IMG/VR virus record: IMGVR_UViG_2675903433_000022
Source: a virus
Taxonomy: Duplodnaviria; Heunggongvirae; Uroviricota; Caudoviricetes
Direction: 5' to 3' (one strand)
Length of the DNA: 64,000 nucleotides
Positions 1 to 64,000 of the stretch are shown here, one piece after another. The position numbers and the translations under genes were made by a program. The notes below the pieces were generated by a model, which did no database searches, was not told the DNA's origin, and worked only from the letters and a program-made list of their open reading frames with translations. The first letter of the stretch is position 1; each line of letters begins with the position of its first letter.

Positions 1-95
1 CGGCTACCGCAACTTTCCACTTTGACGCCTTATTCGTACAACGATAATTAACACCAACAAGAAAACAATTTGTTATTTACGATAAGGAATTAATC

Positions 96-578
96 ATGAA
101 TTTTATCGCTACTGTAAACGCACCCGCACATGGCAATATCGTTGTAACGTTCTCTGACATTGAAAAACGAGTACTTGGTGCCTGGCGTCACAATGAGACG
201 GTAGAACTGTCAGAACAAGAAAAATGCATTATTTCACGCGACATCATTGGCAATCGTCGTTACTCGCGGGTATTTGAGAAAGCGTATGTGGTAAATTCTG
301 GATTCGGAACGTTCGTCTTTCCGGTGCGCTCCGGGCGATTCTGCCAGTCCAAGCTGATTGAGTTCGCTACGCAGATTTCTGTCTGGATTAAAACTCAATC
401 GTCGTTCAAATTTTCCGACGATGAAGCAGTATCGCAGGGGATGCGGATCGCCAACAATGCGATTAAATGCAAAAACATTACGTATACCGCTGGCGTTGAT
501 ACATGGAAACTGTTTTGCGCTAACTTTATGCTGAATGTATACGCAAGCAACCGCATCCACATCCTTGATGGCGTGTAA
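96..578 (+). CDS. hypothetical protein (160 aa)
   Basis: Intact ORF followed by a hairpin and T-run; no motif recognised. Confidence 0.45.
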   Translation: MNFIATVNAPAHGNIVVTFSDIEKRVLGAWRHNETVELSEQEKCIISRDIIGNRRYSRVFEKAYVVNSGFGTFVFPVRSGRFCQSKLIEFATQISVWIKTQSSFKFSDDEAVSQGMRIANNAIKCKNITYTAGVDTWKLFCANFMLNVYASNRIHILDGV

Positions 579-582
579 CTGA

Positions 583-610
583 GAAGAGGGCCAGAAACGG
601 CCCTTTCTCT
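583..610 (+). terminator. rho-independent terminator-like hairpin
   Basis: GGGCC-agaaac-GGCCC stem followed by tttctct, directly after stop of ORF 96..578. Confidence 0.5.
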
Positions 611-1118
611 ATAGCCACCAGCTGCCGCAGGGAAATTTTCAGAAACGGCGAGGAACGCATTCATGAGCCGACGGGAAACGGCCAGGATTTTTTCGGGAAA
701 CGGCTGCATTCGCCTTTGTGTAGAAAAAAACATCGGGAAGCTGGTGGAATCCAACCAGCGGTTGTCGGACAGGTGAGCGGGGAAAATTATGATGACTTTC
801 GTCGCCTGAGACATCCAGATTTCTTTCGTAGCGTAATCACATACGTGATTAAGTGGTGTGATTATGTGAAAAATCACGCGCACATAATACGCGAGCGGAT
901 ACGGAACAAAACAAAATGCCGATCCGCGCCGACAATTAAACGCGGACACATAGCAAGAATAAAAGCCAATGATTAACCATACACCATAACGCAATATAAC
1001 GCGATTTAAGCGCGTTAATGCGCTAAGTAATGGGTATGTACTGGTAAGGATATAAAAGCGCGTCTATGGCGTTATTTTGGCGCTTATTTTTATGTTGTTG
1101 GCTTGAGTCAAAGACAAT

Positions 1119-1142
1119 AAAAAAAGCGCCATCATTGGCGCG
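1119..1142 (-). terminator. terminator-like hairpin (second of tandem pair)
   Basis: GCGCCA-tcat-TGGCGC palindrome with A-run on plus strand (T-run on minus), downstream of minus-strand operon. Confidence 0.45.
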
Positions 1143-1164
1143 TTATGGTGGAAGTATTGGAAAC

Positions 1165-1189
1165 GAAAAAAGCGCCCATAGTGGGCGCT
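1165..1189 (-). terminator. rho-independent terminator of minus-strand operon
   Basis: AGCGCCCATAGTGGGCGCT hairpin; on minus strand followed by TTTTTTCGTTT, immediately after stop of ORF 1195..1425. Confidence 0.55.
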
Positions 1190-1194
1190 CGATT

Positions 1195-1425
1195 TTATTT
1201 GTGTAAACTGATTTTAAATCCCATTTCTACAAACGCTTTTAACATTAAAAATATATCAGCGTCGTTCACGTCTGCTTTTTTTCGCTCCTGGTCGCTCAAT
1301 AAGTCAATTTTGCGCGTCGTTTCATCTATAAGCTCGACTGCGCGCCCAGCGTAACCAGCGATCCCAGCGATGCGATTAACATAATATTCATTATGGACGT
1401 TAACGCCAGCGATAAGAACAAACAT
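1195..1425 (-). CDS. hypothetical small protein (76 aa)
   Basis: ORF track; last gene of a three-gene minus operon bounded by terminators. Confidence 0.4.
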   Translation of the reverse strand: MFVLIAGVNVHNEYYVNRIAGIAGYAGRAVELIDETTRKIDLLSDQERKKADVNDADIFLMLKAFVEMGFKISLHK

Positions 1426-1444
1426 GATTAAGCTCCTTAAAAAA

Positions 1445-1648
1445 TTAAATAGAATTTTGAAGTTTTCCGATTAATGCGCTTAAACGTAAGTATTCACGTT
1501 TACGCTTGCAATCTCGCTTGTTGTTAAGCAAATCAGAAAACGTAAAATTTAATTGGTCGCGTTGCGCGATCAAATCATCGATTAATTCCAGTTTATAAGC
1601 GCGATACTTTGCGCGATATTCCGCGCGGATCTTGTCATAGCTGACCAT
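1445..1648 (-). CDS. hypothetical small basic protein (about 67 aa)
   Basis: ORF 1445..1693 trimmed to internal Met (MVSYDKI) preceded by AAAGGAG; the upstream part of the ORF overlaps a hairpin. Confidence 0.4.
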   Translation of the reverse strand: MVSYDKIRAEYRAKYRAYKLELIDDLIAQRDQLNFTFSDLLNNKRDCKRKREYLRLSALIGKLQNSI

Positions 1649-1666
1649 CTTTAAAGCTCCTTTAAA

Positions 1667-1685
1667 GCGCCCACTATGGGCGCTT
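1667..1685 (-). promoter_or_regulatory. intergenic hairpin, exact inverted copy of hairpin at 1171..1189
   Basis: AGCGCCCACTATGGGCGCT is the reverse complement of the 1171..1189 hairpin; sits between two minus-strand genes just upstream of an RBS. Confidence 0.4.
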
Positions 1686-1696
1686 GATTCCATTAA

Positions 1697-2347
1697 TTAC
1701 GCTTTGAAAGCATCAGCTAAATAATTGTAGAAATCATTTTTAATGAAGCGATATTGCTGAGTACCAGCTTTCGCACTCCCAGCTCCTTTGACTTTTTCAA
1801 CAAGTCCAAGACGTTCGCAAAGATTGATCAACTGGTTGGCTTGAGTATAGCCAGCGTCCAATTTAATTTCACACGCTTTTTTAGCTTCATTCATTAAATC
1901 GAAAACAGCGCCATTGGTGAACGTGTCGATCTCGTCGTTAATCATATCGATTAAAGCGAATACACGAGATCCAGACATATCAGCGATGGAATAAACGCAT
2001 TTACCAGATTTAATTGATTTAACCAGATAAACCAGTTTTTCCAGAGAATAACTATTAGTCATTGCATCACGGAAAAATACTTCTGGCGCTTGTTTGCTTG
2101 CTTTAATCGCATAGTAGAAAACAGAGCATAATTTTTCGTCTTCAACAGCGTTTACAACGTTGTTGATGAAGTAAGCAAGTTTAGTGGTCGCAGCTTGCAT
2201 ATTTGCTTTGTCTGCTTTAGTGTGCGTACCATTTTTATAATGTTCGTTATATGTTTGAGTTGCCAGATCTGCTTTTTCGCGCAGTTCATCGGATACAATG
2301 GAAGCAGCTTCAATGATGGATTTTTTAGAAATGATAATGTTAGCCAT
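1697..2347 (-). CDS. hypothetical protein (216 aa)
   Basis: Intact ORF; first gene of minus operon downstream of an AT-rich region at 2348..2580. Confidence 0.5.
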   Translation of the reverse strand: MANIIISKKSIIEAASIVSDELREKADLATQTYNEHYKNGTHTKADKANMQAATTKLAYFINNVVNAVEDEKLCSVFYYAIKASKQAPEVFFRDAMTNSYSLEKLVYLVKSIKSGKCVYSIADMSGSRVFALIDMINDEIDTFTNGAVFDLMNEAKKACEIKLDAGYTQANQLINLCERLGLVEKVKGAGSAKAGTQQYRFIKNDFYNYLADAFKA

Positions 2348-2585
2348 GATAATTTTTCCTTATGTAAATTTAAAATTTATTGTCGTTAGCGTCTTCGCTT
2401 TCGACGAGTTCAATTATCGATACACGAAAAAAGATTGCAAGTGTTTTTTTAAAATTTTTTGCAGGGATGAAAGTCCTAGAAATAAAAGCGAGATCGTCGA
2501 AGGTGTTCCCTAAATAAATAATCGATTCCGACTTTCGACCTTATATATATTTAGATTATTTGATTTATAGATATAAAGAAGTGAT

Positions 2586-2615
2586 GTGAAAAATAATAAC
2601 CGGACTTAGCCGGTT
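2586..2615 (-). terminator. rho-independent terminator
   Basis: AACCGGACTTAGCCGGTT hairpin with T-run on minus strand, just after stop of ORF 2631..2939. Confidence 0.5.
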
Positions 2616-2630
2616 ATTAACCTTATAGAT

Positions 2631-2939
2631 TTATTGAACAGACTCTACAGCCTTACGATTGGTGTCAAATAGCGCATCAACGAACTGTGCCGATGACTCG
2701 CTAGATTCGCAATCCAACATTGCCCGTTCTTCATTTGCCACTTTCTTACACAGTTCCACATTCTCACCTATCGCTTTTCCTGCTTTTACGGCTGCCGAAA
2801 ATTGATACATGCAAACTGATACATTCTGAGACGTTGAGCACACGTCATTCATCAGCGACTGAATGACAGGCTTATAGTCCATTGCATTTGCCGCAACTGA
2901 GCAAAGTAAAAATAATGGTGGTAACAATATCGATTTCAT
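2631..2939 (-). CDS. secreted cysteine-rich small protein (102 aa)
   Basis: N-terminal signal peptide MKSILLPPLFLLCSVAANA; six Cys in mature part. Confidence 0.5.
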   Translation of the reverse strand: MKSILLPPLFLLCSVAANAMDYKPVIQSLMNDVCSTSQNVSVCMYQFSAAVKAGKAIGENVELCKKVANEERAMLDCESSESSAQFVDALFDTNRKAVESVQ

Positions 2940-2942
2940 AAC

Positions 2943-3467
2943 TCAAAAAGGCAAAATTCGCTCAACCCAATCGAACAAAACAACTATTTTTCTACCGTTC
3001 TCGACACGTAGTGTAACCTGACAAGCATCTGCGCCTGCTGACACTCCCTCAATTTCACGGCCATCCGCCATGTACACCCTTATAGATTTGTTTGCTTTGT
3101 AGGCTTGGTTGCAAATTGCAAAAAAATCGCGGCGTGATGGCCGATTATCGACATAATCAGGGTGAACTGTTAGTCGACCTTTGAAATCGTGAGCGATACT
3201 GTCAACCACACCTGATTCAATTGTACTAATGCGTTCAAGTGGGAGCCTTATACGATTTTCTTTATCAAAAGGGGCTGGGCAAAGGTCAACTTTGTTACGA
3301 GATGGCATGAGGCCATAAACGTACATGCAAAACGCCTGGCCATCTTCGAGAGTGACCCTTACAGGAATTTGTTCTCTGCGCCAGAACATCAGTAGTTTTT
3401 CAACGTTAGTGTAATCTCGCGGCCAGAGTTCAGCTTGGATACCGTAGGTAATATCTTTGGTTGTCAT
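2943..3467 (-). CDS. hypothetical protein (about 175 aa)
   Basis: ORF 2943..3545 trimmed to internal Met (MTTKD) to avoid overlap with upstream gene; no motif recognised. Confidence 0.4.
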   Translation of the reverse strand: MTTKDITYGIQAELWPRDYTNVEKLLMFWRREQIPVRVTLEDGQAFCMYVYGLMPSRNKVDLCPAPFDKENRIRLPLERISTIESGVVDSIAHDFKGRLTVHPDYVDNRPSRRDFFAICNQAYKANKSIRVYMADGREIEGVSAGADACQVTLRVENGRKIVVLFDWVERILPF

Positions 3468-3471
3468 GTCA

Positions 3472-3936
3472 TCACAGAGTTGTTGGCAGAATGTCGATGT
3501 CACCAGAATTGCTGGTGAACACCCTGAACGCTTTTGTGTCTCCATTCTTCAGAGTCGTTTCTCGCTCTTGACGAGCGGGGTTTAGAGCACATAAACCTGC
3601 ACCTTCAAGAGATGCACCCACAATTAATTCTCCGGCATTTAAATGGAAAGTCGCTTTTTCGCCTGTAGCCAGTTTTGCGACAGTTTCGCCGTTGATGAAA
3701 ATGGAAGCATCACATCCAGCTCCTACAAAACCTGTGTCTCTCATTACCACCAACGTAGCTGGCGCTGCGCTTTGATACTTGAACACTTTGGCCTGCGGTG
3801 CTGGTTTGGCGTCATGGATTGATATTGGGCGTGATTGGCACGCGGTAAGCATCAACACTGGTAACGTTAGTAGAGGGAGAAGCGAGTATTTCATGATAGT
3901 TTTAGAACAGAAAGTGAACAGTATGGGAGACTTCAT
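3472..3936 (-). CDS. putative lipoprotein
   Basis: Lipobox LTAC after hydrophobic stretch LLPLLTLPVLML; AGGGAGA RBS before ATG at 3936; alternative start at 3894 (MKYSLL). Confidence 0.5.
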   Translation of the reverse strand: MKSPILFTFCSKTIMKYSLLPLLTLPVLMLTACQSRPISIHDAKPAPQAKVFKYQSAAPATLVVMRDTGFVGAGCDASIFINGETVAKLATGEKATFHLNAGELIVGASLEGAGLCALNPARQERETTLKNGDTKAFRVFTSNSGDIDILPTTL

Positions 3937-3962
3937 CTTTGTCTCCCTAATTGATAGCGTGA

Positions 3963-4241
3963 TTATTTTAATCTGCTTAATAGCGTTTCGAGATCTTCCT
4001 TTGTCATATTAGAGTTCTCATAGATACGCATGATTTTCTCACGAGTCTTAGCGGAAGCCCCGACAGAAGATATAACCTTGTCAAAGTCGGCCATTGTCAA
4101 TTGTTCCAGAATGGTATTTATGACTTCAGCCTTAGACATTTTGATATTTTTTTCTTTTAGTTTCACTTGAAACTTTCCAAGTTTGTCATTGGCCTTATCA
4201 GACAATGCTACCTGACAATAAGTTGTTTTCTTTTCACTCAT
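3963..4241 (-). CDS. small protein, possibly ribbon-helix-helix DNA binding (92 aa)
   Basis: Lys-rich small protein immediately downstream of and in operon with the helicase; RHH assignment is a guess from composition. Confidence 0.35.
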   Translation of the reverse strand: MSEKKTTYCQVALSDKANDKLGKFQVKLKEKNIKMSKAEVINTILEQLTMADFDKVISSVGASAKTREKIMRIYENSNMTKEDLETLLSRLK

Positions 4242-4243
4242 AA

Positions 4244-5803
4244 CTAATCTCGTTTCAGAACTCCAAAATCGAATGCTCCATCAATAGGCAATACACCTTC
4301 TGCAAAGCCAGGTGTGGTGTCGATGATGTGTTTTCGCTCATAAGAGTGAGACAACAGGTATTTGTTGCTAATGTCAATGAAATCAGTGATAAAACACACG
4401 TTTGCCTGATTTTTTTTGGCTCGTAAGCCACGACCGACACGCTGCCTCATTTCAACTTCTGCTTTCCCACCACCAGCAAGAATGACCGCACCAACGCTTG
4501 GCACATCAACACCGACATCCAGAATAGTCGAGCCTATTAAAACATCTATTTCTCCAGACGCTAAACTGTTCAGCTTTGCTTGCCTTGTCGCCTGGTTAGA
4601 TTCCCCATAGATGAAGTCAACTCTAAGGCCGGACTCTTTCATCATTTCCATCAGGATTTGCCCGTGGCGTTTAAGACGAACCAGAGTCATACAATTGAGA
4701 GAATGTTGCTTATAGAGCAATGCTTCGCGAACAATGGCCTCGTTACGTCCCAAATTATACACGATCCCCAACTGATAAGCCTTTTGGTAGGCGGTGCTCA
4801 TACCAACTCTAAAATTGAGGTGTTTGTTGGCAAGTTCGGCCTTGATTCTGGCCTCGTCTGGCTTGTAGGCAACTTTATGATAAAGGAAGTACGGCTTTGC
4901 CAGAATGCCTCGATCAATCAGGTACTTTTCTGTGACTTTAATTTCAATTCGCCCGGCCACCGCCATCAGGCGCATGTTGGCTTCCGTCGAATCCTTCATG
5001 AACGGCGTGGCTGTAAGCGCCAGACGATAGTCTGCGTTCACACATAATCTGGCGATGTCATAGAAATTTGAGCCTGAAGACTCATGCGCCTCTTCCAGAA
5101 TAAGAAGAGAGACACTTGAAAGGAAGCGTTTCACCAACTCCCGACGTTTGAGGTGGTAGCTTTTCTTATCTGGTGTTGCATCGCGTGGTGGTTCTTCGAG
5201 GAAACTTGCAAGAGTTTGAACTGTAGCGACGTTGATATGTCGTGATACCTGGAACTCACCCGAGCCAATGACTCCAACCTTTTGGTCTTTTAACCACGGT
5301 TCGCCATTTTCGGCGCGGTAGTCGATGGATCTCTGGAAGTTTTCGGCCATTTGAAACATCAGAACAGAGCGGGTTGTTAAAAATAATGTCATTCGACCGA
5401 TACGTGCAGCTGCTTTGCAGGCAACGTTAGATTTCCCGCCACCAGTAGCGATCTGCGCAATCATCATTCCCTCTCGAACCAGTGTTTCCACAGTCTGATC
5501 CTGATACGCATAATCAGGATTGTATGGGAATGGGTTAACCGCCGGATTTGGTTTACCAAGCGCCGGGGCTTTGTCTTTGCGGATATGAACACATTTGATG
5601 CCCGCCTTGTTCAAGTTCGCCGCTACAGGCTTGGCAAAGCCAGCAGGGAACGAGTTTTTACTCCAGTTGAACATCGTGCTTGTGCCCTTCCAGTCGCCAG
5701 TCTCGACTTCGTAGCTCAACATTTGCTGCACCAGTTGCTTTACCTTGTCATCTGCGCCAGAAATAAGCGCATTTACTGCGTTAGATACAATCCGAACAGT
5801 CAT
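4244..5803 (-). CDS. SF2 DEAH-like helicase (519 aa)
   Basis: Motif I ATGGGKS, motif II LILEEAHES, motif III LTATPF, motif VI QRVGRGLR. Confidence 0.8.
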   Translation of the reverse strand: MTVRIVSNAVNALISGADDKVKQLVQQMLSYEVETGDWKGTSTMFNWSKNSFPAGFAKPVAANLNKAGIKCVHIRKDKAPALGKPNPAVNPFPYNPDYAYQDQTVETLVREGMMIAQIATGGGKSNVACKAAARIGRMTLFLTTRSVLMFQMAENFQRSIDYRAENGEPWLKDQKVGVIGSGEFQVSRHINVATVQTLASFLEEPPRDATPDKKSYHLKRRELVKRFLSSVSLLILEEAHESSGSNFYDIARLCVNADYRLALTATPFMKDSTEANMRLMAVAGRIEIKVTEKYLIDRGILAKPYFLYHKVAYKPDEARIKAELANKHLNFRVGMSTAYQKAYQLGIVYNLGRNEAIVREALLYKQHSLNCMTLVRLKRHGQILMEMMKESGLRVDFIYGESNQATRQAKLNSLASGEIDVLIGSTILDVGVDVPSVGAVILAGGGKAEVEMRQRVGRGLRAKKNQANVCFITDFIDISNKYLLSHSYERKHIIDTTPGFAEGVLPIDGAFDFGVLKRD

Positions 5804-5848
5804 AAACCTCTTTCCTTAGTGCCTTTTGTATGTTATTTGGCTATTATA

Positions 5849-5868
5849 ATAAGTAAGTGATTACTTAG
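5849..5868. promoter_or_regulatory. palindromic motif site ATAAGTAAGTGATTACTTAG
   Basis: TAAGTAA / TTACTTA inverted arms in divergent region between helicase and ParB-like operon. Confidence 0.4.
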
Positions 5869-6566
5869 TGGATTGTAGCAATAAAATGGATGTAAAAATC
5901 ACGATTTTGCAGGTTGATGTTGCCAACCTTCGCCCGAATACCTGGAACACCAATTCGGTTGGTGCGCAGAATTTTGAAAAACTGAAAGGTTCTATCGAAA
6001 AATTGGGCTTTTTTAAGCCAATTTTGGCTCGTGAACTTGAAGATGGATTTTTTGAAATCCTCGGCGGCGAACATCGCTGGCGTGCTGCTATTGAGCAAGG
6101 AATTTCAACGGTTCCGGTGCTTTCTGTGGGCAAAATTAGCGATGTCGTAGCTAAACAGATGTCACTGGTGGACAACGAGCGATACGGTGAAGACGACCAA
6201 ATCGCATTGCAACGCTTCATTGAAGAAATTCAGTCAGAACTTGACTATCAACTGTCTGAAATCGCCCCGTATGACGACGAAATCTCGATGGTTTTAGCAA
6301 AAGAGGCGGCAATCGACCTTGAAGCACTGGAGGCGTTGTCTCGTGGTAGTGATGAGCCTGTCGATACCGACAAACGAGAGAAAACCGAACGTGTGGGGGC
6401 GGAACATCAGACCATGCGCTTCAAAGTAACTTTCGATGCGTCAGATCGTGTTGCAGAAACCATAAAAAACATCATCAAAGAGCAGGCTATTAACACCGGT
6501 AATGAAATGGAGAACGCTGGTGAGGCTCTGGTGTGGCTGGTCGACTACTACAAGGAGCGTATGTAA
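5868..6566 (+). CDS. ParB/Srx-like N-terminal domain protein
   Basis: ParB box GGEHRWRAA; acidic C-terminal half; true start may be ATG at 5886. Confidence 0.65.
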   Translation: MDCSNKMDVKITILQVDVANLRPNTWNTNSVGAQNFEKLKGSIEKLGFFKPILARELEDGFFEILGGEHRWRAAIEQGISTVPVLSVGKISDVVAKQMSLVDNERYGEDDQIALQRFIEEIQSELDYQLSEIAPYDDEISMVLAKEAAIDLEALEALSRGSDEPVDTDKREKTERVGAEHQTMRFKVTFDASDRVAETIKNIIKEQAINTGNEMENAGEALVWLVDYYKERM

Positions 6567-7234
6567 TGACCAAAAAGTTTGAAATCGTATATCGCGACCC
6601 GGCAGATCTTATTCCCTATGAGATGAATGCCAAAAAGCATGATGAACAGCAGATCCGAGATCTGGCCGCAGCCATTAAAAAGCGCGGATTTGACCAGCCA
6701 ATTACGGTCGATAAGAACGACGTAATTATTACTGGCCACGGCCGCCGTGAGGCTGCAATTTTTGCTGGACTTGAGCGCGTGCCGGTTATTGTTCGCGATG
6801 ATCTCAGTGATGACGAGGTTCGTGCGAAGCGCCTTGAAGATAACCGACTTGCCAGCATTGATTACGATGCAATTAAGCTACAGAAAGAGCTTGAGTCGCT
6901 TGTTCTGGACGATATCGAGGTTTTCGGCTTTGAAGAGCGTGAGTTGAATGTTCTCGTTGGCAGTATGACAGAAGAAATGGACACCGACTCGCTAGTTATC
7001 GATCTTGGCGAAGAAACTAAACGACAGAAGGATGAACACACCGAGATCAGTCGCGAAGTTGCAGCGGAAGAAGTACGTGTTGTCGACGTATTGGGCTTTA
7101 AAACGCTTCCTGCTGGCTCTGCCATTGTTGTTGGTGATTTGCTTGCCCACATGGAAGAAATGACGGGAGAGAGCGGGGTAGACGCATTTGTGGCATATGC
7201 GGAGAAGATCTCTTCCGGGGAGATGGCTGCATGA
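6566..7234 (+). CDS. ParB/Srx-like N-terminal domain protein (second copy)
   Basis: ParB box GHGRREAA; start overlaps previous stop (TAATG). Confidence 0.65.
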   Translation: MTKKFEIVYRDPADLIPYEMNAKKHDEQQIRDLAAAIKKRGFDQPITVDKNDVIITGHGRREAAIFAGLERVPVIVRDDLSDDEVRAKRLEDNRLASIDYDAIKLQKELESLVLDDIEVFGFEERELNVLVGSMTEEMDTDSLVIDLGEETKRQKDEHTEISREVAAEEVRVVDVLGFKTLPAGSAIVVGDLLAHMEEMTGESGVDAFVAYAEKISSGEMAA

Positions 7235-7896
7235 GCAAATACATCATCAACGTATCGTTTCAGACTCGCGTAAATAAAACCACGCGCACATTGGAAATCG
7301 CTGAGTCGTTCGGGCTTGGCCTGGACGAAAAAGAGTGGACGCTTTACGACAATCTGGAGCTGGAAGTGAAGCAGGGCGATGTGGTGTACATCACCGGCCA
7401 ATCCGGTTCCGGCAAATCCGTTGTGCTGCGCGAGTTGCAACGACAGATGAAGGATGAAGGGCTGTCTGTAGCCTCCATCGATGATTTTACCTTCGATAAT
7501 GAGGTTAACGTCATCGATCAGTTGGGCAAAACGACCAGTGATGCGCTTGGGTTGTTATCTATGGCTGGTCTGAACGATGCATATCTGTTTGTTCGCAAGC
7601 CTTCTGAAATGTCAGACGGCCAGAAATATCGTCTCAAGATTGCCAAACTGATTGAGTCAGGCGCTAAAGTGTGGGCTGCTGACGAGTTCGGCGCTGTTCT
7701 CGACCGTGTAACCGCTCAGGTTGTGGCGTCTAACCTCCAGCGTGCCGCTCGAAAGGTTGGTGCGACGGTAATGGTGGCGACGACTCACGAAGACCTGAAG
7801 AACGCGCTGCGCCCGGATATGCAGATCACCAAGCACTACAAAGAACGCGTGAAGGTGGAATATCACAATGGTAGTCATGATGAGGTCCATTCATGA
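7231..7896 (+). CDS. ABC-type ATPase domain protein (221 aa)
   Basis: Walker A GQSGSGKS, signature-like SDGQKYR, Walker B VWAADEFGA, H-loop TTHED; ATGA overlap with upstream gene. Confidence 0.6.
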   Translation: MSKYIINVSFQTRVNKTTRTLEIAESFGLGLDEKEWTLYDNLELEVKQGDVVYITGQSGSGKSVVLRELQRQMKDEGLSVASIDDFTFDNEVNVIDQLGKTTSDALGLLSMAGLNDAYLFVRKPSEMSDGQKYRLKIAKLIESGAKVWAADEFGAVLDRVTAQVVASNLQRAARKVGATVMVATTHEDLKNALRPDMQITKHYKERVKVEYHNGSHDEVHS

Positions 7897-8783
7897 CGGA
7901 CATCATCATTAAACGCTACCGCCCTGAAGAGTTTCCGCGTCATCTGGACTTTCTGGAGCGAATGACTGTTACAAAGGGAACTGTAGAGGACTGGCACGCT
8001 CTTAAGTCGCTTCACTACAAAACAGACGGCAAACCTTTCGCGCCAACTTACTATCGCTGCGAACTTGATGACCGTCTGGTGGGCGTCGTGGTTATGGCTT
8101 ACCCGAAACTACTGTTGGCACCTCGCCACCGCATGTTTCCTAAGTTGAAACCAACCACTAATACCACCGTGGCTAACCAGTACTGGGGTCGGTACGTGAA
8201 TAACAACTTTGCGGTGATCAGTCGCTCAGTTGTGGATACTCAGTATCGTGGCGTAGGCGTCTCTTATCGAATGATTAACCTGGTTAGCAGGATGCATGAC
8301 CGGCCAATCATTGAGATCCAGTCCTCGATGAGCAAATACAATCCCTTCGCCATGAAAGCAGGGTTTAAGTTCATCCGCCCTGAGCGACCGAAGAGCTATG
8401 AAAGTGCACTGCGTGTATTCCAGCGCCATTTCCGTTCCGACCCGGGTGATAACGAGGCGATCGTCAAAGAGTTGTTCGCAATGAGCGAGTCTCGTCGTCG
8501 CCGTGCACTGCGTGATCTGGTGGCGGACTACCACAAGAACAGTTCCCTGGCAAAAGCTGGGCGGAATCGTGGCACTACGATTCAGGACATTGCCGACAGT
8601 CTGGTGGACGAGGCCAGCATTGTGAAGCTGCTCAAGGACATTCACAACCTGAGCTTTACGTCTCCGTTGTATGGTGTGTACCGAAACCCTGACTTTGGCC
8701 GTCGACTGCCTGACACGCTGCCACTGCTGGCATTCGACAAACAACCTTTGGATAAACCGTTAGAAATTGCTTTACCGGCATAA
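7893..8783 (+). CDS. GNAT-fold acetyltransferase-like protein with C-terminal extension
   Basis: Motif resembling acetyl-CoA binding (VVDTQYRGVGVSYRM) and NPFAMKAGFKFI; ATGA overlap with upstream gene. Confidence 0.4.
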   Translation: MTDIIIKRYRPEEFPRHLDFLERMTVTKGTVEDWHALKSLHYKTDGKPFAPTYYRCELDDRLVGVVVMAYPKLLLAPRHRMFPKLKPTTNTTVANQYWGRYVNNNFAVISRSVVDTQYRGVGVSYRMINLVSRMHDRPIIEIQSSMSKYNPFAMKAGFKFIRPERPKSYESALRVFQRHFRSDPGDNEAIVKELFAMSESRRRRALRDLVADYHKNSSLAKAGRNRGTTIQDIADSLVDEASIVKLLKDIHNLSFTSPLYGVYRNPDFGRRLPDTLPLLAFDKQPLDKPLEIALPA

Positions 8784-8792
8784 GGATTTGCC

Positions 8793-9059
8793 ATGACGTT
8801 AACCGACAAACAAAAGGACATCATCAAAACGCTCAATCTCGGTTATGAGCGAGGTCATCTACTTGATCTGGACGAATTGCTTGAAGTTTTGCCGTACAAG
8901 ACAACCAAGCAAAGTATCCAGTTCTCAATTCGCGCTCTGATAAAAAAGGGGCTGGTGGAGAAAGGGCATACGCGCCAACGCAGTGACAATCGCTATCACC
9001 GCCGGACTCTTGGGTTAACCACTTTAGGTCGAGCCAAAGCGAAGTTACTGGTGATGTAA
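8793..9059 (+). CDS. small basic protein, possible winged-helix (88 aa)
   Basis: ORF track; 9 bp after previous gene; basic C-terminus. Confidence 0.35.
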   Translation: MTLTDKQKDIIKTLNLGYERGHLLDLDELLEVLPYKTTKQSIQFSIRALIKKGLVEKGHTRQRSDNRYHRRTLGLTTLGRAKAKLLVM

Positions 9060-9083
9060 TCGGTCTGGGAGCTTATTTAAAGA

Positions 9084-9138
9084 CCTGCTTCTGTATATAT
9101 AAATAATAAGTAACTTATTAAATATATACGGAAGCAGG
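9084..9138. repeat. 55-bp near-perfect palindrome, copy 1
   Basis: CCTGCTTCTGTATATATAAATAATAAGT | AACTTATTAAATATATACGGAAGCAGG; a second copy at 42132..42186 is its reverse complement. Confidence 0.8.
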
Positions 9139-9254
9139 CTTCGTAAGACATGCCAGACCTAATTAAACACCCCAGAAAACAAGTTGGTTAGCAGATGCAG
9201 TAAACAAGTTGTTTTAGAGCGCATGGACGCGCTCTGTGTGTTTTAGAGGGATCT

Positions 9255-9887
9255 ATGACGGTCGAAAAAGACGAGGTAAAAACTCGCCTGACACCAGCGG
9301 AGTGGGCCGAAGCTGAAGCCAAATGGACGTCAGGCGAATATACACTCTCAAAGCTGGAGGAAGAGTACGGCATTCGTCGTGAAACACTCTCCAGACATTT
9401 CAAAAAGCGAGGATTAGAGAAAGGCGCGGACTCTGTTGGGAAGATGGTTCGTGAGTCTCTTAAATCTGACGCAGAGCTTCGCGCTAAAGCCCGTGCGGAA
9501 AAGATAGAAGAACGTCGTACACGTTATGACGGCTGGGCGTATGCGTTGGGGCAGATGGTGATGGTCGAAGTCACTACGGCCAAACGTGAGGGTAAGCCTT
9601 TAGGGGCGATTGAGGATTCTCTCAAGAGCTTACAGAGAGCCAGTAATACCCTTGCAAAATGCTTTGAAGTTTCGTCCAAAGCATTGGGCATGGATCATGC
9701 GGAAAATGACGAGGAAGAAATTCCGAACCTGGTATTTGGTGAGCTTACGCCTTCCCAGGTGGCGAAATTACGTCAGGAAGACGACGAGCCTGAAATCATC
9801 GATGACGAATTGCTTGAGACGTTGGAAGAAGAAGCTCTAAGCGAATTTGATGCGACAGATGATGGAATTGAAGGGGAGGACGAATAA
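9255..9887 (+). CDS. putative terminase small subunit
   Basis: Immediately upstream of and overlapping the terminase large subunit; N-terminal HTH-like region, acidic C-terminus. Confidence 0.45.
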   Translation: MTVEKDEVKTRLTPAEWAEAEAKWTSGEYTLSKLEEEYGIRRETLSRHFKKRGLEKGADSVGKMVRESLKSDAELRAKARAEKIEERRTRYDGWAYALGQMVMVEVTTAKREGKPLGAIEDSLKSLQRASNTLAKCFEVSSKALGMDHAENDEEEIPNLVFGELTPSQVAKLRQEDDEPEIIDDELLETLEEEALSEFDATDDGIEGEDE

Positions 9888-11143
9888 TGGCAATCCCGTC
9901 CTCGCTCAGTCTTGTGCAACTGCATTCTGGACAGATGAAAGTCTTCCAGTCTCCGCATCGATTTAAAGTTGTTTGTGCTGGTCGACGCTGGGGAAAATCC
10001 CGGTTGTCGATCTCCACTATTATTCGTGCGGCGGCAAAGGAAAAAAAGCAAAGAGTCTGGTATGTCGCTCCTACTTACCAGATGGCTCGCCAGATTTTGT
10101 GGGACGATCTACAGGAAGTTCTGCCTCGTAAGTGGGTTAGGAAAAAGAACGACACCACGATGACAATCGTGTTGAAGAACGGTTCGGAGATCGCCCTCAA
10201 AGGTGCTGATAAGCCTGACACTCTGCGCGGCGTAGCGTTGCATTTTGTAGTGCTTGATGAATTTCAGGATATGAAGGCTGACACCTGGTACAAGGTGTTA
10301 CGACCTACTCTTTCATCGACACGCGGCGGTGCACTGATCATTGGTACGCCAAAAGGCTTCTCGGAATTTCACAAACTGTGGACTATAGGCCAGAACGTAG
10401 AGCTGCAAAGAAAGGGACAGTGGAAGAGCTGGCAGTTTGTAACTGCCGATTCTCCGTTTGTACCTACGGCGGAAATTGAAGCTGCTAAGAATGATATGGA
10501 CCCGAAATCGTTCGCTCAGGAGTACCTGGCGAGCTTTGAGAACATGTCCGGGCGCGTTTACTACCCGTTCGATCGTAACGTGCATGTAAAACCGCTTCAG
10601 TTCAACCCTCGGTTGCCTATATGGGTAGGGCAGGACTTCAACATTGACCCGATGTCTTCAGTAATTTTGCAACCTCAGCCAAATGGTGAGCTATGGGCAA
10701 TTGATGAATTGGTGCTCTTTTCCTCTAACACGGCAGAGGTTTGTGATGAGCTTGAGAGACGCTTCTGGCGCTGGAAATCACAGATAACGGTATTTCCAGA
10801 TCCGGCAGGTGCTTATCGCCAACATGCTCGCGGGGAGTCTGACGTCGACATATTCAAAGAGAAGGGATTCTTACGTGTCGATTATTCGAAAAAGCACCCG
10901 CCAATTGCGGATCGTGTTAATGCTGTTAACCGAATGCTGATGACCGCATCTGGAGATATCCGGTTGTATATCGATCCGAAGTGCAAGCATTTGATTGATT
11001 CACTGGAAAAAGTCATCTACAAGCCTGGAACACGAGATATGGATAAGACAGGTGGCATTGAGCATAGTGCAGACGCATTGGGCTATCCAGTACATCGTAG
11101 GTATCCAGTCAAAAACCGTGTTATTCTTGGTGGTTCTCGATAG
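9887..11143 (+). CDS. terminase large subunit
   Basis: Walker A AGRRWGKS near N-terminus; 418 aa; followed by portal-sized gene. Confidence 0.75.
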   Translation: MAIPSSLSLVQLHSGQMKVFQSPHRFKVVCAGRRWGKSRLSISTIIRAAAKEKKQRVWYVAPTYQMARQILWDDLQEVLPRKWVRKKNDTTMTIVLKNGSEIALKGADKPDTLRGVALHFVVLDEFQDMKADTWYKVLRPTLSSTRGGALIIGTPKGFSEFHKLWTIGQNVELQRKGQWKSWQFVTADSPFVPTAEIEAAKNDMDPKSFAQEYLASFENMSGRVYYPFDRNVHVKPLQFNPRLPIWVGQDFNIDPMSSVILQPQPNGELWAIDELVLFSSNTAEVCDELERRFWRWKSQITVFPDPAGAYRQHARGESDVDIFKEKGFLRVDYSKKHPPIADRVNAVNRMLMTASGDIRLYIDPKCKHLIDSLEKVIYKPGTRDMDKTGGIEHSADALGYPVHRRYPVKNRVILGGSR

Positions 11144-11156
11144 GTAAGTAATTATC
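11139..11156. promoter_or_regulatory. palindromic motif site GATAGGTAAGTAATTATC
   Basis: Upstream of portal gene start. Confidence 0.35.
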
Positions 11157-11169
11157 TAAGGTTATTCAA

Positions 11170-12744
11170 ATGGAATTGAACGACAAACAAATTAAGGATC
11201 TGGTGGCGCGACGCCACCCGGAATACGAAAAGAAAAAAGAACATTGGGACTTCCTCGCCAGCACTTACGCTGGCGGGCGTGGTTGGTTTACAGACAATAT
11301 CTTTCGTTACTTTAAAGAGGGAGATCAGGAGTTTAAGGAGCGAGTTGAGCGTGCTTATCGCTTCAACCACACTCGTGAGGTGGTAAACCTCATCAACAAA
11401 TATCTCTTTAAAGAAGACATTCATAGAAATATCGAAGAGGCACCAGAGCAGATCCGCAATTTCTGGAAACGTGCGACTCGCCAGAATGCCTCTATTGACT
11501 CATTTATGGCCGCTATTGATTTGCAGTCGTCTATTTACGGTCGCATATGGGTTGTTGTCGATAGCACGATGAGTGGTGATGTTGAGTCAGTAGCTGACGA
11601 GAAAAAGAAAGATGCTCGCGCCTACGCCTACTGGATTTCACCTCAGCAAATGCTGGATGTGGCATGGGACGACGACGGGAATATGTTGTGGGCGTTAATT
11701 GTGGAAGTCGCTCGTGATGACGCAGATCCTTTTACTTCTACAGGTCAGGAATACCAACGTTATCGTCTGTGGACACAAAACGAGTGGTATCTGTTCCGTG
11801 AGGAAGTGAAGAAGGGCGCTGGTGGAGCAGGTCGCCGTCAGGCAAAAGTTATTTTAGAGGATAGCGGTGAGCATAATCTCGGCGTAGTTCCTGTGTTTCC
11901 TGTTGATTGTATTGGAGAAAGTGAATCACCGTATTTCAGCCCATCGTTGATCGATGATATCGCTTATCTTGATCGTGCGGTTGCAAACTATCTGTCAAAC
12001 CTTGATGCCATTATTCAGGATCAGACATTTAGCCAGTTGGCTATACCGGTACAGTCGCTTTTACCTGGTGATGAAAACCACACTAAAGTGCTTGAAATGG
12101 GCACAAAGCGAGTCTTCACCTACGATTCTGAAGGTGGAAACCAGCCGTTTTATCTGTCACCAGACCCGAAACAAGCTCAGATGATCATCACTACGATTAA
12201 GACGGTGATTAACGAAATCTACCATTCAGTTGGTGTAGCTGGTGAGCGAACGAAGCAGGACAACGCACAGGGAATCGATAACTCATCTGGTGCCGCAAAA
12301 ATGTATGACTTCCAGCGTGTAAATAGCTTGCTTGTCACAAAAGCAGAGCGTCTGGAAAGGGCTGAACGCCAAATCATGCTACTGGTTGCGAAATGGATGG
12401 GGGTAGATCTGGACGAAGACCACTCTTTAATTGCGTATCCAGAAAGTTTCGATATTCGTGGCCTTACAGATGAATTTTCTGTTGCCGAGAAACTGTCATT
12501 ACTTCAGGCACCGGACTCTGTACGTCGTCACCAGATGGAAATGCTTATTGAGAAGATTTTCCCGAACATTACTGAGGCGATGAAAAAGGAATTTGATAAA
12601 GATCTCTTGAATTTTCCGCCAAAAAATGATCTAAATACCCTTGAAAATAAGTCAGTACTTACTTATGATCGTGGTACAGCCCAAGAAAGCGGGCAAGATC
12701 AACCCCGAGGGAATGGGGACTCATCTACTCAAGAGAACGAGTGA
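11170..12744 (+). CDS. putative portal protein (524 aa)
   Basis: Size and position directly after terminase large subunit. Confidence 0.6.
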   Translation: MELNDKQIKDLVARRHPEYEKKKEHWDFLASTYAGGRGWFTDNIFRYFKEGDQEFKERVERAYRFNHTREVVNLINKYLFKEDIHRNIEEAPEQIRNFWKRATRQNASIDSFMAAIDLQSSIYGRIWVVVDSTMSGDVESVADEKKKDARAYAYWISPQQMLDVAWDDDGNMLWALIVEVARDDADPFTSTGQEYQRYRLWTQNEWYLFREEVKKGAGGAGRRQAKVILEDSGEHNLGVVPVFPVDCIGESESPYFSPSLIDDIAYLDRAVANYLSNLDAIIQDQTFSQLAIPVQSLLPGDENHTKVLEMGTKRVFTYDSEGGNQPFYLSPDPKQAQMIITTIKTVINEIYHSVGVAGERTKQDNAQGIDNSSGAAKMYDFQRVNSLLVTKAERLERAERQIMLLVAKWMGVDLDEDHSLIAYPESFDIRGLTDEFSVAEKLSLLQAPDSVRRHQMEMLIEKIFPNITEAMKKEFDKDLLNFPPKNDLNTLENKSVLTYDRGTAQESGQDQPRGNGDSSTQENE

Positions 12745-12752
12745 TAAGTAAC
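12743..12752. promoter_or_regulatory. motif half-site GATAAGTAAC
   Basis: 14 bp upstream of scaffold gene start. Confidence 0.25.
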
Positions 12753-12765
12753 AAAGGGAATTTTT

Positions 12766-13653
12766 ATGAAACTGTGGCAAATGCTTTTGGCCCGTCGTGG
12801 TCTGATGGATGTTGCTGAAGCGCATGAGCGTGGGGGCGCTGGCGGTGTAGCTGCTGATAATGAGCAGAGTACACAAGATCCTGACAAGCAGGGTGAACAA
12901 AAAGAGCAGCCGAAGGGTGATGACGAATACGCTGGCATGACTCATGAAGAGTTACTGGTCGAACTTCGCAAAACCAAGAAAGCTGGTGCTGAACTGCTGA
13001 AAGAGAACATGAAGCGCAAAGAGAAAGAGCGCACATTGGCCGATCAGCTTGCTCAGTACGGTGATATCGACCCGGCGCGTGCTCGCCAGCTTTTAGAAGC
13101 TGAACAGGCCGCAGAAAACGCACGTCGTGAGGCGGAGCAAGCTGAACTGGAGCGTCGTGGTGAGTTCGATGCTGTTAAAAAACAGATGATCGAAGCACAC
13201 CAGGCAGAGCTGGCACAGCGTGACGAACGTTATGCAGCACTGGAAAGTGAAAACGCATCACTGAAATCTCAATTAGTCGAGATGACCGTGGGCGCTTCCT
13301 TCAGTAACTCTCTCTTCCTACGTGACAAAGTTCTGATGACTCCGGCAAAAGCCCGCGTGATCTACGGTTCTCATTTTGAAGTGGGTGAAGACGGTAGCGT
13401 AGTGGGTTATGACAAACCGGCAGGTCATAAAGAACGAGCTGTTCTGGTTGACGGTGAAGGTAAGCCGTTGCCGTTTGAATCCGCGATTGAACGCATTGTG
13501 CGGGCAGATCCGGAAGCTGACGCATTGATGCGTAGCGAAGCCAAGCAGGGTGTAGGCTCACATTCCAAATCGACCTACACAATATCCCAACCGAAGAACA
13601 AGTCGACTATGGATAAGTTGGCCTCCGGTCTGGGGAAAATTGGACTTAAGTAA
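12766..13653 (+). CDS. putative scaffolding protein
   Basis: Charged, predicted coiled-coil-rich 295-aa protein between portal and capsid genes. Confidence 0.5.
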   Translation: MKLWQMLLARRGLMDVAEAHERGGAGGVAADNEQSTQDPDKQGEQKEQPKGDDEYAGMTHEELLVELRKTKKAGAELLKENMKRKEKERTLADQLAQYGDIDPARARQLLEAEQAAENARREAEQAELERRGEFDAVKKQMIEAHQAELAQRDERYAALESENASLKSQLVEMTVGASFSNSLFLRDKVLMTPAKARVIYGSHFEVGEDGSVVGYDKPAGHKERAVLVDGEGKPLPFESAIERIVRADPEADALMRSEAKQGVGSHSKSTYTISQPKNKSTMDKLASGLGKIGLK

Positions 13654-13678
13654 CATCTAAATCAAAGGGAATTGATAG

Positions 13679-14554
13679 ATGCCATTACTGCGTGAAGAAG
13701 CTGAAAAGCTGTCTAACAACGAACTTGAACAGGGTGTGATCGAAACTATCATCGATCGCGATGACCTGTTTGCCATCCTGCCTTTTATGAAAATTAATTC
13801 AAAGGCATATCTGTACAACCGTGAAAAAACGCTGAGTGAAGCTACCTTCATCGACGTTAACGACACCATCCCGGAAGGTGCAGCAACCTTCGAAGAATGC
13901 GTTGCGAAACTGCGTATTCTGGCTGGTGACGTAGACGTTGATAAATTCCTGGCAACCACTATGGCCGACACCAATAACCAGTTGGCTATTCAGGTTCGTC
14001 AGAAAGTTAAAGGTCTGGCTCGTGCGTTCCGTCGCAATCTGATTTTGGGTGACTCCAGCACCAACAACAAAGCGTTTGACGGCATTCCACGCCTGATGCA
14101 CGCAGATCAGAAGATCGATATCGCCGGTGCATCTATGACTTTCTCTATGTTCGACGAACTGGTCGATGCGGTGAAAGATCTTGGTGCTGACTGCATCATG
14201 ATGCGTTCAGAGCACCTTCGTGCTTACCGTGCGCTGCTGCGTACAGTAAACGTAGGTCCGTCTGAAATCATGATGGAGAACTTCGGTCGTCCGATGCTGT
14301 GTCATAACGGCGTTCCGTTCATCATCAACGACTTCATCCCGACCGATGCTGGCAAAGCAAGCATCTACTGCCTGCATCTGTCAGAAGAGAACGGCGTTAC
14401 TGGTCTGTATGGCGGCGACAACGCAGGTATCGTTGTTGAAAACATTGGTACTGTACAGAACAAAGACGCAGTACGTACCCGTGTGAAGTGGTACTGCTCT
14501 CTGGCGAATAAGCACGATAAGGCTATCGCTGCACTGACCAATGTAAAAATTTAA
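13679..14554 (+). CDS. putative major capsid protein (291 aa)
   Basis: Position after scaffold; followed by strong terminator 14587..14615. Confidence 0.6.
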   Translation: MPLLREEAEKLSNNELEQGVIETIIDRDDLFAILPFMKINSKAYLYNREKTLSEATFIDVNDTIPEGAATFEECVAKLRILAGDVDVDKFLATTMADTNNQLAIQVRQKVKGLARAFRRNLILGDSSTNNKAFDGIPRLMHADQKIDIAGASMTFSMFDELVDAVKDLGADCIMMRSEHLRAYRALLRTVNVGPSEIMMENFGRPMLCHNGVPFIINDFIPTDAGKASIYCLHLSEENGVTGLYGGDNAGIVVENIGTVQNKDAVRTRVKWYCSLANKHDKAIAALTNVKI

Positions 14555-14564
14555 TCAGTGTAGT

Positions 14565-14580
14565 AGATAGGTAGTTATCT
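14565..14580. promoter_or_regulatory. palindromic motif site AGATAGGTAGTTATCT
   Basis: Between capsid gene and decoration gene. Confidence 0.3.
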
Positions 14581-14586
14581 ATGTTA

Positions 14587-14615
14587 AAGGGTGGGCTATA
14601 CGCCCACCCTTTTTG
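14587..14615 (+). terminator. rho-independent terminator
   Basis: AAGGGTGGGC-tata-CGCCCACCCTT hairpin followed by TTTTTG. Confidence 0.7.
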
Positions 14616-14627
14616 TAGGAGCGAGAA

Positions 14628-15548
14628 ATGCCAGAACAAAAGATGAAGATTACGGAAGAGGCATTTTCGGATTTTACGGGGCATATGTGCCGTGCCGGAT
14701 TTACCAATTCTATCTCCGATGAACCTTTAACCGAGCGGCAACAAAGTCAGCTATCTGCTTGTTTGCAGGCGGTTCCCCTCTCCCAATCCGTAAACATAAC
14801 CCCGGCTTCACCGTCAGTTTTGGTTGGGAAAACTGTTCAACTTAGTGCAGGTATTAGTATGGGTAAGAGTGCCAGTTCATTCACCTGGAAGTCAGCCAAT
14901 GACCAAATTGCAACCGTTAACGGCACTGGATTAGTAACTGGCGTAGCACCAGGCAAAGTAAAAATTACTGCAACTGATCAGGAAACCCAGCTTTCCGCTT
15001 CAGTGGAAGTCACCGTAAATCCGGTAGCCGTTCAATCCGTAACGGTAACGCCAGAATCAACGTCTGTTGAGAAAGGGAAATCAGTCAGTCTGAAAGCGAA
15101 TGTTCAGCCGTCAAATGCGACGAATAAGGCTGTTACCTGGTCTTCCAAAAATGAAGATAAGGCAACGGTAGACCAGAGCGGGAACGTAACTGGTGTAGAA
15201 GTTGGCACTGCGACGATTGAGATCGTTTCCCAAGATGGTAGCAAAAAGGCAACTGCAACGGTGGAAGTAACTGCGCCTGTTGTGGCTGTTACCGGCGTCG
15301 AAATCGACCCAAATAGCACAACCGTTGAGGCAAACAAAACTGTTCAGCTGACCGCAAATGTCGAGCCGGCAGGAGCCACAAATAAAACCGTTACTTGGGA
15401 ATCCAAAAATACCGAGTTTGCAACGGTTGACAGCGAAACCGGTGTTGTAACTGGTGTTGCGGCTGGTACTGCCACAATCGAGGTTACTACCCAAGATGGT
15501 AGCCACAAAGCGACAGCAACTGTAGAAGTTACTGCCGCACAGGAATAA
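14628..15548 (+). CDS. Ig-like (Big_2-type) repeat protein, probable capsid decoration protein
   Basis: Three repeated segments of the form V..V.V.P....V..G..V.L.A; same repeat type as C-terminus of the major tail protein. Confidence 0.6.
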   Translation: MPEQKMKITEEAFSDFTGHMCRAGFTNSISDEPLTERQQSQLSACLQAVPLSQSVNITPASPSVLVGKTVQLSAGISMGKSASSFTWKSANDQIATVNGTGLVTGVAPGKVKITATDQETQLSASVEVTVNPVAVQSVTVTPESTSVEKGKSVSLKANVQPSNATNKAVTWSSKNEDKATVDQSGNVTGVEVGTATIEIVSQDGSKKATATVEVTAPVVAVTGVEIDPNSTTVEANKTVQLTANVEPAGATNKTVTWESKNTEFATVDSETGVVTGVAAGTATIEVTTQDGSHKATATVEVTAAQE

Positions 15549-15592
15549 CCGATATTGGGCGGCGAAAGCCGCCCAAGTGGAGAGAAAGCGTT

Positions 15593-16027
15593 ATGAAACC
15601 AGCAAAAATTGTTTTATTAGAACCGCAATTTTCCGGTTATTCGGGAATGCTGTGTGGCGTTCAGTTCGAGAACGGGGTATCCGTAGCAGAGTTGCCTTTT
15701 ATCGACCAGCAGAGGATTTGTGCTTCAATGCGAGCGTCAACAGTAGAGGGCAAAAATGTTTCTCCGTCTGCCGCATACAGTGATCGTGGTGAATTGACAG
15801 CAGACCTGATTACCGAGCCAGCAGCGCCTGACATTGTGCCAATGAAACGTGGGACACCAGATGAACCGGCCAAACAGATCCAGACTTTCACACGAGAAGA
15901 GCTGGAGTCAATTGCAGACAACGAAGGTATTGCCGGTCTACGAGTTATTGGTAATCAGGTTGGTGTCAAAGCGAAAGGAATTGTCGAAATGATTGAAGGC
16001 ATCCTGAAAGCACAAGGCGGTGAGTAA
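15593..16027 (+). CDS. hypothetical head-associated protein
   Basis: ORF track; positional. Confidence 0.4.
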   Translation: MKPAKIVLLEPQFSGYSGMLCGVQFENGVSVAELPFIDQQRICASMRASTVEGKNVSPSAAYSDRGELTADLITEPAAPDIVPMKRGTPDEPAKQIQTFTREELESIADNEGIAGLRVIGNQVGVKAKGIVEMIEGILKAQGGE

Positions 16028-16860
16028 TGGCGCAGATCGACTCGTATCGTAGCGGTGAAGCTGTTTCTCTTTCATTTGCCTTCAACGTGCTGGATATCGA
16101 ATCTGCCACCTACACAGTAAAGGACAGCACCGGGGCTATTCTCGTTGATGGCGAGCCGCTAGAAATTACCAGCGGTCAAATGTCGATTCCGGTTGTCGTG
16201 TCGGCTGAATATAACCAGCTCTCTGAGAAAGAGCGAGATCTGCGGTACGTCATTGTGAAGGCTGTTGCATCGGGCCTGACGCATGAAGAGCGTCAAATGT
16301 ATGTTCTGCTGAATAGTTTTGAACTGTCGATACCAGAACAGTCGTTTGCAACTGTCGCTGATGCTCAAATGCAGGCGATCGATATGCTGAATGGGGACAC
16401 TTTGCTGTCGGATGGTGAAGGCTTAATGCGCAAGCGTCTCATTGAGGCTACCAGACGAATTAAAACTTTACCGTTCTCAATCCGCAAAATTCTACGTATC
16501 GACTTTGACCGATACGATCGCCCTCAAAATATGCTGAATGTGTATGACATTCCGTGGGGAGCAGATGGAGCGTACCGGCATGATTTAGTCGATTGGGAAA
16601 AGATGACGCAGGAGAAGTTTGAAGAGTTCCCTGACTACTTCAAAGAAGCGTTGATGCTTGCCGTTGTCAACGAAGCGTGTGAGATCGCAAATGGCAATGA
16701 TGTTGCCGCAGCACGAGAAGATGGCATTTTGTCAGAGTCCATCGGTGAAACAACCAACATGTACCGTACCGGCAAAGCTGCAAACGTGCATGTGGCTCGC
16801 AGTACCTGGCGCTTGCTGGTCAGTTACATCAACAACCGTATGATTGTTCGCCGTGCGTAA
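16027..16860 (+). CDS. hypothetical head-tail joining region protein
   Basis: ORF track; start overlaps previous stop. Confidence 0.4.
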   Translation: MAQIDSYRSGEAVSLSFAFNVLDIESATYTVKDSTGAILVDGEPLEITSGQMSIPVVVSAEYNQLSEKERDLRYVIVKAVASGLTHEERQMYVLLNSFELSIPEQSFATVADAQMQAIDMLNGDTLLSDGEGLMRKRLIEATRRIKTLPFSIRKILRIDFDRYDRPQNMLNVYDIPWGADGAYRHDLVDWEKMTQEKFEEFPDYFKEALMLAVVNEACEIANGNDVAAAREDGILSESIGETTNMYRTGKAANVHVARSTWRLLVSYINNRMIVRRA

Positions 16861-16939
16861 CGCCAGTCGCATTATTTACTTTTGGTCGAAAGGTTTTTTG
16901 GCCAGTAATGAGAGCGACCGACAACAACAGGGAGAGAGC

Positions 16940-17284
16940 ATGAATATTTCATGGCAAACAGAAATTGCGATCTACCGCTTTGGCGCAAAGAACGTTTACG
17001 GTGAGGCGCAATTACAATTCGTCAGGAAGACGAATGTCGGCGTGGTTAAGTTCGAACAGAGTAATGAGAAATCGTCAGTTCGTGCTGATAGCTCTGGTAG
17101 TCGTGGTAAGGCGAGTCTGGAGCTGTTTGATGCTGTGTTAGTTGTCCCTTTAGAAGCGGCTGTACAACTTGATGATGTGCTGATCCTTGAAGGTCAAAAA
17201 TTAAAGGTGTCCAGTGTTCATCGTCGCTGGGGGCTACGAGGAAGACCAGGGCATCTTGAAGTGGGGGCGAATATATGGGTCTGA
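16940..17284 (+). CDS. hypothetical head-tail connector protein
   Basis: ORF 16844..17284 trimmed to Met (MNISWQTE) preceded by GGGAGAG RBS. Confidence 0.4.
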   Translation: MNISWQTEIAIYRFGAKNVYGEAQLQFVRKTNVGVVKFEQSNEKSSVRADSSGSRGKASLELFDAVLVVPLEAAVQLDDVLILEGQKLKVSSVHRRWGLRGRPGHLEVGANIWV

Positions 17285-17748
17285 AATACGATGCGCATCA
17301 GTTCAAACGTGCGGGGAATAGACTCAACAACAGCCAGAAAGCATTTAAGCGATATCTTATTCGGGACATGGAAAAGCTGGCGCGCTTGGTTGAGCGTCTT
17401 AGCCGTGCAATGGCCCCGCTGGAAACCGGATCTCTGGAGACAGCCATCTTTGCCAGGGTGATTAAAGAAGGTTATTCAGGGCTGCGCATTGAGCTTTCTG
17501 TGTCTGGAGCAAAACCACGTCAGGGGCATCCGGGTGTAGAAGTAGGTGACTATGCTAAGTACATGGAGCTGGGTAAATACCGACTCGGTTATCTTTCTCG
17601 AATGAAGAACGTGACAAACCCACCAATTGCCGGTGTTAAACCCCGTGTTGGGCCACACTTTCTGGAAAGAGCGGTGGAAATTAGCGAGAAGCAGTTCTCA
17701 GAAGCGATTCTTGAGGCTGCCAGAAAAGCCGGTTTTACGAGAGGTTAA
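17275..17748 (+). CDS. hypothetical head-tail connector protein
   Basis: ORF track; overlaps previous stop. Confidence 0.4.
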   Translation: MGLKYDAHQFKRAGNRLNNSQKAFKRYLIRDMEKLARLVERLSRAMAPLETGSLETAIFARVIKEGYSGLRIELSVSGAKPRQGHPGVEVGDYAKYMELGKYRLGYLSRMKNVTNPPIAGVKPRVGPHFLERAVEISEKQFSEAILEAARKAGFTRG

Positions 17749-17749
17749 T

Positions 17750-18133
17750 GTGTTTATCGAAGCGTTTGCAAGTTTGATGCAGAAGGCAAAGATTGGCACG
17801 GTCGGGGCTGACATTTTCTGTCACTACTTGCCTGCCAATGTGAAATCTGGCGTCCTGCTTATTAACCCAAATACCGGTATCAGCATCGATCATGAGCTAC
17901 AGGGCTTTTACCACGAATCATTCACAATAATTGTACGTGGTTCGTCAATCACTACGACGGTTGAGAAAGCCAATAAAATCATTGAGATGTTTCCAGTAGA
18001 GGAAACGGAATCTGGTGGTGTTTATTTTCGACTGGTACGACCGATGGCGATGCCAATCATTTATCCCAAAAATGATGGAGCATTAATAGAAGCAGGCATT
18101 CCTGTTGAATTTGCTGGCTATTTATTGAATTAA
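17750..18133 (+). CDS. hypothetical tail completion-like protein
   Basis: In-frame GTG with GAGAGG RBS immediately after previous stop; ORF-track start at 17627 overlaps the previous gene. Confidence 0.35.
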   Translation: MFIEAFASLMQKAKIGTVGADIFCHYLPANVKSGVLLINPNTGISIDHELQGFYHESFTIIVRGSSITTTVEKANKIIEMFPVEETESGGVYFRLVRPMAMPIIYPKNDGALIEAGIPVEFAGYLLN

Positions 18134-18141
18134 CTCAATTA

Positions 18142-18157
18142 GTAAGTATATACTTAC
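18142..18157. promoter_or_regulatory. perfect 16-bp palindrome GTAAGTATATACTTAC
   Basis: Upstream of major tail protein gene. Confidence 0.4.
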
Positions 18158-18207
18158 CATTAGCGCAATGAATGCGTAGAATTAACGGAAAAAGGAGTTT
18201 TCCATCA

Positions 18208-18954
18208 ATGTCTAATACCCATGTAAAAAACATCAAACTTGGTGCCTGTAAGGTGTCGTTTGGTGGTGTGGATTTGGGTTACACCAAAGGTGGTGTTCAG
18301 GTTGAAGTAGCCACTGAAACGCTGAAAGTCACCGTCGATCAGTTGGGGCAGACCGTAATTTCCGAATTAGTTCAGGGGCGCAACATTACCATCACCGCGC
18401 CTCTGGCTGAGTCTGTACTCCAAAACATGGTTGACCTGATGCCTGGTTCTACTCTGAGCGAAGATGACAACTCTGTCACGATCACATCTGCACAGGGCGT
18501 TAACCTGATTGATGTGGCGAAGGAGCTGGTTCTGACTCCGCAGGACACCACCGACTATGTGTTGACCATCCCGAAAGCGGCAACCGCGGGCAACTTCACT
18601 ATGACCTACCAGTCTGATGATGTTCGTGTGTTCTCTGTTCAGTTCAGCGCATACCCGGATGATGAAGGCGTTCTGGGCAAAATGAGCGGTCCTAAACCGG
18701 TAAAAACTGTGTCGATCTCACCGGAATCTCCAACCGTAAAAGCTGGAGAAACTGTGCAACTGACAGCCGAAATCACTCCAGCTGATGCCGCAGACAAAAC
18801 CGGTGTTTGGGAATCCGAAGACCAGGAAAAGGCCACGGTAGATCAAACGGGTCTTGTGCGCGGTGTGGCGCAGGGTACTGCAAACATCTCCTTCACCAGC
18901 AATAGCGGTTCTAAGAAGGCAACTAAGTCAGTAACGATTAACCCCGCAGATTAA
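18208..18954 (+). CDS. major tail protein (lambda gpV-like, C-terminal Ig-like domain)
   Basis: Start at MSNTHVK after AAAAGGAG; C-terminal Big_2-like repeat; followed by terminator and G/T chaperone genes. Confidence 0.7.
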   Translation: MSNTHVKNIKLGACKVSFGGVDLGYTKGGVQVEVATETLKVTVDQLGQTVISELVQGRNITITAPLAESVLQNMVDLMPGSTLSEDDNSVTITSAQGVNLIDVAKELVLTPQDTTDYVLTIPKAATAGNFTMTYQSDDVRVFSVQFSAYPDDEGVLGKMSGPKPVKTVSISPESPTVKAGETVQLTAEITPADAADKTGVWESEDQEKATVDQTGLVRGVAQGTANISFTSNSGSKKATKSVTINPAD

Positions 18955-18965
18955 TCAGTAATTAA

Positions 18966-18995
18966 GCAGAGGCTCAGGATGGGCCTCTCTTTTAA
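18966..18995 (+). terminator. rho-independent terminator
   Basis: AGAGGC-tcaggatg-GCCTCT hairpin followed by CTTTTAAAA. Confidence 0.55.
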
Positions 18996-19009
18996 AAGGA
19001 TTTTAACCA

Positions 19010-19327
19010 ATGACCAAATTACTCGATCTAGATTCCATTCTGCCTCCGAAGAAAAGCATCAAATTTGGCGGTCAGGAATATCCCATCGTTGAAATGACGG
19101 TAGGTCTGTTCGTTTCCATCAAGCAGATGGAAGGAAAAGATCTCATGAACATGTCTCCTGTTGAGCAAGTGACAGCTTATGCAGATCTGGTTCGTAAGGT
19201 TATCCCTTCAGTGCCTGATGAAGTTCTTGAAAAACTGACTGTTCCGCAACTCCAGCAGATCTTCACCTTCGCTATGGAAGTGATTGATGAAGAAAACGAA
19301 AAAGCGGCTGGCGAAGGGGCAAAGTAA
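19010..19327 (+). CDS. tail assembly chaperone (gpG-like)
   Basis: 105-aa acidic protein between major tail and tape measure genes. Confidence 0.5.
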   Translation: MTKLLDLDSILPPKKSIKFGGQEYPIVEMTVGLFVSIKQMEGKDLMNMSPVEQVTAYADLVRKVIPSVPDEVLEKLTVPQLQQIFTFAMEVIDEENEKAAGEGAK

Positions 19328-19407
19328 TTTCCCGCGATGAATCCGGGACAAGGACCGTCTCAATAGATCTCGGATTCTATTTCAGTCGTGTAGTTGCTCA
19401 CTACGCC

Positions 19408-19677
19408 GTGTCGCCATTAGAGCTACTGAACGTTCCTCTCACGATGTTCTGGATGCTCAGTCGCAATATAGACCGTCTGCGTGCGGAAGAGGATGTCCGC
19501 AACTTACAAGTCGCTCGTGCGTCCCAGGCGGATGGCGAGGCTGTGAAGGCGTTCATGGAGGGTTTGCAACTCAGGATTGGAAGACCAGTCGTAACAGATA
19601 AAGTCTACGATCCAAGCCAGGATAAGGCAGACCCTGACGCCAAAGAGCAACTGATGCAAATATTTGGCAGAGGATGA
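19408..19677 (+). CDS. tail assembly chaperone extension (gpT-like frame)
   Basis: ORF in -1 frame relative to G-like gene and ending at tape measure start; slippery site not identified. Confidence 0.3.
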   Translation: MSPLELLNVPLTMFWMLSRNIDRLRAEEDVRNLQVARASQADGEAVKAFMEGLQLRIGRPVVTDKVYDPSQDKADPDAKEQLMQIFGRG

Positions 19678-22600
19678 CAAGGGAATGTCACAAAACGTAG
19701 AGTTTATCCTGTCGCTGGAAGACAAACAGTTTACAGCGTCAATCGATCGTGCGGGGAAACTGCTTACTCGATTTGGTGAGCAGGTAACAAAGCCTGCTCA
19801 AAAAATCCAAACCTTTGAACGCTCTTTGGGTTCGGTCGCCCGTATCACTGGCGTTCTGGAAAGCAAGCTCGATTCTACGGCAGATAAACTACAGGATGTA
19901 GCTGCCGGTTTTGAGCTTGCTTCAGATGCTACGCGTAAAATGCGTGGCAACATCACCAGCCTCAATTCTGGTCTTAAAGCCCTGATTGAGCGCGTCGATA
20001 CGACAACTTCTTCAGTAGATAAACTCACCGCGTCATTACGTAAAGTGCAATCAGAGCTAAATGATTTCTCTGATTGGGCGACCTATGCAAGCAAAAGCGC
20101 AAGCCGCTTTGGTACGGAGGTCAAAGAAGCCTCTGCGTCCGTGAGTGGCATGAATACGCGCCTTAATACCACGACGAAGCGACTCAGTAATTGGGGTGTC
20201 ACAACGAGTCAGGCTGCCGAGGGACTGAAAAAGGTTCGTGAGCAGATGGACGAAGTTATCGGACGTCAGCAACTGATTAGCAAGCCGGTACGCGTTCGTA
20301 CATCTGGAAGTGGCGATGGTGGTAGCGGGCGGCGTAGCGGCGCTTCTGGCCATAGCGGTAAAAGTAACGAAGGAGGTATGTTCTCTGGCCTTCGTGGCAA
20401 CATTTTCCTGCTTGGCGAGATCGGAGATGCAGCCAGAACGGTTACTGACATCATGTTTGGGTGGCAGAAGCCTATTGTTGAAGCTGCGGCCGAAATGGAA
20501 CGTATGCGGGTGATGCTTCGAGGGTTGAATAAGGAGAAGTCCAACCCGGGCCAGGCTGCCGCTGATGATATGAAGTACATCGTAGACATGGCTCAAAATG
20601 CGCCGTTCGCGATGCAGGCGTTAACAGACTCCTTCGTGAAGTTTCGTTCTGCTGGCTTAGATCCAACCGATGGTTCTCTGAAGGCGCTGGTGGACTCCGT
20701 TGCTCGTTTTGGTGGTGATAGTGAGCTGTTGAAACGTGCGGCTGTGGCCGTTCAGCAGATGTCCGGTAAGGGCGTTGTGTCAATGGAAGAGCTACGTCAG
20801 CAATTAGGTGAAGCCGTTCCTAACGCGATGCAGGCAATGGCAGACGCCGCAGGCATCACTATGGGGGAACTGACTAAAGCCGTTGCCAGCGGTACGGTTG
20901 AGGCAAAACAGGCGTTGTCTCTGATGTTTGTTGGTCTGCGTGCGGAGAATGAGAACGCAGCGAAAGACATGATGCAAACCTACACAGGTGCGCTGGCGCA
21001 ACTTCAGACGTCATTCACGTTATTTGCTGATCGGGTTGGTCAGGCCGGATATCTGGATTCTCTATCGAAGGGGATGAAAGAACTGGCTTCAATCATGAAT
21101 AGCGCCGAAGGGATTTCGTTTGCCAATTCTTTAGGCTCGGGGTTAACGACGGCAATTGATGGGTTGCGTCAGCTTGCTCAATGGTTAGCAAAGAACCAAG
21201 AGCTGGTAATTAATCTCGGTAAGGTCGTGGCCGCGATGGTTGCGTTCAAACTGATGCGAGCAGGGATCATGGGGGTAGTTGGCGCAGGCAGCCAGATGGT
21301 TAGCACCTTTGCCACGATGGCGACCGCCATACAGACTCCATTTAACCTCGGCGCTACAGCAGTAACCCGATTCAATCGTGCGGCACGTATGGGGCTGGCT
21401 CCGATCCCCTCTCTTATTTTCGCCATCCGTGGGGCGATTACTGGGCTTAAAGGCGCTTTTGCTGGATTAACGGCGTTCATTGCAGCAAACCCTATAGGGG
21501 CAGCATTTACAGTTGCCACTGTAGCTGTTGCTGGCCTAATCACGTACATGACCATGCTCCGCAGCGAAACTTCAAAGGTCGTTGACGAGATTAGGAAAAT
21601 ACCAGAGGCGATGACGGCGGCCAAACGTGCACAAATGGCCGACCGCGCAGAAAAGCTCGAAAAGCAGATTCTTGCTGATCAACGAGCATTAAAAACTGGT
21701 GAGGGTGTTAATTACGTATCTAACTCTGCCGGTGTTATTACTCACAAAGAGTCGAAGGCTGACATCGAAGCACGCCTGAAAAAAAATCAGGAAGAGTATC
21801 AAAAGATAACCGGCACGATAGCTCTTGGTGACGGCGCTGTAGCAAAGCGTTTGGCTAAAGAGGCTGCCGAATCTCAGATTGAGAAAATTCGAGCGGAAAA
21901 CCAGATTTTCGCGGCAACATTCGTGAAAGCCCGGCAGGAGGCTCTGGAGAAGATCCAGAAAATCAATGATGACGGTTCACTTTCAGATGACGAAAAGAAC
22001 AAGCTATTGGCACCGTTACGTGAAACGGTAAACAAAAGCTATCTGGAGCCTGCGCAAAAACTGGTTGATTCACTTTCTTCTCGTAAGAATGCGACCGAGA
22101 AGCAAATCGCGACTCTTAATGATCAGCTTGAAAAAGCCAAAAAGGATGGAAATACCGAGCAGATCCAGAAACTGCAAGGCAGTATTCGTGGTTATCAGGA
22201 GCATTTGGAAGCCGTTGCTCAGGAGCTGACTCAGGCAGAGTTCGAGAGAGATAACGCGGCCAAAACTGGTAAGGGCGTAATGTCAAACCAGGGGACTGTT
22301 CTTGGGTTAGGTACAACTGATAAAGCTGCTCAGAAGGCGCTGGCGCAATATATGCGAAACCAGATGGATTCTGCGACTTATCAGCGTACTTTGCCTGACG
22401 GCACTCCGATGATGGACTTCGAAGGTAAGCCGATTATTGGGCCTAAACAACTCAAGACGCAGCTTAATTTGCAGAAAGCATCCAGTGCCAGCTCTCTGGA
22501 GAAAATGAGCGATGAAGAGCGTGCCGCAGCCATTGCTGCACTGACTAAAGCTCGTGAACAGGATGCAGCAGCTGCCGAGAAAGCAGCCCAACGATCAGCT

Positions 22601-24238
22601 AACGCCTCGCAGCGTGCGGCCAAGAAGGAACAGGCAGCGCAACAGAAACTGGCAGCCGGATACCAGAAGGCTCTGGACAAAGCCGATCAGCTTATGGGGC
22701 AAATGGGTGAAAGCTCTAAGGCTACGGTATCGTTTGATCAGTCTCTTCGCGATACAACGAAATCGCTGACAGATTTGGCTAATGCGGTTCCTAACGAGTT
22801 CATCACTCAAGAGATGATCGACAAGGCGAAAAAACGTCTTGAGGACCTCAAAAATGCGACACCTGAATATCGCGAGATGTTTAATCGCCGCAATGTTGAG
22901 CAGATGATCTCCACTTGGGCACCGGAGGCGGATTCCATTATTAGTGCTGGCTATACGCCGTCTCGTGAAGAGAAAGTTGCTGATTTCGAAGACACCTACA
23001 ACCGCAATCTTAAAGCGTTGATAGAACTTCGTGATAAGGCGTCTGATCCTAAAGTCGTGGCGCTTTATACAAAGAAAATCAATCAACTTATTGCTGCTGG
23101 CAATACCGCGCTTATTAAAGAGACGGGGACTGCGACGCAGAAGTTGGCACTGGAATACGAAAACCTGGCAGAGCAGATCGAAAGCACCTGGACTGATTTG
23201 TTTAGTGGCTTAACTGATGTCCTGACTGATTTCGTTATTAACGGGAAGATGAGCTTCTCCAGCCTATCTCAGTCCATTTTGAAAGATATCACCAATATGG
23301 TCGTGAAGTCGCAGATCACGCTGCCTCTAATGAACATGTTGGGGATGGGAACCACCGCAGCTGGTAGTTCACAGAGTGATAATTTGCTGACCGGGGTTGC
23401 TTCCGCCGTTGCCAATCAAGGTGTACGAATGGGTAACACTGTTAACGGCGACAAATCAGTAGGAGAAGCAACGAAGGAGACGTCCAGTTCGGTAACTGGA
23501 TTGGGGCAAACAACACAGCAGACCACCAGCGCAATTGGCACAGCAACAAATGCGATTGGTAGCTGGGTATCAGGGCTATTTGATAGCACTGAAGCCAAAG
23601 ATGCTGAGACAAAAGCAGTGAAGGATTCCATCTTCTCGATGCAGAACCTCAGCTCTGTTACCGGCGCGCTGTCTGCCGCGTTTGCAATGCTTGGAGCTAA
23701 TGCTTCCGGCTCTGGTAATAAGTGGTTGAGTTTTGGAGCAACGGTTGCATCTGGTCTTGTTTCAGCTTGGGCTGGCGGTGGTTTCGACAGCGTGACATCA
23801 AGCTCTGCTAAAACCGCAACCAGCAGTGTGGCTGACGGAACTAAAGGTATTCCTGCAATCCCGAAGTTTGCAAATGGAGGAATATTCGGAAAAGACGGCG
23901 TGATCCCGCTCCGGGCATACCAGAAAGGCGGTATTGCTAACTCACCTCAATTGGCGTTGTTTGGGGAAGGTTCTATGAATGAGGCGTATGTTCCATTGCC
24001 TGATGGTCGAACAATCCCTGTAACGCTCAGTACCGATGGTATGAGTGGAGGAGGAAATGTTCTTTCTCCGGTATCAATTGAGATCAACGTCCATAGTGAC
24101 GGTAGCACAACTGAATCCGGCGATACAGAAAGCATATGGAACAATGCCGCTCAACGGATGAAAGCAATCGCGCTTGAGACTATCGCTCAAGAGAAACGCC
24201 CTGGCGGATCACTCAACCCAAACACTCAACGTAACTAA
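19664..24238 (+). CDS. tail tape measure protein (1524 aa)
   Basis: Long predicted helical protein with Gly/Ala-rich hydrophobic segment and C-terminal lytic-like region; canonical position. Confidence 0.85.
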   Translation: MAEDDKGMSQNVEFILSLEDKQFTASIDRAGKLLTRFGEQVTKPAQKIQTFERSLGSVARITGVLESKLDSTADKLQDVAAGFELASDATRKMRGNITSLNSGLKALIERVDTTTSSVDKLTASLRKVQSELNDFSDWATYASKSASRFGTEVKEASASVSGMNTRLNTTTKRLSNWGVTTSQAAEGLKKVREQMDEVIGRQQLISKPVRVRTSGSGDGGSGRRSGASGHSGKSNEGGMFSGLRGNIFLLGEIGDAARTVTDIMFGWQKPIVEAAAEMERMRVMLRGLNKEKSNPGQAAADDMKYIVDMAQNAPFAMQALTDSFVKFRSAGLDPTDGSLKALVDSVARFGGDSELLKRAAVAVQQMSGKGVVSMEELRQQLGEAVPNAMQAMADAAGITMGELTKAVASGTVEAKQALSLMFVGLRAENENAAKDMMQTYTGALAQLQTSFTLFADRVGQAGYLDSLSKGMKELASIMNSAEGISFANSLGSGLTTAIDGLRQLAQWLAKNQELVINLGKVVAAMVAFKLMRAGIMGVVGAGSQMVSTFATMATAIQTPFNLGATAVTRFNRAARMGLAPIPSLIFAIRGAITGLKGAFAGLTAFIAANPIGAAFTVATVAVAGLITYMTMLRSETSKVVDEIRKIPEAMTAAKRAQMADRAEKLEKQILADQRALKTGEGVNYVSNSAGVITHKESKADIEARLKKNQEEYQKITGTIALGDGAVAKRLAKEAAESQIEKIRAENQIFAATFVKARQEALEKIQKINDDGSLSDDEKNKLLAPLRETVNKSYLEPAQKLVDSLSSRKNATEKQIATLNDQLEKAKKDGNTEQIQKLQGSIRGYQEHLEAVAQELTQAEFERDNAAKTGKGVMSNQGTVLGLGTTDKAAQKALAQYMRNQMDSATYQRTLPDGTPMMDFEGKPIIGPKQLKTQLNLQKASSASSLEKMSDEERAAAIAALTKAREQDAAAAEKAAQRSANASQRAAKKEQAAQQKLAAGYQKALDKADQLMGQMGESSKATVSFDQSLRDTTKSLTDLANAVPNEFITQEMIDKAKKRLEDLKNATPEYREMFNRRNVEQMISTWAPEADSIISAGYTPSREEKVADFEDTYNRNLKALIELRDKASDPKVVALYTKKINQLIAAGNTALIKETGTATQKLALEYENLAEQIESTWTDLFSGLTDVLTDFVINGKMSFSSLSQSILKDITNMVVKSQITLPLMNMLGMGTTAAGSSQSDNLLTGVASAVANQGVRMGNTVNGDKSVGEATKETSSSVTGLGQTTQQTTSAIGTATNAIGSWVSGLFDSTEAKDAETKAVKDSIFSMQNLSSVTGALSAAFAMLGANASGSGNKWLSFGATVASGLVSAWAGGGFDSVTSSSAKTATSSVADGTKGIPAIPKFANGGIFGKDGVIPLRAYQKGGIANSPQLALFGEGSMNEAYVPLPDGRTIPVTLSTDGMSGGGNVLSPVSIEINVHSDGSTTESGDTESIWNNAAQRMKAIALETIAQEKRPGGSLNPNTQRN

Positions 24239-24280
24239 CTATCGACTGCCCCGGTCGGGGCAGTCTCACAAGGATGTGAG

Positions 24281-24616
24281 ATGGAAAGACAAACGTTTAA
24301 TTGGTATCCAGATTACGAATCTGAAAAAAGCGTAAAACCGAATGTAACTGTACTTAATTTTGGTGATGACTACGAGCAGCGACAGGCTCAAGGTCTTAAT
24401 CGTATTAAAGAAGAATGGTCGTTAACCTTTACCAGATCATACAACGAAATTAATGCAATCGATGACTTCCTGACTGAGCGATCAGGCGTTGAATCGTTCT
24501 ATTGGGTTAATCCAAGAGGCAAGCAGATTGTAGTTGTATGTGACAGTCATACGGTCAAGCGATATCAGGGGTACTGTGTCTTAACAGCTACATTCAGACA
24601 AGTATTTGAAGCTTAA
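24281..24616 (+). CDS. minor tail protein (lambda gpM-like)
   Basis: 111 aa, first gene after tape measure. Confidence 0.55.
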   Translation: MERQTFNWYPDYESEKSVKPNVTVLNFGDDYEQRQAQGLNRIKEEWSLTFTRSYNEINAIDDFLTERSGVESFYWVNPRGKQIVVVCDSHTVKRYQGYCVLTATFRQVFEA

Positions 24617-24623
24617 GTATCTG

Positions 24624-24648
24624 GATAAGTAAGTACTAATTTACTATC
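24624..24648. promoter_or_regulatory. palindromic motif site GATAAGTAAGTACTAATTTACTATC
   Basis: Between M-like and L-like genes. Confidence 0.35.
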
Positions 24649-24698
24649 ATTGTGGCGCTGACAGGATGTTAGCGCCTACTTATTTCAAGGATGAAACA

Positions 24699-25397
24699 AT
24701 GGGAATTAAAGCTGATATTCAGAGCTTATCTCCCTCTGCACTCATTGAGTTGTTCGTACTGGATATGTCGAACACAACTTCAGGGGGGAAGCTATTCTTC
24801 CACGCCGGAACAAACGAACTGATGCAACCGGTCGTCTGGCAAGGGGTGACATACGAGCCGTGGCCAATCAAAGCATCAGGCTTTGACAAAACGGGCCAGG
24901 GAACGTTGCCACGTCCAAAAATTCAGGTATCGAACTTTGCCGGAACCGTCTCTGCGGAAGTTCAGGCGAACGACGATCTTGTTGGCTGCCGCATTATTCG
25001 CAAGATGACGCTGGCTCGCTTCCTCGATGCCGTTAATTTTAAAGACGGCAACCCAACAGCAGATCCAAACCAACATTTCCCGGATGAAATGTGGTTTATC
25101 GAACAGAAAACTCTCGAAACTCATCAGGTTGTCGAGTTTGAATTGTCCAGTGTGTTCGATTTGATGGGGGTGCAACTGCCGTATCGTCAGATCATTAAAA
25201 ACACCTGCCCGTGGAAATACCGAGGGCCAGAATGCGGCTATACCGGTCCATATTTCGACAAAAATAACCAGCAGACGTCTATGTCTGGTGCTGATTACTG
25301 CACAAAACGTTATGACGCCTGTAATGCGCGTCGGAATTATTTTGCCAACGGAGTGATCCATTTTGGCGGGTTTATTGGAGCTACGCGATATGGGTAA
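24699..25397 (+). CDS. minor tail protein (lambda gpL-like)
   Basis: C-terminal Cys cluster CPWKYRGPEC ... CTKRYDACNARRN, resembling the gpL Cys cluster; start at MGIKAD after AAGGATG. Confidence 0.65.
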   Translation: MGIKADIQSLSPSALIELFVLDMSNTTSGGKLFFHAGTNELMQPVVWQGVTYEPWPIKASGFDKTGQGTLPRPKIQVSNFAGTVSAEVQANDDLVGCRIIRKMTLARFLDAVNFKDGNPTADPNQHFPDEMWFIEQKTLETHQVVEFELSSVFDLMGVQLPYRQIIKNTCPWKYRGPECGYTGPYFDKNNQQTSMSGADYCTKRYDACNARRNYFANGVIHFGGFIGATRYG

Positions 25398-26187
25398 TAA
25401 AGCAATCCCTGAGCTTGGCTCTGACGTTATGCAGCAAATCTATCTCTGCGCCATAAATCGCTACCCTAATGAAGCGTGTGGCTTTCTGGTTAGAACTAAT
25501 GGCGACAAATATCGCTTTATGGAAGCGCGGAATGTTTCGGAGAACCCGCAGAACACTTTTGTAATGCACGTTGACGACATTATGGCGGCAGAGGATGCGG
25601 GTGATGTTATCGCAATCTGGCATTCACATACTGATGAATCAGCAGAAGCATCTGATGTCGATCGTGCAGGCTGCGAAGCGACGGAAGTTCCGTGGATGAT
25701 TCTGGCTATTCGCAAGAATGTTGAGGGAGATGCCCCTTTCCATTTTAGCGAGATGAATGTGATCACACCTGATGGTTTCGAAATGCCATACCTGGGCAGA
25801 CCGTATGTATTTGGCGTATTCGATTGCTGGATGTTGTGTCGGGATTATTTGAAGCGTGAGTTTAACGTCGAACTAAACCCGAACGCACACCTGCATATTC
25901 CATCGTGGTACACCGGCGATAACGACATTCTCGATCAGAACTACCGTAACGAGGGATTGGTGCGTCTTGCGCCCGGAACAGAGCCTCAACGTGGGGACGT
26001 ATTCTTTATCCAATACGGGAAAATGCCTGACCACTGCGCGGTTTATATCGGCGATGGAATGATTCTTCATCACCAGATCGACCGCCTAAGTTGTCGTGCT
26101 TATTACGGCGGAATGTATCAGAAACATACGACGCATCACTTGCGTCACAGAGACTTGCTCAAGGGAGATGAGACGTGTCTGAGTTAG
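25390..26187 (+). CDS. tail assembly protein (lambda gpK-like, MPN/JAMM plus NlpC/P60)
   Basis: JAMM motif HSHTDESAEASDVD; Cys-containing NlpC/P60-like segment DCWMLCRDY. Confidence 0.75.
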   Translation: MGNKAIPELGSDVMQQIYLCAINRYPNEACGFLVRTNGDKYRFMEARNVSENPQNTFVMHVDDIMAAEDAGDVIAIWHSHTDESAEASDVDRAGCEATEVPWMILAIRKNVEGDAPFHFSEMNVITPDGFEMPYLGRPYVFGVFDCWMLCRDYLKREFNVELNPNAHLHIPSWYTGDNDILDQNYRNEGLVRLAPGTEPQRGDVFFIQYGKMPDHCAVYIGDGMILHHQIDRLSCRAYYGGMYQKHTTHHLRHRDLLKGDETCLS

Positions 26188-26765
26188 TTCATGTGCAGCT
26201 TGGCGGCCCTATGGCCAAACATTTTGGCCGCCACTGGCATCTAAAGGTGCGTAATACAAAACAGGCTCTGGATTTAATTGAGGCCAACAAGCCTGGGTTT
26301 AAAGCATGGATGAAGCGCAATATCAAAACCTATGACAGATACCACATCCAGATCACCAATAAACAGGGCCACAAGTGGTCTGTGGACGAGAGTGAATATC
26401 AGATGATGGGGCAGTCTGACAACATAGCCAAAATCCGCATTACCCCTGTTCCGCGAGGAAGCGGCGGTTCTGCTTTTGGGTGGTTTCAGACGGTTGTTGG
26501 AGCAGTATTAATGGTTGCCTCGATATGGGTGCCCGCTCTTGCGCCTCTCGGTTTGTCACTGATGATGGGCGGTATAGCGCAAATCATATCTCCGCAAGCC
26601 ACTAACGAAAGTGTGAGGCAGGCGGATAACTCGAACTCTTATTACTTTGATGGACCTCAAAACACAACAAACCAGGGGAACCCTGTACAGCTTATCTATG
26701 GCGAGGAAATTTTAGTTGGCTCACAGGTCGTGAGTTCTTCTATCACCATCGACCAGCTTATGTAA
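26175..26765 (+). CDS. tail assembly protein (lambda gpI-like)
   Basis: 196 aa with C-terminal hydrophobic Gly-rich segment; position between K-like and J-like genes. Confidence 0.55.
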   Translation: MSELVHVQLGGPMAKHFGRHWHLKVRNTKQALDLIEANKPGFKAWMKRNIKTYDRYHIQITNKQGHKWSVDESEYQMMGQSDNIAKIRITPVPRGSGGSAFGWFQTVVGAVLMVASIWVPALAPLGLSLMMGGIAQIISPQATNESVRQADNSNSYYFDGPQNTTNQGNPVQLIYGEEILVGSQVVSSSITIDQLM

Positions 26766-26776
26766 TCAAGGATTTT

Positions 26777-29700
26777 TTGGACATGGAACAGTTCAAGAAG
26801 AAAAAATTACCGCTTTTTATTGCCGGTGCTGGTGGCAAGAAAAGTAAAAGCTCCAGCCGTACCCCGGTTGAAGCTGATGATACTGTCAATTCTCGTGCTA
26901 TGGCAGCCATCCTCGACCTTCTTGGCGAGGGGGTTATCGGTGGCCTGGTAAATGGCGCAAAGTCGATCTTCATCGACGATTTACCGATCTTGAATGAAGA
27001 TGGCTCTTCCAACTTCAGCGGTATTACATGGGATTTTCGTGACGGCTCACAAGACCAGACGCCAATGGCTGGTTTTGATTTTGTCGAAACGCCTAAGTCC
27101 GTAAATATTCAGCTTAAAAAAACACACGACGTTACGGTTTCAATCGATAACGATGAAGCTGATCGCGTTCGTGTCATCATGAAATTCCCCTCTTTACGTA
27201 GCGTTGATAAAAGCTCTGGCGATACAAATGGCACTACGGTGAAGTACAAATTCCAGATCGCCAACGGAGACGCAACATTTTCTGATGTAGTGGCAGAAGG
27301 TGAGAAAAGCGTTGATATCACGCTAACGGCAAAGAAAACCGGCGTGTATTACCGTAGCTATGAGCTGAAACTACCTAAGCCTGGTCGTGCATACAAGGTT
27401 AGGGTGATTCGTCTTACAGATGATAACAGTAGCCAGTACCTCTACAACGACACATGGGTTGATTCCATAGGTGAGATTGTCGACACGCCAATGAACTACC
27501 CTAACTCTGCTCTTGTTGGCTTGAAGGTCAATTCAGAGCAGTTTGGTAGCACAATGCCTTCCCGTTCGTATTTGGTGCGCGGTATCAAAATCCGAGTACC
27601 GTCAAACTACAACGAATACACCAATACTTATGTCGGCGTATGGGACGGTACTTTTAAGCTGTTGTCTTCTTCAAACCCTGCGTGGATTCTCTACGATTTG
27701 CTTACCAATACTCGGTATGGTCTTGGGCAATTTGTGTCGGAATCCATGATTGACCTCGGCCAGCTCTACCAGATTGGTCGATATTGTGACGAAGAGGTCG
27801 ATGATGGCTTTGGGGGTAAAGAGAAACGCTTTGCAATCAATACGCAGATCACCAGTCGACAAGACGCATACCGATTAATTCAGGATATTGCCGGTGCATT
27901 CCGCGGCATGGTGTTTTGGGCTGGTGGCATGGTTAACATCATGCAGGATAGCCCATCAGATCCAGTAATGATGTTTACCAACTCCAACGTCAAAGATGGA
28001 CTGTTTACCTATAAAGGTTCTGCGCGTAAAGATCGCCCATCCGTTGCGCTCGTAACCTACAACAACAAGGAGGACGGTTATAAGCAAAACATCGAGTACG
28101 TTGAAGATCAGGACGCAATGCGCCGTTATGGTGAGCGTAAAACAGAAGTCGTAGCATTTGGATGTACAAGCCGAGGCCAGGCTCACCGAGTTGGTTTGTG
28201 GCTTTTGTATACCGCCAGAATGGAGTCGGATGTAATTACATTTACTGCCGGCTTAGACGCCTCATTTCTGATGCCCGGTGAAACCGTTCTGATTCAGAAC
28301 AAATATCGTGCAGGTAAACGTAACTCCGGTCGAATTGTGGAGTTTACCAAAAACAGCATCACTCTCGATGCGCCTGTGTCGTTAGCTAAAAGCGGCAGCT
28401 TTATTCGGATATTGAATCAGGAAGGCAAAATCGTTGAGCGCGATGTTCTTGAAACTGGCGAAAACATAACAAAGGTTACGTTTTCAAAAGCTCTGTCGTC
28501 AGCGGAAACGCCTGTTTTGAACGGTGTCTGGACAATTACAGAACCAGATCTCGAACCTATGCGCGTTCGCATCGTTAACATCGCTCAGGGGGAAACGTCG
28601 GGTAGCTTTGACATCACCGCTGTTGAGAACAATCCGTCTAAATATGAGGCAATCGACAATGGTGCAACGCTTATCCCGCAGAATACGACGGTATTGGACC
28701 CGACTTACTCTAAGCCATCTAATTTGCAAATCACTGAAGGGACTTATCTCTCAAGCCCGGGCAACCTGTCAGTAAAACTGACTGCAACATGGGAAGGAAA
28801 ATCTCCAGAGTATTGGATTAGTTGGCGACGTTCTGATGAAAACAATGTATCGAACTGGCAATCGGCGCGTGTAACCGAAGAGCAATACGAAATCGTTAAT
28901 GTCGCGGAGAATGGACGCTACGACTTCCAACTGTATGCGGTTTCATTCAACGGTAAAAAAACAGAGATTATCAGTACCGTTTATCAGGTGTTGGGCACAA
29001 TGACACCGCCGGATGCCCCAACGTCATTAACGGCCGTTGGAGACTATCGTAATGTGATACTGAATTGGGTTAATCCAGATTCGGTAGACCTTGATCACAT
29101 TAATGTTTACGCATCCCAGACCAACAATCTGGATACAGCGAAACTGATCGCAGAGTCTGCAAGCACCACCTTTACACATGCTGGTCTTGGGGATAGCGAA
29201 ACGTGGTATTACTGGGTTCGAGCATCGAACAAGCGAGGTATGTTAAGCCCTCCGAACTCAAACTTGGGTACAGAGGCGACAACTCGCGATGTACTGTCGT
29301 TCCTGGCTGGCAAAATTACATCTTCCGAGCTTGGTCAGGCTCTGCTTGAGGACATCAACAGCAAAGCCTCTCAAGAAGCAGTTGACGAGTTAAATGAGCA
29401 TATCAACCAGAGCGTCGAATCTTTGGAGGGGTCGGTAAACGACGTTAAGGAAGATATAGCTGAATTAGATAAGCAGTTCAGCGATAACCTCGCGGGTTTT
29501 GAAATAAAATTCAACGAGCGTAGCGATGCTTTGGAGAACGCACAAACCGAGCTTAAAGGTGAGGTTTCGGCAACGATCGACAAGGTCAATGAAGCGTTTG
29601 AAAAAATTGATGCTGCTGATGCTGCAATTGTTGAAATCGAAAACACCGTATCTGAACACGATAAAGCTCTCGCTAATACAGTCGAGGCAATAAAGGCTGC

Positions 29701-31507
29701 AAGAGACGAAGCGGCGGCTCTTATTGCTAAGGAAAGCGAGGCTCGTGTAGAAGGTGATGCCGCAAACGCTAAACAACTGGAAGTGTTGCAGTCGACGGTA
29801 GAGGAAAGTTCCGCAGCCGTTGAAGAAATGAAAAAGACGGTTGCAGAGGTCGATCGTGCCAGTGCAGAACTGACTACGAACATTGAGGCGTTAGCCAAAA
29901 CAAATATTGACCTGGCTCTTCGTCAAGATGAAGACCAGCACAAGCAGATGGTCAATAACGCGAAGATCGCAACAACACAGAAAACCTTTGCTGATGATAT
30001 GTCTGCAATGGCCACGAAGGTTGAGGAAATTCGCGTAGAAATTGGCGAAGACATTAAGGCCAGTATTCTGGAAGAGTCCACCGCTCGTGCCGATGGCGAT
30101 GAAGCGTTGGCAAAGCGTGTCACTCAGCTGCAATCTAAGTTTGAAGGAGATATCAGCGCGGCGATTAGTACAGAACAGGAGGCTCGTACATCTGCCGATG
30201 AAGCTTTGACGAAACAAATAACTCAGCTTGAGTCGAAAGTAAGCAACGATATTGTCGCAGCCATTAAGGAAGAGCAAGAAGCCCGAGCAACGGAAGATTC
30301 GGCTCTGGCAAGCCAGATCACCCAACTTCAGGCAAAAGTTGATGATGATATTTCTGCTGCAATACGCAGTGAGCAGGAGGCGCGTGCGAGCGGAGACTCT
30401 GCGTTAGCTAAACAAATAAACCAGCTTCAAGCAAAGGTTGACGGTGATATATCCGCCGCCATCACTCAGGAGCAGGAGGCCAGAGCAAGTGCTGACGAGG
30501 CGCTCTCACGAGAAATTAACAGCCTGCGGGCGCAGACCGGAACTGACATTGCCGCAGCCGTTGCTGTAGAGACAAAGGCAAGGACTGACGCCGATAGTGC
30601 ATTGTCCAGCCAGATTACATCTCTTACAGCAAAAGCTAATGATCTCGAGGCGTCTCTTGCCAAAGAAACAACGGCTCGTGCAGATGGCGATACCGCTTTA
30701 ACAAAAGAGGTTTCAAGTTTAAAAGCACAGACAGCGAAAGATATTAGTGCGGCCGTTGCAGTGGAAACGCAGGCTCGAACTGATGCTGACTCGGCGCTAT
30801 CGTCTCAGATCACCAAGCTGACCTCTCAATACAAAGAGGATATTAAAGCGGCTGTAGCAACCGAAACGAAAACGCGTACAGAGCAAGATGCGGCACTGGC
30901 GACTCAAATCACAAACTTAGAGTCTCAAACAGCAGCCAACATTTCTGCGGCGGTCACAACTGAAACGACAGCGAGAACGCAGGCAGATAATGCACTAAGT
31001 GGGCGAATCGATACTCTGAAAGCAGAGGTGGATGGAAATACCGCGACAATTCAACAGCAGGCAACAGCCATTGCTGATACCAACAAAAAAGTCTCAACCG
31101 CGTGGACGTTGAAAATGGAGACTTCAACGAGCGGAGGGCAGAAGTATGTTGCCGGTATTGCGCTTGGTATCGACACCACCGGTCTTTCTCAGTTTTTGGT
31201 GCAGGCGGACAGATTTGGTTTGGTCAACTCTGTTAACGGGAAGATCACCACGCCATTTGTTATCGAAAACAGTATCGCCTATATGAATGGTGCGTATATC
31301 AAGGATGGCACAATCACCAATGCAAAAGTAGGCGATCTGCAATCTACCAATTTTGTTAGCGGTAGATCTGGATGGCGGTTCGGCAAAAATGGAACGCTTG
31401 AGATCAACGGTAATAGCGGCGGCAATGGGCGATTGGTTATAAATGGTCAGCGGATTGACGTTTATGACGATAACAACGTCCTACGAGTAAGAATTGGCCT
31501 TCTGTGA
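26777..31507 (+). CDS. tail tip / host specificity protein (lambda gpJ-like, 1576 aa)
   Basis: Size and position; C-terminal array of about 28-aa tandem repeats. Confidence 0.8.
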   Translation: MDMEQFKKKKLPLFIAGAGGKKSKSSSRTPVEADDTVNSRAMAAILDLLGEGVIGGLVNGAKSIFIDDLPILNEDGSSNFSGITWDFRDGSQDQTPMAGFDFVETPKSVNIQLKKTHDVTVSIDNDEADRVRVIMKFPSLRSVDKSSGDTNGTTVKYKFQIANGDATFSDVVAEGEKSVDITLTAKKTGVYYRSYELKLPKPGRAYKVRVIRLTDDNSSQYLYNDTWVDSIGEIVDTPMNYPNSALVGLKVNSEQFGSTMPSRSYLVRGIKIRVPSNYNEYTNTYVGVWDGTFKLLSSSNPAWILYDLLTNTRYGLGQFVSESMIDLGQLYQIGRYCDEEVDDGFGGKEKRFAINTQITSRQDAYRLIQDIAGAFRGMVFWAGGMVNIMQDSPSDPVMMFTNSNVKDGLFTYKGSARKDRPSVALVTYNNKEDGYKQNIEYVEDQDAMRRYGERKTEVVAFGCTSRGQAHRVGLWLLYTARMESDVITFTAGLDASFLMPGETVLIQNKYRAGKRNSGRIVEFTKNSITLDAPVSLAKSGSFIRILNQEGKIVERDVLETGENITKVTFSKALSSAETPVLNGVWTITEPDLEPMRVRIVNIAQGETSGSFDITAVENNPSKYEAIDNGATLIPQNTTVLDPTYSKPSNLQITEGTYLSSPGNLSVKLTATWEGKSPEYWISWRRSDENNVSNWQSARVTEEQYEIVNVAENGRYDFQLYAVSFNGKKTEIISTVYQVLGTMTPPDAPTSLTAVGDYRNVILNWVNPDSVDLDHINVYASQTNNLDTAKLIAESASTTFTHAGLGDSETWYYWVRASNKRGMLSPPNSNLGTEATTRDVLSFLAGKITSSELGQALLEDINSKASQEAVDELNEHINQSVESLEGSVNDVKEDIAELDKQFSDNLAGFEIKFNERSDALENAQTELKGEVSATIDKVNEAFEKIDAADAAIVEIENTVSEHDKALANTVEAIKAARDEAAALIAKESEARVEGDAANAKQLEVLQSTVEESSAAVEEMKKTVAEVDRASAELTTNIEALAKTNIDLALRQDEDQHKQMVNNAKIATTQKTFADDMSAMATKVEEIRVEIGEDIKASILEESTARADGDEALAKRVTQLQSKFEGDISAAISTEQEARTSADEALTKQITQLESKVSNDIVAAIKEEQEARATEDSALASQITQLQAKVDDDISAAIRSEQEARASGDSALAKQINQLQAKVDGDISAAITQEQEARASADEALSREINSLRAQTGTDIAAAVAVETKARTDADSALSSQITSLTAKANDLEASLAKETTARADGDTALTKEVSSLKAQTAKDISAAVAVETQARTDADSALSSQITKLTSQYKEDIKAAVATETKTRTEQDAALATQITNLESQTAANISAAVTTETTARTQADNALSGRIDTLKAEVDGNTATIQQQATAIADTNKKVSTAWTLKMETSTSGGQKYVAGIALGIDTTGLSQFLVQADRFGLVNSVNGKITTPFVIENSIAYMNGAYIKDGTITNAKVGDLQSTNFVSGRSGWRFGKNGTLEINGNSGGNGRLVINGQRIDVYDDNNVLRVRIGLL
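30098..31035 (+). repeat. in-frame tandem peptide repeats inside J-like gene
   Basis: About 11 copies of a roughly 28-aa unit ([DE]ALAKQITQLQAKVDGDISAAI..EQEARA..D.AL variants). Confidence 0.7.
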
Positions 31508-31537
31508 TGGTAGAAAAAAATATTTATATCGGTAAAA

Positions 31538-31558
31538 ATAAGTAGGTAATTACTTAAT
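31538..31558. promoter_or_regulatory. palindromic motif site ATAAGTAGGTAATTACTTAAT
   Basis: About 45 bp upstream of tail fibre gene. Confidence 0.4.
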
Positions 31559-31600
31559 GGTGGGCAAGAATAGCCCACCAAATCAAGGAGCATATTCAAC

Positions 31601-34600
31601 ATGTGGTACAGGGAAGGTACTATCACATTTACACAGGGCAGCAATACTCTGGTTGGGGCAGGGACAGCCTGGAACGTAACAGCTAATGGTGTGTTGCCGG
31701 GGATGATCGTCATTGGCCCCGACAACAAGCTGTATGAGATCAAGCGCGTAACCAGTGATACGAACATTGTTCTCTCAGAACCTTATACCGGCGAAACTCA
31801 GTCTGAAGTTCCGTGCCGAATCATTACGACCTATGAAGGCGACTTAACACAGTTTAGCGCGCGCTTTACTGCACTAATGTCGCGTATGTCGGCTGATTCC
31901 AAGTCCATGCGCAGTTGGTTGACTGCTCTGGATGAGGTGACAATCGAGCGTGAAGACGGTACAGAAGTGACCGTTAAGCCGCTAATGCAGATCGTCAACG
32001 AGCACAACGAAAACGTTGAGTGGTATAAAAATAACACTGACGCGATTAATGCTGCTGGCGACAAAGCTAGTGAGGCGGCGGCCAGTGCTGCCGCAGCAGC
32101 AGAAAGCGCCAATACCGCTGGAGAAAAAGCCTCTCAAGCGTCTCAAAGTGCATCCGCTGCGGCATCTTCACAAAGTGCTGCAAGTGCGAGCGCAACTGCT
32201 GCGAAAAAATCTGAAACGAACGCACAAGCTGCAAAAGAAGCGGCAGCAGAATCAGCATCTGTAGCGTCGGCCAAAGCATCGGAGGCAGCAACATCTGCGT
32301 CCAGTGCCTCTGCGTCTAAGGATGCAGCCAAAGCATCAGAGACTAACGCTTCATCGAGTGCAAACGCGGCGGCATCATCGGCAACAGAAGCTGCAAATTC
32401 GTCTAAGGCAGCAAAAACGTCAGAGACAAACGCAAAAGCATCTGAAACGGCAGCCGAACAAAGTGCATCGTCTGCAAACAGTTCGAAATCTGCGGCAGAA
32501 GCATCAGCGAGCGCAGCCTCAGCAAGTGCGGTTAGTGCTTCATCAAGTGCAACAGCGGCAGGAAAATCTGCGGATAGTGCATCGTCATCAGCGACAATAG
32601 CTACCACAAAAGCGACAGAGGCGACAAGTCAGGCTACAGCTGCTAAAAATTCAGCATCGGCAGCAAAAACCTCTGAAACAAATGCAAAGGTCTCAGAAGA
32701 CAATGCGGCTTCCTCTAAGGCGGCAGCTGCTGAATCTGCAAGTTCTGCGTCTGCATCAGCCACCTCAGCATCCGCTTCAAAAGATGAGGCGACCAAGCAG
32801 GCATCAGCAGCGAAGGGTAGTGCTTCAACGGCATCCACGAAAGCAACAGAGGCGGCAGGCAGTGCGACGGCTGCATCTCAGAGCAAAGCTGCTGCTGAAT
32901 CCGCTGCGACCCGTGCAGAAGCTGCCGCTGATCGTGCTGAAGAGATTGCCGGTGCAGTTGCGATGGAAGATGCAAGCCTTACCACCAAAGGTGTTGTGAA
33001 ACTTAGCAGTGCTGTCGACAGCACCAGTGAATCTTTAGCCGCGACACCAAAAGCAGTTAAGACCGCATATGATAATGCTGAAAAACGACTACAGAAGGAT
33101 CAGAATGGTGCTGATATCCCCGACAAGGGCCGCTTCCTGAATAACATTAATGTTTACAGCAAAGGTGAAGTGGATAAGAAAAAGGGGATGCGATACGTTG
33201 TGGTAAATGCCCCGGCGGGTGTCCAGGAAGGTAAATATTATCCGTTAGTGATAAAAAGGAATGACAGCCATCGGGCATCCCGCGTTGTCATTTCAACGCC
33301 AAGTCGCACAGCTAATCACAGAATGAATAACTGTGAGTTTAATGGTTTTGTTTGCGCAGGCGGCTGGACGGACCGGGGTAGCTATGCCTGTGGTATGTTC
33401 TGGGCTTATTCATCATCGGAACGCGCTATTCATTCCATTCTGATGAGTAATAAAGGCGATACCGTAGACAGCGTATTCTATATAGAAGGTGGGGCATTTC
33501 CCGTAGAGGTCTTTTTAGAAGAAGGACTCTCCGTTACTGCACCTGCTTCTGATTATGTTGTTGCTGAAACGACTTATAAATTTGGCGCAACTGATCCTTA
33601 TTCTGAATCAGTTGCGGTAAATTTAATTTTAGATTTTAAACAAGGCAATGGATTTTATAGTTCGTATCCTGTTTTGAGTAAGTCAGACATTAGCGGTAAT
33701 AAGGTTTACGCTAATGATGAAGTTATTGTCCGTAGTCAGAATGCGTTAAGGATGATTGCTGGCGATTACGGTGTCATATGGCGAAATGATGGAGCAAATA
33801 CTTACTTGCTGATGACTGATAAAGGCGACCAGTACGGTGGCTGGAACGGTCTTCGACCATTTGCTGTAGATAACGCAACAGGTGAAGTTACGATCAATAC
33901 ACCACTTAATTCTCCAAAAGGGGTTAAGGGGAATTCTGATACAGCTACGAAACTTCAGACTGCAAGAAAAATATCCGGTGTTCCATTTGATGGCTCTACT
34001 GATATCACTTTAACCGCCGCGCATGTTGCCGCTTTCGCAAGAAGAGCAACAGGGTCATATGCGGATGCTGATGGTGGCGTGCCGTGGAATGCTGAATCTG
34101 GTGCTTACAATGTAACTAGAACAGGCGACAGTTATATTCTTGCCAACTTTTATACCGGTGTAGGTAGTTGCCGTACGCTTCAAATTAAAGCTCACTATAA
34201 AAATGGTGGTCTGTTCTACCGTTCCTCAAGAGATGGCTATGGTTTTGAAAGTGGTTGGGAGCAGGTTTACACGACTGGATTTATGCCTCAGCCGGCTGAT
34301 ATAAACGCACCAACCGCTGCCGCTGGATGGTTAAATAGTGGTAACGGAACGGCATTTACGACTGCTCAATTTATAACTTGGCTAAATAATCAGGGGGCAT
34401 TTACAAACAAACATTGGATCGCACGGTGCTCATGGACTTACGCCAACAATAATTATATAGACGACACTGGTTGCGGTAGGATCGATCTATCTGGTTCCGT
34501 GATTGAGGTGTTTAGTAATAAGGCAACAAGCCACTACACTATTCGTGTTACAACGACAACAACATCAGGTCATGGTGGTGTTAATAATGCGGAATTTATT

Positions 34601-36019
34601 TATGTGTACAATGGGAGTGATTATGCGCCAGGCTGGCGTCGTTCTTATAACACCAGAAACAAACCAACAGCTTCTGATGTAGGAGCATTACCGCTTTCAG
34701 GTGGCACATTATCTGGGGGGTTAACGTCTTCTGGTGAGATCGTTTCAAAATATGCAAATGGTTTCCGCATTGCTTACGGTAACTATGGGTTCTTTATCCG
34801 TAATGACGGCGGCAGCACATATTTCATGCTAACAGCATCAGGAGATACGTTAGGTTCATGGAACAGTTTGCGACCGATTACAATTAATAATACCAGCGGT
34901 GTTGTGTCTATTGGTAATGGACTAAATGTTACTGGTGGCGTAAATGGTAGCTTGAATGGCAATGCTTCAACAGCTACGAAGTTACAAACAGCGAGAAACA
35001 TCAATGGTGTTAAGTTTGATGGTTCAGGCGATATCAATATTAATACATTGGTTTCTCGTGGCCGAGTTACGGCTTTAAGCGGTTCTACTCAAGGTACTGC
35101 TGGCATTCAAATGTACGAGGCGTACAACAATAGCTACCCGACCACGTATGGCAACGTATTGCACATGAAAGGGGCGAGTGCTGCTGGTGAGGGCGAGTTG
35201 CTTATTGGCTGGAGTGGTACGAGCGGTGCACATGCGCCGGTTTTCATTCGCTCCCGAAGAGATACCACTGATGCGGCATGGTCAGCGTGGGCGCAGGTAT
35301 ATACTGCTAAGGATTCAATTCCTGGTGTGAATACAACCGGTAATCAGAACACTACTGGTAATGCCGCAACCGCCACAAAATTGCAGACAGCAAGGAAAAT
35401 TGCTGGTGTGGCGTTTGATGGCTCTGCCGATATTACTTTGACTGCGGCTAACCTTAATGCCTATACGAAAACAGAGGTAACAAACCTTCTAAGTTCCTAT
35501 GCAACCAGATCATCACTGACAGGCTATAGTGGCAACCTGGATATTATTGCTGAAACACTGGTTGTCAAATCAGGCGGTAGTGGAGGGTTTGCTATATGGG
35601 ATATTGGCACAACTACTAGCGGTGCCAATATGTACATTGATCCAAACCCAGGTATCAATACAGTTTGGCGTTCAACATCTTCAAGGCGCTATAAAAAGGA
35701 TATTGAAACATTACAAGATCGATATGCTGATGAACTTTTGTCATTAAGACCTGTTTGGTATCGTTCAATTTGTCGAGGTGACCGAAAGGATTGGGGGTAT
35801 TACGGCCTTATTGCTGAAGAGGTTGGTGAGATTGCCCCGCAATATGTCCATTGGCGTGAACCAACAAATAATGATTCTCCAGAAGATATTTCCTCAAATG
35901 GTATGGTCGCTGAAGGGGTGATGTATGAGCGTTTGGTTGTACCACTCATTCATCATATTCAGCAATTGACCAAAAGGGTTGAGGAGCTTGAAACGAAGTT
36001 AAATTCACCTAAAGAATAA
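31601..36019 (+). CDS. side tail fibre protein with C-terminal intramolecular chaperone domain
   Basis: About 300-aa Ala/Ser-rich low-complexity segment; three copies of TATKLQTARKI.GV.FDGS.DI motif; C-terminal YKKDIETL ... ELETKL region resembling the auto-cleaving S74-type chaperone domain. Confidence 0.75.
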   Translation: MWYREGTITFTQGSNTLVGAGTAWNVTANGVLPGMIVIGPDNKLYEIKRVTSDTNIVLSEPYTGETQSEVPCRIITTYEGDLTQFSARFTALMSRMSADSKSMRSWLTALDEVTIEREDGTEVTVKPLMQIVNEHNENVEWYKNNTDAINAAGDKASEAAASAAAAAESANTAGEKASQASQSASAAASSQSAASASATAAKKSETNAQAAKEAAAESASVASAKASEAATSASSASASKDAAKASETNASSSANAAASSATEAANSSKAAKTSETNAKASETAAEQSASSANSSKSAAEASASAASASAVSASSSATAAGKSADSASSSATIATTKATEATSQATAAKNSASAAKTSETNAKVSEDNAASSKAAAAESASSASASATSASASKDEATKQASAAKGSASTASTKATEAAGSATAASQSKAAAESAATRAEAAADRAEEIAGAVAMEDASLTTKGVVKLSSAVDSTSESLAATPKAVKTAYDNAEKRLQKDQNGADIPDKGRFLNNINVYSKGEVDKKKGMRYVVVNAPAGVQEGKYYPLVIKRNDSHRASRVVISTPSRTANHRMNNCEFNGFVCAGGWTDRGSYACGMFWAYSSSERAIHSILMSNKGDTVDSVFYIEGGAFPVEVFLEEGLSVTAPASDYVVAETTYKFGATDPYSESVAVNLILDFKQGNGFYSSYPVLSKSDISGNKVYANDEVIVRSQNALRMIAGDYGVIWRNDGANTYLLMTDKGDQYGGWNGLRPFAVDNATGEVTINTPLNSPKGVKGNSDTATKLQTARKISGVPFDGSTDITLTAAHVAAFARRATGSYADADGGVPWNAESGAYNVTRTGDSYILANFYTGVGSCRTLQIKAHYKNGGLFYRSSRDGYGFESGWEQVYTTGFMPQPADINAPTAAAGWLNSGNGTAFTTAQFITWLNNQGAFTNKHWIARCSWTYANNNYIDDTGCGRIDLSGSVIEVFSNKATSHYTIRVTTTTTSGHGGVNNAEFIYVYNGSDYAPGWRRSYNTRNKPTASDVGALPLSGGTLSGGLTSSGEIVSKYANGFRIAYGNYGFFIRNDGGSTYFMLTASGDTLGSWNSLRPITINNTSGVVSIGNGLNVTGGVNGSLNGNASTATKLQTARNINGVKFDGSGDININTLVSRGRVTALSGSTQGTAGIQMYEAYNNSYPTTYGNVLHMKGASAAGEGELLIGWSGTSGAHAPVFIRSRRDTTDAAWSAWAQVYTAKDSIPGVNTTGNQNTTGNAATATKLQTARKIAGVAFDGSADITLTAANLNAYTKTEVTNLLSSYATRSSLTGYSGNLDIIAETLVVKSGGSGGFAIWDIGTTTSGANMYIDPNPGINTVWRSTSSRRYKKDIETLQDRYADELLSLRPVWYRSICRGDRKDWGYYGLIAEEVGEIAPQYVHWREPTNNDSPEDISSNGMVAEGVMYERLVVPLIHHIQQLTKRVEELETKLNSPKE

Positions 36020-36031
36020 ACAACTTCAATC

Positions 36032-36054
36032 GGGGCTGGAACTAAACCAGCCCC
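36032..36054 (+). terminator. hairpin after tail fibre gene
   Basis: GGGGCTGG-aactaaa-CCAGCCCC; no clear T-run. Confidence 0.35.
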
Positions 36055-36079
36055 TGCTTAAAAGTATAAGGATATATTT

Positions 36080-36334
36080 ATGAGCTATGGTGCACAGGTA
36101 TGGTCGCCATCAAGACAGGAGATGGTCGATGCGTTGGCCCCTGTTTATTACCTCGATTATTTTACTCCCTCTGGTTCTGGAAGTAGAACATATGAGGTTG
36201 AGGCGGGATTGGGAATCGACTATTACATAATGGACGTAACCAATGGGAAATACACAAGTCTTACGGTTTCTGGAAATACCATTTCATGGTCTGGAGCTAG
36301 TGGCAATTTAAACATATTGGTTTTTCAAAAATAA
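36080..36334 (+). CDS. hypothetical protein (84 aa)
   Basis: ORF track. Confidence 0.35.
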   Translation: MSYGAQVWSPSRQEMVDALAPVYYLDYFTPSGSGSRTYEVEAGLGIDYYIMDVTNGKYTSLTVSGNTISWSGASGNLNILVFQK

Positions 36335-36942
36335 TGTACGGAAGCAAGATATATCGATCTGACGGGAAGGTCTGGATGTCTCCTTCTTTGTCTCCTATCG
36401 TTTTTCAGAGAAAGCAGGTTGTTTCTTTGTCTGGCGGGACAGAGTTTAACACCCAAATATCTCCAGATCGTTCACCGATGATTTTTGTTGCCTATTCGAA
36501 AGCTGTTTCATTAATAGCCAACAGAATAGTGCGTAACAACCAGGTGATTTACAGTTTCGGAGGTCAGGGTAGCGACTCTAGTGCCACGATATACGTATTT
36601 TCGAAAGGTATAGCCAAAAAAGAAACTTGGGGCATGAGTTTTTTCAATGCGCGAGGAGAGGAGATCTATAATACGGCAAATATCCCACTTTCATTTACCT
36701 TTCTTAATAATACGGAGTGGAACAGTTCTGGAGGGCATGTTTTTGATTACCCGCCAGCGATAATCCCAACATATGCAAATGTGTTCGCGGTTCCAGTACC
36801 GGGCGGGGCCATGACAATGGTTTATGGATATGCGGCATATGGAAATACTGTTAGTTCCATATTCGTAAACCAACTTAATGGCGGCCATAGTTTTAGCGTA
36901 AATGGCAGAGTACCGGTAATAAATAGAAATCTGTATAACTGA
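36334..36942 (+). CDS. hypothetical protein (202 aa)
   Basis: ORF track; overlaps previous stop. Confidence 0.4.
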   Translation: MYGSKIYRSDGKVWMSPSLSPIVFQRKQVVSLSGGTEFNTQISPDRSPMIFVAYSKAVSLIANRIVRNNQVIYSFGGQGSDSSATIYVFSKGIAKKETWGMSFFNARGEEIYNTANIPLSFTFLNNTEWNSSGGHVFDYPPAIIPTYANVFAVPVPGGAMTMVYGYAAYGNTVSSIFVNQLNGGHSFSVNGRVPVINRNLYN

Positions 36943-36952
36943 TGAGTAAACG

Positions 36953-37183
36953 ATGAAAAGATTATTTCTAACAATAGCTGTTGTTCTCTCTCTTACTGGC
37001 TGTCAGAAATTGCCGACACCCATATGTTATGGTGAGGCTATCATTGGTGGACAGGAGACAGTCATACCTATATATGCTGTTAAAAAGGTTAACGGCTATA
37101 CCTTATACAAAGCGGGTAGCATCTATAACTGGCGATGGGTTGGAGTAGGTGCTTTCTCATCAGTGCGTTGCAATGCTGAATGA
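36953..37183 (+). CDS. small lipoprotein (76 aa)
   Basis: Signal peptide with lipobox LTGC. Confidence 0.45.
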   Translation: MKRLFLTIAVVLSLTGCQKLPTPICYGEAIIGGQETVIPIYAVKKVNGYTLYKAGSIYNWRWVGVGAFSSVRCNAE

Positions 37184-37202
37184 TAAGTAAGTACATACCT
37201 AC
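37182..37202. promoter_or_regulatory. motif site GATAAGTAAGTACATACCTAC
   Basis: Upstream of lysis-region genes. Confidence 0.35.
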
Positions 37203-37252
37203 AACAAGAAGGTGAAATGTGATATAAATCCGCCATCCCGATTTGACTTTTC

Positions 37253-37588
37253 ATGGAGGAAAACATGTCGAACGAGATGGCGGGCGTTACAACAGAGCAA
37301 GTTGAGCGTATTGCCGCGATCGTTGCTCGGGAGGTTGTTGGCAAATTAGGCAAAGAGCTACGTGAAGAAATTGGCCAGGAGGTCAATGATCAGCTGAAAA
37401 CCTACTTTGGTGATATGACCCCGGCGCAACATAGTATTCAACACTCCAACCTGGACAAGCTCCTTAACCGGTTAGATTCCATCTCCAGTGGGTTCTTTGG
37501 CGGCATTGTTTCTAAAATAACGTCGTTCATTATTACCGCACTGCTTTTGGGGTTAGCCGCGTATGGCGTAAAAAATGGACTGCAATAA
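37253..37588 (+). CDS. membrane protein with single C-terminal TM, possible holin-like
   Basis: C-terminal hydrophobic segment ITSFIITALLLGLAAYGV; topology is atypical for holins. Confidence 0.3.
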   Translation: MEENMSNEMAGVTTEQVERIAAIVAREVVGKLGKELREEIGQEVNDQLKTYFGDMTPAQHSIQHSNLDKLLNRLDSISSGFFGGIVSKITSFIITALLLGLAAYGVKNGLQ

Positions 37589-37601
37589 CAGGAGATCAAG
37601 G

Positions 37602-38294
37602 ATGAAGACTCCGAGAGGCATTCGTAATAATAACCCCGGTAATCTTGATAAAGGATCACCGTGGCAAGGTCTGGTTGCGAATCCAGACGAACCGCGTTTT
37701 TGCACGTTTAAAGACCCTGTTTGGGGGATTCGTGCGCTGGCGGTGACTCTAATTACCTACCACGACAAACGTCGCGCAAAAGACGGCTCAAGTATCGATA
37801 CCATTCGTGAAGTTATTGAACGTTGGGCACCGCCGAATGAAAACAACACTGACGCCTACATTAATGAGGTGTCTAAAGCCGTTGGTGTAACCGCAGACAT
37901 GATCATCGATCTGCATGATTACGACATCCTTCGACCTTTGGTTGAGGCAATCATTCGCCACGAGAATGGCCGGGGTCCGCTAAAAACGCTGAACACCTGG
38001 TATGCGGCAGAAGTTATTGAGGAAGGTCTGCGTCGAGCTGGCGTTGTTAAGCCGGTGAAAACCGTGAAGGCTGTTCCTGTAACTAAAGAAACAGCAGGCG
38101 CAACTGTTACAGCAGGTATTGGTCTGGCGCAACTGGCCGATGTTATGCCGCAGGTTTCCGCTGCTATGGATAAGGCACAAGGCCATATCTCTAGCGGGGA
38201 TACAGTACGCATCATCTTCGGTATTGCCACTATTGTTGTGGCCGGATTCATTGCCTGGTCGCAGGTAAGAAAACACCAGAAAGGGATGGTCTAA
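37602..38294 (+). CDS. putative lysis protein / peptidoglycan hydrolase candidate with C-terminal TM
   Basis: Start at MKTPRG after AGGAG; conserved-looking GIRNNNPGNL motif; C-terminal TM; located directly before the spanin pair. Function is inferred from context only. Confidence 0.35.
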   Translation: MKTPRGIRNNNPGNLDKGSPWQGLVANPDEPRFCTFKDPVWGIRALAVTLITYHDKRRAKDGSSIDTIREVIERWAPPNENNTDAYINEVSKAVGVTADMIIDLHDYDILRPLVEAIIRHENGRGPLKTLNTWYAAEVIEEGLRRAGVVKPVKTVKAVPVTKETAGATVTAGIGLAQLADVMPQVSAAMDKAQGHISSGDTVRIIFGIATIVVAGFIAWSQVRKHQKGMV

Positions 38295-38295
38295 T

Positions 38296-38547
38296 ATGCT
38301 AGGCAGCCTGATGACAAAGCTAAAAGTTGCTTTGATTACGCTGGCTGCCGTTCTTTTCGTTCTGGTCGGCGCTTACACGATGGGCGGGAATGCAGCACGA
38401 CGAGCAATGGAAGAGAAGGCAAAACAGGAAGACAGAAAACGACTTCAAAGCACAGTGGACGTCAAAAATGAAACACTTGATGAGTTACGGCGCAAGGATG
38501 CTTCTTCTGTTCATCATGAGTTGCACAATAAGTGGTTGCGTGATTAA
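38296..38547 (+). CDS. i-spanin-like protein (Rz-like)
   Basis: N-terminal TM LKVALITLAAVLFVLVGAY then charged, predicted helical periplasmic region. Confidence 0.5.
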   Translation: MLGSLMTKLKVALITLAAVLFVLVGAYTMGGNAARRAMEEKAKQEDRKRLQSTVDVKNETLDELRRKDASSVHHELHNKWLRD

Positions 38548-38698
38548 GCCTCAACCCGCTGGTGTGCTTTTCTGCGATGCGGCTACACCGCTATACATCA
38601 GCCGTGATGATCTCATGACCGAAGAGACTGAAAGAGAGGTGCTTTTTCACAATATGATAGGGGAGCGATTGTGTGGATGGGGCAGAAAAGTACCATAA
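38468..38698 (+). CDS. o-spanin-like lipoprotein (Rz1-like) in alternative frame
   Basis: Lipobox ISGC after hydrophobic segment; reading frame overlaps the 3' end of the i-spanin gene; exact start uncertain. Confidence 0.45.
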   Translation: MKHLMSYGARMLLLFIMSCTISGCVIKPQPAGVLFCDAATPLYISRDDLMTEETEREVLFHNMIGERLCGWGRKVP

Positions 38699-38875
38699 CA
38701 GAAGAGGAGTTTTCTAACATAAAATTTGCATATTATTAGAGCACAAGGTAGATTTGGCACATGGATGTCAAGTAAATCATCCCTTGCATTAATGCTGCGA
38801 CGCATACTCGTAGCCTCTAAACCCTGACAAGGGTCGCCGCTATGACATTAAGTTAATACCGGCTAAGGTGGACAC

Positions 38876-39259
38876 ATGCTGAACGAAAAACGTTCTATAC
38901 AAACAATTCGCGATTGCACGAGTGTTATCGCAACTCATGTGCTGAATAAGCGCAAACTTGAGGTGCGTAAACTTAACAACGATGCGACTGCGCCAAAAGA
39001 CACTCGCTTCATCGTAACTTTCAAAGACGATGTTGAGAATGCTGGTGCCAGTGTAAAACCGTTGGCTGAAGCGATTTTCCTGAACGATCGTGTTCGTTTC
39101 ATTGTGAAGCCAGCAAAACAATACCCTGAATTAGCACGGTTTAGTGACCAATTCTCTGAAATTATTGAGAGTGCAATTCGCCGCTTTCTTAATACTCATG
39201 GTAGCATTGTCAGCAATACAACTGCTGATGGTACTGCTCTAAGATGGCACCTACACTAG
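38876..39259 (+). CDS. hypothetical protein (127 aa)
   Basis: ORF track; preceded by 180-bp intergenic region. Confidence 0.4.
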   Translation: MLNEKRSIQTIRDCTSVIATHVLNKRKLEVRKLNNDATAPKDTRFIVTFKDDVENAGASVKPLAEAIFLNDRVRFIVKPAKQYPELARFSDQFSEIIESAIRRFLNTHGSIVSNTTADGTALRWHLH

Positions 39260-39996
39260 AACGCACATACTCTAAAAATCTTTATGAGTTTCCTCACCGT
39301 GGGGAAACTCGCGTTTCACGTTTTGGCTACCTCATCAACGAAGCATCGCTTTTCAAAATATCTGAAATAACCATTATCGAGCCTGATGATGATATCTGTC
39401 TGTATATCCTGATGGAGAAAGTTGGAGCACGAGATCAGGGTGAACTGATGGACTTCATTCTGGACAGAGGCGAAGATGGAATGTCTGATTCGGACATTAT
39501 TCAAGCAATTCTGCGTTCCGACATGCTCGATCAGAGCAGAAACACGATAGCAGGCAGAATTGCCTTGCGTGAATACACATTCATCGAGGATGGGGTAGAG
39601 ATTGACTGCTATCAGATTGCAGGTGTTGAAACAGAAAGAGCAATAAGGCAAAGGGGACTGTGCAACCTCACGTATCGCTTCCTCCTTCATTGGTACGAAC
39701 ATCTTGTCTGTGATTACAATCAGACCATTCCTGGCGCAAAAATCTGGGCCGGTCCATTAATGCGAACAGGTGATGTAAGAATTTACAACGCAAAAACTGA
39801 GACGTTCGAGGATGTGTTAGGCGAATATGGGATGGGAAAAGAAACCGGCTTTTTGCCGTGGAACAGAGGATTGTTACTTGATCCAGAATTAAGCTCTTGG
39901 TTTCCAAATAAGGTGCAAGTTAACGTTGAGAAATTTATCGTACTTATCATCTCCCGCAAAACAAGAACCCCAGTTGGTTTATATCTAAAAGATTAA
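39244..39996 (+). CDS. hypothetical protein (250 aa)
   Basis: ORF track; overlaps previous gene by 16 bp; followed by terminator. Confidence 0.45.
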   Translation: MAPTLERTYSKNLYEFPHRGETRVSRFGYLINEASLFKISEITIIEPDDDICLYILMEKVGARDQGELMDFILDRGEDGMSDSDIIQAILRSDMLDQSRNTIAGRIALREYTFIEDGVEIDCYQIAGVETERAIRQRGLCNLTYRFLLHWYEHLVCDYNQTIPGAKIWAGPLMRTGDVRIYNAKTETFEDVLGEYGMGKETGFLPWNRGLLLDPELSSWFPNKVQVNVEKFIVLIISRKTRTPVGLYLKD

Positions 39997-40001
39997 CAAT
40001 T

Positions 40002-40026
40002 AGGCGACTTCTGTCGCCTTTTTTGT
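40002..40026 (+). terminator. rho-independent terminator
   Basis: AGGCGAC-ttct-GTCGCCT followed by TTTTTTG. Confidence 0.65.
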
Positions 40027-40172
40027 TAACAGCCATTGATTCTCGCCTAAAAATTCTAAGGCAGCACCTACCATTTAACCTTTACACAGCAGCCGTAGGC
40101 ATTTAGGCTATATCACATATAAGAAAACAAGTTGTTTCAGACAATAATAATAGACGCAAAGGGAACTCTCCA

Positions 40173-40841
40173 ATGACCAAGATCTTTGTGGTTGGCGGCA
40201 CAAAGGGCGGGCCTGGCAAATCCACTGTTGCCCAGCAAATTGCCGTTTGCCTGAAAGTCAAAAAGAAGAAGAAGGTTTATATCACTGATATAGATATTCA
40301 GCGCACGACAACAAGCTGGTGTGAAGACCGTCGACAGAACGAAGACCTTGAGCTGATTCCTTTTGCCTACGTTCAGGATGACATCATTAAGCACCTAAAA
40401 TCGCTTCAGGGTAGAGCTGAGTTTGTAGTGGTAGATGCTGGTGGCTTTGACTCCGAAATTCAGCGACAAGCGATGCTGATGGCCGACGTTATCATTATCC
40501 CGCTGCGTCCTAAGCGTCGTGATTTGAAATCTCTGCGTGACATCGATCCTATTATCGACAATGTTCGTAATGTAAACGATAAAGTGAAGGTCCGCGCGGT
40601 CATGAACCAGTGCCCGGCTTTGCCATCACAAGTGTCTCGCATTCTGGCGGCTAAAGAGATTGTCGAGACGTTTGGCATCGAGTCTGCGCCAGTCAATCTA
40701 TATAACCGCAACGTCTACGATGATGCGGAAGAGTCTGGTCGTTCTATCTTCGAAATGACCGGTAGCGAGCGCGACAAAAAGGCTGAAGCCGAGTTTGAAG
40801 AATTTGTAGATTATCTGTTGAGTCTGGAGGAAGAAGAATAA
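40173..40841 (+). CDS. parA: ParA-family partition ATPase (small, type Ib-like)
   Basis: Deviant Walker A GGTKGGPGKST at N-terminus; 222 aa. Confidence 0.75.
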   Translation: MTKIFVVGGTKGGPGKSTVAQQIAVCLKVKKKKKVYITDIDIQRTTTSWCEDRRQNEDLELIPFAYVQDDIIKHLKSLQGRAEFVVVDAGGFDSEIQRQAMLMADVIIIPLRPKRRDLKSLRDIDPIIDNVRNVNDKVKVRAVMNQCPALPSQVSRILAAKEIVETFGIESAPVNLYNRNVYDDAEESGRSIFEMTGSERDKKAEAEFEEFVDYLLSLEEEE

Positions 40842-41200
40842 TGTCCATGAAAATGGGTGACCTAGCAAAGCGCAAAGAGCCTGATGCACCGGCTAAGAAC
40901 ACAACTCCTTTGCGCCAACCAGTCAGACCACAGGGACGCCCGACTCGTGGCAAAGAGAAAATTAAGAGCCGCACGATGTCACTGGAGGACGAATACTTCG
41001 AACTGCTGGAGATGATGAAGTTCATCCCTCGTTTCGAGAAATTCACCCGTTCAGACGTGATTCGCGCAGCCATTTTCCATCTGGCAGAGAAGTCACCGCA
41101 GGAAATCGAGGACATCGTGAAACTTAACGAGGCGATCACAGCTGCCGATGTCACGATGCGTACCGATGAAATCAAACGAGAGTTGATGAAAAAAGGTTAA
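40841..41200 (+). CDS. small partition partner protein (ParG/ParB-like)
   Basis: 119 aa, overlaps parA stop; basic disordered N-terminus. Confidence 0.45.
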   Translation: MSMKMGDLAKRKEPDAPAKNTTPLRQPVRPQGRPTRGKEKIKSRTMSLEDEYFELLEMMKFIPRFEKFTRSDVIRAAIFHLAEKSPQEIEDIVKLNEAITAADVTMRTDEIKRELMKKG

Positions 41201-41252
41201 AAATCATGCATTGGCGCAATGTACGCGCCAATGCATAACTACAGTGTCAGCT

Positions 41253-42020
41253 TTATGCCGCGCTAACACTATGTTCAGTCCTAACCACCCCAACCTTCAC
41301 AAAAGGGCTACCGTAGCTTGGTGGCTTCTTGATTAATTTGCCTACATACAGTTTTCTAATATGCTCATCGGCTATTCTGCCAACAAATTCATAACGTTTT
41401 GTGTCGGGGCCAAGAGCTATATCCCTTGTAAAGTACTGCTGAGAACCGGCTTTGACCCAGCATTCAATCCGATAAACTTCCATTATCAGCCCACCATATG
41501 TAGCGTAGGCATATTTGAGATTCTCGTCTCTTGGAACCTTTGCCCATACGCCACGCGTAGCTTCATATAATGCCAGAGCGGACATTCCTGACTTGTAGGT
41601 GCTGTTTAGCAGGAAGGCAAGACCGGCGTGCTCAGGAGCAATTTCAGTTTCCTCTTGCAGCACTAAGTGATGGTAGGCGTCCAGTGATATTCTGCCCATC
41701 ATGGAACCACTTCCTCGTACCTTATTCGTAAGCTCTCCGACCCCCATAAGGTCGATGCATGTCGCCTCAACAAGTTTGGCTGTGGTTTCATCCATACCAT
41801 GACGAAGTATATCTATGCCTAATTTTTTATTAGCCAAAAGTTCTTTGATCCGCATGGATTTGGGAGAGTCATCGGGATACTTGATGTGATCGAGACAACG
41901 AGTCGATTTGCCTTTTCCTATGTAAAACGGTCTTTTCATCTTGTCTTCTGTATCATAGAGACAGTAAACATAGTATTTAGCCTTATCCAATGATCTCGCG
42001 TATACCGATAAATCGTCCAT
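41253..42020 (-). CDS. GIY-YIG nuclease domain protein with uncharacterised C-terminal domain
   Basis: N-terminal YYVYCLYD ... PFYIGKGKSTRCLDH (GIY-YIG-like); about 170-aa C-terminal region unknown. Confidence 0.5.
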   Translation of the reverse strand: MDDLSVYARSLDKAKYYVYCLYDTEDKMKRPFYIGKGKSTRCLDHIKYPDDSPKSMRIKELLANKKLGIDILRHGMDETTAKLVEATCIDLMGVGELTNKVRGSGSMMGRISLDAYHHLVLQEETEIAPEHAGLAFLLNSTYKSGMSALALYEATRGVWAKVPRDENLKYAYATYGGLIMEVYRIECWVKAGSQQYFTRDIALGPDTKRYEFVGRIADEHIRKLYVGKLIKKPPSYGSPFVKVGVVRTEHSVSAA

Positions 42021-42131
42021 TATTGCATCTCTTAGCTACTGACTAATGCGTTCTATTTTACACATAAGTTTTTAATCAATTTAACAGGCTCAAAGTGTAG
42101 AGCTTCTGGGCGTCTAAGACGACAAGTTATG

Positions 42132-42186
42132 CCTGCTTCCGTATATATAAATAATAAGTAACTTATTAAATATATACAGAAGCAGG
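42132..42186. repeat. 55-bp near-perfect palindrome, copy 2
   Basis: Reverse complement of the element at 9084..9138. Confidence 0.8.
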
Positions 42187-42269
42187 TCTTTTAAAAGACA
42201 CCACCAGAACAACTCCCTTCCGTTTCCACTTCCAAAAACTGCCACCAGTCGCTATCATCCGCTCATTGT

Positions 42270-42290
42270 GATAAGTAAGTAACTACCTAC
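42270..42290. promoter_or_regulatory. motif site GATAAGTAAGTAACTACCTAC
   Basis: Just upstream of replication-module gene 42294..43043; near-identical to site at 37182. Confidence 0.4.
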
Positions 42291-42293
42291 CAG

Positions 42294-43043
42294 GTGAGCC
42301 ACATGAGCCAAATCTTTTTCGATACCATCGACAACGACCAGTACGACTTCATGACAGAGTGGAATACCGCTGTTATGGACAAGTGGGTCGCTGAAAACAT
42401 TGGTTTGTCGCGCTGTAAAGACGAGGCTGAACTCTTCGAGACGAAGTGGTTTGATTATCGCGACATGCATCCTCTCATGGCCACCTGTCTTTTTACGGAG
42501 GCATACAAACGTCAGTACTCAAATATCATGCTGACGCACGGTCGCGAACACTTTGAAACAGCTCCGTTCACCACCGGGTTAAAACGCCTGCCTTATCAGG
42601 AGTTGTCGACTGCCAATAAAACGTCGCTATGGAAAGCACGCCAGTTTGCTGACCGCTATTGCTGCTCATACGACTACTTTATCTCCACCGTTCTTTCCGC
42701 AGCTGCACGACGACTGTGGGACAAGCTGCCGCGTCCGCAGCATTTGTGGCAGCCAGAACTGATTGAGATATTCGAAGATAAATTAGCCAGACGCGCAACA
42801 ACCCGTCTGGATGACTCTCTGGTTAGCTTTAAGCATATGGGAGACATGCAGTTCAACCCGATTCAGGAAAGCTATTTTGAGTGGATTCTTGAGCGTTTAC
42901 GCGCCATCCCCCGCAGCAAGCGCATACGCGCAATTTTCTCCGCTATCTGGCTAATGGAAATCGTTCCAGAGCGCCTTATTTCCGCCCACTTTCCAGAAGA
43001 ACTGGAAGAAGCACGGCGGTTTATTGATCCCCTATCTAATTAA
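42294..43043 (+). CDS. hypothetical protein (249 aa), first gene of replication module
   Basis: ORF track; positional. Confidence 0.45.
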   Translation: MSHMSQIFFDTIDNDQYDFMTEWNTAVMDKWVAENIGLSRCKDEAELFETKWFDYRDMHPLMATCLFTEAYKRQYSNIMLTHGREHFETAPFTTGLKRLPYQELSTANKTSLWKARQFADRYCCSYDYFISTVLSAAARRLWDKLPRPQHLWQPELIEIFEDKLARRATTRLDDSLVSFKHMGDMQFNPIQESYFEWILERLRAIPRSKRIRAIFSAIWLMEIVPERLISAHFPEELEEARRFIDPLSN

Positions 43044-43086
43044 CTAATACTAGAAAACAATTTGTTTAAAAAACAAAGGAAAGCAC

Positions 43087-44427
43087 ATGACCGAACTTTG
43101 CCATACAGGACGCGGGCTGTCCGAAGAGTTTGATGAAGATTTCCAGAACAGACTGACGGCATATTTTTGTCGTGATCACGAGTTTCTTACTCGTGCGGGA
43201 GATCTGGTTGTGCCTAGCCAATTTGCCAATGCGGCCAATGCCATATTGGTTAATATGGTTTCGGGCTATTACCGTATGTACAAGAGCGCGCCCTCTTCAT
43301 CTGCAATTCTGGATATGCTTAAGCGTGCGAAACGCGATAAGACTATCCGTGAGGAACTATTCGCCGATGTTGTTGCTGCGTTTAAGCGCATCCTTGCAGA
43401 AAAATTGTCCGATACCTCGTACATGGTTGACCAGGTATCAACCTTCGCAAAAAGCGTAGCGTTTGATGATGCTCTGATTAAGGCTGCTGAACTGAAAGAG
43501 AAAGGCGACTTTCAGGGGGCGATGGCAATCATGGCCAAGGTTCAGCAGATTGGATCGAACGAAGCGACCGGAATCTATGACTACTACACCTCCGCAAGTG
43601 AGCGATTGAAAGCGCGTGAATATGAGGCTTCAGAGGAGTATGTGCCAAACAGCATTACAACTGGACTCCCTCTGCTCGATAGGTTGCTGTACCAAAAAGG
43701 CTGGGCGAAGCGTGAAATGGTGCTCTTCATGGGGTTCGCTAAATCCGGTAAATCGACCGCAATGGGTGAATTTTCCATAAACGCAACGCTTGCTGGCTAC
43801 AATGTTCTGTATCTCTCGCTGGAGGTTCACACCACCATTTTATCCGACCGTTTTGATGCAAGATTGTCGGAGACAGAAATGTCCAAGCTGGTGGAACGGC
43901 GCGATGAGGTTCATCGTAAGTTGGCAGAGTTGGGAGCCACGAAGGGGATTGGTAGTTTGTGGGTGGTTGAGCGTCCGTCAGGAAGTATGTCACCGGCAGA
44001 TCTGGACCGTATGCTTAACAGCATGAAAGCCAACGGCATGGTGCCTGACATGGTTGTTGTCGACTACGCAGATTTGATGCGTGCCAGTTATGACCTTCGT
44101 GATGATCGCGCCAACATTCGTAGTATCTACACCGATTTGCGCGCTCTTTATGACAAGCATAACGTTGCTGGTATCACGGCATCGCAGACAAACCGTGAAG
44201 GTGGCGCGTCAGAAGTTGCCACAATGATGCACGCTGCCGACAACATCGAAAAAGTACGTATTGCTGACCTGGTAATAACGATCAACAAAACCGAAGAAGA
44301 AGAAGCGAAAGGAGAGGCTCGTCTCTACTTTGCTGGTTCACGTAACCAGCAGGGAGGGATCAGCATTCGCGTTAAACAAAACCTCGAACAAATGCGCTTC
44401 ATTGAGCGAATCTTAGACGTTACCTAA
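43087..44427 (+). CDS. DnaB-like replicative helicase
   Basis: Walker A GFAKSGKST in C-terminal RecA-like domain; 446 aa. Confidence 0.7.
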   Translation: MTELCHTGRGLSEEFDEDFQNRLTAYFCRDHEFLTRAGDLVVPSQFANAANAILVNMVSGYYRMYKSAPSSSAILDMLKRAKRDKTIREELFADVVAAFKRILAEKLSDTSYMVDQVSTFAKSVAFDDALIKAAELKEKGDFQGAMAIMAKVQQIGSNEATGIYDYYTSASERLKAREYEASEEYVPNSITTGLPLLDRLLYQKGWAKREMVLFMGFAKSGKSTAMGEFSINATLAGYNVLYLSLEVHTTILSDRFDARLSETEMSKLVERRDEVHRKLAELGATKGIGSLWVVERPSGSMSPADLDRMLNSMKANGMVPDMVVVDYADLMRASYDLRDDRANIRSIYTDLRALYDKHNVAGITASQTNREGGASEVATMMHAADNIEKVRIADLVITINKTEEEEAKGEARLYFAGSRNQQGGISIRVKQNLEQMRFIERILDVT

Positions 44428-44436
44428 AAAATAAGC

Positions 44437-45690
44437 GTGGAGAACACCTCCACGCTTGATTCATTGGTGAAACAACTTTTCTTTTGCCAAACCACAAAAG
44501 AAAAACACATGAGCCTTTATGTTATATCAACATTTAGGTTGGTCACAATATTGCCTGTTAAAAGTGGAATTATCGTGAGCGAGCTGAAAGAGCTAATTAC
44601 CGAATTAGATTTTGAACAATGGTTGGACACTGAAGGTATCGTTTATCGACGTGGAGGCGTGAGTGCTCGCGGTCGTGAAGTGAATATCAAGGAGTGTCCG
44701 GTATGCGGCAGCTCCAACTGGAAGGTATATTTCAATCTGACCAGTGGTGTCGGCAAATGCTTCGCTGGTGATCATCCCGAAGAGATTCAGTTTAATAAGC
44801 TGGTCTTCCTCAAGCACTACAGCGGTAAATCACGACGACAGTTCGAGGAATATGTGCAGAACGCTCTTCTTTCCCAGGGGTGGGCACCAAAGAAAGAAGA
44901 GATAGTGCTTGCAAGCACAGTCGAGTTAGAGGGACCACTTGCACTCCCTCGTCATTACGAACTTCCTATAGATGGCCGTCTTCCAGACTATCTGGTTGAA
45001 CGAAACATATCGCCTGAAATGGCAAAGTATTTTGACCTACGATACTGCGTCGAAGGCAAGCACGCTTATGTAGATCCGTATACAGATCAGGTTAAAGGAC
45101 AGATATTCGATATGCGAATACTGATACCGGTTTACGATCTGGATGGGGTAATGAAGACATTTCAGGGACGAGACATTACCGGTACAGCAGAACGCCGCTA
45201 CCTCTTTCCTATGCAGCTTCCAGCTTCAGGTAAGTTTCTCTACAACGGCCATAATGCGGTCGGCAAACAGACTGTAGTTGTCTGTGAGGGGGCATTCGAT
45301 GTTATGGGGGTTAAACGAGCTATTTTTGATGAAGAAACATTACGTGATTACGTGGAACCAATAGGAACGTTCGGGATGCATCTATCTGGTAACACCACTC
45401 AGGATGCAGAAGATCAGTTAGGCGCGTTCCTGACGCTCAAGGCGCGTGGGTTACGTAATGTGATCATGATGTGGGATAGTGAAAAGCAAGCTATACGCAA
45501 CACTATGGCCGCAGCCAGGCGACTGACCAGTATCGGTCTTAATGTCAAAGTGGCGTGTTTGGGCGAGGAAGGACTCGACCCGGGCGATGCAACGCCAGAG
45601 CAAATCATCAAAGCCTATTATCGGGCAAAACCGTATACCAAGCAGTTGGAGTTACAAAGCAAGGTTTTGGGCATTAAGGCTCTATCATAA
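44437..45690 (+). CDS. DNA primase (zinc-ribbon plus TOPRIM-like)
   Basis: CPVCGSS ... C zinc-ribbon-like; acidic motifs; directly after helicase; true start may be downstream of 44437. Confidence 0.6.
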   Translation: MENTSTLDSLVKQLFFCQTTKEKHMSLYVISTFRLVTILPVKSGIIVSELKELITELDFEQWLDTEGIVYRRGGVSARGREVNIKECPVCGSSNWKVYFNLTSGVGKCFAGDHPEEIQFNKLVFLKHYSGKSRRQFEEYVQNALLSQGWAPKKEEIVLASTVELEGPLALPRHYELPIDGRLPDYLVERNISPEMAKYFDLRYCVEGKHAYVDPYTDQVKGQIFDMRILIPVYDLDGVMKTFQGRDITGTAERRYLFPMQLPASGKFLYNGHNAVGKQTVVVCEGAFDVMGVKRAIFDEETLRDYVEPIGTFGMHLSGNTTQDAEDQLGAFLTLKARGLRNVIMMWDSEKQAIRNTMAAARRLTSIGLNVKVACLGEEGLDPGDATPEQIIKAYYRAKPYTKQLELQSKVLGIKALS

Positions 45691-45704
45691 CAATCACCTT
45701 TAAA

Positions 45705-45724
45705 ATAAGTAGATGATTACTTAT
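45705..45724. promoter_or_regulatory. palindromic motif site ATAAGTAGATGATTACTTAT
   Basis: Upstream of gene 45766. Confidence 0.4.
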
Positions 45725-45765
45725 CTTTCTGTGAGAATACTTTCATCTGTTAGCTAGGAGTTGGT

Positions 45766-46548
45766 ATGAAAGACGAAATTCAGAAATTAGCCTGCGACAT
45801 CATTGATAAAACTGGTTTAGAAATCAGCGAGAGCAATCGGCTAGACATCATTGAAAAAGCCGTAAAAACAGCAATGGATCATATCGCCACTCGTTTGGTC
45901 GAGATCCCGCTACCGGGGCTACCTTATCTGAAGGTTAAGTTACACGTATGGGGTGAACCTTCTTGTGCACGGCGTTCTGCATTAGTTGTTTTTATTAGCA
46001 AAGAAAACCCGATCAGTCTTAAAGTGCAGGTTGGGGCATGGATGGATGGCAAAGTGATCTACACAAATACCGTTTTTTGTGCGTCAAATGACAGTATTAT
46101 TGAAGAGGCTATTCAAGAATCACTTCTAACTATGCATAGCTTAGTTTTGCTGGAAGACAAGCAAAACTACGAAGAGTACTTACGGTCGATAAAAGGTGAG
46201 AGAACATTGTCACTTAAAGCCGATTTCGTTACCCCGACAAACCTGTTGGAAGTCTTGCTTAATAAAGGGGCTAATGATGCCGTAAATGTAATCAGAGAGA
46301 GTGAGTATGCGTCTCTTTGCGACATGTGCAAAAGCCAGTTGGATCTGGTGCATATCGTTATTGATGCTGGGAAGGCATGTGATGGCGTAATGGCGGAATT
46401 TGCTGGGAAGATGGTCAGGATTGCTAACGAATTACCGATGATAGAGCAAGAGGCTAAATCATACGCCACCAATCATGTCACAGAGCTTCTTGTCCCCTAT
46501 CGCTTAGAAAGCAATCAGCGCAAGATGATTAGCTGGGGAAGTTGGTAA
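45766..46548 (+). CDS. hypothetical protein (260 aa)
   Basis: ORF track. Confidence 0.45.
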   Translation: MKDEIQKLACDIIDKTGLEISESNRLDIIEKAVKTAMDHIATRLVEIPLPGLPYLKVKLHVWGEPSCARRSALVVFISKENPISLKVQVGAWMDGKVIYTNTVFCASNDSIIEEAIQESLLTMHSLVLLEDKQNYEEYLRSIKGERTLSLKADFVTPTNLLEVLLNKGANDAVNVIRESEYASLCDMCKSQLDLVHIVIDAGKACDGVMAEFAGKMVRIANELPMIEQEAKSYATNHVTELLVPYRLESNQRKMISWGSW

Positions 46549-46582
46549 TCTCTCCGCGCGTCGTTTTTTTTACGCAAACAAT

Positions 46583-46595
46583 GATAGGTAAGTAC
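46583..46595. promoter_or_regulatory. motif site GATAGGTAAGTAC
   Basis: Upstream of gene 46606. Confidence 0.3.
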
Positions 46596-46605
46596 AAGAT
46601 TATTT

Positions 46606-47088
46606 ATGGCGATAGTTGTGAAAGCTGATTTGTCAAAAATCCCCTCTATTTCAGGAAATAATGGTTATTCACTTCGTTGTGAGGAAGTAAAGATAAACGG
46701 TGAGTCGGCATATTGCAGTTACTCCGTTTGCCAGCACACCATTCTTGCCTTCAAAGAAAGCCGTCTTCCTCGAACTTCTTTCCAGTCGTGCGCAACCGCT
46801 ATTAAAGCAGGCAAATGCAAGGCGTTAAAAATGATGGTTGAAGAGATTCGTAAAGGAGAATCTCTGTATTTCGAAGATATGACCGCACTCATTAAGGAGG
46901 TTGAAGAACGGAATAAACAAGCCAGAACTATAAAACGAAAACGTGACAGTGTAACGATTAATAGCATGGTTAAGAAGAGCGCCACATCACAAACAGCGAT
47001 CACTGACGTGTATGCGGCGTTGCTTGAAGAAACAACAAAAGAAACACATGAGCAAATCGATCAACATATGGAGGCAAAACAACAATGA
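46606..47088 (+). CDS. hypothetical protein (160 aa)
   Basis: ORF track. Confidence 0.4.
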   Translation: MAIVVKADLSKIPSISGNNGYSLRCEEVKINGESAYCSYSVCQHTILAFKESRLPRTSFQSCATAIKAGKCKALKMMVEEIRKGESLYFEDMTALIKEVEERNKQARTIKRKRDSVTINSMVKKSATSQTAITDVYAALLEETTKETHEQIDQHMEAKQQ

Positions 47089-48407
47089 AAAAGTTGATCG
47101 CACTTAAGCATAAGCTGGACGAAATGAAAGCTATGGGAACCAATGCAAAAAAAGAGGCATTGGCCAACATGGATGACTTTGAACAAAGCATGGTTTCATT
47201 GATGCTCAACCCTTTCATCCGTTTTGGGGTAAAGAAATACAAAGTGGCAGAGCCGCTTAGTGAGTCCGTCCTAAGTGACGAAAAAGCCATTGATGTACTG
47301 AATAAGCTGGCCTCTCGCGAGCTGACGGGGAGCGCAGCAATAGTTGCTGTTGAGTCTATCGTGGCGTCAATGTGCGCCGATGGGCAGGACGTCTTCCGTC
47401 GTTTCCTCTTAAAAGATCCGAAAGCTGGCGTTGGGATTAGCCTATGTAACAAGGTTTTTGAAAATCCCATTCCGAAATTCGAGGTGCAGCTGGCGTCACC
47501 GTATAAAGAAAAAGGCGACAAATACCCCTTCAAGCCAAATCCTAAAGCCAAATGGCCGATGATTGGCAGCCTTAAGCTCGATGGTTTGCGAGTAATTTGT
47601 GAGGTTATTGTTGACGAGGAAGAGGTTAACTTCCTTTCTCGTACTGGTAATCCAATCACGTCTCTCGATCACCTAAAGCCAGCCATGCTCGAATTAGGCA
47701 AACTTTCAGGCCACAAACACATCTTCTTCGATGGTGAAGGAACAGCCGGTTCATTTAACCAGTCCATATCTGCATTGCGCAAAAAGAACGTGCAGGCAAT
47801 TGGCGCTATTTATCATGTTTTCGACTTCTTCCTACCGGAATGGCGAGCACAGGCTAAATCCAAAGAGTATGCAAAGACAGGTATGAAGCTGAAAGAGCGC
47901 CTGGCTATGCTGGTGGCGTTGTTCAAAAACGATCGCAGTGAAGGCTACACACAAGACATTCACCTGCATCCGTTCTATATCATCCATAGCCACGAAGACT
48001 TCATCGAACGCTTCATGAAACGCCTGGACGATAACGAAGAAGGGGAGATGGGCAAAGATCCGAACTCTGTTTACGAGTTTAAACGTACCCGCAGCTGGTG
48101 GAAGTTAAAAGACGAAGATTCAGAAGATGGTGAAATTATCGACTTTGAGCCGGGCGACCCGGACTCTGGTTTTGCCAACACACTTGGAAAAATTGTTATT
48201 CGTCTTGAAAACGGCGTCATCGTTCGTGCGAGCGGCATTAAGCATAAATATCTGGACGAGATCTGGAACAACAAAGAGAAGTACCGTGGTCGTATTGTCG
48301 AGGTTCATTGTCACGAGAAAACACCGGACGGCAGCTTACGCCACCCACGACTGAAATGGCCGCGTTGCTTACGCGATACAGAAGATCGAATCGGAGATAA
48401 AGAATGA
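47085..48407 (+). CDS. ATP-dependent DNA ligase
   Basis: Adenylation motif I KLDGLR (KxDG) and downstream nucleotidyltransferase-like motifs; 440 aa. Confidence 0.75.
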   Translation: MKKLIALKHKLDEMKAMGTNAKKEALANMDDFEQSMVSLMLNPFIRFGVKKYKVAEPLSESVLSDEKAIDVLNKLASRELTGSAAIVAVESIVASMCADGQDVFRRFLLKDPKAGVGISLCNKVFENPIPKFEVQLASPYKEKGDKYPFKPNPKAKWPMIGSLKLDGLRVICEVIVDEEEVNFLSRTGNPITSLDHLKPAMLELGKLSGHKHIFFDGEGTAGSFNQSISALRKKNVQAIGAIYHVFDFFLPEWRAQAKSKEYAKTGMKLKERLAMLVALFKNDRSEGYTQDIHLHPFYIIHSHEDFIERFMKRLDDNEEGEMGKDPNSVYEFKRTRSWWKLKDEDSEDGEIIDFEPGDPDSGFANTLGKIVIRLENGVIVRASGIKHKYLDEIWNNKEKYRGRIVEVHCHEKTPDGSLRHPRLKWPRCLRDTEDRIGDKE

Positions 48408-48583
48408 TGCTCGGCTGGATGATTGCATTTTTAGCGGTTGGTTTTTTAATCGGTATTGTGGTGATGTCCAGTTGCATCAATGACTACATTAAAAGCGGTG
48501 TTATAGAACGACGCGGTCGTATTTATCGCATTGTAGAAATAACCCACACAGTGAAGGAGATTAAGGATGATCGTATTAAGTAA
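48404..48583 (+). CDS. small membrane protein (59 aa), not in ORF track
   Basis: ATG overlapping ligase stop; TM LGWMIAFLAVGFLIGIVVM then RGRIYRIVEITHTVK. Confidence 0.4.
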   Translation: MMLGWMIAFLAVGFLIGIVVMSSCINDYIKSGVIERRGRIYRIVEITHTVKEIKDDRIK

Positions 48584-48782
48584 GCGGGAGAAGGAAACGC
48601 TTCATGAAATCAGTAAGTGGCCGGAGTTCCCTGAGTACTGGAAGCCTAAAACGCGAGCTAAGTTAGAGCGTTTAGGGTTGGTTGCAAACGTTTCTGAAAC
48701 GAAGTGTTCGGCCAACTACCAGTTAACTGATAAAGGGAAAGTATTGCTACAGCAATTAGTAGAATCAGGAGTGTTAAAATGA
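48567..48782 (+). CDS. hypothetical small protein (71 aa)
   Basis: ORF track; overlaps neighbours. Confidence 0.35.
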   Translation: MIVLSKREKETLHEISKWPEFPEYWKPKTRAKLERLGLVANVSETKCSANYQLTDKGKVLLQQLVESGVLK

Positions 48783-48931
48783 TTCCATACATCTCATTAG
48801 CTTTTATGGGTGGCTTCCTTATTGGCTTCGGCATCTGTCGTGATTTAATTAAGCAGGAACTTAAAACCAAAACACTGTGCATCGGAAAGCGTGTGTATCG
48901 GGTAGTTCATGAAACAAAGGTTAGAAAATGA
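48779..48931 (+). CDS. small membrane protein (50 aa), paralogue-like of 48404..48583
   Basis: ATGA overlap with previous stop; TM ISLAFMGGFLIGFGI then GKRVYRVVHETKV, matching the motif of the 59-aa protein. Confidence 0.4.
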   Translation: MIPYISLAFMGGFLIGFGICRDLIKQELKTKTLCIGKRVYRVVHETKVRK

Positions 48932-49218
48932 TCAATTTAACTTCTTGGAACTGGTGGTTGGCCACCTATTTCTTAGCGGCCGGAGTCGCATTCGCCTTTT
49001 ACGTAGGTCAGTTAGTCGTAAAACTGTTGCTGATTAAATTTGCTAGTCATAAACGTATCGATGATGGTCTGTGGCGTCTTGGCACCTTGGTGGAAACTCG
49101 CTACGGGCAACTTAAGGAGAACGAAACCATTACTATCCAAGCGAAACGATTCACTGCCACCATCACAAGAACACCTAGTCGTAGAGTGGCCTTGATCAAA
49201 AAAGTTACAACCGAATAA
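48928..49218 (+). CDS. membrane protein (96 aa)
   Basis: N-terminal TM WWLATYFLAAGVAFAFYV; ATGA overlap with previous gene. Confidence 0.4.
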   Translation: MINLTSWNWWLATYFLAAGVAFAFYVGQLVVKLLLIKFASHKRIDDGLWRLGTLVETRYGQLKENETITIQAKRFTATITRTPSRRVALIKKVTTE

Positions 49219-49226
49219 AAATACAA

Positions 49227-49250
49227 TGATAAGTATTTACTTACTTATCA
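49227..49250. promoter_or_regulatory. palindromic motif site TGATAAGTATTTACTTACTTATCA
   Basis: Strongly palindromic; at start of the 780-bp non-coding region before the tRNAs. Confidence 0.4.
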
Positions 49251-49608
49251 TTTATGTATAAGATGACTTTGTTTTCGTTGAGACGCGACTGTTTGAACTT
49301 AAATACAAGTGCAAACGAAGAAGTCTATCTGGCAGTAGCCTAATAAGCCAAACACCAGCGAGGTCAGTTTCCAGCCTCGTTACCGAAATGGGACACACTG
49401 AGCGAGTGTGATTGCAGAACGCAGGAGGGAACATTCATGTTCCCTCCGATGAAGTAACAGAATGGGCGGTTGGTATATTTTCAACTCCATATGACTCCCG
49501 GATTCTTAGCCACTGACCGCCCATCCTGTTACGTCATTTTGTTCAATTATGTCGTTTATACTGGGTTAAAAAGCGGCGACGTAGCCCGGCTGGTATGGTT
49601 AGCCAGCA

Positions 49609-49730
49609 CACAACGTTGAGGCCATTACATTTTTATCAATTCTAAGGTTCTATTCACAGAGATACCGGCGAGCGTTGATATGTAACATGTTGGGCAAACA
49701 TTCAATCGGAGTAGTGGCCTCAACGTTGTG
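49609..49730. repeat. 16-bp perfect inverted repeat pair (CACAACGTTGAGGCCA / TGGCCTCAACGTTGTG) with about 90-bp spacer
   Basis: Arms at 49609..49624 and 49715..49730; arm sequence related to the pair at 50464..50541. Confidence 0.6.
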
Positions 49731-49997
49731 AAGACAGGATTGTTGTGTAGGTTTAACCACTGTTGCCATTGGTGCCTGTTTTCACAACAAATGATTCCAT
49801 ACATCACATTGTATAAATTATAAAGTAGGTGCTGCCCTCAGAAACATCATCTACTTAAAGATTTTGCCTTCTACTATTGAGCGAAGTCGAAAGCGTCTGG
49901 CACTAACGGAAAGTGCAAGTAGCGGTGCGTTTCCTGGCAGAAACTAACACCGCCGCGATTGGCACTGTTGAGTAATAAATACAGGCAGTGCTGAATT

Positions 49998-50072
49998 GAT
50001 GGTGTAGCTCAGCGGTAGAGCAGTTGGCTGTTAACCAACTGGTCGGTGGTTCGAATCCACCCACCATCGCCA
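49998..50072 (+). tRNA. tRNA-Asn (anticodon GTT)
   Basis: Cloverleaf folded by hand: acceptor GATGGTG/CACCATC, D-stem GCTC/GAGC, anticodon loop CTGTTAA, T-loop GGTGG-TTCGAAT-CCACC, then G-CCA. Confidence 0.75.
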
Positions 50073-50074
50073 AT

Positions 50075-50150
50075 GCCGGTTTAGCTCAGTTGGTAGAGCA
50101 CCTGCCTTGTAAGCAGGATGTCAGCGGTTCGAGTCCGTTAACCGGCACCA
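50075..50150 (+). tRNA. tRNA-Thr (anticodon TGT)
   Basis: Acceptor GCCGGTT/AACCGGC, D-arm GCTC-AGTTGGTA-GAGC, anticodon loop CTTGTAA, T-arm AGCGG-TTCGAGT-CCGTT, A-CCA. Confidence 0.75.
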
Positions 50151-50374
50151 ATACAACGATAAGATCATTACGGTTAATCGTCGTTCATGTGCACAATGAC
50201 TGGTCGAAAGGTAGTGATCTTACCGTTGTGGTGGATTCGCAGACTGATGCGATAGCTTTCTTGGATGTTAGGGAAATGCGGCCGCAAATCTTCCCTTTCG
50301 CGAGCGGTGATCGTCCGTAGTCCTAATTGGCTGCACCGTATGCCGGAGATTCAGTACCGGCCACCACAACGGCC

Positions 50375-50461
50375 GGAGAGTAGGGAGCATGGTGCTCAAG
50401 CGGTCTTGAAAACCGTCCCATTGCGCAAGCGATGATGGTTCGATTCCATTACTCTCCGCCA
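50375..50461 (+). tRNA. putative type II tRNA-Ser (anticodon TGA), atypical
   Basis: Acceptor GGAGAGT/ACTCTCC, anticodon stem-loop GCGGT-CTTGAAA-ACCGT, long variable arm, T-arm GATGG-TTCGATT-CCATT, G-CCA; position 8 is A rather than U and D-stem is only 3 bp. Confidence 0.45.
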
Positions 50462-50463
50462 GA

Positions 50464-50541
50464 CACAGCGTTGAGCGGTTTGGCCTTTTAATCAACTCGA
50501 TTAAGACTCCGCTAACATAAACCAGACCGCTCAACGCTGTG
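50464..50541. repeat. 20-bp inverted repeat pair (CACAGCGTTGAGCGGTTTGG / rc) directly after tRNA-Ser
   Basis: Arms at 50464..50483 and 50522..50541, 19 of 20 matching; arms resemble the 49609/49715 pair (CACA[AG]CGTTGAG). Confidence 0.55.
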
Positions 50542-50615
50542 ATAGACAATTACGGCAGACGTTCTTAACCATAGCTTGCTAACATCCTAGCAACACTTTT
50601 TTCAGCGCAAAATTC

Positions 50616-50639
50616 AAAGGGGCTTCGGCCCCTTTTTTG
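50616..50639 (+). terminator. rho-independent terminator
   Basis: AAAGGGGC-ttcg-GCCCCTTTTTTG. Confidence 0.75.
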
Positions 50640-50681
50640 CAACTGAAAGAGTCAAGTCTACGAACTTTGTAGGAAGAAATA

Positions 50682-51032
50682 ATGACCAGCAAAGAGAACA
50701 CACCACTAAAAGTCACCTCTGAACACATTGAACAACTCATTCAAAGTGAACATTATTTCACTGCATATGATGCCAGCCACGGGGATAACTTCATCTCTGT
50801 TTACAATTCAAAAACAGATATCGACAACGGTCATGAGTCGTTAAAACTCTTAACGTTCTGCGTTATGATTCTCAAAAATGGATATACCGTAACGGGAAAA
50901 TCTGCGTGCGTAAGACCAGAAATCTTCAACTTTGATGTTGGTCGCGAGTACGCTCGAAAAGATGCTATCGATCAAATCTGGCCCCTGGAAGGCTATCTCC
51001 TGAAGCAAAAGTGGCATGAGGCAAAGCAATGA
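50682..51032 (+). CDS. hypothetical protein (116 aa)
   Basis: ORF track. Confidence 0.45.
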   Translation: MTSKENTPLKVTSEHIEQLIQSEHYFTAYDASHGDNFISVYNSKTDIDNGHESLKLLTFCVMILKNGYTVTGKSACVRPEIFNFDVGREYARKDAIDQIWPLEGYLLKQKWHEAKQ

Positions 51033-51274
51033 CGATCACTATCTACGGACGAGATAACTGCTCATACTGCAAACGTGCGGTCGAGCTGGCGAAGCAACTA
51101 AAGGGACATGGCTACGGTGATTATGAGTACATCGACATCACCACTGCCGGTATCGACAAGAAAAAACTAAGTGAAATTGTTGGTAAACCGGTAGAGACTA
51201 TCCCCCAGGTACTGATCGATGGCCAACCGATTGGCGGATACACTGAACTGGCTGCATACGTCAGCACCCTCTGA
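51029..51274 (+). CDS. glutaredoxin/NrdH-like redoxin
   Basis: CSYC active-site motif near N-terminus; 81 aa; ATGA overlap with upstream gene. Confidence 0.6.
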   Translation: MTITIYGRDNCSYCKRAVELAKQLKGHGYGDYEYIDITTAGIDKKKLSEIVGKPVETIPQVLIDGQPIGGYTELAAYVSTL

Positions 51275-51280
51275 TTTTAA

Positions 51281-51303
51281 CGGCTCACAGGAGCCGTTTT
51301 TCT
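51281..51303 (+). terminator. rho-independent terminator
   Basis: CGGCTC-acag-GAGCCG followed by TTTTTCTT. Confidence 0.6.
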
Positions 51304-51484
51304 TCCCACCAAACTCACTCCCGTTTCCCTTAAAATTCAAAAAACAACGTCAAAATGATTCCATACCTACTATGTATGGAATCATTACTGAAAATGAGTT
51401 ACTTTTACTCTTGATCCTATAAGAATCTATGCCTAATATACTGTTTACTTATACAGTGCATCGGCGTAACTCGGTGATTGTCAT

Positions 51485-52588
51485 ATGAAAAATAGCTTTG
51501 ACAGAGCACGCGCTGCGGAGAACACCTCAAAAGAGGCGATTGAGTATCTCGAAAGAGCATCTCAAATGCAGGCCGTTATGATCTCGCAGGTTAGCAATGA
51601 CATGAGATTCTCGGACGCATTCATGTTATTCACTCGCTTATCTCTGCTGATAACCAGACGTCGGCCAGAGATCGCTGTTCATTGTATTTTGATACATGTT
51701 TTGCCGCACATTGCCGATGTAAAAGTAAGTGATATTAATAGGTTCATGGTGAACCAACTGGTCAACCCACTAATACTGGATGGCAAAATTGTTATGGGCC
51801 GCCGCGTTTTCTCTCTGATGAAGCAGTTCCTTAGCTGGTGCGCCTTCCAGGGGATGATCGACGTGTCACCGTTAAACGATATGTCACTTAACAAAGTTGC
51901 CGGTGGCGCAAAGCCCACACCTCGCGAGCGGAAGCTAACCGACGCAGAGGTATGGGTGTTCTGGAATATATGGGACTACTTCAATGTGTGTGCTGGTACA
52001 AAATGGGCGGCCAGGCTATGTCTTGTATCCGCAAGACGACCTGACGAAGTACTGCGGGCTAAAAAAAGTGAGTTCAATCTTAAGCGTGGGGTTTGGAATC
52101 AAGGCAAGAGGAACAAATCTGCCCGTGAGCATTCTCTGCCTTTAAGCTCATTAATGCGCACATGTATTGAAGAGTTGTTCGAATATGGTAAAGACAGCCA
52201 GTGGCTCGTGCCTTCGAATAAAAAAATCGGGAAAGACCTTCCTATGTCTAAAGTGGCAATAGCCCAGGCATTACGTCGTATTCTGGAACGACCAGAACTG
52301 ATGGAGCTTGAGCCATTTACACCCCGAGATTTGCGCCGTACTGCGCGTAGTTACTTCCCAGCATTAGGCATAAGCCAGGAGGTATCACGTAAAATCATGA
52401 ACCACAGTCTTGAGGGGATAGATCGGGTCTACGACCGGCACGATTATATGGACGAGATGCGAGACGCCTTAGAAAGTTTCTCGACGTACATCGCATCAAT
52501 CGTAGAGCAACCGGATTTAGACGAAATTGACCACAAATTTAAGGGAGATCGTCTATCAACAGAGCTTATTCGTGTAAATTTTTCATAG
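51485..52588 (+). CDS. int: tyrosine recombinase / integrase
   Basis: C-terminal catalytic residues in RDLRRTARS ... HSLEGIDRVYDRHDY context (R, H, R, Y). Confidence 0.75.
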   Translation: MKNSFDRARAAENTSKEAIEYLERASQMQAVMISQVSNDMRFSDAFMLFTRLSLLITRRRPEIAVHCILIHVLPHIADVKVSDINRFMVNQLVNPLILDGKIVMGRRVFSLMKQFLSWCAFQGMIDVSPLNDMSLNKVAGGAKPTPRERKLTDAEVWVFWNIWDYFNVCAGTKWAARLCLVSARRPDEVLRAKKSEFNLKRGVWNQGKRNKSAREHSLPLSSLMRTCIEELFEYGKDSQWLVPSNKKIGKDLPMSKVAIAQALRRILERPELMELEPFTPRDLRRTARSYFPALGISQEVSRKIMNHSLEGIDRVYDRHDYMDEMRDALESFSTYIASIVEQPDLDEIDHKFKGDRLSTELIRVNFS

Positions 52589-52969
52589 AGACTTTATGGC
52601 CTCAACAACCTTTTGTGATGCGCCTTTCTCTTTACCGAATCGCTCGTTATATGCAGCAAGAACCTGTTTTTCGTCCTCGTTAAGAGGAGCAGTGCCTTCT
52701 TTGTATAAAAATGCTGCGAGCTCGGGTTGGCGTTCTTCCAGCACCATCATCATAAGACGACTTGGCTCAATACCCAGTGCCAGCGCCAGCGGACGAACCT
52801 TATCGATAGGCAAAGGAATTTTGCCGCTTTTAATTAAAGAAAGGTTGTTGGCGTTTTTATACCCAATTGTTTTGGCTATCTGGGCCTGGCTCATAGGTGA
52901 GGATTCAATCAACCCTGCGATAAAAGCAGCGTAGCGACTTTCTATAAATTCAATCTTGTTATCAGACAT
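52583..52969 (-). CDS. XRE-family HTH transcriptional repressor (cI-like)
   Basis: HTH MSQAQIAKTIGYKNANNLSLIKSG; divergent from small gene at 53221. Confidence 0.65.
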   Translation of the reverse strand: MSDNKIEFIESRYAAFIAGLIESSPMSQAQIAKTIGYKNANNLSLIKSGKIPLPIDKVRPLALALGIEPSRLMMMVLEERQPELAAFLYKEGTAPLNEDEKQVLAAYNERFGKEKGASQKVVEAIKSL

Positions 52970-53000
52970 GGTTACAACCTTTGCGCGTTCAATTCTCTCT

Positions 53001-53014
53001 GGTAAGTGCTTACC
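53001..53014. promoter_or_regulatory. palindrome GGTAAGTGCTTACC in repressor divergent region (candidate operator)
   Basis: Located 32 bp upstream of repressor start; shares GTAAGT/ACTTAC arms with the recurrent motif. Confidence 0.4.
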
Positions 53015-53220
53015 GATATTACATCAAAGGTTAGGGTTGTAAAGCTATTATCATTTTTTTCGATAGGCACTTAAAAGACCGGTTAAAGGCCATTGCACGG
53101 AGAAAAATTAGCCCAAAACAGGTAAGAAAATTAACTTGCATGTGATATGAATGTATTCAGTATTGATACAAATTTTAGTAGTATTCCTTACCATAGTATA
53201 AGTTAGAATGGATTGATTGA

Positions 53221-53433
53221 ATGAACACCACTATTTCCAGCCTAATCGCTCTTGAGATCGGACACGTACAGAAATTAGCTGATGAGTGTGTAGCTGACAT
53301 CCTCACCGATCTACCGAATGAGCAGATTCAGGTTGGTGTGAATGACACAACTGGTTTTATATTCGAACTTAACAACAAACGCTTCACGCTTCTCAATACC
53401 GGCTCCGGGTCTTTAGCCGTCAGAATCTGTTAA
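53221..53433 (+). CDS. small protein divergent from repressor (Cro-position)
   Basis: Position only. Confidence 0.3.
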   Translation: MNTTISSLIALEIGHVQKLADECVADILTDLPNEQIQVGVNDTTGFIFELNNKRFTLLNTGSGSLAVRIC

Positions 53434-53531
53434 CCCCTCTTCTCCCTGCGCGAATGGCTTAGTTCCCTGTTCGCGCAGTGCTACATTAAACACACTAGTA
53501 AATAATTTGTTTTCATAACAAAGGATTAGCC

Positions 53532-55640
53532 ATGTCTAAAAAACGTTCCATCAAAGAGGTTCAGGACTTCCGTGACAGTGTAAAACGAGTAGTCGCTCTC
53601 CTTTCAGGTAAAAACATCCCTGTTGCAGAACGAGGGGACGACGCTTATGTACGCTATAACGATGATGGAGAGCCAATTCTCGTAAACATCCCATCAATCC
53701 CGGATAACGCAACACCGGCATTGATGAATGCTGTGCGCGGATTTCTCGATCATGAGGTTGCTCACATTTTGTTTACCGATATTCGTGTGTCCAACAAAAT
53801 GAGAGAAAAAGGACGCGTTCCTTCCTGGTCGCTATGGAATGCCTTAGAAGACGTGTTCATCGAGCGAAAAATGGGTCAGGTCTTTAACGGAACAAGACGT
53901 AATCTGATGGCAACTCAGCGCCTTATTATCGAAAAAGTCTTTAAACCAAAGGCTTCAGAGGCTATTGCTTATTGTGGCAAAGATCAGCGCGCGCTTTTTC
54001 TAAACTTCTTTCTCTGTCCGGTTGTAAGAGCCTGGGATGGCCAAGCACCGTTCGTAGATTTCATGGATGAATATTGGCCTGTCATTGAGAAACCAATTTC
54101 ATTATTAAAAGAACATGGTATCGATGTGGCCGTGCGTAACATGTCTTGCACCGAGGATTGTGTAAAGGTGGCTGCGACCATAGCTAAGATCCTCAAAGAC
54201 ACTGAAAGTGAAAGCAAAGGTAAGGAGTCAGCTCCGGGAAAAACTTCCGATCCTTCAGACGCTGACCAGACGGATTCCTCTGGAGAAAACAATGAAGATA
54301 ACGAAGATCATGAGACACCCTCAGCGTTAGATAATCACAAATCTATCAAATCAGAATCACACAGTAAGCACAAACATGATAATAACGACAGTGATGATTC
54401 AGATAATTCTGAATCATCAGAAACAATATTCGATGATACAGAAAATGATAAAGAGGTATCAGATTCTGATGCTTCTGATAACGCGGTGTCAGAATCATTT
54501 ACCGCTGACCACGAAAAAAGAAAAACGACAGAAGACGGCTCTTCAGATATTCCAACTCCGTCAAAAATGAGTCTGGAAGAGGCTTTAGAGGAGCTGGATA
54601 GCATAGAAGATGAAGTCGGAGGCATGACAGAAGATGCTCTATCCGAAACGATTAAAAGCGAGTTAACAGAAAGCTCGAAAAGCGAATACAGGCCATACAA
54701 TCGCTCATACGACTTCATCGGCTCGATTGATCAGGCAGAAGCCCATATCAAACGGCTTATTAAAACATTCTCCGATATTGATTTAGGAGGATATCCAATC
54801 AGCCGCTATCGCATCGTTCCTGAAGGCAACCAGCTCTTCGACAAATATATTGAAAAGCATCTTTCGTCAGGTGTTTCGTCGACGCTGGCAAAAGACCTGG
54901 AGCGAGCAATAGCAAGCAGAAACAGAGTTCAGTTTATACCGGGCCAGCGTCGGGGGCGCATTCATGGTTCTAGTATCTACAGATTAGCAATGAATGATGA
55001 TCGCGTGTTTCGTAAAAAAGAAGAATCTAAAGCCGTTAACGCCTGTGTTCAACAAGTGATTGATTTATCAGGTTCAATGAGTGGTATAACGATACAATTG
55101 GCTCTTGCAAGTGCATATACCATCGCCGATGCCCTTGATCGAATAAATGTTCCCAACATTATCACCGGCTTCACTACATTTGGTAGTCATATGGCGGCAG
55201 GAGAACTTAAGGCTGTCAAGTATGAGTTCTCTCGCTTTGAATCTTTAATGCTACCTATCATCAAAAATTGGAATGAAAAGGTAAATTCTCGCGAAGTTCG
55301 CTCACGTATGGGGTGCGTAGGCTACACATTCCCACTTCTTAATAATGTGGATGGTGAAAGCATAGCCAGCCTTGCATCGTTGTTTTCCGGTCGCATGGAG
55401 GACAGGAAGATCATGCTTGTTCTGAGTGATGGCGCGCCGTGGGCTGTTGGGAGAGGTTTTGACGCTCATTTGCGTTCGGTTGCGAAGCAAATTGAAACGC
55501 AGACTGACATTGATTTGATGGCAATTGGCATCATGACTGACGCACCGGAGAGATTTTACTCAAATCATGCCCTGGTAACGAGCGTTGATAGTCTTGGTTC
55601 ATCTGTAGTTACTGAACTATCTCGTATCATTTTAAAGTGA
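53532..55640 (+). CDS. vWA-domain protein (CobT-like) with long acidic Ser/Asp-rich linker
   Basis: C-terminal MIDAS-like DLSGSMSG; central low-complexity acidic region. Confidence 0.6.
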   Translation: MSKKRSIKEVQDFRDSVKRVVALLSGKNIPVAERGDDAYVRYNDDGEPILVNIPSIPDNATPALMNAVRGFLDHEVAHILFTDIRVSNKMREKGRVPSWSLWNALEDVFIERKMGQVFNGTRRNLMATQRLIIEKVFKPKASEAIAYCGKDQRALFLNFFLCPVVRAWDGQAPFVDFMDEYWPVIEKPISLLKEHGIDVAVRNMSCTEDCVKVAATIAKILKDTESESKGKESAPGKTSDPSDADQTDSSGENNEDNEDHETPSALDNHKSIKSESHSKHKHDNNDSDDSDNSESSETIFDDTENDKEVSDSDASDNAVSESFTADHEKRKTTEDGSSDIPTPSKMSLEEALEELDSIEDEVGGMTEDALSETIKSELTESSKSEYRPYNRSYDFIGSIDQAEAHIKRLIKTFSDIDLGGYPISRYRIVPEGNQLFDKYIEKHLSSGVSSTLAKDLERAIASRNRVQFIPGQRRGRIHGSSIYRLAMNDDRVFRKKEESKAVNACVQQVIDLSGSMSGITIQLALASAYTIADALDRINVPNIITGFTTFGSHMAAGELKAVKYEFSRFESLMLPIIKNWNEKVNSREVRSRMGCVGYTFPLLNNVDGESIASLASLFSGRMEDRKIMLVLSDGAPWAVGRGFDAHLRSVAKQIETQTDIDLMAIGIMTDAPERFYSNHALVTSVDSLGSSVVTELSRIILK

Positions 55641-55655
55641 ACAAAACAGCCTTAA

Positions 55656-55678
55656 CGATAAGTAACCACTTACGATAG
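55656..55678. promoter_or_regulatory. motif site CGATAAGTAACCACTTACGATAG
   Basis: Upstream of AAA+ ATPase gene. Confidence 0.35.
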
Positions 55679-55735
55679 TTAATGATATATTTATATAAGA
55701 AGTTGAACGCTCATTAGAAAACAAAGGAAAAACGC

Positions 55736-56971
55736 ATGACTACTACTGCACTGCAAAATGAAAAAAATCCTTCTGATTACCTTGTTTGCAAGTGGTGCGG
55801 AAAATCATTTCACTATTTTAAGTCCCATGTAGCCAATGGTAATTGCGAGGGCATTCCTGAGTCAGTAAAAGATGCCGATCCTGACACCGTACTGAAAATG
55901 TACACAACACAGTTTCCAGATGAGCCAACGCTATCGAAAAAGGCACTTGATGCAATTCAAGCTAAACGTGCCGAGCAAAAAAGCGAAATGGCCAAATCAT
56001 CTGGCGTGACCAGTAGCCCAGGCTACACAGGCACAGTTGAGTACAAGACAGATCTGGTCGCAGCTCACGAACTGCTAAATGTAACAGTGGAAGAACTCGG
56101 AACAAAACGTGGGACGCCGCTCATGGTTAGCGTCAACGTCAATACGCCGTATCCAGAGTTCGTTCCCGAAGTGAAGAAAGGCTACGTATATGGCGACTTC
56201 GAACTGATCAAGGATATTTTCATGATGCTTGAACTTGGCATACCTGGCTATTTGTGGGGTCATGCAGGAACAGGCAAATCGTCATTGCCTACACAACTAT
56301 GTGCTTTGCTCAATCGTCCGTTGATCCGTGCCCAACATACAGCATCAATGGAAGAGGCACATGTTACGGGGCAAATTCTGGCGCGTGATGGCTCTACGTA
56401 TTTCGAGCCTGGCTTGCTTGCGCTCGCAATGAAGCATGGCTGGGTTTACCTCGCGGATGAATACGACTTTGCGTTTCCACAAATTCTTGGCGTGTATCAG
56501 CCAGTGCTGGAAGGTGAAGCGTTAGTCATCAAAGAGGCGACTCCAGAATGGCGTCGCATTACTCCGCATGAACGGTTTGCTTTCATTGGCACTGGCAACA
56601 CGAACGGATCTGGTGATGAAACCGGCTTGTACCAGGGTACAAACATCCAGAACGCCGCGAACTTTTCGCGTTTTGGCATCGTTTCGAATGTGAAATACAT
56701 GAGCAAAGAGGCAGAGATCAACATGTTGATAAATGCCGGTATCGTGGATGAATACGCAGAAAAGATGGTTAAGTTTGCCGATATCGTTCGCGATGGATAC
56801 GAAGAACACCTTATCAGTCAGCCAATTGGCCCTCGTGAACTTTTGTTGTCGGCCAAGATTGGAATGATGCGAGGCGACTTTGTGACAGGTATTGAGCGTT
56901 CTTTCATTAACAAACTCCCTTCAGCTTCTGCACAAGCGGCTCGTGAAGTTGTTCAAAAAATATTTGGTTGA
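55736..56971 (+). CDS. AAA+ ATPase (MoxR/CobS-like)
   Basis: Walker A GHAGTGKSS, Walker B-like VYLADEYD; N-terminal Cys/His cluster CKWCGK ... H. Confidence 0.65.
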   Translation: MTTTALQNEKNPSDYLVCKWCGKSFHYFKSHVANGNCEGIPESVKDADPDTVLKMYTTQFPDEPTLSKKALDAIQAKRAEQKSEMAKSSGVTSSPGYTGTVEYKTDLVAAHELLNVTVEELGTKRGTPLMVSVNVNTPYPEFVPEVKKGYVYGDFELIKDIFMMLELGIPGYLWGHAGTGKSSLPTQLCALLNRPLIRAQHTASMEEAHVTGQILARDGSTYFEPGLLALAMKHGWVYLADEYDFAFPQILGVYQPVLEGEALVIKEATPEWRRITPHERFAFIGTGNTNGSGDETGLYQGTNIQNAANFSRFGIVSNVKYMSKEAEINMLINAGIVDEYAEKMVKFADIVRDGYEEHLISQPIGPRELLLSAKIGMMRGDFVTGIERSFINKLPSASAQAAREVVQKIFG

Positions 56972-57177
56972 TCGTGCGTAAAGGATGTTTCGGCTCTCTT
57001 ATCGCTGCTTCTGAAACTGGTAAGGCTTGTCTGGTGTGTCCAGACAAGCCCGATTGTCACCAATCAGCAAAAGAAGTTGCGATTTCGATGCATGGGAAGT
57101 TCGTAGGCTTCCCCAATGACAAAATCAAAAAAACCAGAAAGGTAAAAACACATGAAGGCACTGATGGTTCGAACTGA
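56968..57177 (+). CDS. small Cys-rich protein (69 aa)
   Basis: CLVCPDKPDC motif; overlaps neighbours; coding status uncertain. Confidence 0.25.
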   Translation: MIVRKGCFGSLIAASETGKACLVCPDKPDCHQSAKEVAISMHGKFVGFPNDKIKKTRKVKTHEGTDGSN

Positions 57178-60100
57178 CTTCTCACTTGGGGAGTCGGCTC
57201 TAAAAGCAGAAAACGCGGTGAAGATTGCCAGAGAAGCTGGCTACACCGCTGTAATTTCAGCAGATAGCATGAATATTGCGAGCGTTATTCCACTACAACG
57301 TGCCGCTGGTGACGACATGGCGGTTATTTGTGGTGTGAAACTAAACATTGTTGATGATCCCACATACGAGCACCGGGCTAAACTTGCTAAAGAATCTATG
57401 AGATGTATGGAATCATTAGAGCGGGGACGTAACTACTCGTTTACCGCTCTAATTAAAAATGAGCAAGGATATCGCGACATCTGCGAACTAATGACGGTGG
57501 CCAACACACGAGAACAGTTCTACTTTGTACCGCGTCTCTCGCTCGAACAGTTGGTTTCTACATATGCCAAAGGCAACATCATCCTGCTCACTTCCGACAT
57601 CGGTAGCGTGTTCCAACGCAACGATTTTGCAAAAATCATAAGCTCACTGATTACAGCGGGCGGGAAAGACAACTTCTATAGCGTGGTTTATCCGCACCCT
57701 ACCCCATTCTACGACCAGATTAACGTCCGAGCGATGAAAGTAGCCAGCGCACTGAAAATAGAGCCAGTAGCGTTCTATCCCGCTTATTACGAATCGATCG
57801 ACGATGCAGACATTAAAGACATTGCGCACATGGTTACGAACAACATAAAAATCGACCAGCCGCATCGTCTGCGTATCCCCCACCAGCGAGATAACGCCGT
57901 CAATGGTCGCCGCCATCTCCTTGAGGCGCTTAAAGCCTTCTCCGTTCGCATGGATGTGCCGGTAACAGCTGCAATGGCCTCAACAACGCAGGACTCCATT
58001 ATCGAAGCCTGTACATGGCGCTGGCATGAATTGCCACCAGCACTGCCCAAGATGGCAGACGACGAGCCTGCAACGCTGATGAAACTGGCTGTTGCAGGGC
58101 TGCGCAAACGTCTTACCACAAAAGAGTTTGGCTACACACCACCGGCTTCTGAGAACAGGGTTTATGTTGAGCGACTTAAGTACGAAATGGACACGCTTAC
58201 TCGCCTGGGATTTTGTGGTTACTTCCTGATGGTACGCGATCTGATGAATCACAGCCGTGAAACTGACATTCCTGTCGGGCCTGGTCGTGGTTCCTCTGCC
58301 GGTTCTCTGGTGGCGTGGTGCATAGGCATAACCAACGTCGACCCAATCCGTCACGGTCTTCTGTTTGAGCGTTTCATCAACCCTGAGCGTCTCGACTTGC
58401 CGGATGCGGACTTGGACTTCAGCCAGGCACGTCGCCATGAGGTGATCGAGTATCTGAATGAACGCTACGGCGAAGATTACGTTGCAGGCATTCCGAACTT
58501 CACCTACCTGGGCGCAGCCTCTGCACTACGTGATACCGCTCGTATTTATGGTGTGGAGTCCGCAGATATGGCGGTATCAAAAGAACTGAAGAACGTCGAG
58601 GATGATAGCCTTCCATTGGAAGAGCTGCGCGAACAACTGGCAAGTCTCGACAAATACGCAACAAAATATCCTGATGCATTCAATGCAGCCTGCAAGTTAC
58701 AAAGCCTTATGCGTGGCTTTGGTAGACATGCGGCAGGGATGATCGTAGCAGGTGTTCCTCTGACAGAACGTACACCGGTTGAGCGCCGTGGTGACGCGCG
58801 TTGTATCGCATTTGACAAGCGTTACTGCGAGGCTATGGGCCTAATTAAGCTGGACGTGCTTGGCCTGGCAACTCTCGATTTGCTCGATAGTGCAAAACGC
58901 TACATAAAAGAGAACACAGGTGAAGATATCAATCTTGATGCCATTTCTCTTGAAGATCGCAAGGTGCTGGATGGTTTTGCTGCTGGGTACACTCAAGGTG
59001 TTTTCCAGCTTGAATCAGGCCCAATGCGCAAGCTGCTTAAAGATTTAGGTGGTGGAATTGAGCCAATGAGCTTTAAAACGGTCGTCGCTACGACTGCACT
59101 CTTCCGGCCGGGGCCAATTCAGTCAGGCATGTTGGATGATTATGTTTCTGTCGCCAAAGGCTTTATGACGCCGGAATCATTACATCCCGTTCTTGATGAA
59201 CTTACCGCAGAAACAAATGGCGTGATTCTCTATCAGGAACAGACGATGAACGCGACTCGATTGCTTGCTGGCTTCACAATGGCTGAAGCTGACGGCGTTC
59301 GTAAAGCGATCGGCAAAAAAGACATGGAAAAAATGAAGAGCATGGGCGAGAAGTTCATCGTTCAGGCTCAAGCTGGCTGGATAGACGTTGAGCTGGAAGA
59401 TGGCACTACACAGCGCATTCACCGTGCGGAACATTTTAAATGCGAAGACGGAACTCTGAAAACTGTCGAAGAGGCACTTGAGCACGGCGCAAAACTACCT
59501 ATAAACGCAGTACGCGTTACAGCGTCACATCCAGGGCTATCAGAGATGAAAGCGAAGGAGATCTGGACCGCATTCGAAAAAAATGGTGCCTACCAGTTCA
59601 ACAAATCACACTCTGTTGCTTACTCCTTAATCAGTTATCAATCTATGTGGTTGAAAACTCATTATCCCGCAGAGTTTTTCGCTGCTGCTCTCACTATTCT
59701 TGGCGAAGATAAACACCAAGGGCTGGTTAAAGATGCGCTGACCTATGGTATTCGCGTATTGCCACCAGACGTTAACGTGTCATCTAACCGAATCGAGATC
59801 CGCACGCTTGAAGATGGCAGCCAGGTGCTGTATGCGCCCTTCTCTGCTGTGAAGGGGTGTTCTGAGAATGGCTGCCAGGCCATCATGAGAGCGCGAGAAA
59901 AGGTTGGTGGCAAATTCGAGTCACTTGCGCAATTCGAAGAAGCTGTCGAGAAACGTGCCTGTAATAGTCGAGTGCGCGAATCGCTACAAAAAGTAGGGGC
60001 GTTTGCATCCATCGAGCCAGGTAGTCTGCCAGCAACTGATCCAGAGCGCCTACGCGACCAGGCTGAATTGATGGGAAACCTTGTCATAGACGCAGTTAAA

Positions 60101-60670
60101 GCCTCACGTCCGTTTGAGATGAACCCCAAACGTTCGGCTGAGATTAACGTGCTCATGACACGGATAGCGGCTGAAATGGGCTTAGGTGATGAACTAATCC
60201 GCCCCAGCATTGGTATTAAGCCGAAAATCATGATCATTCTGGACAATGCGAACGGCAATGATGCTCGAACCGGTTACTTTATGGAGAACGGATACGACGA
60301 TTTTAAGGCCAAGCTGTTGACGGCTGGAGATTTGCGCATGGGCGATCTGTATGTCACAGGCGTTTGCAAAAAGGTGAAAGACAAAGAAAAGGACTACACC
60401 AAAGACGAGATCGGCCAGTTCACCGACTTTATGCGTGAAGAGATCAATCTGGTACGTCCGACCTATGTGCTGACGTGTGGCAGTCGGGCAACGGCATTGT
60501 TTAACAACAAAAACAAGCCATCCGATTTAGTCGGTAGGAAGGAGTATCTTCCAGACCTTGACGTTACAGTCTTTTACGGGTTTAACCCCAACATTCTTTA
60601 CTTCAGACCTGAAGAGGGAGAACGACTAGAAGCGATATTAGCCGACGTAGCAGAAACTATTAAGTCGTGA
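57152..60670 (+). CDS. DNA polymerase III alpha-like (DnaE-family) replicative polymerase
   Basis: DnaE-like segment GPGRGSSAGSLVAWCIGITNVDPI; 1172 aa. Confidence 0.8.
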   Translation: MKALMVRTDFSLGESALKAENAVKIAREAGYTAVISADSMNIASVIPLQRAAGDDMAVICGVKLNIVDDPTYEHRAKLAKESMRCMESLERGRNYSFTALIKNEQGYRDICELMTVANTREQFYFVPRLSLEQLVSTYAKGNIILLTSDIGSVFQRNDFAKIISSLITAGGKDNFYSVVYPHPTPFYDQINVRAMKVASALKIEPVAFYPAYYESIDDADIKDIAHMVTNNIKIDQPHRLRIPHQRDNAVNGRRHLLEALKAFSVRMDVPVTAAMASTTQDSIIEACTWRWHELPPALPKMADDEPATLMKLAVAGLRKRLTTKEFGYTPPASENRVYVERLKYEMDTLTRLGFCGYFLMVRDLMNHSRETDIPVGPGRGSSAGSLVAWCIGITNVDPIRHGLLFERFINPERLDLPDADLDFSQARRHEVIEYLNERYGEDYVAGIPNFTYLGAASALRDTARIYGVESADMAVSKELKNVEDDSLPLEELREQLASLDKYATKYPDAFNAACKLQSLMRGFGRHAAGMIVAGVPLTERTPVERRGDARCIAFDKRYCEAMGLIKLDVLGLATLDLLDSAKRYIKENTGEDINLDAISLEDRKVLDGFAAGYTQGVFQLESGPMRKLLKDLGGGIEPMSFKTVVATTALFRPGPIQSGMLDDYVSVAKGFMTPESLHPVLDELTAETNGVILYQEQTMNATRLLAGFTMAEADGVRKAIGKKDMEKMKSMGEKFIVQAQAGWIDVELEDGTTQRIHRAEHFKCEDGTLKTVEEALEHGAKLPINAVRVTASHPGLSEMKAKEIWTAFEKNGAYQFNKSHSVAYSLISYQSMWLKTHYPAEFFAAALTILGEDKHQGLVKDALTYGIRVLPPDVNVSSNRIEIRTLEDGSQVLYAPFSAVKGCSENGCQAIMRAREKVGGKFESLAQFEEAVEKRACNSRVRESLQKVGAFASIEPGSLPATDPERLRDQAELMGNLVIDAVKASRPFEMNPKRSAEINVLMTRIAAEMGLGDELIRPSIGIKPKIMIILDNANGNDARTGYFMENGYDDFKAKLLTAGDLRMGDLYVTGVCKKVKDKEKDYTKDEIGQFTDFMREEINLVRPTYVLTCGSRATALFNNKNKPSDLVGRKEYLPDLDVTVFYGFNPNILYFRPEEGERLEAILADVAETIKS

Positions 60671-60677
60671 TCCAATA

Positions 60678-60707
60678 AACATGGCCTCTATGGCCATGTT
60701 TTCTCTT
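60678..60707 (+). terminator. rho-independent terminator
   Basis: AACATGGCC-tcta-TGGCCATGTT followed by TTCTCTT. Confidence 0.6.
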
Positions 60708-60796
60708 ATCCCCTCATATCCCCTATCCTCGAACTCCTTGCCTCATCATTACAATGATATAATCAATACAAAATGATAAGTGATAAGGAAATGTGC

Positions 60797-61228
60797 ATGA
60801 TCGCCGATATTTACGAGAAAATAATGTCTGATCTCGAGTTTGACCGAGACAATCTGGAAGAAGTCTGGCGTAGACAACCCCGCCTGTTGATGGAATATGG
60901 CTCAAAACTCGCCCATGCAGAAAGAAGTGTCGCAGAAGCAAAACTTAACCTTGAAGCTGTTGAAGCAAAGCTATACGACACAGAGCGTAAGAACTTGAGT
61001 ATGAACGGCATTAAGTTCAACGAATCTGTACTGGACGCTAAGGTTAAAACAAACCCACAGTATCTGTCTAAACGGCAGAAGTTGGATGAAGCACGGCACA
61101 TCGCAGACATATACAAACATGCTGTCGCCGCCTTTTCGCATCGCCGAGACATGATCGTTCAGGCGTCAAAGATGGCCATCGTTGAATTAGAGCGATTAGG
61201 CTCTGAACGCTTTATTACTCCCCGTTGA
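60797..61228 (+). CDS. hypothetical protein, possibly a UvsY-like recombination mediator
   Basis: Start chosen at third Met after AAGGAA RBS; predicted helical 143-aa protein next to SSB gene; UvsY resemblance is weak. Confidence 0.3.
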   Translation: MIADIYEKIMSDLEFDRDNLEEVWRRQPRLLMEYGSKLAHAERSVAEAKLNLEAVEAKLYDTERKNLSMNGIKFNESVLDAKVKTNPQYLSKRQKLDEARHIADIYKHAVAAFSHRRDMIVQASKMAIVELERLGSERFITPR

Positions 61229-61232
61229 TTTT

Positions 61233-61263
61233 TGATAGATAATAAGTAAGTACTGATCTATCA
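61233..61263. promoter_or_regulatory. palindromic motif site TGATAGAT-AATAAGTAAGTACT-GATCTATCA
   Basis: Upstream of SSB gene. Confidence 0.4.
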
Positions 61264-61345
61264 TTTAACAGCTCGAAAGAGCCACGAATGAACGAAAGCC
61301 CAACGCGCATAGCGCCATCGGCCAAATCACAACAAGGAGAAACAC

Positions 61346-62374
61346 ATGTCTAAGACATTACTTGATTTGCTTAACAAAACTCGTGAAGACATTGCCGCCA
61401 AACGTGGCAACAACGTTGATCTGACTCGCTTAAAAGACGGCGTCAACTATATCCGCATCTTCCCGAATAAAGACGACCCAAACGGTAAGTTCTTCCAGAC
61501 TTTCGGTATGCACTACGTTAAGTATCAGAACGAGGAAGGTAAAGAAGCAACCAACGCTTATATTTGTGAGCAACATACTCACGGTCGCGCTTGTCAGCTA
61601 TGCGAAATGGTGATGGAAGGTCGCGCTCGTCACAAGGGTAACAAAGCAATGGAAGAACGCATCGGTCAAATGCGTGCCACTCCTCGCTACCTGGTCAACG
61701 GCATTCTTTCTGCTCGTGAGGATTTCGCAGATGCTGAGAAATGCCAGTTAATCGAGCTGCCGTCTACTGTATTCGATGATATCTGCAAAGCAATCACCGA
61801 AGACATCGCTGATGATATCGGCAATCCACTGAGCAAAGAGGAAGGCTACGCATTCCTGATTAAACGTACTGGCTCTGGTCGCGATACCAAATATGACGTC
61901 TCGCCTAAGCGTAAAGTCTACAAAGGCGATATCGAAGATAAATTCTGGAACACCCAGCATGATCTGATCGCATACGCAAATCAGGCTGATGAAACTCGTC
62001 TTCTGTCGACAGTTCGCACTATGGGTCGTCTGATTGGCATCGCTGCACCAACTGCCGCAGCATCTGCACCAGCAATTTCCTCTACCGCGAAAACATCGGC
62101 CGCGGCACTGCCTGGATTTGGCTCTGTCACTGGTCATACGGAGGGTGCGACTGCTGTAGCTACCGCTCACACCCCAGCTTCTGAACCAACCAGTCTGGTT
62201 GATGAAGAAATCCTCCGTGCCGTTGAAACTGAATTTAAACCAGAGGCAAGTTCCGCTGCCGTTGCAGTATCAGTCAAAGAGTCTGAAGCAGTCGCAGCGA
62301 CATCTGTAGCAGCCGCATCTGCGACGGAAGATGAAGGTCTGGATGACCTACTGAGAGAGCTGGACTCTCTGTAA
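61346..62374 (+). CDS. single-stranded DNA-binding protein (T4 gp32-like)
   Basis: Zn-binding-like C-x2-H-x5-C-x2-C (CEQHTHGRACQLC); acidic C-terminal tail EDEGLDDLLRELDSL. Confidence 0.55.
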   Translation: MSKTLLDLLNKTREDIAAKRGNNVDLTRLKDGVNYIRIFPNKDDPNGKFFQTFGMHYVKYQNEEGKEATNAYICEQHTHGRACQLCEMVMEGRARHKGNKAMEERIGQMRATPRYLVNGILSAREDFADAEKCQLIELPSTVFDDICKAITEDIADDIGNPLSKEEGYAFLIKRTGSGRDTKYDVSPKRKVYKGDIEDKFWNTQHDLIAYANQADETRLLSTVRTMGRLIGIAAPTAAASAPAISSTAKTSAAALPGFGSVTGHTEGATAVATAHTPASEPTSLVDEEILRAVETEFKPEASSAAVAVSVKESEAVAATSVAAASATEDEGLDDLLRELDSL

Positions 62375-62390
62375 TCCCATTACGTGACCA

Positions 62391-62420
62391 GTAAGGCGTC
62401 TACGGACGCCTTACTTTTTG
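62391..62420 (+). terminator. rho-independent terminator after SSB gene
   Basis: GTAAGGCGTC-tacg-GACGCCTTAC followed by TTTTTGG; lies inside the 5' end of ORF-track ORF 62384..62707. Confidence 0.6.
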
Positions 62421-62434
62421 GAAGGAATGTACCG

Positions 62435-62704
62435 GTGAATTATCTCTTCGTAGATGGCAATAGCCTGGGTTATTACCACCAACAATCTGACAAATTGCAC
62501 AACGGTGAAATGGAAGTACAGGCTGCTTTCGGCTTTGTTAAGAACGTCCGTCGTTATGCCTCCATCCTCCATGCCCGACCTATGATTCTTTGGGATGGAT
62601 TTAGTGACAAGCGTCGCGACTTTTACCCGGACTACAAAGCAAATCGCGACGACGATCCTGATATGAAAAAGATGAAGGAAGGCTTTGCTATCCAGAAGCC
62701 ATAC
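62435..62704 (+). pseudogene. 5'-3' exonuclease / flap endonuclease (T5 D15-like), truncated by IS insertion
   Basis: GTG start after GGAAGG RBS; N-terminal motifs NYLFVDGNSLGY and YKANRDDDP; reading frame ends in the TGA formed by the IS terminus at 62705..62707. Confidence 0.65.
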
Positions 62705-62746
62705 TGAACCGCCCCGGGTTTCCTGGAGAGTATTTTATCTGTGAAC

Positions 62747-63634
62747 TCAGGCTGCCAGATCATTATTTCCGATGGAAGCATAATAAGCTTTTTCTGCTTC
62801 TGCCGGAGGAATATGGCCCAGCCTTTCCAGCAATCGTCGATTGTTATACCAGTCCACCCACGTTAGTGTGGCCAGTTCCACTTCTGTCCGGTTTTTCCAG
62901 CTCTTACGGTGTATTACCTCCGCTTTGTAAAGACCATTGATGCTCTCAGCCATCGCGTTGTCATACGAGTCGCCAGTACTCCCTGTTGATGCCAGTAATC
63001 CGGCTTCCTTAAGCCGCTGCGTGTAGGCCAGCGATACATACTGAGAACCTTTATCACTGTGATGGATTGTGCCGGACGGCCGACGGGCCCACAACGCCTG
63101 CTCCAGTGCATCCAGCACGAATGTTGTTTCCATGGATGATGAGACCTGCCATCCCACGATGTATCCGGCGAACACATCAATGATGAACGCCACATAAACG
63201 AAGCCCTGCCATGTGCTTACCCAGGTAAAATCAGCCACCCACAACTGGTCTGGACGTTCTGCCACGAACTGACGGTTTACGCGGTCGCATGCGGCAACGG
63301 CTTTCCGGCTGACGGTAGTGCGGACCTTTTTACCCCGGAGAACACCGGCAAGTCCCATAACTGCCATGAGACGTGCCACAGTGCATCTGGCCACTCTGAT
63401 ACCTTCCCGTAACAACTGACGCCAGACTTTACGCACACCGTATACCTGGTGATTTTCATCGTATACGCGCTGTATCTCTTTCTTCAGCCAGTCATCGTGC
63501 TGCGCACGGGCACTGCGTTTATCCGGATGATGTCGCTGTTGCTGACAATGGTAATACGTTGACGGGGCAATATGCAGTTCGCTGCATACCGGTCCGACCC
63601 CGTACTGCTCACGCAGCTTATCCAGCAGTGGCAT
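62747..63634 (-). CDS. IS3-family transposase OrfB (DDE integrase domain)
   Basis: 295-aa ORF with DDE-transposase-like segments (WVADFTW ... DKGSQY ... DNAMAES). Confidence 0.8.
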   Translation of the reverse strand: MPLLDKLREQYGVGPVCSELHIAPSTYYHCQQQRHHPDKRSARAQHDDWLKKEIQRVYDENHQVYGVRKVWRQLLREGIRVARCTVARLMAVMGLAGVLRGKKVRTTVSRKAVAACDRVNRQFVAERPDQLWVADFTWVSTWQGFVYVAFIIDVFAGYIVGWQVSSSMETTFVLDALEQALWARRPSGTIHHSDKGSQYVSLAYTQRLKEAGLLASTGSTGDSYDNAMAESINGLYKAEVIHRKSWKNRTEVELATLTWVDWYNNRRLLERLGHIPPAEAEKAYYASIGNNDLAA

Positions 63635-63960
63635 TATTTTTTCCAGAGGCGGTCGAACTCCGCCTTCGCAAAATAAGCGGAAGCCTGGCGAAGGATATCG
63701 TTACTGCGGCGCAGTTCACGATTTTCACGTTCCAGCTCTTTCAGACGCTGACGTTCAGCGGTGGTGAGTCCACCATCACCACTCCCGGTATCCCGCTCAT
63801 GCTGACGAACCCACACACGCAGAGTCTCTGGTGTACAGCCAATCTTTGGGGCAATGGAACAAATTGCCGCCCATTGTGAGTCATATTCGCCCTGACTTTC
63901 CAGAACCATACGAACTGCCCGTTGACGGACCTCGGGGGAAAAACGTGTATTTTTAGTCAT
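63634..63960 (-). CDS. IS3-family transposase OrfA (HTH)
   Basis: 108 aa with HTH and leucine-zipper-like C-terminus; overlaps orfB start as expected for -1 frameshift fusion. Confidence 0.8.
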
Positions 63961-64000
63961 CCTGTTTACCTCTTTCTCAGGGAGTTTAGTCTCCAGGATT

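What the first reader, a model, noticed from the sequence alone, without database searches (positions are those of the whole stretch)
2631..5803. SF2 helicase operon continuing into small DNA-binding-like and envelope-targeted proteins
On the minus strand the DEAH-like helicase (519 aa, with a roughly 100-aa N-terminal extension) is followed with 2 to 26 bp spacing by a 92-aa Lys-rich protein, a lipoprotein (lipobox LTAC), a 175-aa protein and a secreted Cys-rich 102-aa protein, ending in a terminator at 2586..2615. A helicase co-transcribed with periplasmic or lipoprotein genes is unusual. The envelope proteins could be superinfection-exclusion or lysogenic-conversion morons, or the operon could be a helicase-based defence or anti-defence module.
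Basis: partly seen in the sequence, partly recalled or inferred. Interest (0 to 1): 0.5.

Follow-up and report, generated by a model that had tools for sequence, protein, structure and literature searches.

The report
Phage-plasmid helicase, cargo genes, FljA-like regulator
This is not a helicase-based defence operon: it is a mosaic stretch of a common E. coli phage-plasmid in which a core replication-type helicase pair is followed by swappable envelope "cargo" genes and by a conserved, unstudied relative of the Salmonella protein that shuts off flagellin synthesis.

Summary
Five co-directional minus-strand genes lie at 5803-2631 with 2, 26, 4 and 3 nt gaps, followed by a terminator at 2619-2586.

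The window is an SSU5/pHCM2-type phage-plasmid. Comparison with 83 related loci and about 830 plasmids shows three layers rather than one functional operon.

1. **Core pair.** An XPB/UvsW-like SF2 helicase and a 92-aa protein are always adjacent. The arrangement is kept even in Acinetobacter relatives.
2. **Cargo hot spot.** The lipoprotein (at least 35 of 83 loci) and the secreted 4-Cys protein (21 of 83) come and go here. Lipoprotein homologues also sit in unrelated temperate phages, which is moron behaviour.
3. **The "175-aa protein".** It is an FljA-family protein (Pfam PF03614, 282 bits; 36% identical to Salmonella FljA, the translational repressor of fliC mRNA). It is present in 78 of 78 informative loci, is under purifying selection, and is predicted to be a tandem Hfq/Sm fold.

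SSU5 has a terminator-like hairpin after the 92-aa gene. Where the FljA-like gene stands alone it has a TATAAT about 30-40 nt upstream. The tight five-gene packing is therefore lineage-specific.

A helicase defence module is not supported. The FljA-like gene is intact in 341 plasmids of Klebsiella, which lacks flagella by general knowledge, so its target may not be flagellin alone.

The parts
5804..5885 (.). Short divergent intergenic region between the helicase gene and the first parB-like gene. It presumably holds the promoter of the helicase unit.
   Evidence: Sequence read. An AAGAGG Shine-Dalgarno lies upstream of ATG 5803. The divergent parB/helicase arrangement is conserved in SSU5, Cyrano, Klebsiella, Yersinia and Acinetobacter elements. 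Promoter function is inferred, not shown.
4244..5803 (-). SF2 DNA helicase, 519 aa, XPB/UvsW/RecG-like, with a roughly 100-aa N-terminal extension. Core gene of the phage-plasmid.
   Evidence: Pfam ResIII 55 bits, DEAD 54 bits, Helicase_C 50 bits, all above cut-off. phrog_16 'DNA helicase', E 2e-93. PDB sequence hits: XPBII 2e-12, Rad25 1.5e-8, UvsW 5.5e-8. Motifs located. Homologues found in 1002 plasmids.
3963..4241 (-). 92-aa basic, predicted helical protein, 2 nt after the helicase gene. It is a constant partner of the helicase and its function is unknown.
   Evidence: phrog_1466, unknown function, E 5e-46. Adjacent to the helicase in all 83 loci. A same-sized gene occupies the same position in an Acinetobacter phage-plasmid, with no detectable sequence similarity. 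The AF2 model is poor, pLDDT 58.
3937..3962 (-). 26-nt spacer that lacks the hairpin or terminator found after the 92-aa gene in relatives. It lies just downstream of a recombination breakpoint at about 3988.
   Evidence: Sequence. No terminator-like site here. Homology to Cyrano and PhiR41_1 ends at query position 1489, which is window 3988. Hairpins in relatives are shown.
3472..3936 (-). Lipoprotein (lipobox LTAC; Gln at +2, so probably outer membrane). Alternative start at 3894. Accessory cargo (moron).
   Evidence: phrog_890 'lipoprotein', E 1e-51. DUF2846 only 18 bits against a 34.3 cut-off. Variable presence and orientation. Homologues in 58 phage records from unrelated lineages.
2943..3467 (-). 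FljA-family protein, 174 aa, predicted tandem Hfq/Sm-like domains. No Shine-Dalgarno, and 4 nt after the lipoprotein stop, so translational coupling is likely. Present in every informative Enterobacterales SSU5-like locus examined.
2631..2939 (-). Secreted 102-aa protein with four invariant Cys. Accessory gene inserted between the FljA-like gene and its terminator. Function unknown.
   Evidence: phrog_9536, E 6e-55. Three divergent allelic types all sit directly after the FljA-like gene, with Cys34, Cys43, Cys64 and Cys77 invariant. No Pfam or PDB match. Found in only 2 phage records.
2586..2619 (-). Intrinsic-terminator-like hairpin plus T run that ends the unit.
   Evidence: 10-bp stem TAATAACCGG...CCGGTTATTA followed by TTTTT. 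The same hairpin directly follows the FljA-like gene in locus L043, which lacks the Cys-rich gene.

Best explanation
The region is a mosaic of three layers in an SSU5/pHCM2-type phage-plasmid, not one functional operon.

(1) Core pair. An XPB/UvsW-like SF2 helicase and its 92-aa partner are transcribed divergently from the parB-like partition genes. They most likely act on the element's own DNA in replication or recombination-dependent replication. This role is inferred.

(2) Cargo hot spot. Downstream lies a recombination hot spot where envelope-targeted genes are exchanged. In this window they are an outer-membrane-type lipoprotein and a small periplasmic 4-Cys protein. They most likely modify the lysogen's envelope, for example by superinfection exclusion. 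This role is also inferred.

(3) FljA-family gene. Embedded in the hot spot is a gene kept by all Enterobacterales members of the lineage. It encodes a tandem Hfq/Sm-fold protein homologous to the Salmonella repressor that binds fliC mRNA and blocks its translation. I propose that it works as a sequence-specific RNA-binding translational repressor. In flagellated hosts such as E. coli, Salmonella and Enterobacter it may silence host flagellin. Its conservation in Klebsiella elements indicates that it also, or instead, controls another mRNA, possibly one of the phage-plasmid's own.

In this window's lineage a recombination inside the 3' end of the 92-aa gene removed the hairpin that follows that gene in relatives. 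Helicase transcripts can therefore probably read through into the cargo cassette. The FljA-like gene here has no Shine-Dalgarno and is probably translationally coupled to the lipoprotein gene.

Shown: gene content, homology, conservation pattern, selection, predicted fold. Inferred: transcription pattern, RNA binding, targets, roles of the helicase pair and of the cargo.
For: - Identity of the element: 98.7% identical to Escherichia phage CMS-2020a and 79% to SSU5.
- Layering: the helicase and the 92-aa gene are adjacent in all 83 loci. The FljA-like gene is present in 78 of 78 loci that extend far enough. The lipoprotein is in at least 35 loci and the Cys-rich protein in 21. The space between the 92-aa gene and the next core gene ranges from 947 to 4804 bp and holds different genes on either strand.
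- Deep conservation of the pair: Acinetobacter phage-plasmids keep parB, helicase and a 92-aa gene in the same order and lack the FljA-like gene.
- Separate transcription units in relatives: SSU5 has an 11-bp-stem terminator-like hairpin after the 92-aa gene. Other relatives have hairpins there, and a TATAAT about 30-40 nt upstream of a stand-alone FljA-like gene. Antisense genes intervene in the Klebsiella and Cyrano types.
- The window has only a 26-nt spacer with no hairpin, and a homology breakpoint at about 3988.
- FljA membership: Pfam 282 bits; colinear alignment with Salmonella FljA sharing the motifs DI(T/S)YG..AE.WPRDY, PSxRDFF.IC and FDWV.RI.
- Selection: median dN/dS 0.11.
- FljA proteins block fliC mRNA translation, and a plasmid-borne FljA renders motile E. 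coli non-motile (PMC2652032).
- Lipoprotein as a moron: homologues in lambdoid, Pseudomonas and Vibrio temperate phages. GC is lower here, 0.41 against 0.47-0.49 for most of the window.
Against: - No expression data exist. A weak promoter-like match at 3991-3962 (9 of 12) could make the cassette independent of the helicase promoter even in this window.
- The helicase's role in replication or recombination is inferred from family resemblance only.
- Flagellin as target is weakened by several points. 341 of the 831 plasmids carrying the gene are from Klebsiella, a genus without flagella by general knowledge. The gene is full-length in 822 of the 831 records. Within the Klebsiella-type clade the ratio of synonymous to non-synonymous polymorphic codons is 19:8, like the E. 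coli type at 26:9.
- From my own knowledge, S. Typhi CT18 carries pHCM2 yet is typed H:d. This was not tested here.
- Identity to characterised FljA is only 36%, so specificity may differ.
- No similarity to the fliC leader exists in the window, so a self-target of that kind is not evident in these 64 kb either.
- No function could be assigned to the 92-aa protein or the 4-Cys protein.
Confidence: 0.72

Rival explanations
1. Flagellin-silencing conversion module. The conserved FljA-like protein's main job is to repress translation of the host's fliC mRNA in lysogens. This makes them poorly flagellated or non-flagellated, which would save energy, resist flagellotropic phages and evade TLR5. The neighbouring lipoprotein and periplasmic protein would further remodel the envelope.
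For: - It is a bona fide member of a very small family, 26 clusters at 50% identity among 1.84 billion proteins.
- The characterised members I know of (Salmonella FljA, FljA z66; PMC2652032) repress fliC.
- The z66 plasmid-borne FljA acts across species and renders E. coli non-motile.
- The family is restricted to Enterobacterales elements and is absent from the Acinetobacter relatives, although the neighbouring helicase pair is kept there. Acinetobacter is a non-flagellate host by general knowledge.
- Annotators of SSU5 and pHCM2 already labelled it a putative repressor of phase-1 flagellin or of fliC.
Against: - It is intact and under unrelaxed purifying selection in Klebsiella-specific elements.
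- It is retained in Y. pestis pMT.
- No partner flagellin gene accompanies it, unlike canonical hin-fljB-fljA.
- Carriers such as S. Typhi CT18 (pHCM2) are typed as flagellate (own knowledge, not tested).
- 36% identity leaves target specificity open.
Confidence: 0.3
2. Phage-intrinsic regulator. The FljA-like tandem-Sm protein is a translational repressor of the phage-plasmid's own mRNAs, for example in the lysis/lysogeny, replication or partition control circuits. Salmonella FljA would then be a domesticated offshoot of this phage family.
For: - It is present in every informative locus across all Enterobacterales SSU5-like elements whatever the host's flagellar status.
- Purifying selection persists in the Klebsiella clade.
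- It holds a fixed position beside the replication/partition-proximal core genes.
- Diversity within the phage-plasmid clades (down to 33-39% identity) exceeds their distance to canonical FljA. Canonical FljA groups beside the main SSU5 clade in a midpoint-rooted NJ tree.
- Among 50,697 phage records it occurs only in SSU5-like phages.
Against: - No candidate target RNA was found. No fliC-leader-like sequence exists in the window, though only 64 kb of about 110 kb was available.
- Acinetobacter relatives do without it.
- The NJ tree placement may be a long-branch artefact.
Confidence: 0.4
3. One reading: the five genes form one helicase-based defence or anti-defence operon.
For: - Tight spacing and a single terminator in the window.
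- The helicase gives partial hits to the PADLOC PbeA models, best E 6.6e-23.
- Some relatives carry large unknown proteins in the same hot spot: 385 aa in L070 and 607 aa in L072.
Against: - The PbeA hits cover only the generic SF2 core, and no other protein of the locus hits any defence model.
- The helicase is invariant and core, while the downstream genes are swapped.
- A terminator-like hairpin or antisense genes separate them in relatives.
- The helicase sits with the partition genes in all relatives, including Acinetobacter.
Confidence: 0.04

Closest known systems
Salmonella enterica FljA (phase-1 flagellin repressor; Pfam PF03614 Flag1_repress)
   Same: Full-length colinear homologue of about the same size (174 against 179 aa). 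36% identity, E 1e-25, Pfam score 282 bits, shared conserved motifs. The predicted tandem Sm/Hfq fold fits the known mRNA-binding, translation-blocking mechanism of FljA (PMC2652032).
   Different: It is not linked to a second flagellin gene or an invertase, whereas canonical loci are hin-fljB-fljA. It is present in every informative locus of a phage-plasmid lineage. It also occurs in Klebsiella and Y. pestis elements. Its target is untested.
Salmonella phage SSU5 / S. Typhi pHCM2 / Y. pestis pMT1 family of phage-plasmids (SSU5 super-community)
   Same: Same synteny: parB-like genes, then divergently the helicase, the 92-aa gene, optional cargo, the FljA-like gene and the phrog_1513 gene. The window is 79% identical to SSU5 in DNA and 98.7% to Escherichia phage CMS-2020a.
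   Different: The window's lineage adds the 4-Cys gene and lacks the terminator-like hairpin that SSU5 has after the 92-aa gene.
Phage T4 UvsW and archaeal/bacterial XPB (SF2 DNA helicases/translocases)
   Same: SF2 core with motifs I, II (EEAH), III and VI. Sequence hits to XPBII (2e-12), Rad25/XPB (1.5e-8) and UvsW 2OCA (5.5e-8). Like uvsW it is followed by a small ORF; the T4 uvsW.1 precedent is from my own knowledge.
   Different: Similarity is confined to the helicase core. The N-terminal 100 aa were not matched to anything. The 92-aa partner could not be related to UvsW.1 or to any fold.
Phage morons, for example the lipoprotein genes of lambdoid phages (Bor, Cor) and the mEp390 lipoprotein gp17
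   Same: Small envelope-targeted genes, variably present, lower GC than most of the window, dispersed among unrelated temperate phages, located between conserved genes.
   Different: An own promoter is not demonstrated here. There is no sequence relation to Bor, Cor or Llp. The function was not tested.
Hfq / Sm-like RNA chaperones
   Different: Two Sm units are fused in one chain. Sequence identity is 13-21%. Ring assembly and RNA-binding faces are unknown. The Hfq Pfam score of 19.1 is below its cut-off of 27.

Membership tests
FljA / Flag1_repress (PF03614) | Sequence match to the family profile above the curated threshold | tested here: met
   281.7 bits against a cut-off of 24, covering profile positions 1-170 of 170. 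phrog_1444, E 2e-100.
FljA / Flag1_repress (PF03614) | Full-length colinear homology to experimentally characterised Salmonella FljA | tested here: met
   P0082 'phase 1 flagellin gene repressor FljA': 36% identity, query residues 1-172 against 4-173, E 1.2e-25. Alignment A2.
FljA / Flag1_repress (PF03614) | Encoded downstream of, and co-transcribed with, an alternative flagellin gene (fljB), usually with an invertase | tested here: not met
   No flagellin or invertase gene lies in the locus or in the relatives. The canonical context hin-fljB-fljA is seen in L087.
FljA / Flag1_repress (PF03614) | Binds the fliC mRNA leader and blocks translation of phase-1 flagellin | not testable with these tools
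   This needs motility and FliC assays plus RNA-binding experiments. Indirect evidence against exclusivity: 341 carrier plasmids are in Klebsiella.
Sm/Hfq-like fold | N-terminal helix followed by five bent beta-strands forming a small barrel | tested here: met
SF2 helicase (XPB/UvsW-like) | Helicase motifs I, II, III and VI, and two RecA-like domains recognised by the family profiles | tested here: met
   GGGKS at 121, EEAH at 237, TATP at 264, QRVGRGLR at 454. ResIII, DEAD and Helicase_C are above their cut-offs. PDB sequence hits to XPB and UvsW.
T4 UvsW + UvsW.1 pair | The small downstream partner is homologous or structurally similar to UvsW.1 | tested here: inconclusive
   No PDB sequence hit. 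The AF2 model is poor at pLDDT 58. Foldseek against PDB gave nothing with E below 1.
Bacterial lipoprotein | Signal peptide ending in a lipobox [LVI][ASTVI][GAS]C | tested here: met
   MKYSLLPLLTLPVLMLTA|C, read from the sequence. phrog_890 'lipoprotein', E 1e-51. No SignalP or LipoP was available.
DUF2846 (PF11008) | Score above the Pfam gathering threshold | tested here: not met
   17.8-18.1 bits against a cut-off of 34.3.
Moron (accessory gene in a temperate phage) | Present or absent between otherwise syntenic relatives, and found in unrelated phages | tested here: met
   Lipoprotein in at least 35 of 83 loci, Cys-rich protein in 21 of 83. Lipoprotein family in 58 phage records from Escherichia, Pseudomonas and Vibrio phages, and between the tail genes of mEp390.
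Moron (accessory gene in a temperate phage) | Own promoter and terminator allowing expression from the prophage | tested here: inconclusive
   A terminator is present at 2619-2586. Only a weak 9/12 promoter-like match lies at 3991-3962. There are no transcript data.
Known anti-phage defence systems (PADLOC-DB) | Full complement of system components matching the defence models | tested here: not met
   Only the helicase gives partial PbeA and other SF2 hits. The other five proteins give none, or E above 0.005.
Ribbon-helix-helix DNA-binding proteins (for the 92-aa protein) | Profile match or strand-helix-helix fold | tested here: inconclusive
   No Pfam hit. The monomer AF2 model shows helices 15-30 and 37-47 after an unstructured N-terminus. 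The RHH-like pattern TYCQVAL...SKAEVINTILEQL is only my reading.

The most novel reading that the evidence does not exclude
All Enterobacterales SSU5/pHCM2/pMT1-type phage-plasmids, about 830 sequenced plasmids including those of S. Typhi, Y. pestis, Klebsiella and E. coli clinical clones, carry a conserved tandem-Sm RNA-binding repressor. It would be the ancestral form of Salmonella FljA. It would reprogram translation of specific host mRNAs (flagellin in motile hosts, something else in Klebsiella) or act as the element's own post-transcriptional lysogeny or maintenance switch. On that reading, flagellar phase variation's FljA is a domesticated phage-plasmid regulator.
Probability: 0.3. Interest if true: 0.65.

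Novelty: new member of a known kind. Interest (0 to 1): 0.4.

Why it matters

What deserves attention is the conserved FljA-like gene. These phage-plasmids are common in clinical E. coli, Klebsiella, Salmonella (pHCM2) and Y. pestis (pMT1). Here the gene was found in 831 of 72,556 plasmid records, and the cassette DNA matched plasmids in 207 of 5,426 complete E. coli genomes.

If the protein silences flagellin, carriage would alter motility, H-antigen expression, TLR5 recognition and susceptibility to flagellotropic phages. If it regulates the element itself, it would be a new kind of post-transcriptional control in phage-plasmids, and it would suggest a phage origin for the repressor used in Salmonella phase variation. 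Both ideas can be tested directly with simple genetics.

Seven full-text searches, five of them aimed at this link, found no paper that addresses this gene on these elements.

Tried and rejected
- **92-aa protein as a UvsW.1 analogue or RHH repressor.** There was no PDB sequence hit and no Pfam hit even at E up to 10. The AF2 model was poor, pLDDT 58. Foldseek against PDB gave nothing below E 4. hhalign against the same-position 92-aa protein of an Acinetobacter element was not significant. Left as unknown.
- **4-Cys protein as a known family** (I had LprI/DUF1311-type lysozyme inhibitors in mind). No Pfam hit for three allelic types and no PDB profile hit. Rejected for lack of evidence.
- **Lipoprotein against solved structures.** Nothing.
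- **A fliC-leader-like self-target in the window.** blastn-short of the K-12 fliC leader plus start gave only chance-level matches.
- **P0081 (46% identical) as the z66/E. coli FljA.** It is just another divergent phage-plasmid-type member, closest to Klebsiella elements.
- **Defence-system membership.** Only generic SF2 hits.
- **BFVD fold search of the FljA-like model.** Only single-domain Sm-like hits with low full-length TM, so no other phage lineage with the tandem protein was found. tblastn agrees, with 14 records, the 12 full-length ones all SSU5-like.
- **Literature.** No paper links SSU5, pHCM2 or phage-plasmids with fljA. Prophage papers that mention fljA refer to the chromosomal fljAB-hin locus.
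- **Rfam.** No known RNA family in or near the region.

Full report
**1. What is there**

The window is an SSU5/pHCM2-type phage-plasmid of E. coli. Bases 2500-6000 are 98.7% identical to Escherichia phage CMS-2020a and 79% identical to Salmonella phage SSU5. The rest of the window carries a long run of plus-strand ORFs, two tRNAs and an IS-type frameshift element.

Five genes lie on the minus strand:
- a 519-aa helicase, 5803-4244
- a 92-aa Lys-rich protein, 4241-3963
- a lipoprotein, 3936-3472, with lipobox LTAC (family members start at the internal ATG 3894)
- a 174-aa protein, 3467-2943
- a secreted 102-aa protein with four Cys in its mature part, 2939-2631

The gaps are 2, 26, 4 and 3 nt. 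A 10-bp-stem hairpin plus T run at 2619-2586 ends the series. No terminator-like site lies between the five genes in the window, and only weak 9/12 promoter-like matches occur, one of them at 3991-3962.

**2. What the proteins are**

*Helicase.* It has SF2 motifs I, II (EEAH), III and VI. It passes Pfam ResIII, DEAD and Helicase_C from residue 99 onward. It belongs to phrog_16 'DNA helicase'. By sequence it resembles XPB (E 2e-12), Rad25 and T4 UvsW (5.5e-8) among solved structures.

*92-aa protein.* It belongs to phrog_1466, of unknown function. It has no Pfam, NCBIfam or PDB match. Its AF2 model is of low confidence (pLDDT 58, five helices), so the fold search was uninformative.

*Lipoprotein.* It belongs to phrog_890 (E 1e-51). 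Its hit to DUF2846 is below threshold.

It matches Pfam PF03614 'repressor of phase-1 flagellin' over the whole profile at 281.7 bits against a cut-off of 24.

*Cys-rich protein.* It belongs to phrog_9536 and has no other match.

**3. Conservation: three layers, not one operon**

I collected 80 IMG/VR loci around helicase homologues (70-100% identity) and added SSU5, Cyrano and PhiR41_1. I then located the window's proteins in them by tblastn.

- The helicase and the 92-aa gene are adjacent in all 83 loci.
- The FljA-like gene is present, on the same strand and before the next core gene (phrog_1513, window 2347-1697), in all 78 loci that extend far enough. The five exceptions are contigs that end within 1.8 kb of the 92-aa gene.
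- The lipoprotein is detected in at least 35 loci and the Cys-rich protein in 21.
- The distance between the 92-aa gene and phrog_1513 varies from 947 to 4804 bp.

ORF inspection of 22 architectures shows that the variable space holds different genes on either strand. Among them are DUF2846-like lipoproteins in both orientations, a 266-aa membrane lipoprotein, secreted proteins of about 118 and 197 aa, cytoplasmic proteins of 180-200 aa, and occasional large proteins (385 and 607 aa). In the simplest form (L043) the FljA-like gene follows the 92-aa gene by 110 nt with nothing else between them.

The same synteny is seen in K. pneumoniae pPMK1-B and in Y. pestis pMT.

Helicase homologues occur in 1002 plasmids, including 153 from Acinetobacter and 12 from Aeromonas. 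An Acinetobacter element keeps the order parB-like genes, helicase, 92-aa gene and then changes strand, with no FljA-like gene. The helicase pair is therefore the deep core. The FljA-like gene is a core gene of the Enterobacterales branch. The envelope genes are cargo.

**4. Transcription signals in relatives**

SSU5 has an 11-bp-stem, T-tailed hairpin right after the 92-aa gene. Other lineages have hairpins at the same place.

Where the FljA-like gene stands alone or follows an antisense gene, a TATAAT lies about 30-40 nt upstream of its start, in a conserved leader.

The window type has only 26 nt and no hairpin. Its homology to the Cyrano and PhiR41_1 type breaks at about 3988, inside the 3' end of the 92-aa gene. 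That gene is accordingly 86-88% identical where the helicase is 99-100% identical.

The terminator at 2619-2586 is the same hairpin that directly follows the FljA-like gene in L043. The Cys-rich gene therefore sits between the FljA-like gene and its own terminator.

The five-gene 'operon' is thus a lineage-specific fusion.

**5. The FljA-like protein**

An exhaustive HMMER search of 1.84 billion cluster representatives found only 26 clusters with E up to 0.001, so the family is tiny. One of them, P0082, is named 'phase 1 flagellin gene repressor FljA [Salmonella enterica]'. It is 36% identical over the full length with E 1.2e-25. The alignment is colinear with shared motifs.

tblastn finds the protein in 831 plasmids, 822 of them full-length and 793 non-mobilizable. 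The host counts are Klebsiella 341, Escherichia 229, Enterobacter 92, Yersinia 62 and Salmonella 60. The cassette DNA matches plasmids of 207 of 5,426 complete E. coli genomes and is never chromosomal there. Among 50,697 phage records the protein occurs in 14, and the 12 full-length matches are all SSU5-like phages.

The median pairwise dN/dS is 0.11.

**6. What does it act on?**

Several points favour host flagellin as the target:
- Homology to a family whose characterised members I know of repress fliC.
- Cross-species activity of a plasmid-borne FljA in E. coli.
- Restriction of the family to Enterobacterales.
- Absence from the Acinetobacter relatives.

Several points argue against flagellin being the only or main target:
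- The largest carrier group is Klebsiella, which lacks flagella by general knowledge, and Y. pestis pMT also keeps the gene.
- The Klebsiella-type clade is host-specific. The phage records at 79% identity to the window protein are all Klebsiella phages.
- That clade shows 19 synonymous-only against 8 amino-acid-changing polymorphic codons. This is the same pattern as the window type (26:9) and the SSU5 type (71:31), so selection is not relaxed there.
- No flagellin gene accompanies it, unlike canonical hin-fljB-fljA.
- From my own knowledge, S. Typhi CT18 carries pHCM2 and is typed H:d.

I found no sequence in the window that resembles the K-12 fliC leader, so a self-target of that type is not evident either.

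A midpoint-rooted NJ tree places canonical FljA beside the main SSU5 clade, with a second phage-plasmid clade (L079/L082 type) further out. This fits a phage-plasmid origin of FljA but could be a long-branch effect.

I therefore commit to the biochemical mechanism, an RNA-binding translational repressor, at about 0.7. I split the target question as follows: phage-plasmid or other non-flagellin mRNAs about 0.4, host fliC as the main target about 0.3, and the remainder unknown.

**7. The cargo genes**

Lipoprotein homologues (27-46% identity) occur in 58 phage records. They include lambdoid mEp390, where the gene sits between tail genes, Pseudomonas aeruginosa temperate phages and Vibrio anguillarum phages.

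The 4-Cys protein is found in only two phage records. Even so, three divergent allelic types with the same four invariant Cys all sit directly after the FljA-like gene, including in the distant L082 type. Its function is unknown.

GC is lower here than in most of the window: 0.41 at 2001-4000 against 0.47-0.49 over 6-34 kb.

**8. Defence hypothesis**

PADLOC gives only SF2-core hits to PbeA and other helicase-containing models. It gives nothing for the other proteins. Together with the core status of the helicase and its fixed place beside the partition genes, this leaves no support for a helicase-based defence module.

**9. Novelty and verdict**

The locus belongs to a known, well-populated family. 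The SSU5 and pHCM2 annotators had already labelled the gene a putative repressor of phase-1 flagellin or of fliC. As framed, the finding is an ordinary mosaic of core and cargo genes.

The features worth following up are these:
- the family-wide conservation of an orphan FljA homologue
- its predicted tandem Hfq-like fold
- its persistence in Klebsiella elements
- its constant pairing with a small 4-Cys periplasmic protein

The full-text searches I ran found no study of any of them.

Overall interest is 0.4. Novelty is 'new member of a known kind'. There is a 0.3 chance of the more interesting reading, that a phage-plasmid post-transcriptional regulator is ancestral to FljA.

Noticed in passing
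window 5868-8783 (+): Two tandem ParB_N-domain proteins, an ABC-type ATPase and a 296-aa protein are transcribed divergently from the helicase. The arrangement (two parB-like genes, then an ABC ATPase) is conserved in SSU5, Cyrano, Y. pestis pMT and even an Acinetobacter phage-plasmid. This is an unusual partition-like module with no ParA-type Walker ATPase hit at the top of the list.
   Followed up: partly
window 2631-2939; L082 offsets 645-953; L010 offsets 2457-2756 after the 92-aa gene: Three very divergent allelic types (22-26% identity) of a secreted protein of about 100 aa share four invariant Cys (C-x8-C ... C-x12-C in the window). All sit immediately downstream of the FljA-like gene. 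This recurrent pairing is unexplained.
   Followed up: partly
L072 offsets 2119-3942 and L070 offsets 598-1755 after the 92-aa gene: In some relatives the same hot spot carries large unknown proteins (607 aa and 385 aa). They could be defence-type cargo and were not analysed.
   Followed up: no
L089 6797-7075 (Acinetobacter baumannii plasmid NZ_CP027608.1): The gene after the helicase in Acinetobacter phage-plasmids also encodes exactly 92 aa and has a strand-helix-helix-like N-terminal pattern (KPFTVTQEASEIIARFAEKYPTLTQGDIVSVL). hhalign finds no significant similarity to the window's 92-aa protein. It may be an analogous partner that has diverged beyond recognition.
   Followed up: partly
window 1445-1693 (-): This 82-aa protein matches phrog_6145, labelled 'MIT family metal ion transporter' and carried over into the SSU5 RefSeq annotation. 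A protein this small with no hydrophobic segments cannot be such a transporter, so the label looks like a propagated misannotation.
   Followed up: no
window 1060-1190: A cluster of strong terminator-like hairpins on both strands (for example GAGCGCCCAC...GGGCGCTT at 1190-1170 and GCGCCA...GGCGC at 1141-1126) lies in a stretch of roughly 600 nt with no convincing ORF. It could be a convergent terminator region or a small RNA locus. Rfam found nothing there.
   Followed up: partly
window 49998-50147 and 63563-63679: Two adjacent tRNA genes lie at about 50 kb. An ALIL pseudoknot (an IS3-family frameshift element, 120 bits) lies at 63.6 kb inside a minus-strand ORF, which indicates an IS insertion near the end of the window.
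   Followed up: no
P0074 (E. coli chromosome, 5.2 Mb contig): A single chromosomal E. coli copy of the FljA-like protein (52% identity) has patchy, degenerate-looking segments in the alignment. It may be a decaying integrated copy.
   Followed up: no
NJ tree of FljA-family proteins: Canonical Salmonella FljA is closer to the main SSU5 clade (33-37% identity) than to a second phage-plasmid clade (26-27%). The two phage-plasmid clades are 35-39% identical to each other. This hints that chromosomal FljA derives from a phage-plasmid gene.
   Followed up: partly

What the first reader, a model, noticed from the sequence alone, without database searches (positions are those of the whole stretch)
5849..61263. 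Recurrent palindromic motif (GATAAGTAAGTA / TAAGTA-N-TACTTA) upstream of at least 15 operons
A related palindromic sequence recurs in intergenic DNA in front of gene or operon starts across the whole element: 5849, 11139, 12743, 14565, 18142 (perfect 16-bp GTAAGTATATACTTAC), 24624, 31538, 37182, 42270, 45705, 46583, 49227, 55656, 60775, 61233, plus the operator-like GGTAAGTGCTTACC at 53001 next to the XRE repressor. It also forms the centre of the two 55-bp palindromes. The dyad symmetry and promoter-proximal placement suggest binding sites for one dimeric regulator (element-wide repressor or activator), or a phage-specific promoter class, or RNA processing sites. I counted these by eye, so the list is probably incomplete.
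Basis: seen in the sequence. Interest (0 to 1): 0.65.

Follow-up and report, generated by a model that had tools for sequence, protein, structure and literature searches.

The report
Dispersed operator sites of a phage-plasmid repressor
An 18-base mirror-symmetric DNA word occurs 14 times in this window, almost always in the short gaps between genes of an SSU5-like phage-plasmid, and most likely is where one phage-encoded repressor binds to keep about 25 gene blocks silent while the phage lives as a plasmid.

Summary
It is an 18-bp dyad, TA(A/G)GTAAG-NN-CTTAC(C/T)TA.

- **Frequency:** 12 matches in the window against 0.25 in shuffles. After merging there are 14 sites, 13 of them in the 6.7% of sequence that is non-coding (p=8e-15).
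13 of the 16 coordinates are true dyads. 12743, 46583 and 60775 are half-sites only, and one dyad (12648) was missed.
- **The element:** an E. coli SSU5-like phage-plasmid, 97% identical to phage Cyrano. Cyrano and SSU5 carry 26-27 dyads each.
- **Conservation:** distant relatives keep about the same number. Sinorhizobium has the same word; Aeromonas (TCAGTAAAT|..TTACTGA) and Acinetobacter (TCAGTCAGT|ACTGACTGA) have variants changed identically in both half-sites. This points to a co-evolving phage-encoded dimer, not a host factor or an RNA hairpin.
- **Promoter context:** host-type -10 elements abut or overlap the dyads in the direction of transcription.
- **Expression:** in published Cyrano RNA-seq, gene boundaries with a dyad show a step down when uninduced and an induction step up (p=0.0003).
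- **Best candidate binder:** the XRE repressor at 52583-52969. It is a core gene, is expressed in lysogens, has a dyad over its own promoter, and its recognition helix covaries with dyad type.

Binding itself is untested. This is a new member of a known kind (P1 C1-like dispersed operators).

The parts
5850..5867 (.). Dyad TAAGTAAGTGATTACTTA in the 82-bp divergent region between the UvsW-like helicase operon (-) and the ParB-like operon (+). A perfect TATAAT (also TATAAT on the other strand) abuts its left end.
   Evidence: A dyad directly upstream of the ParB-like gene is conserved in SSU5, Acinetobacter, Sinorhizobium and loci L035/L036/L068.
11141..11158 (.). Dyad TAGGTAAGTAATTATCTA between the TerL stop codon (overlapping it) and the portal start codon.
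   Evidence: Orthologous dyads: SSU5 2032, Cyrano 2021.
12648..12665 (.). Dyad TAAGTCAGTACTTACTTA inside the 3' end of the portal gene. It fills the 17-bp spacer of the best sigma70-like promoter in the region (TTGAAA-17-TATGAT, 12641-12669).
   Evidence: In Cyrano the downstream genes CYRAN_4 and CYRAN_5 are induced.
14568..14581 (.). Short (14-bp) dyad TAGGTAGTTATCTA after the major capsid gene, followed by an intrinsic terminator-like hairpin (14586-14610).
   Evidence: 18-bp forms occur in Cyrano (5444) and SSU5 (5472). The same stop-dyad-terminator order follows the capsid gene in Acinetobacter (79716) and Sinorhizobium (83966).
18139..18156 (.). Dyad TTAGTAAGTATATACTTA (inner 16 bp perfect) in front of the tail protein gene. 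A predicted promoter, TTACCA-17-TAGAAT (18154-18182), overlaps its right end.
   Evidence: The orthologous Cyrano boundary CYRAN_11/12 shows a +4.1 log2 induction step.
24626..24643 (.). Dyad TAAGTAAGTACTAATTTA between minor tail genes, followed by a 10-bp-stem hairpin (24654-24676).
31539..31556. Dyad TAAGTAGGTAATTACTTA between the tail J-like gene and the tail fibre gene, followed by a GC hairpin. In SSU5 the hairpin stem is kept although its sequence differs (read by eye, not tested statistically).
37184..37201 (.). Dyad TAAGTAAGTACATACCTA in front of the holin/lysis genes.
   Evidence: SSU5 has the perfect dyad TAGGTAAGCGCTTACCTA at the same place.
42272..42289 (.). Dyad TAAGTAAGTAACTACCTA 13 nt upstream of the start of the gene that precedes DnaB helicase. 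The Shine-Dalgarno sequence lies between the dyad and the ATG.
   Evidence: In Cyrano, expression drops 6-7.7 log2 across this boundary (CYRAN_30/31).
45706..45723 (.). Dyad TAAGTAGATGATTACTTA after the primase gene. TAAAAT abuts it on the left and an extended -10-like ctgTGAGAAT lies downstream.
   Evidence: The Cyrano boundary CYRAN_33/34 steps up 1.9-3.4 log2 in all conditions.
49230..49247 (.). Dyad TAAGTATTTACTTACTTA (extended palindrome TGATAAGTA..TACTTATCA) after the ligase operon and upstream of the tRNA cluster.
52999..53016 (.). Variant dyad CTGGTAAGTGCTTACCGA (inner 14 bp perfect), 30 nt upstream of the XRE start codon.
   Evidence: A dyad just upstream of the XRE gene occurs in L094, L088, Acinetobacter, Aeromonas and Sinorhizobium.
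53016..53043 (-). Predicted XRE promoter: -35 TTTACA (53043-53038), 16-bp spacer, -10 TAATAT (53021-53016). The dyad therefore spans the predicted transcription start, which would give negative autoregulation.
   Evidence: consensus scan only; the start site is not mapped.
52583..52969 (-). XRE-family HTH protein (128 aa), the proposed binder of the dyads and repressor of the plasmid state.
   Evidence: PHROG 8 'transcriptional regulator' E=1.3e-11. Pfam HTH_19 weak, below cut-off. AlphaFold N-terminal domain pLDDT 84-90, matching C-proteins, HigA, SinR and 434 repressor. About 96 in the table's normalised LB read counts in Cyrano lysogens. Core gene in all four lineages, absent only from SSU5. 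Recognition helix covaries with dyad type.
53221..53433 (+). 70-aa protein (PHROG 2627, function unknown) transcribed divergently from XRE. Possible Cro-like or antirepressor partner. Its orthologue is the most strongly induced + strand gene in Cyrano.
   Evidence: The role is inferred only.
55659..55672 (.). Short (14-bp) dyad TAAGTAACCACTTA between the CobT-like and CobS-like genes.
   Evidence: SSU5 has the 18-bp form TAAGTAATCACTTACTAT.
61243..61260 (.). Dyad TAAGTAAGTACTGATCTA between the UvsY-like and gp32-like SSB genes. GATAAT abuts it on the left and TATCAT overlaps its right end (the scan hit TAGATA-17-TATCAT, 61236-61264).

Best explanation
The dyads are DNA operators for one phage-encoded dimeric helix-turn-helix repressor, most likely the XRE-family protein at 52583-52969. 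While the element lives as a plasmid, the repressor is made (shown for the 100%-identical Cyrano protein). It is proposed to occupy about 25 dyads that overlap the core promoters or transcription starts of the lytic transcription units, which all run in one direction. This would keep replication, nucleotide-metabolism, lysis and virion genes silent, and would repress the repressor's own promoter. When the repressor is inactivated, the units fire together. Dyads with no adjacent promoter that sit in front of terminator hairpins may act as extra roadblocks to read-through.

**Shown:** the sites, their statistics, placement and deep conservation; covariation with lineage; and the association with steps in transcript level.

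**Inferred:** the identity of the binder, the direction of regulation (repression), and the roadblock role.
For: 1. **Real, intergenic, element-wide.**
   - 12 hits against 0.25 in shuffles.
   - 13 of 14 sites are intergenic, p=8e-15.
   - 26-27 sites per genome in Cyrano and SSU5, with 20 hand-paired orthologous positions.

2. **A DNA site for a protein, not an RNA hairpin.** G-U-type and A-C-type arm mismatches are equal (44 against 42). No Rfam family lies at any dyad.

3. **Phage-encoded and co-evolving.**
   - The same word occurs in Alphaproteobacterial relatives: Sinorhizobium pLM21S1, 41 dyads, proteins only 26-58% identical.
   - Both arms are changed in parallel in Aeromonas (23-26 sites) and Acinetobacter (26 sites).

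4. **Operator-like geometry with host-specific promoters.**
   - Window PparB: TATAAT abuts dyad 5850.
   - Window PXRE: TAATAT abuts dyad 52999.
   - Dyad 12648 fills the spacer of TTGAAA-17-TATGAT.
   - Sinorhizobium: 10 dyads are preceded by GCGCTATAA, 8 of them at exactly 2 nt.
   - Acinetobacter and Aeromonas: the right arm is replaced by TATACT or TATAAT in 7 and 4 sites, and never on the mirror side.

5. **Expression** (Misson et al. 2023, PMC9928086, S1 Table).
   - Boundaries with a dyad step down when uninduced (B6: -0.89 against +0.36, p=0.003).
   - They show an induction step of +1.12 against -0.37 (p=0.0003).
   - XRE mRNA and its divergent neighbour rise together with the target genes, as expected for a negatively autoregulated repressor.

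6. **Binder.**
   - XRE is one of only 37 protein families shared by all four lineages, and the only one missing from SSU5.
   - Its distribution tracks the portal gene nearly 1:1 by genus in enterobacterial plasmids.
   - Every lineage has a dyad at the XRE gene's own upstream region.
   - The start of its recognition helix is KN(A/Q)N in all TAAG-type lineages, KRPN in Acinetobacter, and AANQT in Aeromonas.
   - The other conserved winged-helix protein (88 aa) does not covary with dyad type.
   - The ParB-like gene is silent in lysogens.
Against: - No binding experiment exists.
- SSU5 has no XRE gene yet keeps 27 dyads. This is explained only by assuming a recent deletion, or that the dyads are embedded in promoters that are still needed.
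- Across 110 non-redundant sites no -10 or -35 lies at a fixed distance. About a third of the window's dyads have no convincing promoter next to them.
- Several dyads lie upstream of terminator hairpins, an odd place for a promoter operator.
- The covariation rests on only three dyad types and a handful of residues.
- Phage immunity repressors usually diversify. Here the word is unchanged between Alpha- and Gammaproteobacterial elements.
- The RNA-seq comes from a stress condition in macrophages, not a clean induction, and gives gene-level values without start sites.
- An RHH-like 92-aa protein (3963-4241) is also expressed in lysogens and has not been excluded for the enterobacterial lineage.
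Confidence: 0.55

Rival explanations
1. The dyads are the activator-binding element of a phage-specific promoter class. A phage activator made on induction binds the dyad at about -20 and recruits host RNA polymerase to promoters that lack a -35, as Lpa does at P1 late promoters.
For: - P1 late promoters are AAGTnACTT + 4 nt + a -10 hexamer, which shares the AAGT/ACTT core with this dyad.
- In Acinetobacter, Aeromonas and some window sites a -10 hexamer overlaps the right arm, placing the dyad centre near -19.
- Sigma70-like promoters are depleted in the element.
- Genes downstream of dyads are co-induced.
Against: - No Lpa homologue is found by tblastn or by a family HMM.
- In Sinorhizobium and at the window's PparB and PXRE, the -10 lies upstream of the dyad, so the dyad covers the predicted start site. 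An activator cannot work from there.
- Dyad 12648 sits in a promoter with good -35 and -10 hexamers that should not need an activator.
- The same site class precedes both early (replication) and late (virion) genes.
- The conserved regulator that covaries with the dyad is expressed while the targets are silent.
Confidence: 0.15
2. The dyads act mainly as protein roadblocks or insulators, like 'stoperators'. The bound repressor stops elongating RNA polymerase at gene-block boundaries instead of blocking initiation.
For: - The dyads lie in very short intergenic gaps, often overlapping the upstream stop codon.
- Uninduced transcript levels step down across dyad boundaries. The CYRAN_30/31 boundary drops 6-7.7 log2.
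- Several dyads have no adjacent promoter and precede terminator hairpins.
Against: - Many dyads overlap recognisable core promoter elements in a directional way.
- The step-downs are confounded by co-located hairpins or terminators, and at CYRAN_30/31 by the 55-bp palindrome.
- Symmetric sites carry no orientation, unlike mycobacteriophage stoperators (from my own knowledge of Brown et al. 1997).
Confidence: 0.12
3. The dyads are loading or binding sites for the ParB-like proteins (5886-6566 and 6533-7234), as with KorB operators on RK2. They would serve partition or long-range silencing.
For: - A dyad always lies directly upstream of the ParB-like operon in every lineage.
- Both proteins have a ParB_N domain.
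- KorB has 12 dispersed palindromic operators (from my own knowledge).
Against: - The ParB-like gene is at background level in lysogens, where silencing or partition would be needed (about 5 in the table's normalised read counts).
- The alignments show no evident HTH after the ParB_N domain.
- A separate small ParA locus lies elsewhere (40173-41200).
Confidence: 0.05
4. The palindromes act in RNA, as processing sites, stabilising hairpins or terminators at the ends of cistrons.
For: - They lie just after stop codons.
- All of them would be transcribed in the sense direction.
- Some precede terminators.
Against: - There is no bias towards G-U-compatible mismatches on the transcribed strand (44 against 42).
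- Positions 4 and 17 of the 20-mer used (core positions 3 and 16) vary nearly independently.
- The stems are A/U-rich with no U-tract.
- One dyad lies upstream of a divergent promoter pair, and one lies at the - strand XRE promoter.
- No Rfam family is hit.
Confidence: 0.03
5. The dyads are bound by a host protein, for example the nucleoid-occlusion factor SlmA. Its site GTGAGTACTCAC (from memory) resembles the dyad centre GTAAGTACTTAC.
For: The central 12 bp resemble the SlmA site at 10 of 12 positions (recalled from memory, not tested).
Against: - The strongest conservation lies in the outer positions (TA.GTA / TAC.TA), not the centre.
- The identical word is kept in Rhizobiales elements, while Aeromonas and Acinetobacter elements differ.
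- The variation follows the phage lineage and its XRE helix.
Confidence: 0.02

Closest known systems
Bacteriophage P1 C1 repressor with its dispersed operators (phage-plasmid)
   Same: - One repressor controls many operators scattered over a ~100-kb plasmid prophage, overlapping promoters of separate operons (P1 annotation).
- Operator specificity is conserved across relatives.
- Anti-repressor genes are present (SSU5_093 is annotated Ant).
   Different: - C1 operators are annotated as 17-bp monovalent sites, asymmetric with consensus ATTGCTCTAATAAATTT (from my own knowledge). Here the site is an 18-bp dyad.
- No C1 homologue and no C1-operator-like sequence occurs in the window, and P1 has no such dyad.
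- In P1, late genes use a separate activator (Lpa). Here one site class covers early and late modules.
Mycobacteriophage L5/Bxb1 gp71-type repressor 'stoperators' (from my own knowledge: Brown et al. 1997 EMBO J)
   Same: - About 25-35 repressor sites lie in short intergenic gaps throughout the genome, often touching stop or start codons.
- They are associated with silencing of the whole prophage.
   Different: - Stoperators are 13-bp, asymmetric and orientation-dependent. These sites are symmetric.
- Many of these dyads overlap promoter -10 elements.
- The repressor family is different.
P1 Lpa-dependent late promoters
   Same: A short inverted repeat with an AAGT/ACTT core sits immediately upstream of a -10 hexamer, with no -35. 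A subset of dyads has this geometry.
   Different: - The P1 box is 9 bp and these dyads are 18 bp.
- There is no Lpa (PF25716) homologue.
- Other dyads lie downstream of the -10.
XRE/Cro-CI-type HTH regulators with dyad operators (434 repressor, C.AhdI/C.Esp1396I controller proteins, HigA, SinR)
   Same: - The predicted N-terminal five-helix HTH domain superposes on these proteins (TM-score normalised to target 0.65-0.77, rmsd 1.5-2.8 A over 60-68 residues for the best matches).
- These proteins bind dyads as dimers, and a site over the regulator's own promoter is common.
   Different: - No sequence-level PDB relative is found.
- The C-terminal ~50 residues are a low-confidence helical region with no peptidase domain.
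- The regulon has about 25 sites rather than 1-6.
RK2 KorB global regulon (from my own knowledge)
   Same: A palindromic operator is repeated about 12 times across a plasmid backbone, at varying distances from promoters.
   Different: - KorB is a ParB homologue that is expressed in the plasmid state.
- The ParB-like gene here is silent in lysogens and has no evident HTH.

Membership tests
XRE-type HTH repressor with dyad operators | The regulator has the five-helix HTH_XRE fold | tested here: met
   PHROG 8 E=1.3e-11. Pfam HTH_19 E=7.8e-4, below the curated cut-off. The AlphaFold N-terminal domain has pLDDT 84-90 and matches C.AhdI, C.BclI, HigA, SinR and 434 repressor.
XRE-type HTH repressor with dyad operators | The operator is dyad-symmetric with independently evolving half-sites | tested here: met
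   The 18-bp dyad logo comes from 110 non-redundant sites. Arm mismatches show no strand bias.
XRE-type HTH repressor with dyad operators | An operator lies at the regulator's own promoter (autoregulation) | tested here: met
   Dyad 52999-53016 abuts the predicted -10 of PXRE. A dyad lies upstream of the XRE gene in all lineages examined. This is sequence evidence only.
XRE-type HTH repressor with dyad operators | The protein physically binds the site and represses transcription | not testable with these tools
   Needs EMSA or footprinting, ChIP-seq, and reporter or deletion experiments.
XRE-type HTH repressor with dyad operators | Recognition-helix residues covary with operator sequence across relatives | tested here: inconclusive
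   The helix starts KN(A/Q)N with TAAGTAAG (Enterobacteria, Sinorhizobium, L086, L118), KRPN with TCAGTCAG (Acinetobacter) and AANQT with TCAGTAAA (Aeromonas). The direction is consistent, but there are only three operator types.
P1 C1-type dispersed-operator regulon | Many (>10) operators of one repressor are dispersed over the prophage | tested here: met
   14 sites in 64 kb, and 26-27 per full genome.
P1 C1-type dispersed-operator regulon | C1 homologue and asymmetric 17-bp operator | tested here: not met
   tblastn with C1 finds nothing below E=2. No C1-operator-like sequence with <=3 mismatches occurs in the window (one chance 4-mismatch hit at 55134), and P1 has no dyads.
P1 Lpa late promoters | Lpa (PF25716) activator is encoded | tested here: not met
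   tblastn and a family HMM find nothing significant in the window, Cyrano or SSU5.
P1 Lpa late promoters | A 9-bp box lies at a fixed 4 nt upstream of a -10 hexamer, with no -35 | tested here: not met
   No downstream hexamer is conserved at a fixed distance (information content <0.2 bits). The geometry varies, with the -10 upstream in some sites and overlapping the right arm in others.
Mycobacteriophage stoperators | Numerous repressor sites lie in short intergenic regions | tested here: met
   13 of 14 sites are intergenic, at distances of -2 to 32 nt from the upstream stop codon.
Mycobacteriophage stoperators | Asymmetric sites oriented with transcription | tested here: not met
   The core is symmetric and its flanks are nearly so.
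Mycobacteriophage stoperators | Bound repressor blocks elongation | tested here: inconclusive
   Uninduced transcript levels step down at dyad boundaries (p=0.003), but this is confounded by neighbouring hairpins.
KorB/ParB-type global regulon | A ParB-family protein is expressed in the plasmid state and binds the palindromes through an HTH | tested here: not met
   The ParB-like CYRAN_119 is at background (about 5 in the table's normalised read counts) in lysogens. The proteins have a ParB_N domain only, and no HTH is evident in the alignments.

The most novel reading that the evidence does not exclude
One small XRE repressor and a single 18-bp word may form a 'frozen' regulatory code shared by SSU5-like phage-plasmids across two classes of Proteobacteria. 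About 25-40 dyads per genome would work both as promoter operators and as elongation roadblocks, cutting a 100-kb one-directional genome into independently silenced, co-inducible units. The word could change only when both arms of all sites and the recognition helix change together, as seems to have happened in Aeromonas and Acinetobacter. A variant of this reading is that the dyads are instead read by an unidentified activator, defining a new promoter class.
Probability: 0.2. Interest if true: 0.65.

Novelty: new member of a known kind. Interest (0 to 1): 0.5.

Why it matters
SSU5-like phage-plasmids are common in clinical Enterobacteriaceae, Yersinia pestis (pMT1) and Acinetobacter; about 970 plasmids in PLSDB carry the portal gene. 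Some of them carry resistance genes (titles and abstracts). How they stay silent as plasmids and how they switch to lytic growth is not described in the literature I could search. No paper held the motif, and the Cyrano and pLM21S1 papers do not mention it.

A defined operator word and a candidate master repressor give a directly testable model of the switch. They would allow prophage transcription units to be annotated from sequence alone. They predict cross-immunity between relatives, for example that XRE expressed in trans should block SSU5. The parallel change of both half-sites together with the recognition helix in three lineages is also a natural experiment on how a many-site regulon changes its specificity.

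Tried and rejected
- **P1-like late promoter with an Lpa homologue.** I extracted the P1 late promoters and searched for Lpa by tblastn and a family HMM. There is no homologue.
- **Fixed-distance -10 or -35.** Logos of 47 and of 110 sites show nothing beyond the weakly palindromic A/T flanks.
- **RNA hairpin.** The G-U against A-C mismatch test is negative, and Rfam finds nothing at the dyads.
- **ParB-like proteins as binder.** They are silent in lysogens and have no evident HTH.
- **88-aa winged-helix protein (8793-9059).** It is conserved in all lineages, but its recognition helix does not follow the dyad type.
- **RHH-like 92-aa protein (3963-4241).** It is expressed in lysogens, but no homologue was found at the same position in loci L035/L036 or by BLAST in Acinetobacter. 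It is not a core family. It is not excluded for enterobacteria.
- **Host SlmA.** Rejected on distribution.
- **Y/F at the first HTH position as a specificity determinant.** Rejected, because Sinorhizobium has F with the TAAG-type dyad.
- **Literature searches.** Searches for the motif sequence, for SSU5 regulation, and for pHCM2 or pLM21S1 repeats found no description. One 2026 preprint on an SSU5-like phage-plasmid promoter could not be opened.
- **The repeat finder on the 55-bp palindromes.** It returned nothing because the arms differ by an indel. I confirmed them with a script.

Full report
**What the window is.**
The window is most of an SSU5-like phage-plasmid of E. coli.
- It is 94-98% identical to Escherichia phage Cyrano (pLF82) and CMS-2020a, and about 80% identical to Salmonella phage SSU5.
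- PHROG hits identify the portal, DnaB-like helicase, primase, ligase, DnaE-type polymerase, CobT/CobS-like proteins, an integrase and an XRE regulator.
- Nearly all genes run on the + strand.
- I fetched the complete annotated genomes of SSU5 and Cyrano for comparison.

Yes.
TAAGTA occurs 44 times against 20.6.
- In an unbiased scan, ATAAGTAA is among the most over-represented 8-mers in the window, Cyrano and SSU5.
- Aligning the instances shows that the unit is an 18-bp dyad, TA(A/G)GTAAG-NN-CTTAC(C/T)TA. Its ideal form is ATAAGTAAGT|ACTTACTTAT, and there is an occasional 14-bp form.
- With <=3 mismatches the dyad occurs 12, 26 and 23 times in the window, SSU5 and Cyrano. Shuffles give 0.25, 0.25 and 0.85.
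- Merged, the window has 14 sites, SSU5 27 and Cyrano 26.
- Thirteen of the 14 window sites lie in the 6.7% of sequence that is non-coding (p=7.8e-15).
12743, 46583 and 60775 are half-sites or less. The dyad at 12648 in the portal gene was missed.
- The two ~55-bp palindromes are real, but their centre is a different, compact palindrome.

**DNA site or RNA structure?**
The evidence favours a DNA site.
- In 47 Cyrano and SSU5 sites, arm mismatches that would be G-U pairs in the + strand transcript (44) are as frequent as those that would be A-C (42).
- The R/Y position varies almost independently in the two arms.
- No Rfam family lies at any dyad.
- A logo of 110 non-redundant, strand-oriented sites shows a symmetric core with weakly palindromic A/T flanks. 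Nothing is conserved at a fixed distance on either side.
- These features fit a dimeric DNA-binding protein. They do not fit a hairpin or a self-contained promoter.

**Related elements.**
- A scan of viral contigs for the dyad returned many SSU5-like contigs. It also returned loci with no nucleotide similarity but 25-57% protein identity that carry 3-7 dyads at the same intergenic positions. Those distant loci belong to Rhizobiales phage-plasmids.
- Sinorhizobium pLM21S1 (59% G+C) has 41 dyads of the identical word.
- An Acinetobacter baumannii relative has 26 sites whose consensus is TCAGTCAGT|ACTGACTGA. This emerged from an unbiased k-mer scan.
- An Aeromonas caviae relative (55% G+C) has 23-26 sites of TCAGTAAAT|..TTACTGA.
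- In each lineage the change is mirrored in both arms, and the number of sites per genome is roughly kept.
- This argues strongly for a phage-encoded dimer that co-evolves with its sites. It argues against a host factor: the same word serves in Alpha- and Gammaproteobacteria, and SlmA was considered and rejected.

**Relation to promoters.**
Sigma70-like promoters are depleted in the window (13, 16 and 13 found against 21, 31 and 28 expected). However, 5 of the 19 + strand matches overlap dyads. Two geometries recur, both directional.
1. **A -10 immediately upstream, so the dyad covers the predicted start.**
   - The ParB-like operon: TATAAT abuts dyad 5850.
   - The XRE promoter: TTTACA-16-TAATAT abuts dyad 52999.
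   - Ten Sinorhizobium dyads are preceded by GCGCTATAA, at exactly 2 nt in eight of them. That is 10 of only 25 such heptamers on that strand.
2. **A -10 overlapping the right arm.**
   - Window 12648: TTGAAA-17-TATGAT, with the dyad filling the spacer.
   - Window 49230 and 61243: TATCAT.
   - Seven Acinetobacter sites (TATACT and similar) and four Aeromonas sites (TATAAT and similar), with none on the mirror side.

Both positions are classic for repressor operators. The first is incompatible with an activator. Other dyads have no clear promoter and are followed by hairpins or terminators, for example after the capsid gene in all lineages.

**Expression evidence.**
I used the per-gene RNA-seq table for Cyrano in Misson et al. 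2023 (PMC9928086, S1 Table).
- Most + strand genes are at background in the lysogen.
- In the table's normalised LB read counts, the XRE gene (CYRAN_45) is at about 96, while the ParB-like gene is at about 5.
- At boundaries between consecutive + strand genes, those with a dyad (n=21) show a step down in the uninduced condition B6 (mean -0.89 against +0.36 log2, p=0.003).
- The same boundaries show a step up in induction (macrophage 6 h minus medium 6 h) of +1.12 against -0.37 (p=0.0003). Against dyad-free gaps of >=40 bp the p-value is 0.005.
- The three largest induction steps at dyad boundaries are CYRAN_59/60, 55/56 and 11/12; the first two are also the largest of all boundaries.
- XRE mRNA and its divergent neighbour rise in the same conditions. 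This is expected if a negatively autoregulated repressor is being inactivated.

**Which protein binds?**
- No P1 Lpa or C1 homologue is present.
- Thirty-seven protein families are shared by the enterobacterial, Acinetobacter, Aeromonas and Sinorhizobium elements. Among them the plausible sequence-specific binders are the XRE protein, an 88-aa winged-helix protein, TerS and two ParB_N proteins.
- XRE is the only core family missing from SSU5. SSU5 lacks about 3.5 kb carrying int, XRE and orf70.
- In PLSDB, XRE tracks the portal gene almost 1:1 by genus in Enterobacteria and Yersinia.
- Every lineage has a dyad just upstream of its XRE gene.
- The start of the predicted recognition helix (residues 38-41; model) is KN(A/Q)N in all lineages with TAAGTAAG. 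These include Sinorhizobium and two loci only 29-36% identical overall. It is KRPN in Acinetobacter and AANQT in Aeromonas.
- The 88-aa protein shows the opposite pattern: its helix is nearly identical between lineages with different dyads, and different between lineages with the same dyad.
- The XRE model's N-terminal domain superposes on dimeric XRE-fold regulators: C-proteins, HigA, SinR and 434 repressor.

**Caveats.**
- Binding is not shown.
- SSU5 keeps its dyads without XRE. I explain this by a recent deletion in a phage propagated lytically (its use as a biocontrol phage is from my own knowledge), and by the dyads being embedded in promoters that are still needed.
- The covariation rests on three operator types.
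- About a third of the dyads lack a recognisable promoter.
- The RNA-seq condition is not a clean induction.
- An activator model and a roadblock-only model remain possible, and I rank them below the operator model.

**Comparison with known systems, and verdict.**
- Functionally, the closest analogue is the P1 C1 repressor with its many dispersed operators on another phage-plasmid, followed by mycobacteriophage stoperators.
- The element is not a member of either family. It has no C1 homologue, and its site is symmetric rather than asymmetric.
- The protein belongs to the XRE/Cro-CI fold class.
- I found no description of this motif in the searchable literature.
- I rate it a new member of a known kind. 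It is of moderate interest because the family is clinically widespread, because the word is conserved across bacterial classes, and because the lineage-specific co-variation is unusually clean.

Noticed in passing
window 9085-9138 and 42131-42185: Two near-identical ~55-bp imperfect palindromes, CCTGCTTC(T/C)GTATATATAAATAATAAGTAACTTATTAAATATATAC(G/A)GAAGCAGG, inverted relative to each other. The first lies between the 88-aa winged-helix gene and terS. The second lies just upstream of dyad 42272. Their centre, AAGTAACTT, fits the P1 late-promoter box pattern AAGTnACTT. Function unknown; possibilities are pac or origin, a bidirectional terminator, or a second regulator's site.
   Followed up: partly
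window 2943-3545 (-): A 200-aa protein with a full-length match to Pfam Flag1_repress (FljA, repressor of phase-1 flagellin), E=2.5e-84. It is conserved in SSU5 and Cyrano. This is an unexpected cargo gene for a phage-plasmid.
   Followed up: no
window 5001-64000: Sigma70-like promoter matches are clearly fewer than in dinucleotide shuffles in all three 20-kb scans (13/21.3, 16/31.1, 13/28.0). This suggests selection against spurious host promoters.
   Followed up: no
window 49998-50461: A tRNA-Asn, tRNA-Thr and tRNA-Ser cluster, 91-94% identical to the tRNA region of phages P1, P7 and D6. This is a module shared between unrelated phage-plasmid families.
   Followed up: no
window 62747-64000 (-): An IS3-family insertion sequence at the right end of the window. 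An ALIL frameshift pseudoknot lies at 63563-63679 (120 bits), between two overlapping - strand ORFs.
   Followed up: no
L133 (Sinorhizobium pLM21S1) 6449-7090, and dyads at 12417-52927: The Rhizobiales relative encodes a sigma factor between the CobS-like ATPase and DnaE; the enterobacterial elements have only a 69-aa ORF there. Ten of its dyads are preceded by a conserved GCnCTCC-N~17-GCGCTATAA-N2 motif. This may be a promoter class read by that phage sigma factor, with the dyad acting as its operator.
   Followed up: partly
window 3963-4241 (-): A 92-aa protein whose sequence looks like a ribbon-helix-helix DNA binder (PHROG 1466, function unknown). It lies downstream of the UvsW-like helicase, in the operon that starts at dyad 5850. 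Its Cyrano orthologue is expressed in lysogens (about 114 in the table's normalised read counts).
   Followed up: partly
window 12743-12754, 46583-46594, 60775-60786: Isolated left half-sites (GATAAGTAAC, GATAGGTAAGTA, GATAAGTGATAAGG) directly in front of start codons. The first two are conserved in Cyrano and SSU5. They could be decayed dyads or monomer sites.
   Followed up: partly
L001 (SSU5) 42525-42761 against window ~50000-53532: SSU5 lacks the ~3.5-kb block carrying the integrase, XRE and the 70-aa gene. That block is present in essentially all plasmid-borne relatives. This is consistent with SSU5 being a repressor-less lytic derivative.
   Followed up: partly
window 53532-56971, and all four lineages: A CobT-like (vWA) and CobS/MoxR-like AAA ATPase pair always lies immediately downstream of the XRE locus in enterobacterial, Acinetobacter, Aeromonas and Sinorhizobium elements. 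Its function in these phages is unknown.
   Followed up: no

Follow-up and report, generated by a model that had tools for sequence, protein, structure and literature searches.

A predicted split ABC ATPase-GNAT enzyme with two ParB-like partners forms a core cassette of SSU5-type phage-plasmids and may acylate phage DNA before packaging

To our knowledge, the only experimentally established case of DNA base acylation is that of Mom from phage Mu, a GNAT-fold protein that introduces an acyl/carbamoylmethyl modification at N6 of adenine late, just before packaging. Another system, in which a GNAT is coupled to an ABC ATPase, was reportedly predicted by Iyer, Zhang, Burroughs and Aravind (NAR 2013, 41:7635) to acylate a DNA nucleobase; the ABC-ATPase/GNAT pair studied here has the architecture of COG2401, a name that we did not find in the literature searched. 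The prediction of DNA-nucleobase acylation by the ABC ATPase-coupled GNAT was restated more recently, with the system being called "yet uncharacterized" (Iyer et al., Viruses 2021; PMC7824862). In the 5mYOX176/ParB176 system, a phage thymine dioxygenase requires a divergent ParB-like activator on dsDNA only (O'Toole et al., PNAS 2026; PMC13229309). The 5mYOX-associated ParBs consist of a nucleotide-binding and a C-terminal helical domain, have no DNA-binding domain and are encoded beside the post-replicative enzyme (PMC13229309).

Here we analysed an SSU5-like phage-plasmid, which makes up a window of 64,000 nt (the whole stretch of DNA under study) and shows 99% identity to Escherichia phage Cyrano. 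A preliminary description made from the sequence had proposed a cassette of five consecutive genes on the + strand (5868-9059), divergent from a helicase gene and ending at a large palindrome before the terminase. The ORF listing bears out the five genes and their junctions, i.e. TAATG at 6564-6568 between g1 and g2, ATGA at 7231-7234 (g2/g3) and 7893-7896 (g3/g4), and a 9-bp gap before g5; helicase and palindrome are both as described, and all five proposed domain assignments (two ParB-like proteins, an ABC-type ATPase, a GNAT and a small basic protein) turned out to be correct. PHROG families match g1-g5, each over the full length, with E-values of 1e-45 to 1e-164. The features of the locus are as follows:

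4244..5803, - strand: UvsW-like SF2 helicase, divergent (ORF; homologues match Pfam UvsW_N, ResIII and Helicase_C)
5868..6566, + strand: g1, ParB/Srx N-domain protein (ParB_N 3e-13, phrog_723 2e-79)
6566..7234, + strand: g2, second ParB/Srx N-domain protein (ParB_N 1e-8, 222 aa)
7231..7896, + strand: g3, minimal soluble ABC-type ATPase (ABC_tran 6e-13, phrog_293 6e-59, 221 aa)
7893..8783, + strand: g4, predicted basic GNAT-fold acyltransferase (296 aa)
8793..9059, + strand: g5, basic winged-helix-like protein (phrog_900 2e-45, 88 aa)
9084..9138, no strand: large AT-cored palindrome between g5 and TerS (17-nt arms and inner 16-nt arms; DNA fold)
9255-9887, + strand: TerS (Cyrano annotation; Terminase_6N)
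9887-11143, + strand: TerL (Cyrano annotation; Terminase_6N)

Translation of g1 may start at GTG 5868 (232 aa) or at ATG 5886 (226 aa, as in the Cyrano annotation). The longest ORF of g2 begins at GTG 6533, and the PHROG profile aligns 1-222 to 1-223 from ATG 6566. The helicase at 4244-5803 is a conserved neighbour of the cassette, syntenic in all loci of the lineage, and at most a candidate member of the module.

The ATPase g3 carries Walker A at position 56, a signature-like MSDGQ at 127, Walker B at 149 and TTH at 184, as well as a D-loop and an H-loop, and its identity across the SSU5 lineage (52-64%) equals the conservation of TerL. An ABC transporter was rejected: no hydrophobic segment is found in g1-g5 (maximum KD19 1.46) and no permease gene nearby, Walker A and signature are separated by just 71 residues, and the family alignment contains no conserved Q-loop Gln. 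Side by side with the ATPase gene, which it overlaps through the ATGA at 7893, lies that of g4, whose GNAT domain (residues ~20-165) keeps R119-x-x-G122-x-S of the acyl-CoA motif (Q/R-x-x-G-x-G/A). The ATPase motifs of g3 and the acyl-CoA-binding motif of g4 are intact; the former are invariant in 36 fused homologues, and the catalytic motifs of the ABC-GNAT family as a whole are invariant in the alignments. Of 68 g4 homologues with a length of 330 aa or more, 67 carry a g3-like ATPase directly N-terminal (E-values 1e-15 to 1e-63), in the order g3 then g4. The two proteins are thus one split enzyme, g3 corresponding to the N-terminal and g4 to the C-terminal half of a single-chain ABC-GNAT that is widespread among phages and archaeal elements.

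The product name in the Cyrano GenBank record matches the COG2401-type ABC-ATPase/GNAT architecture. The view of the preliminary description that the combination of genes corresponds to no described system did not hold, since the ABC-ATPase/GNAT pair has already been described as a predicted DNA-acylation system and the window proteins are homologous to its exemplar from Tenacibaculum phage pT24 (gp38 against the g3 profile, 4.9e-30; gp37 against the GNAT part of P12024S_24, 1e-11, and P12024S_24 against the g4 profile, 7.5e-7; the comparison was made with gp38 and gp37, one of which is presumably the exemplar accession QAX98348.1). The cassette is a split version of the ABC-GNAT family already predicted to acylate DNA. 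It shares with that system both protein families, the phage-borne location and the intact ATPase and acyl-CoA motifs, but differs in being split into two overlapping genes, in the addition of a pair of ParB/Srx paralogues and of a wHTH protein specific to the lineage, and in being placed as a core element ahead of TerS in phage-plasmids of one lineage. The best viral structural match of g4 is Mom; with hhalign, the g4 family against Mu Mom gave a probability of 0.3% (E 0.17), i.e. no sequence-profile similarity, and the likeness is at the fold level alone. Mom works with neither an ATPase nor a ParB partner, and g4 continues beyond its GNAT domain with a further conserved C-terminal domain (~130 aa, helical/beta).

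The two ParB-like proteins contain the motifs GGEHRWRAA (g1) and GHGRREAA (g2) and are paralogues, as judged by 33% identity over 115 aa; g1 is found in all loci of the SSU5 lineage (30 loci compared), and its best PDB match is Spo0J (1vz0, 2.7e-9). Both carry ParB_N, PHROG labels both of them "ParB-like partition protein", and a surveillance study takes SSU5 "parB" as a marker gene, all of which would agree with centromere-binding ParBs serving partition of the phage-plasmid. We nevertheless regard this role as extremely improbable. A search of g1 and g2 for an HTH DNA-binding domain found none and their C-terminal halves are acidic (net -17 and -20, respectively), which, together with the lack of a cognate ParA, sets them apart from the CTPase clamps ParABS ParB and KorB. 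Their neighbours are the helicase and g3, the latter being ABC-type and not a Walker ParA, while the Cyrano annotation places a separate ParA, which has a small partner, elsewhere, as it does a MinD-like gene; also, similar ParBs accompany ABC-GNAT in non-plasmid phages. The build of g2, a ParB/Srx domain without a DNA-binding domain, is like that of the 5mYOX-associated ParBs, and its gene likewise lies beside that of a putative DNA-modifying enzyme. In some of the latter ParBs the catalytic Glu of the GERR box is changed to His or Asp, and g2 has GHGRR. However, the partner in 5mYOX systems is an Fe/2OG dioxygenase instead of a GNAT/ABC ATPase, and the cassette encodes two ParB paralogues; an activating role here is proposed by analogy. 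Given the strong acidity of g1 and g2 and the lack of a DNA-binding domain in either, only analogy connects them with DNA. A ParB/Srx domain is also tied to a DNA-modifying enzyme in phage ParB_N-methyltransferase fusions (phrog_498; PADLOC MTase_II PDLC03229), whose N-terminal ParB is matched by the ParB domains of g1 and g2 (for g2 1.7e-31 and 2.9e-17 with PHROG and PADLOC, respectively); in contrast to these fusions, the cassette has no methyltransferase domain and its ParBs are separate proteins.

Comparison with other phages identifies ParB/Srx proteins like g1 and g2 as recurrent, sometimes fused partners of ABC-GNAT. Fusions of ABC-GNAT to ParB_N (P0267, P0223) were found along with fusions to family B DNA polymerase (P0183 and P0207, the latter seen on 24 or more contigs), to Gins51_C (P0199) and to a TFIIB repeat (P0154). 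ParB is followed by ABC-GNAT, in the vicinity of the terminase, in several unrelated phages, namely Gordonia Sisko, Rhodococcus/Gordonia Jace, Leptospira LE4, Pasteurella Pmp13 and Streptococcus Javan511; the adjacent ParBs of the Streptococcus and Pasteurella phages are nearest to g2, and those of the other phages clearly favour neither g2 nor g1. In about 50 of 80 viral loci with fused ABC-GNAT no ParB was detectable by profile search. Some ABC-GNAT homologues sit in replication modules, and these contexts, together with the ParB, PolB and GINS fusions, point to DNA. ABC-GNAT in other phages furthermore adjoins genes that, by their predicted functions, would build or tailor an acyl donor: the gene row in Jace is ParB, ABC-GNAT, PanD (2e-33) and CoA-transferase III (2e-8), the last two being a plausible route to beta-alanyl-CoA, and a specific formyltransferase follows ABC-GNAT in Sisko, in Burkholderia phiE255 and in a Porphyromonas phage. 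The cassette of the SSU5 lineage contains no such donor-synthesis or tailoring gene.

The GNAT fold of g4 is by itself uninformative on the acceptor, and ABC-GNAT together with the ParB-like proteins might acylate a DNA-bound protein or a replication or packaging protein of host or phage (e.g. a nucleoid protein, a polymerase or a terminase subunit), thereby switching the cell or the replisome to late functions. We consider this unlikely, as it leaves unexplained why an ABC ATPase and a ParB/Srx protein have stayed associated with the GNAT in many lineages, and why PanD, CoA-transferase and formyltransferase, which resemble hypermodification pathways, are linked to it; also, the net charge of +12 of the GNAT domain suits a nucleic-acid substrate. 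An RNA substrate would be acetylated in the manner of TmcA/NAT10, with N4-acetylcytidine or a related mark on tRNA or rRNA biasing late translation. Here we use as a working analogy that TmcA, too, combines an NTP-hydrolysing domain with a GNAT acting on a nucleobase. Other observations in line with it are an ASCH-domain gene after the ParB-ABC pair of Javan511 (ASCH proteins include an N4-acylcytosine amidohydrolase), the distant relationship of the linked formyltransferases to Met-tRNA formyltransferase, and the tRNAs and MetRS encoded by the phage (the latter according to the Cyrano annotation). However, TmcA and NAT10 have a RecD-like helicase ATPase and a tRNA-binding domain, neither of which was found in g3 or g4 with Pfam and NCBIfam, the ATPase here being ABC-type; the formyltransferases are short and comprise the N-domain alone, and the fusions and replication contexts mentioned above speak for DNA. 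RNA acetylation thus seems very unlikely.

The reading we favour, at a probability of roughly one half, is that the cassette brings about a late, post-replicative acylation of phage DNA that is ATP-driven and ParB-assisted. The cassette would be expressed together with, or just ahead of, the packaging genes. ATP-driven head-to-head dimerisation of g3 would hold two basic g4 subunits on double-stranded DNA, and g4 would move an acyl group onto the exocyclic amine of a base; as no donor-synthesis gene is present in the SSU5 lineage, this would probably be acetyl, or another acyl group from the host CoA pool. With their nucleotide-binding domain, acidic helical tail and lack of a DNA-binding domain, g1 and g2 may serve as activators that open dsDNA to the enzyme, as for the thymine dioxygenase, while g5 might target or regulate the complex or serve packaging-site recognition. 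The modified DNA would be packaged and would then resist restriction in the next host. More tentatively, g1-g4 may together act as a DNA acyltransferase, NTP-driven and ParB-assisted, that before packaging sets an acyl mark not observed so far. Candidates for this mark are N4-acetyl-dC or N6-acyl-dA in the SSU5/pHCM2/pMT1 group, a beta-alanyl derivative in Jace-like phages and a formylated aminoacyl derivative in Sisko/phiE255-like phages; in the accessible literature we found no experiment showing a modified base in SSU5-like phage DNA. If true, Mom would be joined by a second family of DNA base acylation with a distinct mechanism, dependent on ATP and ParB and with acyl donors differing between phages. 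An acyl mark would then be present in hundreds of clinical Enterobacteriaceae plasmids, with consequences for restriction evasion, host range and sequencing-based epigenome calls of the elements that bear the cassette. Annotation of cassette genes as "ABC transporter" or "ParB partition protein" is misleading.

All 30 related loci, which range from enterobacteria to alphaproteobacteria, share one gene order, i.e. helicase (- strand), then ParB, ParB, ABC, GNAT and wHTH, then TerS, TerL and portal, and the cassette is therefore a core block of the SSU5-type phage lineage and not accessory. Tight coupling is not a conserved property, since relatives carry 1-3 extra small ORFs between g2 and g3 or between g3 and g4. 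We found the cassette in 757 PLSDB plasmids (Klebsiella, E. coli, Enterobacter, Yersinia pestis, Salmonella); among isolated phages, relatives within the SSU5 lineage have Pseudomonas, Rhizobium and Stenotrophomonas as hosts, and ABC-GNAT occurs in fused form in phages of Gordonia and in others. This vertical conservation at one fixed position and at a TerL-like level (30 loci) is unlike that of mobile defence islands and bears on whether the cassette is an anti-phage defence or superinfection-exclusion module of the phage-plasmid. Defence systems commonly include ABC ATPases (PMC12839542), and in a PADLOC-DB 2.0 search of g1-g5 the ATPase g3 weakly matched mad3/mad8, PtuA and others, albeit only at the P-loop level (mad3 1.8e-13 over ~40 residues); g1 and g2 gave ParB-MTase matches only, g4 gave none, no match was at system level, and no effector nuclease or toxin domain was found. 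Generic PADLOC matches and vertical conservation as a core block leave the defence reading unsupported and highly improbable.

The last gene product, g5 (88 aa, basic, pI 10.2), shows weak winged-helix matches (LexA_DNA_bind, Sta1/Lrs14, CARF-wHTH). It is present in 29 of the 30 SSU5-lineage loci, directly after g4, and absent from ABC-GNAT loci elsewhere; it is a candidate for a DNA-targeting subunit, a regulator or a packaging-site binder. The cassette is bounded by the palindrome (9084-9138; DNA fold -17.3 kcal/mol, z -7.2), which may be a cos/pac site or a regulatory one. Both SSU5 and Cyrano have linear GenBank records that start and end within it, at about window position 9121, 62 bp after g5. 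Such a structurally conserved palindrome directly downstream, the small, basic, DNA-binding-type g5 and the adjacency of TerS/TerL in several lineages would fit a packaging accessory, in which g1-g5 assist the terminase in recognising or processing a cos/pac site at the palindrome. This role is quite unlikely in our view: ABC-GNAT is also fused to PolB, located in replication modules far from the terminase, or placed after tail genes (in the Porphyromonas phage, and after the tail-fibre genes in Mu-like phiE255, which is the position of mom in Mu), it is not obvious what an acyl-CoA transferase accompanied by donor-synthesis enzymes would do in DNA cutting, the cassette proteins show no nuclease motif, and g5, the best site-binder candidate, is limited to the SSU5 lineage. 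Of the three candidates offered by the preliminary description, DNA modification or anti-defence is thus the one favoured, a defence module finds no support and packaging accessory nucleases explain less. For late DNA acylation, the mom-like position in phiE255 and the terminase adjacency (at least four different arrangements with ABC-GNAT, in several unrelated phage lineages) would fit the timing; the adjacency could also merely reflect the usual place of miscellaneous DNA-metabolism genes at the early/late boundary. In the relatives, equally large inverted repeats of different sequence are found in the same place as the palindrome.

The five consecutive genes proposed in the preliminary description were all found as forward-strand ORFs; their TAATG and ATGA overlaps, and the gap of 9 bp, can all be seen in the sequence (coordinates from the ORF listing):

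5868-6566, + strand: g1, ParB/Srx N-domain protein (alternative start ATG 5886, used in the record of Escherichia phage Cyrano)
6566-7234, + strand: g2, second ParB/Srx N-domain protein
7231-7896, + strand: g3, ABC-type ATPase
7893-8783, + strand: g4, GNAT protein
8793-9059, + strand: g5, 88-aa protein

Since each of them aligns end to end with a PHROG family (E-values from 1e-45 to 1e-164), g1-g5 are real genes. Pfam profile searches bore out the ParB-like and ATPase assignments, with g1 and g2 identified as ParB_N and g3 as ABC_tran; g4 has only a sub-threshold GNAT match in Pfam, searching PDB sequences with the profile of the g4 family gave no meaningful match, and the small, basic g5 has weak winged-helix matches. 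g3 carries Walker A, a signature-like MSDGQ, Walker B, D-loop and H-loop motifs. We rejected it as an ABC transporter, the name it bears in databases, because its helical subdomain is shortened, a conserved Q-loop and a membrane partner are absent and no hydrophobic segment was found in any of g1-g5. A perfect TATAAT hexamer lies at 5845-5850, within the 64-bp divergent gap between the helicase gene and g1; there is no good -35 element near it, a consensus scan called no promoter there, and scanning 5600-9400 for promoters and terminators yielded no more matches than shuffled sequence did.

Judged by the identity of the 3.2-kb region to Cyrano (99.3%) and to Salmonella phage SSU5 (85%), the window is an SSU5-type phage-plasmid. 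The cassette was found in 757 PLSDB plasmids, at least 80% of it being covered in 715, from Klebsiella, E. coli, Enterobacter, Yersinia pestis and Salmonella. A tRNA cluster at 49998-50461 (Asn-GTT, Thr-TGT, Ser-TGA) lies ~1.86 kb further along than the Cyrano map predicts; thus the window differs by an insertion between the cassette and the tRNAs. The Cyrano annotation also lists, outside the window or at its edge, a second small ABC-type ATPase that adjoins DHFR; further entries there are ThyX, a MazG-like protein, a Dam-like methyltransferase, MetRS, CobT/CobS-like genes and several toxin-antitoxin pairs (KacT-like, HicAB).

Close to moderate homologues of g4 number 341, and the cassette genes occur together in all 30 related loci examined, which come from enterobacteria, Xenorhabdus, Photobacterium, Halomonas, Ectothiorhodospira, sphingomonads, rhizobia, Paracoccus and Magnetospirillum and lie mostly on contigs of ~100-118 kb. 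The order is the same in 30/30: helicase on the minus strand, then g1, g2, g3, zero to three small variable ORFs, g4, g5, TerS, TerL and portal. Relative to the window, g3 shows 52-64% identity, on a par with TerL (52-65%); among the distant relatives the values are 37-59% for g4 and 26-44% for g1/g2. The fixed order and the g3 identity matching that of TerL identify the cassette as a vertically inherited core block and not a mobile accessory island. The translational coupling, real in the window, is not kept in relatives because these carry extra small ORFs (e.g. an 84-aa ORF separating g3 and g4 in SSU5). The cassette is a real, conserved and very widespread module. A defence module, one of the candidates offered earlier, is highly improbable, as the cassette was rejected as a PADLOC defence system on profile search. 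Several minor features of these loci may be recorded. The g3/g4 slot takes Phage_gp49_66, a RyR-domain protein or ORFs of 84-96 aa without family match (L003 6961-7999; L002 7994-8248; L004 7705-7995); two distant relatives encode a dCMP deaminase slightly further out than the divergent helicase, with a few genes in between (L003 1108-1569; L004 2695-3183); and in tblastn the TerL gene of several relatives is interrupted or without its N-terminal part, with gaps of ~1.3 kb (L009 9905-11267; L015 9927-11392; L023 10554-11876) that suggest inteins, introns or homing-endonuclease insertions.

Searching 1.84 billion representative proteins with the g4 family profile gave 916 matches. In 67 of the 68 matches of at least 330 aa, a g3-type ATPase stands directly N-terminal of the g4-type GNAT, and the fused ATPases match the window's g3 with phmmer E-values of 1e-15 to 1e-63. 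By this sequence relationship, g3 and g4 are one enzyme, which is split here. The fused architecture (hereafter ABC-GNAT) is that of COG2401, after which the Cyrano record names g4. Some matches (P-numbers) carry further domains.

Further fusions and insertions among ABC-GNAT proteins
ParB_N + ABC + GNAT: P0267; weaker case P0223
Family B DNA polymerase + ABC + GNAT: P0207 (at least 24 contigs); P0183
Gins51_C + ABC + GNAT: P0199
ABC + GNAT + TFIIB repeat: P0154, from Nitrososphaerota
Intein with LAGLIDADG homing endonuclease within the ATPase domain of a fused ABC-GNAT: P0163 (847 aa)

The polymerase fusion is an ORF of ~1260-1310 aa in one viral lineage (L117 10001-13783; L072-L074, L091), where it forms part of a replication module that also encodes Prim-Pol, RecA and a 5'-3' exonuclease.

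The view that this gene combination matches no described system does not hold. Iyer et al., citing their own NAR 2013 paper, predict a system of GNAT and ABC ATPase that acylates a DNA nucleobase, with Tenacibaculum phage pT24 as an example (PMC7824862). Both pT24 genes, for the ABC ATPase and the GNAT, are homologues of the g3/g4 family, and therefore g3 and g4 belong to that predicted system; the cassette is best classified as one of its members, in split form. Our literature search, outside which Iyer 2013 and the Krishnan 2020 ABC classification lay, found no experimental characterisation of the ABC-GNAT family, and a search on ABC-type ATPase/acetyltransferase fusions and COG2401 found no papers. 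The N-domains of g1 and g2 match ParB domains fused to phage DNA methyltransferases, and their build matches that of the ParB-like activators of a phage thymine dioxygenase, which likewise combine a nucleotide-binding domain with a C-terminal domain and lack a DNA-binding domain; the dioxygenase was shown experimentally to require its activator specifically on dsDNA (PMC13229309). In the light of this recent work, a ParB-type partner would be mechanistically plausible. That the cassette is instead a partition system, as ParB domains might suggest, is scarcely credible: in Cyrano a distinct ParA with its small partner, as well as a MinD-like gene, is annotated elsewhere, and g1 and g2 are therefore not the partition ParBs.

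The fused gene also occurs in unrelated phages. It lies directly downstream of TerL in ~50 of 80 viral contigs (Terminase_6N, 7.7e-15) and just upstream of it in three; further ABC-GNAT genes lie within replication modules. An in-house ParB profile found no ParB in these 80 loci, which may reflect a limit of sensitivity and not absence. In one locus (L115) the order is a ParB-like domain with Zn ribbon fused to ABC-GNAT, a 158-aa ORF, TerL, portal and MuF, and named phages have the following arrangements.

Gene order around ABC-GNAT homologues
Gordonia phage Sisko: gp1 ParB, gp2 ABC-GNAT, gp3 formyltransferase, gp4 terminase
Rhodococcus/Gordonia phage Jace: gp85 ParB, gp86 ABC-GNAT, gp87 aspartate decarboxylase (2e-33), gp88 CoA-transferase III (2e-8)
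Leptospira phage LE4: ParB, ABC-GNAT, then terminase genes
Pasteurella phage Pmp13: ParB, ABC-GNAT, then terminase genes
Streptococcus phage Javan511: ParB_N, ABC, 89-aa ORF, ASCH, TerS-like, TerL
Burkholderia phage phiE255 (Mu-like): ABC-GNAT, formyltransferase, after tail genes
Porphyromonas phage: ABC-GNAT, formyltransferase, after tail genes

The partner ParBs match the g1/g2 profile with E-values of 1e-34 to 5e-9, those of Streptococcus and Pasteurella being much nearer g2 than g1. In an actinophage (L119 597-2464), a Mu-like Burkholderia phage (L120 4971-6703) and a Porphyromonas phage (L128 3456-5059), a specific short formyltransferase with Formyl_trans_N as its sole domain comes immediately after ABC-GNAT; the copies in Sisko and phiE255 are closely related (1e-46), although the hosts are not. 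Jace gp85-gp88 form a four-gene operon (L124 2938-5703), which could on its own produce beta-alanyl-CoA and pass it to the GNAT. Javan511 seems to be without a GNAT; its ASCH gene (L118 6113-6490) lies two genes past the ParB-ABC pair, and Cyrano has an ASCH protein outside the window (CYRAN_64). A role in reading or erasing modified or acylated bases has been proposed for ASCH domains. Many IMG/VR contigs end within a few hundred bases past the fused gene (L036, L037, L043, L045, L047, L062, L064, L067, L070, L083 and others); where they continue, the genes that follow vary and lie on the opposite strand. The 3' side of ABC-GNAT may be an operon end or a variable-region boundary, or possibly a genome end.

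At a probability of about 0.5, we propose that the cassette acylates DNA bases late through g3 and g4, assisted by g1 and g2, and that the modified DNA is then packaged. Domain identities, intact catalytic motifs and the g3-g4 fusion relationship point to this, as do the recurrent and sometimes fused ParB partner, the position beside terminase or replication genes, and the donor and tailoring enzymes linked to ABC-GNAT in other phages. g3 would dimerise on ATP and set two basic g4 subunits on DNA, g4 would move an acyl group from acyl-CoA to a base amine, and g1 and g2 would activate the enzyme on duplex DNA. The donor would be host acetyl-CoA or similar in the window's lineage and beta-alanyl-CoA in Jace; in Sisko, phiE255 and the Porphyromonas phage the adduct would be formylated. 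Against DNA acylation stands the lack of sequence relationship between g4 and Mom, the GNAT-fold DNA-modifying enzyme of phage Mu, on which we also rejected g4 as a Mom family member. As rival readings, we consider a protein acyltransferase unlikely and an RNA acetyltransferase very unlikely. The position beside the terminase may also be modular and not functional, a further point against DNA acylation; read as functional, it would suit a packaging accessory as well, a distinctly unlikely reading given that other ABC-GNAT genes lie in replication modules or after tail genes. As a putative DNA-acylation system, the cassette is of good value as a testable lead.

The fifth gene directly follows g4 in 29 of the 30 lineage loci and never accompanies ABC-GNAT elsewhere. 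Behind it lies a strong palindrome (9084-9138, z -7.2), and the linear GenBank records of SSU5 and Cyrano have both their ends within it, at ~9121. In the same place between g5 and TerS, relatives contain inverted repeats that are just as large but unrelated in sequence (L017 9167-9252; L021 9085-9166; L027 9127-9209; L029 2672-2756). What is conserved across distant relatives is the structure of the repeat, with arms of 17-25 nt spaced 20-41 nt apart, and not its sequence. The palindrome is a candidate cos/pac or regulatory site. Because g5 is confined to the lineage and stands beside this palindrome, where repeats are conserved and records break, it may belong to the control of a packaging site or of late genes rather than to the enzyme. 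Just upstream of TerS, 9173-9248 contains two 17-nt direct repeats, CAGAAAACAAGTTGGTT and CAGTAAACAAGTTGTTT, and TGTTTTAGAG is present twice; at 9215-9236 a GC-rich hairpin with a T-rich tail behind it is terminator-like.
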